A program made the translations under genes and the position numbers. The notes below the pieces were generated by a model. That model searched no databases. It saw only the letters and a program-made list of their open reading frames with translations, and was not told where the DNA came from. A stretch of 29,304 nucleotides of DNA from Candidatus Iainarchaeum sp. Its GTDB lineage: Archaea; Iainarchaeota; Iainarchaeia; Iainarchaeales; Iainarchaeaceae. Below, one piece after another: positions 1 to 29,304 of the stretch; positions within the stretch are counted from its first letter, which is position 1, and each line of letters opens with the position of its first letter. The stretch is taken from NCBI GenBank assembly GCA_043812975.1, contig JBDRLP010000040.1, forward strand, positions 1-29,304. Direction: 5' to 3'.

Positions 1-52
1 TTAGAAAAGAAAAAATTTAGTAAAAGAAACTAACGCAAAAAAAGGCGAAAAC

Positions 53-1710
53 ATGAAAGGATTGAAAGAACTAAAAAAAGCAAAAAAAGGCAGCATTGTG
101 CCAATTTACGAAACAATGAACAGGTTAAGCAATGCTGAAGAGTACTTCGAAAAAATCAGTGATTACGGAAGAAAAAAGAACTCAATCCTACTAGAGAGTG
201 CAGACATAGTTACAAGGTACGGAGAAAAAAGCATTGGTTCAGCAGACCCTTGTCTGAAAGTAAAAGGAAAAGGAGAAAAATTTGAAATTACTGCATTAAA
301 TAATTTAGGAAAAAAGTTCCTGAAAGCAATTAAAAAAGATTTGAGTTTTTGTGATTCATTAAAATCCAGTAAAAACAAAATTAGCGGAACACTCAAAGCA
401 GGAAAAAAAGTTTTAAGCGAAAAAGAAAGATTAAGAGAAAAAACCCACGCAGATATTATGAGAGCAATTGCATTCAAACTCAAACCAGTGTACAAGCCAT
501 TTGAGGTTTATGCTGGTTTAATGGGAGCAATTGCATATGATTTTATTGACCAGTTTGAAAAGCTTCCAAAAAGCAAGAAAGATATTCTGAAAGAACCTGA
601 TTACGAAATGAATTTCTATGACAACTTGTTTCTGATTGATCATAAGAAAAAGCGGATTACTTTTATTGCAAATGCATTAATTTTTGATGAGAAAGATAAG
701 AAAAAAGAATTGAAAAGATGCGAAGGAATTATTGAAAATTATAAAAAAGCACTGAACTCAAAAATTCCGCTTGGTAAAAAACCCAGTGGAAAGAAACCAG
801 TAATAAAAACGGATACAAATAAAAAAGAGTTCATAAAAATTGTTTCAGATTTGAAAAAGCATGTTCTGTAGGAGATGTTTTTCAGGTTGTTCCGTCAAGA
901 ACAATTATTTCTACTTACACTTCTGAACCACTGGACATTTATGATTCTTTAAGAAAATTAAACCCAAGCCCTTACATGTTTTACTTCAACAACAGCACAG
1001 GAATCTTATTGGGTTCAAGTCCAGAAACATTCATCAAAGTTGATGGAAAAAGAAAAAAGAAAATTCAGATAAGACCGATTGCAGGAACTGTTCCAAGAGG
1101 TAAAAAGAATGGAAAAATTGACAAGAAGCTTGATGAAAAATATGCAAATCAATTGAGAAATGATAAAAAGGAAATGGCAGAGCACACAATGCTTATTGAT
1201 TTGGCAAGAAACGATGTGGCTAAGGTTTCAGTAGCTGGAACCAGAGTATGTGATAAACCATATTCTGTTGAGAAATACTCGCATGTACAGCACCTTGTTA
1301 GTTACGTTTCAGGGGTTTTAAAGCCTGATTTGGACGTATTACACGCTTATTTAGCTTCTATGAATATGGGTACATTAACCGGAGCTCCTAAAGTAGAAGC
1401 AATGAAATTAATCAGAAAAAGCGAAAAAACAAGAAGAGGTTTCTACGGAGGAAGCATTGGCTACCTAACACCAAGCGGAGATTTTGATTCTGCTATTGTA
1501 ATCAGAAGCATGAGTTTACAAAAAGGAAAAGCATATGTAAGAGCAGGAGCCGGAATTGTTTATGATTCCAAACCGGAAAAGGAATTCTTAGAAACTGAAA
1601 AGAAAGCAAGGGCTGCTTTGAAAGCAATTGAGCTGGCTGAGAGCCGCAAGCCCGCGGCTGTAGGGCGTAGGGCACAAGGCCCAACTGTAATGGTAGGCGT
1701 TAGAAAATGA
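53..1710 (+). pseudogene. trpE: Anthranilate synthase component I, split by a 1-nt frameshift at ~866-870 (true lesion or assembly error)
   Basis: ORF 53-871 has the LLESAD motif and ends KKHVL*. The -1 frame continues (V)GDVFQVVPSR...NPSPYMF...MNMGTLTGAPK...AGAGIV into ORF 976-1710. Confidence 0.9.
1642..1700. repeat. GC-rich hairpin element in the trpE 3' end, distantly related to the repeat family
   Basis: Hairpins AGCCGC-AAGCCC-GCGGCT and GGGC-ACAAG-GCCC. Shares AGCCGCAA and CAACTGT with the 24551 copy. Encodes a non-TrpE tail SRKPAAVGRRAQGPTVMVGVRK. Confidence 0.5.
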
Positions 1711-2300
1711 AAATATTACTGATTGATAATTTTGATTCTTTTACTTATAATTTAGTTGATGAGTTTGAGAAAAGAAAATGTAAAGTGGAAGTTTACAGAA
1801 ATGATGTTCCGATAAAAACAATTAAGGAAATTGTGAAAAAAATGAAAGCAGATTTAATTGTAATTTCACCAGGACCAAGCACTCCAAAAAAAGCAGGCAA
1901 CAGCATGAAAATTATTAAAGAATTCAAAGGAAAAAAACCAATCTTCGGAGTTTGTTTAGGGGAACAAAGTATTATTGAAGCGCTTGGAGGAAAAGTTGGT
2001 AAAACCTTTGAAACAATTCATGGAAAAGCATCATTAATTAAGCACAATAACCAAGGTATTTTCAAAGGATTAAAAAATCCTTTTAGTGCTGGAAGATATC
2101 ATTCGCTTTCAGGACAAATAATTCCAAACGAGCTTGAAGTAAGTGCAAAAAGTTATTCGGGAATAGTAATGGGAGTTGCTCATAAAGAATATTTCCTAGA
2201 AGGAGTTCAGTTTCATCCTGAAAGTTTCCTTACTCCTGATGGTGGAAAAATTTTTGATAATGTTTTGAAAATGGTTAAATCAAAAGGAGTGAAAAAATGA
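1707..2300 (+). CDS. trpG: Anthranilate synthase component II (glutamine amidotransferase)
   Basis: IDNFDSFTYNL, SPGP, GVCLG and GVQFHPES motifs; ATGA overlap with trpE. Confidence 0.95.
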   Translation: MKILLIDNFDSFTYNLVDEFEKRKCKVEVYRNDVPIKTIKEIVKKMKADLIVISPGPSTPKKAGNSMKIIKEFKGKKPIFGVCLGEQSIIEALGGKVGKTFETIHGKASLIKHNNQGIFKGLKNPFSAGRYHSLSGQIIPNELEVSAKSYSGIVMGVAHKEYFLEGVQFHPESFLTPDGGKIFDNVLKMVKSKGVKK

Positions 2301-2383
2301 TTAATGTCCTACCGAGTCCATCCCTAAAGGGCGAGGTGGACGCGTACCCAACCGACGCAACGGTTGTGGGGGTGAAAAAATGA
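2297..2383 (+). CDS. 28-aa mini-ORF formed by the repeat element ([28 protein letters not shown])
   Basis: Its ATG overlaps the trpG TGA and its TGA overlaps the trpD ATG. Read manually; below the ORF-track length cutoff. Confidence 0.45.
   Translation: MINVLPSPSLKGEVDAYPTDATVVGVKK
2306..2366. repeat. Structured GC-rich repeat, copy A
   Basis: GTCCTACCGA...GAGGTGGACGCG-TACC-CAACCG-ACGCAA-CGGTTG; matches copies at 3399 and 24551. Confidence 0.85.
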
Positions 2384-3393
2384 TTTTGGAAGCAACTGAA
2401 AAAATTTCTGGGAAAAATAATCTCACTAGAGAAGAAGCAAAGGTGGTTTTTGATGAAATAATGAAAGGCAAAGCAACTCACGAACAGATTGTGAAACTCT
2501 TACTTGCACTGAATGAAAAAGGAGAATCAATTGAAGAAATACAAGGTGCTTGTGAATCAATGAGAAGTGTTGTTGCTAAAGTTACTTACTCAGGAGATGA
2601 AGATATTCTTGATGTTGTAGGAACCGGAGGAGACGGCAAAAGTTCTTTTAATGTTTCAACAACAAGCGCAATCGTGGCTGCTGGAGCAGGATGCATAGTT
2701 GCAAAGCATGGAAACAGAAGTGTTTCAAGTAAAAGCGGTGCTGCAGATGTGCTTGAAGCTTTAGGAGTTAATATTGAAACAAGTGCTGAGAGGAATTCTG
2801 AAATTTTGTCAAAAATTGGACTAGCCTTTATGTTTGCACCTAAACACCATCCTGCAATGAAGTATGCAATCGGTCCAAGAAAAGAAATTGGAAAAAGAAC
2901 AATATTCAATATTCTAGGGCCTATAACAAATCCGGCAAATGCTAATACTTATCTTTTAGGTGCTTATAGTGAGGAATTGGCTGAAAAACTGGCTTTTGTA
3001 CTGGCTGGATTAGACACAAAACATGCATTAGTAGTGCATGGTTCAGGGTTTGATGAAGCTACTTTAACCGGTAAAACAACAGTTTTTGCAGTATTAGATG
3101 GAAAAGTAGGAAAAACTGAAATAACTCCTGAACAGTTTGGATTGAAACTCTGTAAGGAAGAAGATCTGGCTGTGGAAAATGCTAAAGAATCCTCTGAGAT
3201 TGTAAAGAAAATTTTGAAAGGAGAAGAACAGGGAGCTAAAAGGAATACAATTCTTCTGAATGCTGGAATTGCAATTTTTGCTAATGGAAAAGCAAAAAGT
3301 ATTGAAGAAGGGATTGAGAAAGCAAGAGGAAGTATTGATTCCGGAAAAGCATTGGAAAAATTAAATTTACTTATAGAGGAGAGTAATAAATGA
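2380..3393 (+). CDS. trpD: Anthranilate phosphoribosyltransferase
   Basis: [35 protein letters not shown] and RTIFNILGP motifs. Confidence 0.97.
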
Positions 3394-3398
3394 TTAAT

Positions 3399-3450
3399 GT
3401 CCTACCGAAGGTGGACGCCGCCCGAAGGGCGTCCACTGACGCAACAGTGG
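3399..3450. repeat. Structured GC-rich repeat, copy B
   Basis: 21-nt identity (3388-3408) with 2295-2315; contains GGTGGACGC and CCACTG-ACGCAA-CAGTGG. Confidence 0.85.
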
Positions 3451-3464
3451 GAGGGGACCAACAA

Positions 3465-4850
3465 ATGAAATTTCTTGAAAAAGTTAAGAAGATTAAGCTC
3501 AGGGAAGTTGAGCAGAGAAAAAAGAAAGTTCCTTTGGAAAAGCTAAAGAAAAGTGTGAAGGAAGGGAAAAGGGTTTTTGCAAAGGCATTGAAAGGGAAGA
3601 AAAATGTTTCTTTGATTGCTGAATTCAAGAAAAGTTCTCCTTCAAGAGGAAAAATAAATTCAAACGCGTCACTGAAAGAATTCATTTCACTTTATGATGA
3701 GTATTGCGATTGCATTTCTATTCTAACTGAAGAAAAATATTTTTCAGGAAAACTTGATTTTATAAAACAAGCCAAGAGGTATACGCGAAAGCCTATTCTT
3801 AGAAAAGATTTCATTCTGGATGAATATCAGGTGTATGAAGCAAGGGCTTATGGTGCTGATGCTGTTCTTTTGATTGCTGGTTTTGTTTCTGAAAAGAAAT
3901 TAAAAGAACTTGTAAAGGTTATTGAAAAATTAGGAATGGATGCTTTAGTGGAAGCTGATTCTGCCGTGGGGTTGGAAAAAGCAATTGCTTCTGGTTCAAA
4001 ATTAATCGGGATTAACAACAGAAACCTTAATACTTTAAAAAAAGATTTTTCACGAACTGAAAAACTTTTGAAAACAATTTCACCTAAAAAAAGAAAACAA
4101 CTTACAATTGTTTCTGAATCTGCAATTGATTCACAAAAACAAGTTGAATCTTTGAAAGGAAAAACTGATGCTGTTTTAGTTGGCAGTGCAATAATGAGTT
4201 TTCCTGTTCCAAGAGTTAAACTTAGAGAACTAAGTGGAAAAACTCTTGTGAAAGTGTGTGGGATTACAAACAAAAAGGATGCACGAGATGCAGTAAAATT
4301 AGGTGCTGATGTAATTGGATTAAACTTTTACAAAAAAAGCCCGAGGTTTGTTAGTGTAAAACAAGCAAAAGAGATTGCAAAAGTTTTGAGGGGAAAGGTT
4401 TTGGTTGCAGGTGTTTTTGTAAATGAAAAAAAAGCAAGAGTGAAAAAGATTGCAAAGCAGGTTGGTTTGGATATTATTCAGTTTTCCGGAACAGAAAAAC
4501 CAAATTATGTAAATAGTTTTAAGATTCCAGTGATTAAGGCAATTCATATAAAAAACAAAAGTAGCGTTTCTGCTGCGGAGAGTTTTGATTCTGAAATGAT
4601 TATGGTTGATTCTTTTGTGAAAGGAGAATTTGGTGGCACAGGAAAAGCAATAAATCCAAAACTTGTTAATAAGGCTAAAATTAGCCAGAAACTAGTGTTT
4701 TCAGGGGGTTTGAGGCCAAATAATGTGGCTGGAGTCATAAAAAAATTCAATCCTTTGATGATTGATGTCTGCTCCGGAATTGAGAAAGAACCAGGGAAGA
4801 AAAGCTTAATTAAAATGAAATCCTTTATTAGGCAGGTGAGGGGAGTATGA
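3465..4850 (+). CDS. trpCF: Bifunctional indole-3-glycerol-phosphate synthase / phosphoribosylanthranilate isomerase; an in-frame upstream ATG at 3390 adds 25 repeat-derived residues
   Basis: [24 protein letters not shown] and GINNRNL (TrpC), then VKVCGIT, FGGTG and IDVCSGIE (TrpF). GGAGG lies upstream of ATG 3465. Confidence 0.93.
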
Positions 4851-6028
4851 AAGGTTACTTTGAGCAATATGGCGGACAGTTTGTTCCTGAAACTCTAATG
4901 CCAGCTGTGAACGAACTTGAAAAAGCATTCTACAAATACAAAAAAAATAAAAAATTCAACAAAGAACTGAATGAATTATTGAAAGATTTTGTAGGAAGAC
5001 CAACTGCTATTACTTATGCCCCCTCTTTGAGCAAAAAATATGGTTGTAAAATTTATCTGAAAAGAGAAGACCTTGCCCACACAGGAGCACATAAAATAAA
5101 CAATGCGATTGGCCAGGCACTTTTAGCTAAAAAAATGGGAAAGAAAAGAATTATTGCTGAAACAGGAGCTGGCCAGCACGGAGTTGCAACAGCAATTGCA
5201 TGTGCAATGCTTGGTTTAGAGTGTCATGTTTATATGGGTGAAGTTGATATTGAAAGGCAGAAGCCGAATGTTTTCAGAATGAAACTTGCAGGAGCAGAAG
5301 TTGTTCCTGTTTCAAGTGGTTCTAAAACTTTGAAAGATGCAATCAATGAAGCACTGAGAGACTGGACTGCTAATGTGGAAACCACACATTATTTGCTTGG
5401 TTCCGTGTTAGGACCGCACCCGTATCCTGAAATGGTTGCTTACTTCCAGAGCATTATTGGAAAGGAAGCAAGAAAACAGATTCTTGCTAAAGAAAATAAA
5501 CTTCCTAAAGCAATTATTGCATGCGTTGGCGGAGGCTCCAATGCAATCGGAATTTTCAAAGCTTTTTTGAATGATAAAAATGTTGAACTCATTGGTGTTG
5601 AGGCAGGTGGCTTAGGAATTAAAGGCGGAAAGCACGCTGCAAGGTTTGCGGATAAAAAAATCGGAAGAAAAGGAGTACTGCATGGAACACTAACTTATGT
5701 TCTGCAGGATAAAGCCGGACAAATTTACAATACCCATTCAATATCTGCTGGATTGGATTACTCAGCAGTGGGTCCGGAGCACTCCATGCTGCGCGATTTG
5801 AAAAGGGCAAAGTATTTTTACGCAACGGACAAGGAAGCACTTGACGCATTCAGGATTCTTTCTGAGAAGGAAGGAATTATTCCTGCGCTTGAGAGCGCGC
5901 ACGCGGTTGCTTATGCATTAAAGTACGCAAAGAAATGCAAAAAGAATGATATTATCCTAATTAATATTTCAGGAAGAGGAGACAAGGATTTGGAATCTGT
6001 TTCGAAAGCACTGGGGGAGAGGATATGA
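4847..6028 (+). CDS. trpB: Tryptophan synthase beta chain (TrpB1)
   Basis: [42 protein letters not shown] and SGRGDKD motifs. Confidence 0.98.
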
Positions 6029-6435
6029 GACCAAATATTAAATCAAGATTAAGGCACCCGAAGATTGAATTTAGTAATGAAAGAATGTCATTTCTTTGCC
6101 CCGATACTCACAATCATTTTGTCAGAGCACATCGCAAAGGAGAACTTGTCACAACTAGAATGAAATTAAGAGGAAAATCTGTTAGAGTTATTTTTAAGAG
6201 TGTTGAAATTGTTGCTGGAAAATTCAGATCAATTCAACAGACCGAGAAAAAGTACAATGGGATTCCCGCAGCTTATGTTCCTAAAACAGATTTATACTAT
6301 AGAGCCAATGTACAGCCAGATGGTTCCATTAGTCTTACTGATGTTTATGATAGGACTTTGTATATGAGCGATGGCATTATACCAAGTTTCGGACCAACAA
6401 AAGAAGTCAGAGAACTTTTAGAGGGAGCAAAATGA
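6025..6435 (+). CDS. Hypothetical protein inserted between trpB and trpA
   Basis: 136-aa ORF with ATGA overlaps at both ends; no recognisable motif. Confidence 0.75.
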
Positions 6436-7232
6436 CCCGTTACAAAGAAAAGTTCGCGGAACTGAAAAAAAAGAAAGAAGGAGCTTTCATTCCGTTTGTT
6501 GTTCTGGGAGACCCTGATTTTGATACTTCTAAAAGAATACTTAATAAAATGGCTAAACATGCGGATATCCTTGAATTGGGGTTTCCTTTTTCAGATCCTA
6601 TTGCTGATGGAAAAAGAATTCAGGCTGCTGATGAAAGAGCTCTAAAAGCCAAAATTACCCCAAATAAGTGCTTTCAGCTCATAAAGCAAGTTCGGAAAAG
6701 AAACAAAAAAATTCCAATTGGATTGCTTGTATACTACAATCTTGTTTACTCAAACGGAGTTGAAAATTTTCTGAAAAAAGCAAAAAGAGCAGGTGTTGAT
6801 GGAATTCTTGTAGCTGATATGCCAATAGAAGAAGCAGGAGAAATACAGGAAACTTGTGAAAAAATTGGTTTGGAACAAATCTTTATCGTAGCACCAACAA
6901 CAAAAGGAAGCAGAATGAGAGAAGTTGCTTCAAAATCAAAAGGATTTATTTACACTGTCGGAGTCCTTGGAGTAACAGGAGAAAGGAAAAGTGTTGGAAG
7001 CTCAACCATAAAACTTGTAAAAGCAATTAAAAAGAATTCAAAAGTACCTGTGTGTGTTGGTTTTGGGATTTCAAAACCAGAACACGTGAAAAAAATTATT
7101 AAAAGCGGTGCTGACGGAGCCATTGTTGGTTCTGCAGTTGAAACTATTATTGAAAAGAATCTTGGAAATAAGAAAAAAATGCTTTTGCAATTGGAAAACT
7201 TTTTCAAGAAAATGAAAGAGGCAACAAAATGA
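6432..7232 (+). CDS. trpA: Tryptophan synthase alpha chain
   Basis: LELGFPFSDPIADG, GVTG, VGFGIS and GADGAIVGSA motifs. Confidence 0.97.
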   Translation: MTRYKEKFAELKKKKEGAFIPFVVLGDPDFDTSKRILNKMAKHADILELGFPFSDPIADGKRIQAADERALKAKITPNKCFQLIKQVRKRNKKIPIGLLVYYNLVYSNGVENFLKKAKRAGVDGILVADMPIEEAGEIQETCEKIGLEQIFIVAPTTKGSRMREVASKSKGFIYTVGVLGVTGERKSVGSSTIKLVKAIKKNSKVPVCVGFGISKPEHVKKIIKSGADGAIVGSAVETIIEKNLGNKKKMLLQLENFFKKMKEATK

Positions 7233-8485
7233 AAGAAATTAAACCAGTCCGGAAACTGGACGCAGTTTTTCAGGCACCTCCTTCAAAAGCATATACATTA
7301 CGGGCGTTATTCATTGCATCTCTTGCAAAAGGTAAAAGTGTTTTGAAAAATGCTTTGAATGCAGAAGACCAGCAGTACGCTGCAAAAGCTCTGAATGCAT
7401 TCGGCGCAAAAATTGAGTTTGATGGAAAGGATTTTCTGGTTGAAGGAACAGGAGGAAACCTGAAAGCTCCAAGTGAAACTGTTTTTGTTGAAAACTCAGG
7501 AGTAACGGCAAGGTTTTTGATTCCGCTGGCTGCTTTAGCAGAGGGAGATTCTGTTATTGATGGGAATGAAAGAATGAGACAAAGGCCTTTACAGGATTTG
7601 ATTGATTCTTTGGAACTTGTAGGGGTTGAAGCAAAGGCCACTAATGATTGTCCCCCGGTAAATGTTAAGGGAAAAAGTTTTCACGGGGGAATTACAAATA
7701 TTCTTGGGGATAAAAGTTCACAATATTTAAGCGCAATGCTGATAAGCGGGGCTTACACAAAAAAAGGTTTGCTTGTTCAGGTGGAAGGACCCTTGAAATC
7801 AAAGCCTTATGTGGATATTACAATTGAATGCATGAAAGATTTTGGGATTAAAGTTGTAAATCGGAATTATAAAGAATTTTATGTCAGGGAAAATCAGGTT
7901 TTTGAAGGAAGAGAATATGAAATTGAAGGAGATTTTAGTTCTTCATCTTATTTCTTTGCAGCAGCAGCAGTAACAGGAGGAAAAGTCAGGGTTGAAAACC
8001 TGAAATCTGAATCAAAACAAGGAGATAAATTTTTCTTAGAAGTTCTTGAAGAAATGGGTTGTAAAGTTACTTATGGAGATAATTTTGTAGAGGTTCAGGG
8101 AAGCAAATTAAAGGGTGTTTCAGTAGATATGGCTGATTATCCTGATATTGTGCCTACTCTTGGAATTGTAGCTGCTTTTGCAGACGGAAAAACAACTATC
8201 AATAATATTGAACACCTTGCACTGAAGGAATCCAACAGGATTGAAACAACTGCAAAAAATTTAATGCAATGTGGTGTTCCTGCAGTTGCAAGAGAAGATT
8301 CTCTCGAAATTGTTGGCAAAAAACCAAAAGGAACAGAGATTGAAACTTTTAATGATCACAGAATTGCAATGGCTTTTACAATAATGGGGTTAGCTGTTGA
8401 GGGAATTAAAATTAAGAATCCTGAAGTTGTAAACAAAAGCTTTCCGAACTTTTATAATGAATTTGAAAAAATAATAGGTGTTTAA
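7229..8485 (+). CDS. aroA: 3-phosphoshikimate 1-carboxyvinyltransferase (EPSP synthase)
   Basis: PPSKAY, SSQYLSA, EGDFSS, KESNRI, DHRIAMA and KSFP motifs. Confidence 0.97.
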   Translation: MKEIKPVRKLDAVFQAPPSKAYTLRALFIASLAKGKSVLKNALNAEDQQYAAKALNAFGAKIEFDGKDFLVEGTGGNLKAPSETVFVENSGVTARFLIPLAALAEGDSVIDGNERMRQRPLQDLIDSLELVGVEAKATNDCPPVNVKGKSFHGGITNILGDKSSQYLSAMLISGAYTKKGLLVQVEGPLKSKPYVDITIECMKDFGIKVVNRNYKEFYVRENQVFEGREYEIEGDFSSSSYFFAAAAVTGGKVRVENLKSESKQGDKFFLEVLEEMGCKVTYGDNFVEVQGSKLKGVSVDMADYPDIVPTLGIVAAFADGKTTINNIEHLALKESNRIETTAKNLMQCGVPAVAREDSLEIVGKKPKGTEIETFNDHRIAMAFTIMGLAVEGIKIKNPEVVNKSFPNFYNEFEKIIGV

Positions 8486-9013
8486 ATGGAAATAAAAAGA
8501 AATGTTGCATTGATTGGTTTTCGAGGAACAGGGAAAACCCAAATAGGGAAAAGACTGGCGAAAAGATTAAACATGACGTTTTTTGATACTGATAAGGAAA
8601 TTGTCAGGGAAACAGGAAAAACAATTCCTGAAATTTTTGAGCAGAGTGGAGAATCAGGTTTTAGAGAAATTGAAAAGCAGGTTGTGAAAAGAGTTAGTAG
8701 TATGGATAATGTGTGTATTTCCTGCGGAGGTGGAGTTGTTTTGTTCGAGGAGAACATTGAACACCTGAAAAAGGACGCAACCATAATTTTATTAGAAGCA
8801 GATGCGAAAACTATTTACCGTAGAATTAAAAGGAACAGGGACAGACCTGCTCTGACTGAAAAGGAAGGCATTGAAGAGGTTAAGCATTTGTTGAGTGAAA
8901 GGGAAGAGCTTTATCAGAACGCAGGTGATTACAAAATTAATACTTCATATGATACACTTGATGAGTGTGTTCAGAAAATTGTTGATGTGATGAATGAGGC
9001 TGGGTTATTATGA
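8486..9013 (+). CDS. aroK: Shikimate kinase (bacterial AroK, NMP-kinase fold)
   Basis: LIGFRGTGKT P-loop, DTD, GESGFREIE, CGGGVV and RPAL motifs. Confidence 0.95.
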   Translation: MEIKRNVALIGFRGTGKTQIGKRLAKRLNMTFFDTDKEIVRETGKTIPEIFEQSGESGFREIEKQVVKRVSSMDNVCISCGGGVVLFEENIEHLKKDATIILLEADAKTIYRRIKRNRDRPALTEKEGIEEVKHLLSEREELYQNAGDYKINTSYDTLDECVQKIVDVMNEAGLL

Positions 9014-10122
9014 AAGTTAAGGTTAATTTGAAAAAGAAAGTTGATTGTGGTTATGATATTCTTATCAAAGCAGGTTTAAGCAAAAATCTTGCAAGACAAA
9101 TTATAAAGGATAATTTTGGAAATTCTTATTGTATTATTACAGATTCTAATATGAAAAGGATTTTTGGAAAAAAATTAGTAAAGCAATTTAAAAAAATGAA
9201 AGTAAAAGTAGATATTATTTCTTTTTCCGCAGGAGAAAAAAACAAGAACCTAAAAACCGTGGAAAAAATTCTTGACCAGATGCTTGCAAAAGGATTTGAC
9301 AGAAAAAGTTGCGTAGTTGCTCTTGGGGGAGGAATCGTCGGAGATATTGCTGGTTTTTGTGCTGCTACTTATAAAAGAGGTATTAGATTTATTCAGATTC
9401 CGACCACGCTTTTGGCAATGGTTGATTCAAGCATTGGCGGAAAAACAGGAGTTAATCTTTCAAGGGGGAAAAATAGTGTTGGAACGTTTACCCAGCCTCA
9501 GAAAGTTTATGTTTGCCCTGAATTCCTAGATTCCCTGGCCCAAAGGGAAATCAGGAATGGTTTGGCTGAGATTGTAAAGCATGCAGTACTTAGGGATGCT
9601 AAATTCTTTGATTACATTGATAAAAACGTACAAAAACTACTGGTTTGTGACAAAAAAACGCTTGTTAAAGTAGTAAAGAGAAATTGCGAAATCAAGGCAA
9701 AAGTGGTTGAAAAGGATGAAAAAGAAGGAAATTACAGGAGAATTGTCAACTTTGGGCATACTATCGGACATGCTATTGAAATTCTTGGAAATTATAAATC
9801 ACATGGCCATGGCGAAGCTGTTGCTATTGGAATGGTTGTGGAATCTGAAATATCAAAAGAACTTGGGCTTCTTAAAGAGAACGAGGTTCAGAGAATAGAA
9901 AAACTTCTACATAAAATTGGTTTGCCTGTGAGGATTCCGAAAGGGGAAAAATATTCTTTAAACAAAATTTTTGAATTAACAAAAAGTGACAAAAAAACAA
10001 TTTCCGGAAAAGTTTACTATTCACTTCCTGAAAAAATCGGAAAAATGCATTCAAAAAAAGGATCATTCGGAACTAAAGTAGATAAAAAAATTATTATGAA
10101 AGCTTTGAGGAGATACTCATGA
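9010..10122 (+). CDS. aroB: 3-dehydroquinate synthase
   Basis: ALGGGIVGD, PTTLLAMVDSSIGGKTGVN, NFGHTIGHAIE and HGEAVAIG motifs. Confidence 0.97.
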   Translation: MKVKVNLKKKVDCGYDILIKAGLSKNLARQIIKDNFGNSYCIITDSNMKRIFGKKLVKQFKKMKVKVDIISFSAGEKNKNLKTVEKILDQMLAKGFDRKSCVVALGGGIVGDIAGFCAATYKRGIRFIQIPTTLLAMVDSSIGGKTGVNLSRGKNSVGTFTQPQKVYVCPEFLDSLAQREIRNGLAEIVKHAVLRDAKFFDYIDKNVQKLLVCDKKTLVKVVKRNCEIKAKVVEKDEKEGNYRRIVNFGHTIGHAIEILGNYKSHGHGEAVAIGMVVESEISKELGLLKENEVQRIEKLLHKIGLPVRIPKGEKYSLNKIFELTKSDKKTISGKVYYSLPEKIGKMHSKKGSFGTKVDKKIIMKALRRYS

Positions 10123-10811
10123 TTGCGGTTCCAATAGTTGCTAATACTGTTACTGAAGCTATAGAACAAATTGATCTTGCTAATAAGGAAGCTGATGCAA
10201 TTGAACTAAGGCTTGATTATTTCAGGGAATTAAGTGAAACTGATTTGAAAAAATTGATTAGTAAATGTAAAAAACAAATTATTTGTACCTGCAGGAGAAA
10301 AGAAGAAGGTGGTTTATTTAATGAAACTGAATCCAAAAGAATTTCACTTTTAAAAAAGTGCATGAAACTTAAAGTTGATTTTATTGATCTTGAATTCGGA
10401 ACCAGCAAAACTCAGAAAGATAAAATTTTCGAGTACAGAAAAGAACATAAATTAAAAACCAAAATTATTATTTCAAAACATTTCTATGGATTTACTCCTC
10501 AGTTACACGATTTAGAAAAACTTCTGGAAAAAATGAAAAAAAAAGCAGATGTTGTTAAAATTATTACAAAAGCAAATGGCCACGAGGATAATAAAATAAT
10601 TTTTTCTCTTCTTAGGCATGCGAAAAGAAAAGGAATTAAACTTATTTCATTCTGTATGGGCATCATGGGAAGAGATTCAAGGATTCTTGCAATGCCATTA
10701 GGAAGTTTTCTTACTTTTGCTTCTTTACAAAAAGGAAATGAAAGTGCTGACGGACAAATACCTATTGTTGAAATGAAAAAAATCTATTCTGGTTTGAGGA
10801 TGATGTTTTGA
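10119..10811 (+). CDS. aroD: Type I 3-dehydroquinate dehydratase
   Basis: ADAIELRLD, TCRRKEEGG, FCMGIMGRDSR and SADGQI motifs. Confidence 0.93.
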   Translation: MIAVPIVANTVTEAIEQIDLANKEADAIELRLDYFRELSETDLKKLISKCKKQIICTCRRKEEGGLFNETESKRISLLKKCMKLKVDFIDLEFGTSKTQKDKIFEYRKEHKLKTKIIISKHFYGFTPQLHDLEKLLEKMKKKADVVKIITKANGHEDNKIIFSLLRHAKRKGIKLISFCMGIMGRDSRILAMPLGSFLTFASLQKGNESADGQIPIVEMKKIYSGLRMMF

Positions 10812-11161
10812 TGCCACATGAACGCCCTAAAAGAGAGATTGTAAAGGAACTCCAAAAAGCTAGACGTCCTCAGCCTGAATTTCGACACGATCCAAGGCGA
10901 AATGCAGCAGTATTAGGAATTGAAGCCCTAATAAAAATTGCTATTGATACACCTAAAGGGCAAAAACCTCCGCTAAAAATATTAGTTATAGCTATTGACC
11001 TTTTTGAGGAAGAATATAAAGGTCGATTAACAGACCCCCAACAAAAGTTGATTATTTTCTTAAGAAAACAAATAGAAGAACAAGATTTAGATGCTTTATC
11101 TAAACTACTTCACCAGAACACTTGTTTTTTAAAATTAGCACCAATAGGAGTGAAAAAATGA
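10811..11161 (+). CDS. Hypothetical protein inserted between aroD and aroE
   Basis: ATG 10811 overlaps the aroD TGA and its stop overlaps the aroE ATG; ~116 aa, no motif. Confidence 0.7.
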   Translation: MPHERPKREIVKELQKARRPQPEFRHDPRRNAAVLGIEALIKIAIDTPKGQKPPLKILVIAIDLFEEEYKGRLTDPQQKLIIFLRKQIEEQDLDALSKLLHQNTCFLKLAPIGVKK

Positions 11162-11973
11162 TTGATTCAAAAACAAAACTTGTAGCACTATTGGGAAAAC
11201 CAGTAAGGCATTCTTTGAGTCCTGTAATGCAGAATGCTGGATTTAATGCTTTGGGTTTGAATTACGTATACCTTGCTTTTGAACCTGAGAACCTGAAAAA
11301 GGCTGTTGAGGGTTTAAAGGAAATGGAAGTTGCTGGTTTTAATATTACAATGCCGTTCAAAACAGAAATAATGAATTACCTTGATAGAATAGACCCTATT
11401 GCAAAAAAAATCGGAGCGGTTAACACGGTTGTAAATACGCGCAATGGTTTGGTTGGTTACAATACTGATGGTGTTGGTGCTGTGGAATCACTAAAAAAAA
11501 TTACTTCTCTTAAGGGAAAAAAAGTACTTTTAATAGGAGCTGGCGGAGCTGGAAAATCAATCGGGTTTTATCTGAAAAAAGAAGGTGCAAAAATAACAGT
11601 TGCAAACAAACCTGAATTACAGGCAATAAAACTTGCAAAACTTTTAGGGGAAAAAAGCATTCCGATTGATTCAATAAATTCACTTGAAGAATTTGATATT
11701 CTTATCAATGCAACTCCCATAGGAATGAAACCAAATACTAATCAAACTGCAATTCCAACAAAATTATTAACAAAAAAGATTATTGTATTTGATATTATTT
11801 ATAATCCAATGGAAACAAAATTACTAAAAGAAGCAAAAAAGAAAGGATGCAAAACAATTAATGGTTTGGAAATGCTTCTCAATCAAGGTTATGCGGGTTT
11901 CAAATTATTCACGGGAAAAGAAGCGCCAAAAAATGAAATGAGAAATGCAATTATGAAGGAGCTGAAAAAATGA
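11158..11973 (+). CDS. aroE: Shikimate dehydrogenase
   Basis: HSLSPVMQN, NITMPFK, GAVNT, GYNTDG, GAGGAG and NATPIGM motifs. Start moved to ATG 11158, which follows a GGAGTGA RBS. Confidence 0.96.
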   Translation: MIDSKTKLVALLGKPVRHSLSPVMQNAGFNALGLNYVYLAFEPENLKKAVEGLKEMEVAGFNITMPFKTEIMNYLDRIDPIAKKIGAVNTVVNTRNGLVGYNTDGVGAVESLKKITSLKGKKVLLIGAGGAGKSIGFYLKKEGAKITVANKPELQAIKLAKLLGEKSIPIDSINSLEEFDILINATPIGMKPNTNQTAIPTKLLTKKIIVFDIIYNPMETKLLKEAKKKGCKTINGLEMLLNQGYAGFKLFTGKEAPKNEMRNAIMKELKK

Positions 11974-13040
11974 CAGCAAACGAATTTGGAAAAAGTTTCA
12001 AAATAATTACTTTTGGGGAATCCCACGGAACAGGAATCGGAGTAGTCATCGACGGAGTTAAAGCAGGAATGCGGATTTCTGTGCGCGATATTCAGAAAGA
12101 ACTTGACAGAAGAAGACCAGGGCAAAGCAAAATATCAACTCAGAGAAAAGAACCTGATTCTGTTGAAATAATTTCAGGAATCTTTAAAGGAAAAACATTG
12201 GGAACACCAATATGCTTACTTATTCGCAACAAGGATTATCGCTCAAAAGATTATTCTGAAATAAAAAAACTTTTCAGACCGGGACACGCGGGTTACACTT
12301 ATTTGAAAAAGTACGGAATAAGAGATCACAGGGGTGGAGGAAGAAGCTCCGGAAGAGAAACAGCAGCAAGAGTTGCTGCAGGAGCTATTGCAAAAAAACA
12401 GCTTGCAAAAAAACGAATTAAAATTATCGGGCATGTAAAAGCAATTGCAGGAATTGAAGCAAAAAAGTTTGATGAAAAAGAAATTGAAAAAAATCCTGTG
12501 AGATGTGCTGATAAAAATATAGCAAAAAAAATGGAAAAAGCGATTATTAATGCAAGTAAAAAGAAAGATTCTGTCGGAGGAATTGTTGAGGTTATTGTGA
12601 AAGGCGTTCCTGTTGGTCTGGGCGAACCGGTTTTTTCAAAACTTGATGCTGAACTTGCAAAGGCTTTGATGAGTATTGGTGCGGTGAAAGGATTTGAAAT
12701 TGGAACTGGTTTCGCGTGTGCGGAAATGAAAGGCTCTGAATTTAATGATGAAATCAGAAAAATAAAGGGGAAGGTGAAGTTTCTGTCAAATAATTCAGGC
12801 GGTATTTTAGGCGGAATTTCCAATGGAGATGACATTATACTAAGAATAGCTGTAAAGCCAACAGCTTCTATTTCCCAAAAACAGAAAACCATTGATAAGA
12901 GCCTGAAAAACGCGTTTATTGAGACTAAAGGAAGACATGACCCTTGTATTTGTCCAAGGATTGTACCTGTAGCTGAAGCTATGGTGGCTCTGGTATTACA
13001 GGATATGATTCAAACCCAAAAATCAAGGAAATCGAAATAA
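11970..13040 (+). CDS. aroC: Chorismate synthase
   Basis: TFGESHG, RRRPGQS, RPGHA, RGGGRSSGRET, GGILGGIS and GRHDPC motifs. Confidence 0.98.
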   Translation: MTANEFGKSFKIITFGESHGTGIGVVIDGVKAGMRISVRDIQKELDRRRPGQSKISTQRKEPDSVEIISGIFKGKTLGTPICLLIRNKDYRSKDYSEIKKLFRPGHAGYTYLKKYGIRDHRGGGRSSGRETAARVAAGAIAKKQLAKKRIKIIGHVKAIAGIEAKKFDEKEIEKNPVRCADKNIAKKMEKAIINASKKKDSVGGIVEVIVKGVPVGLGEPVFSKLDAELAKALMSIGAVKGFEIGTGFACAEMKGSEFNDEIRKIKGKVKFLSNNSGGILGGISNGDDIILRIAVKPTASISQKQKTIDKSLKNAFIETKGRHDPCICPRIVPVAEAMVALVLQDMIQTQKSRKSK

Positions 13041-13065
13041 AAACTGAACGGAATTTAATTTTCTC

Positions 13066-14820
13066 ATGGTTTCAACTTTTTCTTTTCACGGAAAGCAAGC
13101 TATTATCAGAACCAGCAGACTTGACTGGAGTGAAAAAGATACTATTATTGAAAGCGAATTATTCAGAACAGTTCTTAGCAAATATATGAACTCACTAAGA
13201 AAACATGACTCAGAACTCATTTCTATTTTTCCTGAGAAAGACCCTGAAAAGCAGGTTGAAAATGCTTTAAATCTTTTAAAGAAGCTGACAAAAAAGCACA
13301 GGAAGAAAATTGTAGAGAAAGAACCTGAGCTTGAAAAATATTTTTCAGATATTTATTTGATTGACCAGTTTATAGAACATCTTTATAATTATTGGAGGAG
13401 CTTTGAAAGATATTTGGTGTTGCATTCAAATGCAACACGTCCAAGTGAAGAACACATTGATAAACAACCTTACAGGATTTTTAATGATACAATTGAGGAA
13501 CTAAACCACCAGACAAGAAGTGTTTACAGAGATATTCGTGAAAACATTACTGGTGAGCACCCGATTATTTTCAGACAGATGCCTGCAGGGTGTCAGGTAG
13601 GAATTATTGCTGCACGTAAAGAATTAAAGTTGCCTAAAGAGTATTCTGCACTAAAAAAAATTCCTACAATAAGACAGGTTTTCATAGAACCGCCACTTAT
13701 ACTAGATCCGCCAATGAACAAGAGAAAAGGAATGTTCAAATTAGTTGATTCAAACCCGCTTGACGGAATTGATTTGAACGGTGATGAGTGGCTGTGCTTT
13801 CCTGCAAAAGTAGGCGAACTGAACATTCACCTTTATTTCCACGAGTATTACACAGGCTTAGGAATTTCAACTTCAAATTTGTTTGAGCTGTGTGATGATG
13901 AAGACTTAAAGAAGAAACCAGATGCAATTTATGCTTTCGGCGTTCCTGATTCTGCTTTGGAAAAGTATTCTGAAAAAACAATTTTTTATCATGATAAAAA
14001 AAATGATCTCATGGTAGGAGCTTTGCCTGTTGCTGATGAGTTTGGTTATTTTGGTTATGTGAAAAAAATGATGTTAACCCTTTACAATTCAATAATGATT
14101 CAAAAAGGAAGGCTTCCTGTGCACGGAGCAATGACAAGAATAACTTTGAAGGACGGGTCAAAGGCAAACGTAATTATTATGGGTGATTCAGGCACTGGAA
14201 AAAGCGAATCTCTGGAAGCATTCAGAATTCTTGGTGATGAATACATAAAGGACATGCCTATTATTTTTGACGACATGGGTTCACTCAGTCTTGATGATGG
14301 CAAAATAAAGGCTTTTGGAACTGAAACAGGTGCTTTTGTGAGACTTGATGATTTGGATGCTGGTTATGCCTTTGGAAACATTGATCGTTCAATTATAATG
14401 AGTCCTTCAAAAGTAAATGCTAGAGCAGTGCTGCCTATAACCACCTTAAAGGAAATTCTTTCGGGTTGGCCGGTGGATTTCTTTTTATATGCAAACAATT
14501 ATGACGAGGTAAAAAACGGAGCTTACATTAAAAAATTTGATAGCCCTGAAGCAGCAATGAGTGTTTTCAAAGAAGGTAAAAGAATGGCTAAAGGAACAAC
14601 AGTTGACACAGGGATTGTTGGAGCTTATTATGCAAACATCTTTGGCCCAGCACAATTTCAAAAAGAGCATGATGTTCTTGCTGAAAAATATTTCAAAGCA
14701 CTTTTTGATACAGGTGTTTTTGTCGGGCAGATAAATACACAGCTTGGAGTTAAGGGAATGGAAAGAGAAGGCCCACAGAAAGCTGCAAAAGAATTATTTG
14801 AAATTATAAAGAAAAAATAG
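13066..14820 (+). CDS. Phosphoenolpyruvate carboxykinase-like protein (divergent ATP-type family)
   Basis: YFGYVKKMMLT, LPVHGAM, GDSGTGKSE P-loop, IFDDMG and GTETGAFVRLDDL motifs. Confidence 0.75.
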   Translation: MVSTFSFHGKQAIIRTSRLDWSEKDTIIESELFRTVLSKYMNSLRKHDSELISIFPEKDPEKQVENALNLLKKLTKKHRKKIVEKEPELEKYFSDIYLIDQFIEHLYNYWRSFERYLVLHSNATRPSEEHIDKQPYRIFNDTIEELNHQTRSVYRDIRENITGEHPIIFRQMPAGCQVGIIAARKELKLPKEYSALKKIPTIRQVFIEPPLILDPPMNKRKGMFKLVDSNPLDGIDLNGDEWLCFPAKVGELNIHLYFHEYYTGLGISTSNLFELCDDEDLKKKPDAIYAFGVPDSALEKYSEKTIFYHDKKNDLMVGALPVADEFGYFGYVKKMMLTLYNSIMIQKGRLPVHGAMTRITLKDGSKANVIIMGDSGTGKSESLEAFRILGDEYIKDMPIIFDDMGSLSLDDGKIKAFGTETGAFVRLDDLDAGYAFGNIDRSIIMSPSKVNARAVLPITTLKEILSGWPVDFFLYANNYDEVKNGAYIKKFDSPEAAMSVFKEGKRMAKGTTVDTGIVGAYYANIFGPAQFQKEHDVLAEKYFKALFDTGVFVGQINTQLGVKGMEREGPQKAAKELFEIIKKK

Positions 14821-14829
14821 TTAAAAAAT

Positions 14830-15825
14830 TTATTTAGTAATTTTTTGGAAAGGTGAATAATTAATCTTATTAATTTTTGTGAAAATAAAATAATTATAAT
14901 CTTTGATTTTATCAGAAAACTTTTCCTTAAACCTTGACATTACTTCCAGAAACTCTGCATGCTTCTGGGCTACAAGCTCTATTTCAAAATCCGAATATGA
15001 AATACTCTCATCAACATAAATTGAGTTTGGGTTAGTTTTTGCAAACTCAAGCATTTCAGCATAATTTTCCAGATCTTTGAGATCAAAGTTTGCCTTATAA
15101 TGTGTCAACCCAAGTTTTTGAAGATTGATTCTGGTTCTGAAACCGAGAATAACTTTCTTTTCCCGAAGCTGTTTAATAGCGTACTTTACCTGGATTGCAC
15201 TTAAGCCTGCTTGTTTGGCTATCTCAACAGTAGGCATCCTTGCATTTTCAGAAATAATTTCAAGTACTTTTTCCTCAGTTCCTGTAAGTAATATTTTTTC
15301 TGCCGGCAATATACCTTGCGTTGATCTTTCAAGGACTTTTTCAGGCATAAAAAACGCATAGCTAAAATCATGTAACCCAACGTAAACTGAAATAACTTTT
15401 TCCTGAATATATTTCTGGTACTTATTTACAAAGCCATCCCAGAAATCCTTGAGCTCTAAAGTATTTTTTGCCCATATCAACACAGTAAGGTCAAAGGCAC
15501 CGTCAGTCGTACCGACCCACCATGTCAGAGGATGCTTCACCATATAGGAAAGGATTTCATTTTCTTTTTTCGGATTGATGTACTGCCACTTAAAGTAGAA
15601 TCTGTAACTCTGGTAACCAAGCTTAGTGGAGTTTATCACAGTATAAAAGCCACGAATAATATTTTTTTCCATGAGCCTGTTTATCCTGTAATTAACTACA
15701 TTTTTGTCAATACCTATTTTATCTGCTAATTTACTATTGCTCTGTCTTGCATCCCTGTCCAATTCAAACAGGATTTCATGGTCTTTTTTGTTCAAATCTG
15801 GAAAATTAAAAGAAAAACTACTCAT
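14830..15825 (-). CDS. Tandem-domain Lrp/AsnC-family transcriptional regulator
   Basis: Two HTH modules (LDRDARQSNSKLADKIG...VNYRINRL and ISENARMPTVEIAKQAG...VKYAIKQL), each followed by a RAM-like domain. ATG at 15825 preferred as start. Confidence 0.88.
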   Translation of the reverse strand: MSSFSFNFPDLNKKDHEILFELDRDARQSNSKLADKIGIDKNVVNYRINRLMEKNIIRGFYTVINSTKLGYQSYRFYFKWQYINPKKENEILSYMVKHPLTWWVGTTDGAFDLTVLIWAKNTLELKDFWDGFVNKYQKYIQEKVISVYVGLHDFSYAFFMPEKVLERSTQGILPAEKILLTGTEEKVLEIISENARMPTVEIAKQAGLSAIQVKYAIKQLREKKVILGFRTRINLQKLGLTHYKANFDLKDLENYAEMLEFAKTNPNSIYVDESISYSDFEIELVAQKHAEFLEVMSRFKEKFSDKIKDYNYFIFTKINKINYSPFQKITK

Positions 15826-15873
15826 TAAAGAATATTGATAAAACAAGTATAATAATTTATCATTTTGACCTAA

Positions 15874-15898
15874 TTTACTAGTAAAAGTTTAATTAAAC
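15874..15898. promoter_or_regulatory. Two adjacent perfect 12-bp palindromes in a divergent promoter region (candidate operators)
   Basis: TTTACTAGTAAA (15874-15885) and GTTTAATTAAAC (15887-15898). Confidence 0.4.
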
Positions 15899-15940
15899 AA
15901 GTAAAGCATAATAATACTATTAACCTTGATCGGTGATTAG

Positions 15941-16693
15941 ATGAAAAAGAATTTGCACTCTAGCAATCTTGTTGAAATGTGGGGAGATTTTATTGACTGG
16001 GAAGCCAGAAGGAAAGGGGAAAATGGTTTCCTTGAGAATACCCTAAGAGAAAACAAGTGCACAAAGATTTTTGACTCAACTTTGGGGGACGGCTGTGACT
16101 CAGTACATCTGATAAAAAAAGGATTTGATGTAACCAGTAATGAAGTTGATTCCAATTTCCTTGCCAAGGCTATCCAGAATTCAAAAAACCACAATGTTAA
16201 ACTGAAAGTTACTGAACACGATTGGAGAAATGTTTCTGAACATTTAGGGATTAACGTTTTTGATGCTGTGCTTTGCCTTGGAAATTCTATTGCTTATCTT
16301 TTCAAAAAAAATGACCGTCTGAAATCAATAAAAGAATTTTTCCGTATTTTAAAACCTGGCGGAATCCTAATTATTGACGAAAGAAACCATCGCTATCTCC
16401 TCAACAACCGCGAGGAAATTTTGAATGGAAATTTCAAGTACAAGGGAAAATATGTTTACTGCGGGAAACATGTAAAGGGCTTTCCAATTGAAATATCTGA
16501 TGACTTGTTCAAAATGAAATATGTTGATAACCGTAATGGAAAATTTGCCTCTCTGGATATTTATCCATATAAGGAAAATGAGCTTGAAAACGAGTTAAAG
16601 AACGCAGGTTTTGCAGACATAACCTTGTTTGCAGATTACAGTAAAACTCCTGAAGGAACTCCTGATTTTTTCCAGTACATTGCAAAGAAGTGA
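15941..16693 (+). CDS. Class I SAM-dependent methyltransferase, glycine/sarcosine N-methyltransferase-like
   Basis: WGDFIDWEARRKGE N-terminus, FDAVLCLGNS, LKPGGILIIDERN and PDFFQYIAKK resemble the GSMT family; GGTGA RBS. Confidence 0.8.
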   Translation: MKKNLHSSNLVEMWGDFIDWEARRKGENGFLENTLRENKCTKIFDSTLGDGCDSVHLIKKGFDVTSNEVDSNFLAKAIQNSKNHNVKLKVTEHDWRNVSEHLGINVFDAVLCLGNSIAYLFKKNDRLKSIKEFFRILKPGGILIIDERNHRYLLNNREEILNGNFKYKGKYVYCGKHVKGFPIEISDDLFKMKYVDNRNGKFASLDIYPYKENELENELKNAGFADITLFADYSKTPEGTPDFFQYIAKK

Positions 16694-16697
16694 TTGG

Positions 16698-18146
16698 ATG
16701 AAAATAGGTCTTGTTCATCCAAATTGTGATAGTGTCCATAAAAAACAAAGACAGGCTTACGGCCCTTTAGAAAGGCCACCGGAAACAGGTCTGGCAGTTT
16801 TAAGTTCATGGATCAAAGAATACTCTGTCAATGATCACGAGATAACTGTTTTCAACCCTAATAAATCAATAAAGGAACTTGCCAGGCAGGCATCACAATG
16901 TGATTTATTGGGAATGACTAACTGGTTTGCCAATCACGGTTATTGCATAGAAATATCCAGGCTTGCAAAACAAATTAACCCTGAATTGAAAGTTGTTTTC
17001 GGCGGTCCAAATGCTTCAATGATTCCAAAAGAAATTTTTCATAATAACTCCCATGTTGACTATGTTGTAAACCGCGATGGGGAAGATGCATTGCTTTCCA
17101 TTGCGGATGAAAAACCATTAAGCTTAGTTCCAAATTTGTGGTTTAAAGACAGTTATAATAATCCACGGTTTACTTTTCAATCTTACACTGATTTGTCAAA
17201 AATGCCTTTGTGGAATTATTCTAATTTTGAGGATGTGGAAAAAAGATTTTCTGAATATTTGCATGTGCAAAAAACAGGTTTGGATCCATGGCTTACTCCT
17301 CCATTGACGCTTTTCAGTTTTAGGGGCTGCCTGAAAGCCATTAGGGAAGGAATCTGCAGTTACTGCACTTCATCTGAAGCAACAGGAAGAATGTTATCTG
17401 CTCAAAAATTCTGGGATCAGATAATGCACTTGAATAATAATTATGATGCAGAAATTTTTTACATGGCTGACGATATTTTCCCTGTAAGTCCTATTAGAAT
17501 AAATACTTTAGCAAATGCAAAGCCTCATGAAGCAAGAGCAAAAATAAGGGCTTACGCATATCTCCCTTATCTTTCAAAGCTGGCAGATTCCCAGTTAACC
17601 CGAATGGCACATGACCTACAAAAAATTGGAGTATTCAATTTGTTTTTTGGCGCAGAAAACTATGATGAAAACATTCTAAAGAATATCAATAAAACAGGAA
17701 TTAGCGTTGAGGAAACTGCCAGAATAATGAAACTGTTTTACAAGGAAGGCGGAATAAAATCCACAGTTGCTTTTATGCTTGGGTTGCCTGGAGAATCAAA
17801 ACAAACCATGGAGTATAATAAAAATGTTCTTAAGAGACTTCTCGAATCAGGCTGCTTTGAGAGACTTTACATTTCTATTGCTGCTCCTTTTAAAGGAAGT
17901 TTTTGGTGTAAAAGCCTTGAGTCAGATAAAAAATTCCTTGCAGACTATGAGACTGCTACAGGCAAGAATCTGCAGTTTGATGATGCTCCTGATTATGGGT
18001 TGCTTTCAAGGTTGTCCATTAAGCACAAAACCTCAACAAATCCCGAGGAACTTATCAATTATTTTGAGTCAATGATTGACATGGCTTTACAGTATATGCC
18101 TGAATATAGAGTAGGTGGATTTTTAACCGATTTTGGAGTTAACTGA
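16698..18146 (+). CDS. B12-binding-domain radical SAM protein
   Basis: N-terminal cobalamin-binding domain (VVFGGPNAS, DYVVNRDGE), then RGC-x8-C-x2-C, MADDIF, FGAEN and FMLGLPGES. ATG 16698 preferred over the TTG at 16629. Confidence 0.85.
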   Translation: MKIGLVHPNCDSVHKKQRQAYGPLERPPETGLAVLSSWIKEYSVNDHEITVFNPNKSIKELARQASQCDLLGMTNWFANHGYCIEISRLAKQINPELKVVFGGPNASMIPKEIFHNNSHVDYVVNRDGEDALLSIADEKPLSLVPNLWFKDSYNNPRFTFQSYTDLSKMPLWNYSNFEDVEKRFSEYLHVQKTGLDPWLTPPLTLFSFRGCLKAIREGICSYCTSSEATGRMLSAQKFWDQIMHLNNNYDAEIFYMADDIFPVSPIRINTLANAKPHEARAKIRAYAYLPYLSKLADSQLTRMAHDLQKIGVFNLFFGAENYDENILKNINKTGISVEETARIMKLFYKEGGIKSTVAFMLGLPGESKQTMEYNKNVLKRLLESGCFERLYISIAAPFKGSFWCKSLESDKKFLADYETATGKNLQFDDAPDYGLLSRLSIKHKTSTNPEELINYFESMIDMALQYMPEYRVGGFLTDFGVN

Positions 18147-18153
18147 TTTAGAT

Positions 18154-18181
18154 GATTGTGAATACGCGAATACTTACAATT
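18154..18181. terminator. Hairpin between convergent genes, possible terminator
   Basis: GATTGTGAATA-CGCGAA-TACTTACAATT imperfect stem. Confidence 0.35.
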
Positions 18182-18222
18182 AAAAATTTCTAGGGCAACT
18201 GTAACTGAGGCTAATGTTGATT

Positions 18223-19215
18223 TTAGGATTCCCACGGGAAGAGAATGAGCTTGTATTCCTTGTAGTAAAGCATTATTTCAAAATCCCTCACAATGTCATT
18301 GAACTTGTACCTCATATCATTCATAAACTCCTGGAGTTCAGAACTGTTCCTGAAGAAACCCTCTATTTCAAGATCAGCACCACCTATGAGCTCATCCGTG
18401 TAAACAATGTTAGGATGCTGAATACAATAATTATTTAGTTCATTGAATCTTTTTTCCGAATAATCCTTAAAGGAAGCGTGTATTTTCCAGTACTCATAAC
18501 CTATTTTGGAGAGGTCAAGCTGCACACCATAACTTCCAATAACTCTCTCCTTTTCTAAATTTTTTATTCGATAAGAAACAACCTTGTCACTTGCTCCAAC
18601 CTGTTGTGCAATTGAGATTAATGGTTCACGCGCATGCTCGGAAAGAACGCTAAGTATTTTCACATCAAGATCATCAAAATCAATTTTTTCACTACCACCC
18701 ATTACAAACGGTTCAAATGATTCTGGTTTTTTTCCAACAAGAAATCCTTTTGGTAGATTGATGAACCAGCCAAAAAGAGATGTCCAGCGATTGGAAATAT
18801 AGTTTCCATAAAGTTTTTTGAATTCTTTCCAGAATTTGAAAAAGTGATTGGTGCTTTTTGCCCAGTAAATGAAATTAATATCCCAGTTGCCCTGCACTTT
18901 TGCACACCAGCCAACCTGCTTTTGGGAAACTATATAATCTATAAGTTCTTTCTCTTTTTCAGGAGTAATGTTCTGCAACCTGAGAAAAGTTCTGAACATC
19001 TCAAGACCCATTTTTGAAGCATCAACTCTCGCGTAAAAACTCCTGATGACACCTTCTTCAGTAAGCTTGTTTATTCTATAATTAACTACTTCCTTGCTCA
19101 AACCAACTTTCTTTCCTATCTGGGAAAGGGACTGCCTTGCATCAAGATCCAGTTCATAAAGGATTTTTCTATCTTTAACATCTAATTCCAATACTTTTTC
19201 AACCATATTTACCAT
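18223..19215 (-). CDS. Tandem-domain Lrp/AsnC-family transcriptional regulator
   Basis: LDVKDRKILYELDLDARQSLSQIGKKVGLSKEVVNYRI plus a second HTH; paralog of 14830-15825. Confidence 0.9.
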   Translation of the reverse strand: MVNMVEKVLELDVKDRKILYELDLDARQSLSQIGKKVGLSKEVVNYRINKLTEEGVIRSFYARVDASKMGLEMFRTFLRLQNITPEKEKELIDYIVSQKQVGWCAKVQGNWDINFIYWAKSTNHFFKFWKEFKKLYGNYISNRWTSLFGWFINLPKGFLVGKKPESFEPFVMGGSEKIDFDDLDVKILSVLSEHAREPLISIAQQVGASDKVVSYRIKNLEKERVIGSYGVQLDLSKIGYEYWKIHASFKDYSEKRFNELNNYCIQHPNIVYTDELIGGADLEIEGFFRNSSELQEFMNDMRYKFNDIVRDFEIMLYYKEYKLILFPWES

Positions 19216-19323
19216 TCAGAGAAAATAGTATATTAATGTTTCTATTTGATAAAAAATTCATTAAAATCTTTTAAATATCAGAAACACAGCAATTACTTCA
19301 GTAACTGTAAAAAGTGATGGAAA

Positions 19324-19467
19324 GTGTATATGTGTTCATATTGTGGGAAAAAAATGGAAGCAGATGTTTTTGGTGATGCAACTAGGCATCTTTCAAGCCA
19401 CACAGGGATTTATTGTAAACTTATTCGCGTACATGAAAATAAAGAACATACAATGAAATACTCGTAA
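19324..19467 (+). CDS. Small C2H2-type zinc-finger protein (~45-47 aa)
   Basis: Manual translation (GTG 19324 or ATG 19330): YMCSYCGKKMEADVFGDATRHLSSHTGIYCKLIRVHENKEHTMKYS. Confidence 0.6.
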   Translation: MYMCSYCGKKMEADVFGDATRHLSSHTGIYCKLIRVHENKEHTMKYS

Positions 19468-19479
19468 AAAGGTGAAAAA

Positions 19480-19839
19480 ATGTTGTTAGAGGCTTTGACA
19501 GAGTTAGCAAGCTTTAATTTCAAGTGGTTTATAGACCTTGCAATCGGAAACCTATTCATAACTTTCGCACTTCTTGCAACATTTTACCTTTTCTTAGAGG
19601 GTCAAAATTTCATTAAAGGTTCAATAATTATTTTCATTACATTCTTTGCATTCTTTGACTTTGAGAAAGTACTTGGAATTCCTTTTTTCACTGGAAAATT
19701 CCTTGTAATTTACTATGCCACAAAACTTGCAGTTCTTGCACTCGCAGAAACCAATGAATTCCTGAAAAAAAGGCTTCTTTTCATCAGCGAACTTCAGTTT
19801 TACGGTGCTTTTGTTGTTTCGATTTTGTTCTTCAGGTGA
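19480..19839 (+). CDS. Hypothetical membrane protein
   Basis: AGGTGA RBS; several hydrophobic segments. Confidence 0.8.
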   Translation: MLLEALTELASFNFKWFIDLAIGNLFITFALLATFYLFLEGQNFIKGSIIIFITFFAFFDFEKVLGIPFFTGKFLVIYYATKLAVLALAETNEFLKKRLLFISELQFYGAFVVSILFFR

Positions 19840-20018
19840 TAAAAATGGGTTTATTGGAAAATTCAGGCATGACATTGAAAATTTTTATTATTTTTTATAT
19901 AGGGATATTTATTCTATCTGCAATAGGCATCGGACTTAGCAAATGGGCCTTCTCTTATGCGGGACTAATAGCTGTATTTCTTCTTGCATTAACTTATTCA
20001 TTCTATTTCAAGCTCTAA
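19836..20018 (+). CDS. Small two-TM membrane protein (start may be ATG 19845)
   Basis: AGGTGA RBS and overlap with the upstream gene; two hydrophobic stretches. Confidence 0.7.
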   Translation: MIKMGLLENSGMTLKIFIIFYIGIFILSAIGIGLSKWAFSYAGLIAVFLLALTYSFYFKL

Positions 20019-20061
20019 GGCTTTTAAACAAAACCCTACTTAATTAGCCTGAGGAAAAAAA

Positions 20062-20424
20062 ATGTTTCACTTGGGAAAAATAATTGAAGTTATTTCTGAT
20101 GAAGAACAGGGCAATAAATCAGCCGAGACTCAGAACCATGCTTTGGTTGAAACATGGGATGAAAACAAACTAATCTTTAAAGTTCACCCAAAAATTTCAA
20201 AAGAATTAAAGAAAAATGATTTTGTACTAATTGATTTCTCTCCAACTCCGGTTTCTAGCGCACCAGTACCAAGACATGAGGTAACCGCGATTATTAATCC
20301 TGAAAAAGGAAAAAAGCTTTGGGCTGAAATGAAATCCTATTTAGAAAAAAAGAAAAATGAAAAAAGAGAAAAAGGCATTCCTGTTTCACAGGATTTTTTC
20401 AACCAAGGAAACATGATCAGATAA
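20062..20424 (+). CDS. Hypothetical protein, possibly OB-fold-like
   Basis: GAGG RBS; GKIIEV...LKKNDFVLIDF pattern. Confidence 0.75.
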   Translation: MFHLGKIIEVISDEEQGNKSAETQNHALVETWDENKLIFKVHPKISKELKKNDFVLIDFSPTPVSSAPVPRHEVTAIINPEKGKKLWAEMKSYLEKKKNEKREKGIPVSQDFFNQGNMIR

Positions 20425-20447
20425 AACTGATTATCAAACAGAACTGA

Positions 20448-21047
20448 TTATTTGAAATCATTCAGATAAGGAATTTTAGAAACTTTTTCTTTTGTTTTAT
20501 CAAGGGCACTTACAAGTATTCCAAGCGTATCCCATGAACCATCAAGTAAACTCTTTCTTCTTGCTTCGGGAATTTCTATTGGAACAAACTCACCATTAAA
20601 AATAATTTTCTTGTTTTCAATATCAACAACAAATTCAGAATCGCTTTTACTAGCAGATTCCTGAAGTTTCTCAATAATCTTTTCTGAAACAATTATACAT
20701 GGAATTCCAAGCATTTGACAGGTGCCCGCGAAAATCTCAGCAAAACTTTCTCCTATAATGGCCTTGATTCCCCATCGCATTAATGCCTGAGGCGCATGTT
20801 CTCTTGAAGAACCGCATCCGAAATTCTTGTTCACAACAAGAACAGAAGCACCTTGGTATTTTGGGTCATTGAATGAATGTTCTTTTTCTTTTTTATTTTC
20901 ATCAAATCTAACATCATAAAAGGCAAACTTTCCTAAATCATCAAAGGTAACCGTCCTCATAAATCTGGCCGGAATAATCTCATCAGTATCAATATCATTT
21001 CCCTTAACAAGTATTGGTTTTCCTTTAACCTGTACTATTTTGTTCAT
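20448..21047 (-). CDS. leuD: 3-isopropylmalate dehydratase small subunit
   Basis: [27 protein letters not shown] and SFAEIF motifs. Confidence 0.95.
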
Positions 21048-22438
21048 AATATTTCCCTCACATCAGTAATTTTTCCATTAATTGCAGCAGCTGCAACCAT
21101 CGCAGGGCTCATTAAAATAGTTCTTCCGGTAGTACTTCCTTGTCTGCCCTTAAAATTTCTGTTAGATGTTGAAGCACAAATTTCTCTTCCATTTAACTTA
21201 TCAGGATTCATTGCAAGGCACATTGAACAACCTGAATCCCTCCACTCAAAACCTGCAGCAATAAATATTTTGTCAAGACCTTCTTCCTCAGCCTGCTTTT
21301 TCACTTGTTGGGAACCTGATACAACAAGAGCCCTTATATTTGAAGCAACTTTTTTTCCATCAATAATTTTTGCTGCTTCTCTTAAATCAGAAATCCTTCC
21401 GTTAGTACATGAACCAATGAATGCAACGTTGATTTTTTTTCCAAGCATTTGTTCATCCTCATTAAAACCCATGTACTGCAAAGCATCTTCACAAATTTTT
21501 TGCTCATTCTCAGGAAGGCTTTTTATTTTAGGGATTTTCTCAGTAACCCCTATTGCCTGGCCTGGAGTTATCCCCCAGGTAACCATTGGTTCTATTGCAG
21601 AACCGTCAATTGAATAAATATCACCGTAGTCAGCATTCGAATCAGAGGCAATGCTTTTCCAGAATTCTTTTGCTTTTTCAAAATTTTTTGAAACATATTC
21701 TTTCCCTTTCAAATAAGAGAAAGTTTTCTCATCAGGATTAATGTAACCTGCTCTTGCACCTCCTTCAATACTCATGTTGCACACAGTCATTCTTTCTTCA
21801 ATATTCATTTCCTCAAACACTTTTCCTGAGTACTCATAAGCATAACCAAGACCGCCTTTTACTCCAAGTTCTTTTATTATTCTTAATATAACATCTTTGG
21901 CAAAAACCCCTTTTGCAAGAGAACCATTAATCTCAATTTTCCTGACTTTTGGTTTTGCAATCGAAATGCATTGTGAGGCCAAAACATCTCTTATTTGTGA
22001 AGTACCAATTCCGAAAGCGATTGCACCAAACGCACCGTGAGTACTTGTATGTGAATCTCCGCAAGCAATAGTCATTCCTGGCTGCGCCAATCCAAGTTCA
22101 GCAGCAATGACATGTATAACTCCCTGCTTTCCTGTATCCGGACCAAAAAAAGTTATTTTTGATTCAGAAGTATTTTTTTCAATTGCAACCATCATTTCCT
22201 CTGCGAGAGAATCCCTGAACGGCCTTTCCCTGTTTTCAGTCGGGATTATATGATCAGCAGTGGCAAATGTTCTTTCAGGAAAAGCAACCTTAATGCCTTT
22301 CTCACGGAGCATTGCAAAAGCCTGAGGACTTGTAACCTCATGCATTAAATGTGTCCCTATAAATAACTGGCTCTCTCCATTAGGAAGTTTCTGAACCTCG
22401 TGCATTTGCCATACTTTGTTGAATAAGTTATCACTCAT
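21044..22438 (-). CDS. leuC: 3-isopropylmalate dehydratase large subunit (bacterial type)
   Basis: [42 protein letters not shown] and [12 protein letters not shown] motifs. Likely start [10 protein letters not shown] at 22438. Confidence 0.96.
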
Positions 22439-22557
22439 ACAATCTAATGATTTAGGCATGGTTAGGTTTAAAATCTTAAACCAGAGTTCGAATTTTTTTA
22501 AACTATTCAATGGCCTAAAACAAAGCAATATAATAAGAATCTTAAATAATAGAGACT

Positions 22558-23037
22558 ATGAATTCAAAAATTGGTTTACCAATAATTATGGCATTTGCTT
22601 TGGTTCTTTTAGTAAGCGGATGTACTCAGGCACAGAATACAGAAAGTGATGCAATGGAAAACGTTATGGATAATGGCGCCCCGCAAGGAGATGCAATGGA
22701 AGATGATAGTATGATGGAAATAGAAAATACTATTACATATTCTGATGACGGTTTCTCCCCAAGCCCACTAACAATAAAAGTTGGTGAATCAGTCATATGG
22801 ATTAACAACTCTAGTATTGACATGTGGCCCGCAAGTGCAATGCACCCTATACACACAGCATATCCTGGTTCCGACATAAAGAAATGTGGTTCAACTCAAG
22901 AATCCTTGCTATTCGATGCTTGTAAGGGTATTTCCCCAGGCAACACGTACAGCTTCATTTTTAATGAGGCCGGCGAATGGTTCTACCATGACCACCTTAC
23001 ATCAGGAAATTTTGGGCAAGTTATTGTGAAATCTTAA
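22558..23037 (+). CDS. Cupredoxin-fold (plastocyanin/azurin-like) lipoprotein
   Basis: Signal peptide with LVSGC lipobox; FSPSPLTIKVGESVIWIN, MHPIH and GEWFYHDHL motifs. Confidence 0.8.
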   Translation: MNSKIGLPIIMAFALVLLVSGCTQAQNTESDAMENVMDNGAPQGDAMEDDSMMEIENTITYSDDGFSPSPLTIKVGESVIWINNSSIDMWPASAMHPIHTAYPGSDIKKCGSTQESLLFDACKGISPGNTYSFIFNEAGEWFYHDHLTSGNFGQVIVKS

Positions 23038-23072
23038 AAAACAACACACAGTTTGCCAAATTTTAAAATAAG

Positions 23073-23092
23073 GGATTTATCCCAATAAATCC
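23073..23092. promoter_or_regulatory. Perfect 8-4-8 inverted repeat (terminator or metal-regulator operator)
   Basis: GGATTTAT-CCCA-ATAAATCC followed by a T-rich tract, upstream of the ZIP gene. Confidence 0.45.
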
Positions 23093-23147
23093 TAAATTTC
23101 TTTCTTTTTTAAATTAGTTTAAAAATACTAACTTTAATTATTTTCTA

Positions 23148-23897
23148 ATGACTGATGCTTGGATTTATGCAATTGCAAGTGTAATCATAGTAAGCTTGAT
23201 TTCTCTTATAGGGATTTTTACATTTTCAATTGAATTAGAAAAACTCAAAAAATATTTGCACTATTTTGTGAGTTTCTCTGCCGGAGCATTATTGGGCGGT
23301 GCTTTTATACACCTCATTCCTGAAATTGTTGAGGAATATGGTTTTGTAACAGAAATTTCAGCGTTCATTCTAATAGGAATTATTTTTTCTTTTGTACTTG
23401 AAAAAATTATCCGATGGAGACATTGCCACACCCCTACCTCAGATGAACACCCACATCCCTTTGCAATAATGAATCTTGTCGGAGATGGGTTTCACAATTT
23501 TTTAGATGGCTTAATTATAGGGGCTAGTTATCTGATTAGTATCCCAGTAGGTATTGCTACAACTGTTGCTGTTATTTTGCACGAAATTCCTCAGGAAATC
23601 GGAGACTTTGGAGTTTTAATTCACGGAGGATTTTCAAGAAAGAAAGCTCTTACTCTTAATTTTTTGAGTGCACTCGTTGCAATAATAGGAGTATTAATTG
23701 CCTTGACTTTAACCTCTTTTGTTGACAATCTTACTCTTTATTTAGTTCCTTTTGCAGCAGGAACCTTCATTTACATTGCAGGTTCTGATTTAATTCCGGA
23801 ACTTCACAAAAATGATGGCACTATACAATCAATAATAGAATTAATTGTATTCATTTTAGGAATAGCAATAATGGCTGCGCTTCTAATGATTAGTTGA
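23148..23897 (+). CDS. ZIP-family divalent metal transporter
   Basis: FSAGALLG, HLIPE, His-rich loop, HNFLDG, HEIPQEIGDFGVL and DLIPE motifs. Confidence 0.93.
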   Translation: MTDAWIYAIASVIIVSLISLIGIFTFSIELEKLKKYLHYFVSFSAGALLGGAFIHLIPEIVEEYGFVTEISAFILIGIIFSFVLEKIIRWRHCHTPTSDEHPHPFAIMNLVGDGFHNFLDGLIIGASYLISIPVGIATTVAVILHEIPQEIGDFGVLIHGGFSRKKALTLNFLSALVAIIGVLIALTLTSFVDNLTLYLVPFAAGTFIYIAGSDLIPELHKNDGTIQSIIELIVFILGIAIMAALLMIS

Positions 23898-23902
23898 TAT
23901 AG

Positions 23903-24454
23903 ATGACTTTAACACCTTCAAATTATGCTGTTCTGAAAAAAGGAGATACGGCTCCTGATTTTGATTTATTAGGAACTGATGGGAAAACTCATTCACTGGA
24001 AAAAACAGGAAAAGTCTATTTGGTTATTTTTATGTGCAACCACTGCCCTTACGTGGTTCCGAAATTCAAATATCTGAAAGAATTGTTTGAAAAATATGAA
24101 AGCAAGGGTTTGGTTATGGTTGGGATTAACAGCAATGATACTGAATCATATGGTGAAGATGATATGGAACATATGAAAGAATATTATATTGAACAGGGCT
24201 TCAGGTTTTCTTACTTATTGGATGAAACACAGGAAGTTGCAAAAAAATATGGTGCTGCCTGTACTCCAGACCCATTCTTGTTTGATGCAAAAAAGAAACT
24301 TGTATACCACGGCAGGATTGATGATGCTCATATGAAAGAACACGAAAAAGCAAAAACCAATGAACTTGAAGAAGCAATAAAGCAGGTTCTTGAAGGAAAA
24401 GAAGTTACTGTGAAGGAAGAACCTTCTCTTGGGTGTAATGTGAAGTGGAAATAA
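23903..24454 (+). CDS. Thioredoxin-fold protein (AhpC/TSA-like)
   Basis: APDFDL, FMCNHCPYV, GINSND, ACTPD, YHGRIDD and SLGCNVKWK motifs. Confidence 0.92.
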   Translation: MTLTPSNYAVLKKGDTAPDFDLLGTDGKTHSLEKTGKVYLVIFMCNHCPYVVPKFKYLKELFEKYESKGLVMVGINSNDTESYGEDDMEHMKEYYIEQGFRFSYLLDETQEVAKKYGAACTPDPFLFDAKKKLVYHGRIDDAHMKEHEKAKTNELEEAIKQVLEGKEVTVKEEPSLGCNVKWK

Positions 24455-24543
24455 TGAGCTGTAAATGTTTTAAGGATAAAAACCAAAAATGGCATTTGTG
24501 CAAACCGTGTTTGGAATATTTGTACAGGGATTATAAGCCTTAA
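24454..24543 (+). CDS. Putative 29-aa Cys-rich microprotein
   Basis: TAATG overlap with the upstream gene; MSCKCFKDKNQKWHLCKPCLEYLYRDYKP. Confidence 0.45.
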   Translation: MSCKCFKDKNQKWHLCKPCLEYLYRDYKP

Positions 24544-24550
24544 CTTTACA

Positions 24551-24606
24551 GTCCTACCGAGTCCTTGCGGACGAGGTGGACGCGCACCTCACAGCCGCAA
24601 CTGTGA
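24551..24606. repeat. Structured GC-rich repeat, copy C
   Basis: GTCCTACCGAGTCC-TTGC-GGACGAGGTGGACGCG-CACC-TCACAG-CCGCAA-CTGTGA, abutting the carB stop. Confidence 0.85.
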
Positions 24607-27600
24607 TTAAAGGTAATCTTTCCATGGAATTATTTCCAAATCTTTTTCTTTAAGCCTTACAATTGAATGCAAAAATGCTTTTGCAATCTGAAGGTTTGTA
24701 ATCAAAGGAACATTATAATCAATAACCATTCTTCTAATATCATATTTAGGGTCTGTTGCAATTTGTCTGAAAGGATCTGCAACAGTTATCACAAGATCTA
24801 ATTCATTTTTCTGTAATTTTGAAAGAACATTTGGTTGTTTTTCCTCATGCAATTTATGAACTGTTTCACAATCAATTCCATTTTCACTAAGGAATTCGCT
24901 AGTATGGTCAGTTGCAAAAATATTATACCCTACGTCTGCAAGTTCAATTATTTCAGGAAGTAATTTTTCCTTATTAGACTGGCCTGTTAAGGAAATCAGA
25001 ATATTCTTTTTTGGAATCGTGTAACCAGTGCTAAGTAAAGATTTCAGGAATGCATCTTCAAAAGTTGTTCCTATACAAGCTACCTCTCCAGTGGAAGCCA
25101 TTTCAACCCCGGAAATAGGATCTGCGCCTTTTAATCTTGAAAAGGAAAACTGAGGCGCCTTAACACCAACATGATCTAATTCTAAAAAAGAGTGATTGTT
25201 ATCAGGAATTTCTTCCCCCATAATTGCTCTTGTTGCTATTCCAATGAAATTTGTTCCTGTTACCTTTGAAACAAAAGGTATTGAACGAGAAGCACGCAAA
25301 TTAACCTCAATAACCTTAACCTCATTATCTTTAGCAATAAACTGAATATTGAAAGGACCTGAAATTTCAAGCGAAGCAGCCATTTTGGAGGCAATTTTTT
25401 TCATTTTTGAAACCGTGGCTAAATAGGTTTTCTGAGGCGGAAGCACCATAGTAGCATCTCCGGAGTGAACTCCTGCATTCTCAATGTGTTCAGTAACCGC
25501 AATAACAACAATCTTTCCGTTCTCAGCAACAGCATCAATTTCAACTTCCTTAGCATTCAAAATGAATTTGCTAATGACTACGGGATAATCCTCATCTAAA
25601 GAAGTAGCTGCAGTAAGATACTGTTCAAGTTCTTCTTCATTAAAAGCAACAGCCATTGCAGAACCACTAAGCACATAAGAAGGCCGGATTAAAACAGGAT
25701 ACGAAACTTTTTCCGCAAACTTTTTTGCTTCAACAAGAGTTGTTAATTCTTTCCATTCTGGTTGAGGAACCCCCAACTCATCACAAAGTGAACTGAACTT
25801 ATTCCGGTCTTCTGCAGTATCAATTTTATTAGGAGAAGTTCCGAGAACATTCAAACCAAGCTGCTGGCACTTTAATGCCAAATTGTTTGGAATCTGCCCT
25901 CCGACAGAAACAATCAACCCGATAGGATTTTCCTTTTCATAAATATCAGCAACATTTTCAAGGGAAAGCTCATCAAAGTAAAGCTTATCACATTCATCAT
26001 AATCTGTTGAAACAGTTTCAGGATTAAAGTTAATCATTATTGTTTCATAACCAAGTTCTTTGAGTTCTTTTACGCAAGAAACACAACAAAAATCAAATTC
26101 AACACTCGAACCAATCTTATAAGCCCCTGAACCTAAAACTATAACTTTCTTTTTTCCCTCAAAATCAATATCATCCTCAATACCATTATAAGTCATGTAC
26201 AAATAATTTGTTTGTGCAGGGTATTCTGCGGCAAGAGTATCAATTTGTTTTACAACAGAGAATATTTCCATTGTTTTTCTTTTTTCACGGACATATTTTT
26301 CACTAACATTATTCAAAAGCATTGCAATTTGTTTATCAGAAAACCCCTGTTTCTTTGCTTTAACCAAAAGTTCTCTGGAAATTGAATCTATGGTTTCTGT
26401 TTCAATTATTTTCTTTGTATCAACAACATTCTTTATTTTGTATAAGAACCATTTATCAATTTTTGAAGCAGAATGAATTTTATCAATCGAAATTCCTTTT
26501 TCCATTGCTTCAACAATTGCAAAAACTCTCTGGTCAGTCGGATACTTAACTTCATGAACAAGTTTTTTGAAATAAACCTTGTTTCCAACCAAACCATACA
26601 TTCCAATGTGAAGCATTCTGATTGCTTTTTGAATTGCTTCCTCAAAAGTTTTTCCGATTGCCATTACTTCTCCTACACTTTTCATTTCAGTTCCTATTCT
26701 TTTAGAAACATTCCTGAATTTTTGCAGATCCCACCGGGGAATTTTAACAACAATATAATCCAAAGCAGGTTCAAAGCACGCTTTTGTTGTTTTAGTAACC
26801 TGATTTTCCAGATCAAGGAGCGAATACCCCAAACCTAATTTTGCTGCTACAAATGCAAGAGGATACCCAGTTGCTTTTGATGCAAGAGCTGAGCTTCTTG
26901 ATAATCTTGCATTAACCTCAATAACCCTGTACTCATCATTTTCAGGGTTTAAAGCGAACTGAATATTACATTCCCCTATAATCCCCAAACGCCTGATTAC
27001 TCTGATAGAAATTTCCCTGAGCTTATGGTACTCGTGATTATCAAGGGTTTGAGAAGGAGCAACTACAATAGATTCCCCAGTATGAATCCCGAGAGGATCA
27101 AAGTTTTCCATATTACAAACAGTAATGCAATTATCAAAAGCATCTCTGACAACCTCATACTCAATTTCCTTCCAACCGGATAAACATTCTTCTACAAGAA
27201 TTTGTTCTGAATACTTGAAAGCTTTCTGAGCAGTATCTTCCAATTCTTCCATTGTTTTTACAACACCAGAACCTTTTCCTCCAAGAGCAAAAGCTGCACG
27301 AACCATTACAGGATAAGAAATTTTTTCCGCAGCACCAAGAGCCTCTTCCACAGAATTAACTGCAAATGATTTTGGAGTGTCAACATTAACCGCATTAAGT
27401 TCATGTTTGAATAATTCCCTGTCTTCAGTAAGCTGAATTGTTTTAACAGGAGTTCCAAGAACTTTCACTTTATGCTTTTTTAACACACCTTTATTTTCTA
27501 ATTCAAAACCACAATTCAAAGCAGTTTGTCCTCCGAAAGAAAGTAAAATCCCGTCTGGTTTTTCCTTTTCAATTACTTTTTCAACAAAATAAGGAGTTAC

Positions 27601-27836
27601 AGGTAAAAAATAAACCTGATCCGCAAAACCTTTTGAGGTTTGAACCGTGGCAATGTTCGGGTTGATAACTATCGTTTTTATACCCTCTTCTCTGAGTGCT
27701 TTTATGGCCTGCGAACCGGAGTAGTCGAATAGACGGCAAGCATAGAACTGAATCAGACCCATAACCTGCTTTCGCCGGCCTGTCCGATTTGCAGGGCGCC
27801 AGAACCTAAGATCAAAACTTTTTTTGGTTTATCCAT
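24607..27836 (-). CDS. carB: Carbamoyl-phosphate synthase large subunit; exon 1 27836-27771 and exon 2 27729-24607 (1062 aa when joined)
   Basis: GGAGGTGA RBS, then MDKPKKVLILGSGALQIGQAGE | FDYSGSQAIKAL. Both ATP-grasp halves and the C-terminal MGS domain are intact. Confidence 0.95.
27730..27770 (-). other. Putative 41-nt archaeal BHB/BHL-type mRNA intron
   Basis: The insert breaks the frame and contains a stop. It forms a GGCG/CGUC 4-bp helix with AA^A and UA^U cut sites and an internal hairpin. Removal restores GAA|TTC. Confidence 0.85.
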
Positions 27837-28077
27837 TGTTCACCTCCGCCTTAACTTTCCACATATAAGACCTGTTAAGTGCAACTCTTCCGTCTCTCTC
27901 TATTAAACCTTGTTTCTCCATTTTAATAAGTCTTTTTAGGGTGAAAGTTTTACCAAAATTTAAAGATTTTGCAAGTTCTCCTATAGATAAACCCTTTTTG
28001 GGTTCATTGCCGGTGCAAACTTTTTTTGGTTTTTGAATTTCGTTTTCTTCGATTTTTTTTCCTGTCAATTCAAACAC
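27829..28077 (-). CDS. Small winged helix-turn-helix protein between carA and carB
   Basis: GLSIGELAKSLNFGKTFTLKRLIKMEKQGLIER. Its GTG start directly follows the carA stop, and it overlaps the carB start. Confidence 0.7.
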   Translation of the reverse strand: MFELTGKKIEENEIQKPKKVCTGNEPKKGLSIGELAKSLNFGKTFTLKRLIKMEKQGLIERDGRVALNRSYMWKVKAEVNNG

Positions 28078-29160
28078 CTATTTTATAATCTCCATGAATT
28101 TATCAAACAAATAATTTGTATCCACAGGACCAGGACTTGCTTCAGGGTGGAACTGAACTGAAAAGAACGGTTTGTGTTTGTGTCTTATTCCTTCTACAGT
28201 ATCATCGTTTGCGTTTTTCATCCAGACTTCCCAGTTAGATGGAAGAGTTGCTTCCTTTATTGCAAAACCATGGTTTTGGGAAGTAATGAAGAACTTTTTT
28301 TTACCTGAAATATAACAAGGCTGATTTTGTGATCTGTGACCATACTTTAATTTATAAGTGTCAGCACCTGCAGCTAAACCAAGCAATTGGTTTCCTAAGC
28401 ATATTCCAAAAATTGGAATTTCTTTTTCCATTGTTTTTTTAATATTCTCAATTGTTTCCCTGCACATTTTAGGGTCTCCGGGACCATTGCTAATGAAAAG
28501 ACCGTCAAAGTTTTTGTGTTCAAATTTTTCATCAAAAAAATCAAAATCCCACGGAACCCTAACAACCTGAACACCTCTTTTCAGGAACTCATGAATAATA
28601 TTATTCTTAACCCCGCAATCAATTAGTAAAACTTTTTTTCCAGATTTTCCGCCGTAGGCAACAGGCTTATGAATGCTTACTTCTTCCACTAGATTTTCTT
28701 TGTTCGGATCATAAAAATCAATGTCCTTATCATTAATCACTATTTTTCCAAGCATTGTTCCTTTTTCACGCAGGATTTTTGTCAAAGACCTGATATCAAT
28801 TCCGGTAATGGCAGGAATCTTTTCTTTGACTAACCATTCACCTAAAGATTTTGAAGCTGAATGATGTGAATAACCCTCTGAATAATCCTGTACAACCAGC
28901 CCCTGAACCTGGATTTTATGCGATTCAAAATTTTTTATCAACTGATTTTCAAGAACTTTGTTCGGAACACCATAATTACCTACTAAAGGATAAGTAAAGC
29001 ATAATATCTGACCAGCATAGCTTGGATCAGTAAGAGATTCAGGATAACCAACCATTCCTGTGTTAAAAACAACTTCCCCGGCGGTTGAAAAAGGAAAACC
29101 AAATGAAGTTCCTTCAAACGTAGTGCCGTCCTCTAAAATTAGCTTTGCATTCATACCCAT
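28078..29160 (-). CDS. carA: Carbamoyl-phosphate synthase small subunit
   Basis: GEVVFNTGMVGYPESLTDPSY, SNGPGDP, FGICLG, SQNHGFA and VQFHPEASPGP motifs. A GGAGGT RBS favours ATG 29160. Confidence 0.97.
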   Translation of the reverse strand: MGMNAKLILEDGTTFEGTSFGFPFSTAGEVVFNTGMVGYPESLTDPSYAGQILCFTYPLVGNYGVPNKVLENQLIKNFESHKIQVQGLVVQDYSEGYSHHSASKSLGEWLVKEKIPAITGIDIRSLTKILREKGTMLGKIVINDKDIDFYDPNKENLVEEVSIHKPVAYGGKSGKKVLLIDCGVKNNIIHEFLKRGVQVVRVPWDFDFFDEKFEHKNFDGLFISNGPGDPKMCRETIENIKKTMEKEIPIFGICLGNQLLGLAAGADTYKLKYGHRSQNQPCYISGKKKFFITSQNHGFAIKEATLPSNWEVWMKNANDDTVEGIRHKHKPFFSVQFHPEASPGPVDTNYLFDKFMEIIK

Positions 29161-29304
29161 GGGAATACCTCCCATTTGAAAAAATTAAAAGAAAAAGGTC
29201 TTGGCAAAAATAAACCAAAACAAAAACTAAGTTTCTTCATCCTAAAAAAAAATTTATGCCCCTCACTGTTTAAAAGGGTATTGAGTGATTTTGCGACATA
29301 ATGC

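Follow-up and report, generated by a model that had tools for sequence, protein, structure and literature searches.

The GC-rich repeats found at gene junctions in a 29,304-nt stretch of DNA (the window) from Candidatus Iainarchaeum sp. are, in our reading, lineage-restricted, very small, non-coding insertion elements; taken jointly with the model of insertion and survival proposed below, this reading is given a probability of about 0.8. Genomes of about 1.2 Mb, some 90% of which is coding, are assumed to leave little room for selfish DNA. In the archaeal genome under study (G000: 1.24 Mb, 35% GC, 94.5% complete, about 90% coding as estimated from a crude ORF call), dozens of copies persist within core biosynthetic and other operons and before tRNA genes. 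The covariance model of the family, R1, finds 34 matches in this genome at E<=0.01 and 44 at E<=1, ranging from 43 to 90 nt, GC-rich in an otherwise AT-rich, DPANN-type archaeon, and a hairpin-only scan distinguishes at least three types of the first helix, P1, with a common 3' module. The initial annotation, made from the letters of the window, had postulated a non-autonomous, repeated and structured element: the genome-wide matches, the covariation, the empty sites in related genomes and the failure to match Rfam, all described below, agree with that proposal.

Three copies, termed A, B and C, had been recognized in the window by their common sequence. GTCCTACCGA is indeed present without mismatches at three sites, 2306, 3399 and 24551, and GGTGGACGC is common to all three copies. 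A fourth match, with one mismatch, lies at 15506, without the remaining features of the element; four matches with at most one mismatch compare with a chance expectation of 0.29, and this number was reached in none of 100 shuffles. The 6-bp terminal hairpins, reported to change in sequence while remaining paired, are CAACCG/CGGTTG in copy A, CCACTG/CAGTGG in copy B and TCACAG/CTGTGA in copy C, each closed by an ACGCAA or CCGCAA loop, as the initial annotation had it. RNA minimum free energy folds of the three copies converge on one common two-helix structure (z from -2.6 to -2.9), and DNA folds give z from -1.8 to -3.6.

The general plan of the element consists of a helix P1 of 7-8 bp, broken by a conserved tandem G.A/A.G and optionally carrying an apical hairpin, a linker, which is either GC-GYACC or a CGCCC-GAA-GGGCG hairpin, and a 6-bp helix P2 with an NCGCAA loop. 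Sister types follow an identical plan with different helix sequences and 3' hairpins, and in some copies a 5' module, AATGCGAnCG..GAGCAA, is recognizable. Truncation from the 5' side within the core was not encountered: all 16 P1 hairpins that fit the strict subfamily-i pattern are followed by a 3' module.

Covariation was evaluated on an alignment of 15 copies from the same genome (A2), counting pairs on our own structure. As many as 99.1% of 217 cells are paired, compared with 88.2% in shuffles, and changes on both sides are found in 7 of the 15 pairs; the covariation score is 0.330 against 0.131, and none of 500 shuffles matches either the observed score or the observed percentage of pairing. 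In slid controls, only 29-51% of cells are paired. G.U pairs are commoner than A.C pairs (5:1 in A2, 19:3 in the 57 model-fitted matches from relatives), an excess that suggests selection acting on the GTCC strand.

Copy A (2306-2366, plus strand, 61 nt; R1 score 70.8 bits, E 7e-13) lies between trpG and trpD, beginning 6 nt past the trpG stop codon. It is composed of P1, GTCC(T)ACC-GA[apical hairpin]GA-GGTGGAC, the linker GCGTACC, and P2, CAACCG-ACGCAA-CGGTTG, and its RNA minimum free energy fold coincides with the proposed one. It is flanked on the same strand by a target duplication (score 14, 17 nt, one mismatch): the upstream repeat, GGAGTGAAAAAATGATT (2286-2302), contains the trpG stop and a start codon, and the downstream one, GGGGTGAAAAAATGATT (2369-2385), a purine-rich stretch and the trpD ATG (2380). 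The duplicated junction is present as a single copy in the congener G003, and G003, G004 and G005 each have an empty site. Judging from its translation and the ORF ends, a relay frame of 28 codons (2297-2383, plus strand) spans the insert; its ATG overlaps the trpG stop and its TGA the trpD ATG, both in the form ATGA.

Copy B (3399-3450, plus strand, 52 nt; 51.4 bits, E 1.4e-8) similarly begins 6 nt past the trpD stop, between trpD and trpC/F. It features a short P1 with a GAA loop, the extra middle hairpin CGCCC-GAA-GGGCG in place of GYACC, and P2 CCACTG-ACGCAA-CAGTGG; the C-GAA-G mini-hairpins noticed in the first reading are thus present. The upstream repeat, GAGGAGAGTAATAAATGA (3376-3393, plus strand), comprising the last trpD codons and the stop, has diverged from the downstream one, GAGGGGACCAACAAATGA (3451-3468, plus strand), which contains the trpC/F start at 3465: by eye, 14 of 18 positions are identical, while the automatic flank scan scored only 8. 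In G003 the target is single, GAGGCGAGCAACAAATGA; no element occupies the site in G003, G004 and G005, nor in G002, where the alignment is weak. An open frame (3390-3464, plus strand) runs through the copy in frame with trpC/F, as seen from its translation (31 residues) and from the ORF at 3390-4850. The IGPS and PRAI domains begin at 3465, and the frame may serve as a 25-codon N-terminal extension of trpC/F or as a relay to it.

Copy C (24551-24606, plus strand, 56 nt; 67.7 bits) is located between two convergent genes, one of the redoxin family, ending at 24454, and carB, on the minus strand, whose stop codon (24607-24609) lies 1 nt beyond the end of the element. The location of the three copies at stop codons, stressed in the initial annotation, is therefore accurate. 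In G003 the redoxin-family gene and carB abut, and the spacer of about 150 nt containing the element is absent; a simple duplication does not account for the 96 nt of spacer that lie upstream of copy C.

A fourth insertion, of a sister type, about 57 nt long (about 1643-1699, minus strand), escaped the first reading, as did the flanking target duplications. It is a GC island with the hairpins GGGCC-TTGT-GCCC and AGCCGC-GGGCTT-GCGGCT, it lengthens the C-terminus of TrpE, the reading frame continuing as far as the ATGA junction with trpG, and it is absent in G003, G004 and G005. Its 3' module recurs at C3:31196 and C42:11359; model R1 missed it and its fold has a z-score of +0.25, so that its assignment to the family is based on the shared module only. 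All four sites of the window are thus empty in the congeners that could be aligned, whose operons are otherwise collinear.

Direct repeats scoring at least 14 flank 14 of the 34 copies of the genome and none of 600 random sites, where the maximum was 12. The lengths of these 14 repeats are 14, 14, 15, 16, 17, 17, 20, 20, 20, 20, 22, 24, 27 and 45 nt, and the target sequences differ among copies. The arrangement is asymmetric: the gap between the element and the downstream repeat is 0-2 nt in 13 of 14 cases, and that between the upstream repeat and the element is 0-48 nt. Relatives behave alike, 19 of 51 copies scoring at least 10, with lengths of 10-38 nt and a downstream gap of 0-2 nt in 14 of the 19; perfect repeats of 34, 32 and 20 nt among them mark recent events. 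The 20 of 34 copies in G000 lacking a significant flank repeat are either old or differently inserted.

Sites directly 5' of tRNA genes are a second habitat of the elements, described here for the first time. Five copies in G000, and 6 of 51 in relatives, end at tRNA position -1/+1 as defined by ARAGORN in the latter. The leader of tRNA-Ile(UAU) is GC-rich over its last 55 nt in 16 of 22 genomes of the family, and the GC-rich leaders that were read are two-hairpin elements of differing types, ending beside tRNA position +1. This leader is occupied across genera, and the type of element varies even inside a genus; AT-rich leaders, with a GC content of 0.16-0.38 in their last 55 nt, are found in G005, G009, G011, G013 and G017.

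The distribution of the family is narrow. With model R1, matches at E<=0.01 were obtained in all 5 genomes of the genus and in 17 of 22 of the family; outside the family, the order yielded only weak matches, in 5 of 38 genomes. Across the phylum, a cutoff of E<=1e-4 left 11 positives among 151 genomes, all of them members of two families. No Rfam family matched the window at the gathering threshold, and the 14 element loci searched at E<=1 returned nothing but the flanking tRNAs and two chance matches below gathering. No description of this hairpin family was found among the listings and abstract openings covered by a literature search. Strain-level insertion polymorphism was not observed, so that the apparent mobility of the elements is read from comparison between species only.

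The search for a mobilising enzyme in this genome was negative. The initial annotation had found no transposase in the window, and this held for the 30 ORFs scanned against Pfam, other window ORFs of at least 80 aa lying inside or antisense to the scanned ones. Y1_Tnp (PF01797) had no match in G000, the same search being positive, as a control, in 6 of 14 named genomes; RVT_1 was found neither in G000 nor in any of 23 family genomes, and a Cas1 search found none. G000 contains one TnpB-like gene (C9:1157-2374), whose flanks, compared by eye, bear no likeness to the element, one rve gene, and two single-copy DDE_Tnp_1 genes, of 312 and 321 aa, which match each other in one 91-bp coding stretch; DDE_Tnp_1 was undetected in the element-rich genomes G003 and G005. 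IS elements are often absent from assemblies of this kind.

The element appears to be neither a REP/RAYT or IS200/IS605 derivative nor a classical MITE. MITEs, such as Sulfolobus SM1-4 and the Neisseria Correia elements, are likewise small, non-coding, multi-copy, lineage-restricted and gene-free, duplicate their target and leave empty sites in relatives. In contrast to them, the element has no terminal inverted repeats, beginning with GTCCTAC... and ending with ...CNGTNG; its duplications are long and variable (14-45 nt), rather than of a fixed 2-10 nt set by the transposase; one end is precise and the other ragged; and no IS was recognized as a parent by its ends, the comparison being by eye for the flanks of the TnpB-like gene. 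MITE-like inverted ends were considered and rejected, since on reading the 5' GTCCTACCGA and the 3' CGGTTG, CAGTGG or CTGTGA are not reverse complements. Rickettsia palindromic elements (RPE), reportedly the work of Ogata et al. in 2000, resemble the present family as in-frame structured repeats tolerated in coding genes and their ends, here TrpC/F (copy B) and TrpE (1643-1699), but here the host is archaeal, the sequence unrelated and the size about half, and long duplications rebuild the junctions and copies are associated with tRNA 5' ends. Mycobacterial interspersed repetitive units (MIRU), said to have been described by Supply et al. in 1997, also lie between coupled operon genes and contain a small ORF that overlaps the preceding stop with its start and the following start with its stop, as in copy A; MIRUs, however, are tandem minisatellite units, whereas the element is a single hairpin unit that takes its overlap signals from the duplicated target. 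Long, variable duplications are known products of SINE and non-LTR retroposons and of IS1634-type insertion sequences, in both of which, as here, duplication length varies up to tens of bases. SINEs resemble the element in their exact 3' ends and variable 5' ends and in being linked to tRNA genes, but the element has no A-tail and the 23 genomes no reverse transcriptase; unlike IS1634-type sequences, whose transposases are much larger than 312-321 aa, it has no inverted terminal repeats, and the DDE_Tnp_1 frames of G000 are short.

Alternative explanations fare differently. The initial annotation had pointed to a REP-type relationship and to a Y1 transposase; in such a scheme REP/REPIN sequences, or PATEs derived from IS200/IS605, would be moved as folded single-stranded DNA by a Y1 HUH enzyme (RAYT or TnpA). 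Enzymes of this type, in both REP-RAYT and IS200/IS605 systems, insert without target duplication, and IS200/IS605 inserts 3' of a fixed target of 4-5 nt. The hairpins with C-GNA-G loops, stable as single-stranded DNA, the DNA fold z-scores and the one TnpB-like gene would suit this scheme, as would GTAG on the minus strand; this tetranucleotide is present, as claimed, but its interpretation as a REP-type tag fails, since it sits inside the covarying P1 and not in a fixed flank (pair 6-32 is AU in 13 copies, GC in one and unpaired in one; pair 8-30 is CG in 11 and UA in 4), and in other P1 types CTAC is replaced by CTAT, CCAT or CTGT. REP/REPIN sequences, mobilised by RAYT, and GTAG-tagged palindromes (PMC3733652) resemble the element as short GC-rich hairpin repeats, often just past stop codons, with GTAG on one strand. 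In REP systems a conserved tetranucleotide of the GTAG/GGAG type flanks the palindrome at one end, outside it; the present elements differ also in their target duplications, in occupying reading frames and tRNA leaders, and in a genome with no RAYT or Y1. Long duplications contrary to the chemistry, the TnpB flanks lacking the element and copies within ORFs bring this explanation close to refutation, and we regard it as highly improbable. That the repeats are primarily functional cis-acting RNAs, either pre-tRNA leaders that aid or regulate RNase P or intercistronic processing or stability signals, their spread being a matter of recruitment, is unlikely, though better placed. The strong covariation in A2 and the excess of G.U over A.C on the sense strand would be expected of such RNAs; 23 of 30 scorable copies are in sense orientation (40 copies: 23 sense, 7 antisense, 10 ambiguous, by our reading of a crude ORF call), five tRNA genes of G000 carry an element leader, and the GC-rich tRNA-Ile(UAU) leaders of the family that were read are elements that stop 1 nt short of the tRNA, also across genera. 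RNase P RNA is present, so that a leader would come off as a discrete RNA. However, the four window copies are missing from congeners with collinear operons, some copies lie within coding frames and 7 of 40 are antisense, target duplications mark copies as insertions, and the tRNA-Ile leader is AT-rich in five genomes and of changing type within a genus. A cis-acting role, also suggested at the outset, may hold for the tRNA-leader copies; it is excluded as the primary nature of any copy that congeners lack and target duplications flank.

A retroposon-like origin would make the tRNA-leader copies masters, whose leader RNA, released by RNase P with its 3' end at the end of P2, is copied into staggered nicks in a target-primed manner. 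Such a process would leave the 3' end exact and the 5' end variable and would produce long duplications of variable length, all of which is observed in G000 and, for the junctions, in relatives as well; the RNase P site of tRNA genes is where elements end, RNase P RNA is there, the 5' module of some dispersed copies is found ahead of leader copies too, and at one 5' junction (C21:14394) there is a 6-nt microhomology, GCAGTA. Against it, RVT_1 is missing from all 23 family genomes, there is no A-rich tail, a donor search with the same 5' filler matched, in the one case examined, only the copy itself, and no core with a truncated 5' side was encountered; we consider such an origin very doubtful. 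Also quite unlikely is that the element moves by way of an RNA that owes its precise 3' end to RNase P, the tRNA-leader copies acting as masters and the released leader RNA as a transposition intermediate, joined by that end at staggered breaks; if true, this would amount to a SINE-like lifestyle in archaea with no recognizable reverse transcriptase, and would point to a new copying or joining activity. More broadly, the machinery producing 14-45-nt duplications, one anchored end and copies abutting tRNA 5' ends may belong to no known class of transposase.

As small insertion elements, the repeats have probably spread as follows. The target would be opened by cuts staggered by 14-45 nt and then filled in, giving a long and variable direct duplication; the 3' end of the element would be joined precisely at the start of the downstream repeat, and the 5' side would bear 0-48 nt of extra, variable sequence, sometimes including the recognizable 5' module. 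The survivors would be those copies in which the duplication restores a stop codon, a start codon, the ribosome-binding stretch or the end of a tRNA, and at coupled junctions ribosomes could still read through the insert, either as a relay frame or as an extension in frame. Insertion would in this way duplicate the very signals that it would otherwise destroy, and since a long stretch of target is duplicated, the neighboring genes still work. The maintenance of structure through compensatory change, the orientation bias and the occupancy of the tRNA-Ile leader fit function as well as selfish spread. None of the described prokaryotic transposition mechanisms that were tested accounts for this set of features: given the lack of inverted ends, the long variable duplications, the anchored end, the placement 5' of tRNAs and the failure to find a transposase or reverse transcriptase, a new activity remains to be found.

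The elements also bear on annotation: in assemblies of such archaea the inserts cause proteins to be given false N-terminal extensions, spurious small ORFs to be called and contigs to break, and contigs from a public run do end within elements or just ahead of them.

The three repeats reported in the initial annotation, copies A (2306-2366), B (3399-3450) and C (24551-24606) of the forward strand, were confirmed in position by inspecting the sequence of each, and all of them share, as claimed, GGTGGACGC together with a terminal 6-bp hairpin carrying an ACGCAA or CCGCAA loop. In the window, GTCCTACCGA has exactly three exact occurrences; when up to one mismatch is allowed, 4 are found against 0.29 expected, a number reached by none of 100 shuffles. 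The window, whose gene content includes trp and shikimate-pathway genes according to a Pfam scan of its ORFs, is contig C40 in a 1.24-Mb assembly of 68 contigs, with 35% GC and 94.5% completeness, and the 16S fragments of this genome contain the word CAGCCGCCGCGG, an archaeal signature. Scanning the whole genome revealed about 25 additional GTCCTACYGA copies, and a scan for the terminal hairpin only found the same 3' module also joined to other 5' helices, namely GTAGCATCGA...GAAGATGGTAC and TTATAACCCATCGCAGATGGGTT.

A search for empty sites in relatives, proposed in the initial annotation, found them at the window sites in alignable congeners. At the trpG/trpD junction, G003, G004 and G005, three congeneric genomes, feature a simple overlapping stop/start without the element; the trpD/trpC junction lacks it in the same three genomes, and a fourth congener, G002, agrees, with a weak alignment. 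At the site of copy C, convergent genes abut in G003, while the window is longer there by about 150 bases, the element among them. A fourth insertion, a GC-rich segment with a different helix set at about 1643-1699, on the opposite strand at the trpE/trpG junction, has no counterpart in G003, G004 and G005 either; further occurrences of its 3' hairpin in the genome have the opposite orientation. None of the four window sites is shared with alignable congeners, and these comparisons indicate that the window repeats are insertions. Upstream of copy C lies a 96-nt AT-rich spacer (24455-24550), absent from G003 and containing two short likenesses to the carB 3' end in swapped order, possibly left over from older duplications.

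Insertion left duplicated flanks. The repeats bordering copy A are GGAGTGAAAAAATGATT and GGGGTGAAAAAATGATT, where the G003 junction has a single copy, and those bordering copy B are an 18-nt pair matching, by eye, at 14 of 18 positions. Flank repeats scoring at least 14 were found in 14 of 34 copies of the genome, against none of 600 random sites (control maximum 12), and range in length from 14 to 45 nt. Their placement is asymmetric: the downstream repeat starts 0-2 nt past P2, the 3' hairpin, in 13 of the 14 copies, and the upstream one ends 0-48 nt ahead of P1, the 5' helix. The asymmetry is alike in relatives, where a score of 10 or more is seen in 19 of 51 copies and several repeats are perfect (20, 32 and 34 nt). 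The additional sequence on the 5' side differs in origin between copies: in those of contigs C52 and C41 it is, by eye, a diverged duplication, and in some others a recognisable 5' module, AATGCGAnCG..GAGCAA. One recent copy, whose 34-nt duplication is perfect, has instead a 22-nt filler of unrelated sequence, and a search for the donor of this filler matched only that copy.

The common fold was analyzed on an alignment of 15 copies of the first P1 type, on which the structure was written by hand. In P1, stretches of 4 bp and 3 bp are separated by a bulged T, and a tandem G.A/A.G and, optionally, an apical stem come next; P1 is followed by a linker and by the 6 bp of P2. Pairing is observed in 99.1% of 217 cells, against 88.2% in shuffles, and in 29-51% of cells in slid-structure controls; both sides change in 7 of the 15 pairs, and the covariation score was reached by none of 500 shuffles. 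RNA folding of each window copy singly returns the same structure (z = -2.6 to -2.9), and DNA folding does so for two of the three. The fold seems to be under selection on the GTCC strand, the sense strand of the element, rather than as a double-stranded cruciform, because G.U pairs exceed A.C mismatches, being 5:1 in the alignment and 19:3 in 57 matches from relatives, where the alignment, fitted to the model, may favour G.U somewhat. A pseudoknot between GCG in the linker and CGC in the P2 loop was discarded, the pairing being invariant and gone in the middle-hairpin type.

A covariance model of the family yields 44 matches in the genome at E<=1 and 34 at E<=0.01. At the latter threshold 23 of 61 genomes (60 relatives plus the present one) are positive: all 5 of the genus, 17 of 22 in the family and, with weak matches only, 5 of 38 in other families of the order. 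In a sample of the phylum, 11 of 151 genomes were positive at E<=1e-4, every one belonging to two families. Rfam gave no match in the window at the gathering threshold, and at E<=1 on 14 element loci just neighbouring tRNAs and two sub-threshold chance matches; no published description of the family was found in the literature listings searched. Metagenome contigs contributed 32 loci, 16 of them with full elements, several of which, judging from scores and flanks, are source contigs of relatives already in the comparison. DNA contigs from sequencing runs were fragmentary, and in none of them was a joint spanning an element seen. The family pattern had no match in viral contigs, a GC-rich phage-like contig matching the 3'-module pattern being a chance match of 14 bits.

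Nearly all of 40 matches examined for orientation are only a few bases away from the end of a gene: by our own reading of a crude ORF call, 23 are sense, 7 antisense and 10 ambiguous, the last mostly between convergent genes. Copy A forms a 28-codon frame, its ATG overlapping the trpG stop and its TGA the start of trpD; the frame through copy B stays open and continues into that of trpC/F; and the fourth insertion adds about 19 residues to TrpE, keeping the ATGA junction. We read such junction-compatible copies as reflecting selection on survivors. RPEs likewise give translated inserts, and MIRUs likewise show relay frames. The conserved peptide VLP..VDA..TDATV was rejected as an element product: neither copy C nor the copies in tRNA leaders are coding, and the C52 junction copy is, on our reading, translated in another frame. 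The purine-rich stretch past P2 is duplicated target and not part of the element.

Insertions also abut tRNA genes. Five copies in the genome end at tRNA position -1/+1 (Ile-UAU, Ser-GCU, Glu-UUC, Trp and Leu-GAG), whereas elements at a distance of 5-70 nt upstream occur at none of the 20 tRNA genes listed there. According to ARAGORN, 6 of 51 copies in relatives directly adjoin the 5' end of a tRNA, and apparently two more by eye, as do, again by eye, about 6 of the 16 full metagenome elements. The leader of the tRNA-Ile(UAU) ortholog is GC-rich in 16 of 22 family genomes, and the leaders read prove to be two-hairpin elements whose last base is one short of the tRNA, with helix types that vary even inside the genus. 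It is AT-rich in G005, G009, G011, G013 and G017, with a conserved promoter-like motif in G009 and G017. RNase P RNA is present. In three insertions within tRNA 3' halves the duplication begins, by eye, at the T-stem 5' base. As a general rule, insertion at the 5' base of a target hairpin was dismissed, a crude MFE test giving 8 of 31 against 5.2 expected, with no clear enrichment; by eye, it holds for tRNA targets only.

Other features were observed around small RNA genes. The genes for tRNA-Cys, tRNA-Ser(GGA) and tRNA-Glu(CUC) are each directly preceded by an AT-rich conserved palindrome (...ttctttcttttaagaaagaaaaagg...; upstream flanks at C7:428-589, C17:7769-7923 and C26:15979-16054). With introns allowed, some tRNA introns predicted by ARAGORN are unusually long, at 69-120 nt (C25:51223-51391, C7:428-589, C26:6735-6929, C65:11841-11990 and C17:7769-7923); without them, ARAGORN finds only 22 tRNAs in the genome. 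A copy at C34:about 14880-14906 is followed by a conserved GC-rich start, GGGCGGGACGGCGCC..., with the same flank in two relatives (G001, locus L050; G002, locus L026); this flank does not belong to a tRNA and matches nothing in Rfam, and another small RNA gene may begin here.

The initial annotation had suggested a REP/MITE-like non-autonomous element. The family is indeed small and non-autonomous, as MITEs and REPs are, but it fails the tests both for classical MITEs and for REP/RAYT elements, and no Y1 transposase is found in the genome. Membership tests also failed for IS200/IS605 PATEs: the single TnpB-like gene of the genome has unrelated flanks and no ends in common with the element, and was rejected as a partner. 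The genome also has one rve gene and two DDE_Tnp_1 genes, each of the latter in single copy; no shared ends turned up for the DDE_Tnp_1 genes either, and DDE_Tnp_1 was undetected in G003 and G005, both element-rich. Cas1 is absent from the genome. Retroposons have the scar pattern in common with the family, but reverse transcriptase is lacking, no RVT_1 being found in the genome nor in any of 23 family genomes. Since neither a partner enzyme nor, in viral and metagenome contigs, a longer gene-bearing version was found, the mechanism is drawn from the insertion scars only: the target would be opened by cuts staggered 14-45 nt apart, joining would be anchored at the 3' end of the element, and the gap would then be filled in. 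Around one DDE_Tnp_1 gene (C20:12650-13177), a run of GC-rich islands (C20:about 10600-18500) looks like foreign DNA of higher GC.

Two window genes show irregularities of their own. In carB (24607-27838, minus strand), the codons for ...GQAGE are parted from those for FDYSG... by a 41-nt intervening sequence at about 27761-27801. It changes the reading frame and contains a TGA in frame, so that the first 26 or so codons stand apart as a small ORF. At this site G004 has 40 nt and G002 has 44 nt, and in G003 and G005 the gene runs on without a break; the three carriers have nearly identical flanking exon sequence, of higher GC. The 41-nt sequence has no other occurrence in the genome and does not fold as a canonical bulge-helix-bulge, and is a candidate for either an mRNA intron or a small insertion. 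The gene trpE is split over two frames at 823-875: ORF 5..871, with the Pfam domain Anth_synt_I_N, ends in ...KKHVL*, and the conserved GDVFQVV motif goes on in the next frame, in ORF 823..1710, which matches Chorismate_bind from profile position 56. The split is a frameshift, an assembly error or recoding.

Follow-up and report, generated by a model that had tools for sequence, protein, structure and literature searches.

In the carB gene of an Iainarchaeales (DPANN) archaeon, the first 22 codons are followed by 41 nt that we read, with a probability of about three in four, as a relaxed BHB-like intron of the carB pre-mRNA that would be spliced by EndA and RtcB and would form one half of a mobile pair with a free-standing LAGLIDADG endonuclease gene (HEG). 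The window, i.e., the whole 29,304-nt stretch of DNA that was analysed, belongs to an assembly of 1.24 Mb in 68 contigs (94.5% complete). Parts of the carB stretch occur in DNA runs from groundwater metagenomes, and the runs listed for 26800-28300 include none of RNA. The carB insert is far beyond chance, given its recurrence among relatives, the common core fold, the covariation, and the single copy of the carB stretch in its own genome. The first-pass annotation had put forward a tRNA-type intron as a candidate, and this reading is supported by the presence of EndA and RtcB in the host, by a product that is restored in 18/18 insert-bearing genomes, and by helices with compensatory changes. 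The features on which the analysis draws are the following.

28078–29175, minus strand: carA, carbamoyl-phosphate synthase small chain, intact (Pfam CPSase_sm_chain 1.6e-49, GATase 1.1e-58), upstream of carB and in the same orientation.
27829–28077, minus strand: ORF of 82 aa, a remnant with the winged-helix C-terminal part of a free-standing LAGLIDADG HEG (BLASTP against the HEG of genome G002).
About 27853–27987, minus strand: homologous part of this 82-aa HEG remnant; the end of the ORF overlaps the carB RBS and start.
27841–27847, minus strand: Shine-Dalgarno-like GGAGGTG, 4 nt ahead of the carB start (sequence reading).
27771–27836, minus strand: carB exon 1, 22 codons from ATG to GAA, MDKPKKVLILGSGALQIGQAGE (sequence, ORF list, alignment to relatives).
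27773–27797, minus strand: strand that exon 1 contributes to the long exon-exon stem (RNAalifold consensus); its 3' end is GGCG 27776-27773, the 5' strand of the central helix.
27770–27772, minus strand: 5' bulge AAA, with the predicted 5' cut at 27771/27770 (AA/A); invariant in 18/18 insert-bearing genes.
27730–27770, minus strand: candidate 41-nt intron, comprising the helix 27769-27764 / 27741-27736, the inner hairpin, CGUC 27735-27732, and UA.
27727–27731, minus strand: UAUUC loop at the 3' splice site, here an internal loop of 1x5 (RNAalifold), with the predicted 3' cut at 27730/27729 (UA/U).
24607–27729, minus strand: carB exon 2, 1040 codons and the stop (Pfam CPSase_L_D2 9.5e-111, CPSase_L_D1, CPSase_L_D3, MGS).
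27707–27729, minus strand: exon-2 strand of the exon-exon stem, UUCGACUACUCCGGUUCGCAGGC (RNAalifold), with frozen synonymous sites from +1 to +7 except +6.

The first-pass annotation had described an RBS and an ATG (27836) on the minus strand, a 41-nt insert (27770-27730), and an unspliced product of 27 aa. The RBS (GGAGGTG, 27847-27841) and start are seen exactly so, the insert follows 22 codons and is exact to the base, and the ORF list gives the unspliced carB frame as 27 aa at 27753-27836. After the insert, the carB frame resumes with TTC GAC TAC TCC GGT (FDYSGSQAIKAL, minus strand). A second ORF of 1051 aa (24607-27762) starts at an ATG within the insert, in frame with exon 2, and contains the full CPSase large-chain domain set (Pfam), with carA directly upstream; in the window allele, this in-frame ATG and its ORF count against the intron reading. 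On the window, Rfam returned no family at threshold and ARAGORN no tRNA.

Inserts of 33–42 nt at the same codon boundary are present in 18 of the 215 genomes of the phylum, in 8 families, as found with a codon-level pattern that accepts any 15–45 nt between GxAGE and FDYSGSQA. carB itself is detected in 65 of these 215 genomes, and therefore about 28% of carB genes are insert-bearing. Among the 5' ends of 29 carB genes from relatives, the insert (39–42 nt) stands at the exact boundary in 8 and is absent from 21, and three more copies lie on metagenome contigs. The alignment of relatives' carB for presence/absence and covariation, which the first-pass annotation had suggested, reveals a patchy insert and covarying helices. 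Our first DNA pattern, in which the intron helix was fixed as GCA..., was too narrow; it missed 9 of the 18 alleles and matched 9 of the 196 genomes of the order. In assembled-genome contigs it hit ten loci, namely seven carB genes in archaeal MAGs and three chance matches that are bacterial and non-carB, and on metagenome contigs five of its eight matches were due to chance, none of these in carB. In DNA run X1, the contig of an intronless relative joins position 27771 straight to the FDYSG codons.

All 18 alleles share one order of elements, i.e., GGYG, AA/A, the intron helix, a variable loop, the other helix strand, CGYC, NA/U, and the exon sequence UUYGAC. The central helix GGYG/CGYC is paired 4/4 in 18/18 alleles, the variants being G-C/G-U and C-G/U-G; on the 5' side, AA/A forms a clean 3-nt bulge in 18/18, and the intron helix has 4–6 bp. 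For the window allele, the earlier proposal of a GGCG (27776-27773) and CGUC (27735-27732) helix flanked by the triplets AAA (27772-27770) and UAU (27731-27729), with an intron hairpin in which GCAGGU (27769-27764) pairs with GCUUGC (27741-27736), is right in all its coordinates. In each of the 16 distinct introns, positions 1–4 of the intron helix are paired; when strands of different introns are cross-combined, pairing is found in only 69 of 240 combinations, and when the partner is slid by 1–3 nt, in 0–2 of 16. The first position is always G-C, whereas the second is CG, UA, or UG, the third AU, CG, UA, or UG, and the fourth AU, UA, GU, GC, or CG. RNAalifold, run on the first 8 sequences and then on a register-fixed alignment of all 18, gives as consensus one long irregular stem made up of exon-exon helices, three pairs, the central helix, and the intron hairpin. 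The exon-exon helices (4 bp and 7 bp) are kept in 16–18 of 18 rows, and in three rows a C-G pair is replaced by U-A through a double change at synonymous sites.

A strict 3-nt bulge closed by an exon helix is not what we find on the 3' side. The adjacent helix has 0 bp in the window and 0–1 bp across the 18 alleles, and a true 3-nt bulge could be closed by an A-U or G-U pair in 11 of the 18 rows (e.g., G116), the window allele not among them. The RNAalifold consensus has an internal loop rather than a strict bulge at this position, in keeping with the caveat of the first-pass annotation that the exon side is relaxed; on account of this 1x5 internal loop and the irregular exon-exon stem, we assign the motif to the relaxed (BHL-like) form. 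This relaxed 3' site, with no directly adjoining exon helix in the window allele, counts against the intron reading. So does the unexceptional fold stability of the window allele (z = -1.47; 14 of 200 shuffles fold as well), and because the fold is not unusually stable, the case rests on covariation. Cuts after the second unpaired nucleotide at both sites, the rule that the first-pass annotation had applied, join the exons so that the conserved GQAGE/FDYSG is restored in 18/18 insert-bearing genomes, with no downstream stop.

With every insert the read-through frame acquires a stop, including the 8 of 18 whose length is divisible by 3. Virtual splicing leaves no stop in 18/18 alleles over up to 416 codons (400 codons in the window gene). 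Between the window genome (G000) and its intronless sister (G003), 122 codons differ synonymously and 20 non-synonymously, and over the final 16 codons of exon 1 there are 8 synonymous differences against 0 non-synonymous ones; this synonymous excess in both exons indicates that both are translated and constrained as protein. The synonymous sites around the insert are themselves frozen. Pairwise comparison of the seven intron alleles of family f1 (21 pairs) gives a third-position identity of 1.00 throughout codons -9 to +7, apart from -7 and +6. At the same codons, third-position identity is 0.14–0.74 in intronless alleles and 0.22–0.74 in the 14 intronless alleles of family f1; outside the predicted stem it is about 0.4 (background) in all classes. 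The intron loops vary between alleles whose synonymous sites are frozen. The coincidence of the frozen zone with the predicted exon-exon stem, together with the varying intron loops, is consistent with selection for an RNA structure of which the exons form part. As a cause of the frozen sites, a long and recent conversion tract does not fit, because the intron loops differ among the same alleles.

The first-pass annotation had made its reading depend on an archaeal host with a splicing endonuclease, and the genome encodes both an EndA of 169 aa (13717-14223 of contig C42; PF01974, 5.3e-25, 87.6 bits) and one RtcB (PF01139, 3.6e-81, no internal stop). No second EndA paralogue was found in this genome at E<=10. 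EndA aligns gap-free and end to end with the alpha4 enzyme of M. jannaschii (1a79), and it therefore lacks the inserted loops linked to relaxed-motif cleavage. The accessible parts of PMC5829648 and PMC12397907 tie relaxed-motif cleavage to such loops and describe loop-less enzymes as strict for the canonical BHB, so a sole EndA of the plain alpha4 type counts against our reading. The host's own tRNA introns, which are mostly strict BHB, count against it as well. ARAGORN predicts 36 tRNAs, 15 of them intron-bearing, and a motif check finds a strict BHB (central helix 4/4, anticodon-stem helix 5–7 bp, intron helix of at least 3 bp) in 11 of the 15 predicted introns. As a speculation, the long exon-exon stem may offset the relaxed 3' site for an alpha4 EndA. 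A genome-wide scan for BHB-like frame-restoring inserts gave 67,412 motif matches, 2,116 candidates, and 82 after filters, mostly AT-rich gene junctions; carB itself was lost at the last filter, and the scan is non-discriminating. A search of the same genome for metK (PF01941) found none.

The second half of the proposed pair lies upstream of carB. In two genomes (G002 and G035), the interval between carA and carB holds an ORF of 450–460 codons with two LAGLIDADG-type motifs and a PF14528 domain, the two ORFs being 42% identical to each other. Orthologous HEGs (E<1e-80) occur at five places in the 196 genomes of the order (G002, G035, G082, G116, and G117), two of which, G002 and G035, were covered by the Pfam scan; the next best match is at 1.8e-22, and the many weaker ones are other LAGLIDADG genes. 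All five orthologues lie between carA and an intron-bearing carB, directly upstream of carB, and no intronless carB in these 196 genomes was found to have one beside it. In the window, the ORF at 27829-28077 is identical to the 460-aa HEG of G002 at 23/45 positions (E 4e-13, BLASTP) and retains only its C-terminal part, the rest of the gene being gone. HEG remnants are also present in G006 (at a contig end), G019, G120, and G170. The 18 intron alleles are accompanied by a full HEG in five cases and by a remnant in five, and no trace was seen in the remaining eight (G004, G016, G022, G052, G056, G121, G164, and G171), which counts against a mobile pair. Sister genomes have a TauE-like gene in the interval from carA to carB. 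With a query from these genomes, no such gene was found anywhere in the genome of the window, which suggests that the spacer was exchanged when the HEG arrived. The first-pass annotation was silent on the LAGLIDADG remnant upstream and on the alpha4 type of the EndA.

A quick maximum-likelihood tree of 38 N-terminal carB parts (17 intron-bearing and 21 intronless; G082 was left out as too short) requires 11 gains or losses of the intron. Clustering of the intron on the tree is no greater than with shuffled labels (116 of 500), and the window genome is sister to the intronless G003 with a support of 98. G016 and G022 have identical 40-nt introns, yet their carB genes differ at 221 of 416 codons. 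At the level of sequence, signs of mobility are present in the patchy distribution, the decay of the HEG, and the apparent transfer between lineages, and the HEG association points to collaborative homing.

As a plausible mechanism, exon 1 and exon 2 would pair into a long irregular stem that presents the GGCG/CGUC helix, the 3-nt 5' bulge AA/A, the 3' loop UA/U, and the intron hairpin, and the single EndA would cut after the second nucleotide at both sites. RtcB would then join GAA to UUC, yielding GQAGE-FDYSG and a CarB of 1062 aa; an unspliced mRNA would give no more than the 27-aa peptide or a protein truncated at its N-terminus. On the DNA side, the double-motif free-standing LAGLIDADG endonuclease would cut intronless carB at the conserved site. 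Because the intron splits the endonuclease target, its carrier would be protected, and repair would copy the intron, sometimes together with the HEG, into new genomes by collaborative homing. The HEG would decay afterwards, and the intron would be lost only through precise deletion. The window would represent such a late state, in which the HEG has decayed to a remnant of 82 codons and the intron persists.

Other explanations of the insert fare less well. It is unlikely that the insert is removed from the RNA by a nuclease and ligase other than EndA, or by an activity that recognises the GGYG/CGYC hairpin. Such a route would suit a 3' site that is not a canonical 3-nt bulge and a genome whose only EndA is of the loop-less alpha4 type, strict according to the accessible parts of the papers cited above. 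However, the geometry of an EndA substrate (4-bp helix, 3-nt 5' bulge, in-frame join) is exact in 18/18 alleles, and the literature searched gave no other archaeal splicing route for such short inserts; in the accessible part of PMC6125680, known archaeal introns are all BHB, the exceptions being a small number of group II introns and the group I cases that it reports. We hold it to be quite unlikely that carB is a pseudogene, or that exon 1 is a relic and translation starts at the insert's own ATG (27762) to give a working truncated protein. DPANN often lose biosynthetic genes, carB being found in only 65 of 215 genomes, and the insert ATG is in frame in the window allele, where it opens the 1051-aa ORF. 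But this in-frame start is not conserved, and in G004 the downstream frame has a stop within the insert and no later start. Exon 1, moreover, retains its start, RBS, and amino acids (8 synonymous and 0 non-synonymous differences from G003) and encodes the conserved GSG...GQAGE stretch that is present in every intronless relative examined. An intact carA and the lack of further stops in 18/18 alleles argue against a pseudogene.

A ribosome that bypasses the insert on an mRNA that is never spliced, in the manner of T4 gene 60 or the mitochondrial byps, is very unlikely indeed. A short (33–42 nt) structured coding gap with a hairpin beside the take-off point, and protein-level selection on both exons, would be compatible with bypassing, but no landing triplet matches the take-off codon GAA, since the resumption is preceded by CUA, CCA, CAA, or CAG in the 18 alleles, and take-off is followed by AGC or AGU rather than by a stop. 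The conserved 3' strand is also complementary to the last bases of exon 1, and the exons pair on both sides; to our knowledge, neither is a feature of bypassing. The chance of an assembly or sequencing artefact is negligible. The window does come from a metagenome-assembled genome, the two DNA runs in which parts of the stretch occur leave the insert uncovered, and contigs of the runs X1, X2, and X6 give no cover over 27712-27759, but differing, covarying inserts are found at the same site in 18 separate assemblies and on 3 metagenome contigs, and we rejected an artefact on the grounds that independent assemblies carry different covarying inserts.

Read as an EndA-dependent intron, the carB insert resembles the cbf5 pre-mRNA intron of Desulfurococcales and Sulfolobales, which, according to the accessible part of PMC2738675, is likewise a short, BHB-like, mostly relaxed intron in an archaeal coding sequence. 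In the same part of that paper, cbf5 introns are cut between the second and third bulge residue, as predicted for carB, and show a patchy pattern of gain and loss among relatives; most of them are relaxed, relaxed motifs are tied to a hetero-oligomeric enzyme, and splicing is shown by cDNA. Unlike cbf5, which encodes an RNA-modification enzyme in Crenarchaeota, carB encodes a metabolic enzyme in DPANN Iainarchaeota. Its host has a single loop-less alpha4-type EndA instead of the hetero-oligomeric enzyme described in the accessible part of PMC2738675, and its splicing is predicted from DNA, whereas cDNA is reported there for cbf5. A HEG adjoins carB; in the accessible part of the cbf5 paper (PMC2738675), the word 'LAGLIDADG' is absent and 'homing' occurs twice. 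An archaeal pre-mRNA BHB intron was already known, and what is added here is the putative mobile-element partner and the alpha4 type of the host enzyme.

Collaborative homing is described, in the accessible parts of the respective papers, for the psbA group I intron of cyanophage S-PM2 with the free-standing F-CphI (PMC6083498) and for T4 mobE / I-TevIII (PMC2790892). As with psbA/F-CphI, a free-standing endonuclease gene at carB lies beside a gene that has an intron at the presumed target, and the intron would protect its carrier while the endonuclease mobilises it; HEG-less introns and decayed HEGs are then expected (PMC6083498, accessible part). Unlike these phage-borne, self-splicing group I introns, as the accessible parts describe them, the carB insert has 33–42 nt, is predicted to be a protein-spliced element of BHB type, and resides on a cellular archaeal chromosome. 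The endonuclease at carB, of the LAGLIDADG family and with a predicted target, also differs from the phage pairs. With archaeal tRNA and rRNA BHB introns, the carB insert shares the inferred use of EndA and RtcB, the 4-bp helix, and a cut two nucleotides into each bulge. Archaeal rRNA introns often enclose LAGLIDADG genes. Unlike in tRNA and rRNA introns, the HEG at carB is located outside the intron and the 3' site is relaxed; and since the carB intron sits within a coding sequence, splicing would decide the reading frame. The synonymous sites of carB are frozen because its outer helix is built from codons.

In eukaryotes, Ire1 cleaves HAC1/XBP1 mRNA at paired stem-loops in a stress-regulated manner, and in animals RtcB performs the ligation. 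The processing predicted for carB is similar in that a short, frame-changing mRNA intron would be removed by protein catalysis, independently of the spliceosome, with ligation of the RtcB type; a role of RtcB in XBP-1 splicing is reported in the accessible part of PMC8718801. Unlike in HAC1/XBP1, the cleaving enzyme at carB would be EndA, and we see no sign of regulation. A literature search that was thin on subscription journals returned no BHB intron in carB, none in a protein gene outside Crenarchaeota (only cbf5), and none paired with a free-standing endonuclease.

Within the genome of the window, free-standing LAGLIDADG ORFs adjoin three of the tRNA genes for which an intron is predicted; in two of these (Asp and Ala) the motif is a clean BHB. 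We lean slightly towards the view that DPANN harbour a class of mobile, BHB-like mini-introns of 33–42 nt, removed by EndA and RtcB of the host and spread by free-standing LAGLIDADG endonucleases encoded next to them, in protein genes (carB) as well as in tRNA genes.

If the intron reading is true, carB would be, in the literature searched, the second protein-gene case after cbf5, in another superphylum and in a core metabolic gene. EndA/RtcB-dependent mRNA splicing would then be no crenarchaeal oddity, and central metabolism would depend on EndA and RtcB. Relaxed substrates would also be open to a plain alpha4 EndA, provided that a long exon-exon stem keeps the sites in place, and the carB site offers a natural test of the supposed strictness of loop-less alpha4 endonucleases. 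The frozen synonymous sites would be a clear example of RNA structure limiting codon choice. In practical terms, carB genes with the insert will be annotated automatically as truncated or frameshifted, and such mis-annotation distorts metabolic reconstructions of DPANN, e.g., by an inferred pyrimidine or arginine auxotrophy. The link to a free-standing HEG would supply a concrete mechanism for the entry and persistence of short protein-spliced introns in coding sequences, and, if true, carB would reveal a working and still active route by which such introns enter them.

In sister genomes (loci L004, L005, L007, L008, L009 and L015), the spacer between carA and carB carries a 256-aa TauE/SafE-like membrane-protein gene, which is absent from the window spacer (27837-28077) and which, used as a query, gave no match elsewhere in the Iainarchaeum genome. 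In one genus, the spacer is occupied by a family of ORFs of about 186 aa, for which no Pfam match was found:

L017:2202-2759, minus strand, ORF of the ~186-aa family
L020:2196-2753, minus strand, ORF of the ~186-aa family
L021:2195-2761, minus strand, ORF of the ~186-aa family
L018:2585-3106 and 2234-2581, minus strand, ORFs of the ~186-aa family

This family adjoins intronless carB genes and, in the relative G019, an intron-bearing carB; there, the ORF is duplicated and a remnant of the homing-endonuclease gene lies at the C-terminus of the second copy. Upstream of the intronless carB of another relative, G023, we found a 479-aa ORF (L031:2193-3629, minus strand) with LAGLIDADG-like motifs, as judged by eye; it had no Pfam match, and the homing-endonuclease query gave no match at this locus either.

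An intronless carB was also present on a 7.7-kb contig (record 3) of X1, one of the groundwater metagenome runs that contain parts of the window, and its exon-1 part differs from window 27771-27827 at 7 of 57 letters. Intron-bearing and intronless relatives therefore appear to occur together in this groundwater data set.

Elsewhere in the window, at 14830-19215, two regulator genes stand on either side of genes for a methyltransferase and for a B12-binding radical-SAM protein:

14830-15846, double winged-helix AsnC/Lrp-type regulator gene
18223-19215, double winged-helix AsnC/Lrp-type regulator gene

A profile search of the whole genome returned 22 PF14528 matches, and the load of homing elements is unusual for a genome of 1.24 Mb. 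Many of the LAGLIDADG domains sit within open frames of great length (831-1546 aa), where they probably represent inteins of large proteins. ARAGORN also assigned a 1233-nt intron to a tRNA-Glu(ctc) (contig C53:4440-5767); because the BHB motif check found no intron-side helix, the call may be spurious, or the intron may be a large one bearing cargo.

At three loci, a free-standing LAGLIDADG ORF (about 320-340 aa) adjoins an ARAGORN-called tRNA gene with a predicted intron:

C6:4504-5463, plus strand, beside tRNA-Ser(tga) 5448-5566
C46:833-1846, plus strand, beside tRNA-Ala(cgc) 669-775
C36:18972-19931, minus strand, beside tRNA-Asp(gtc) 18855-18969

The arrangement of an endonuclease beside an intron, as at carB, recurs at three tRNA genes of the same genome, which suggests that its tRNA introns, too, spread by collaborative homing.
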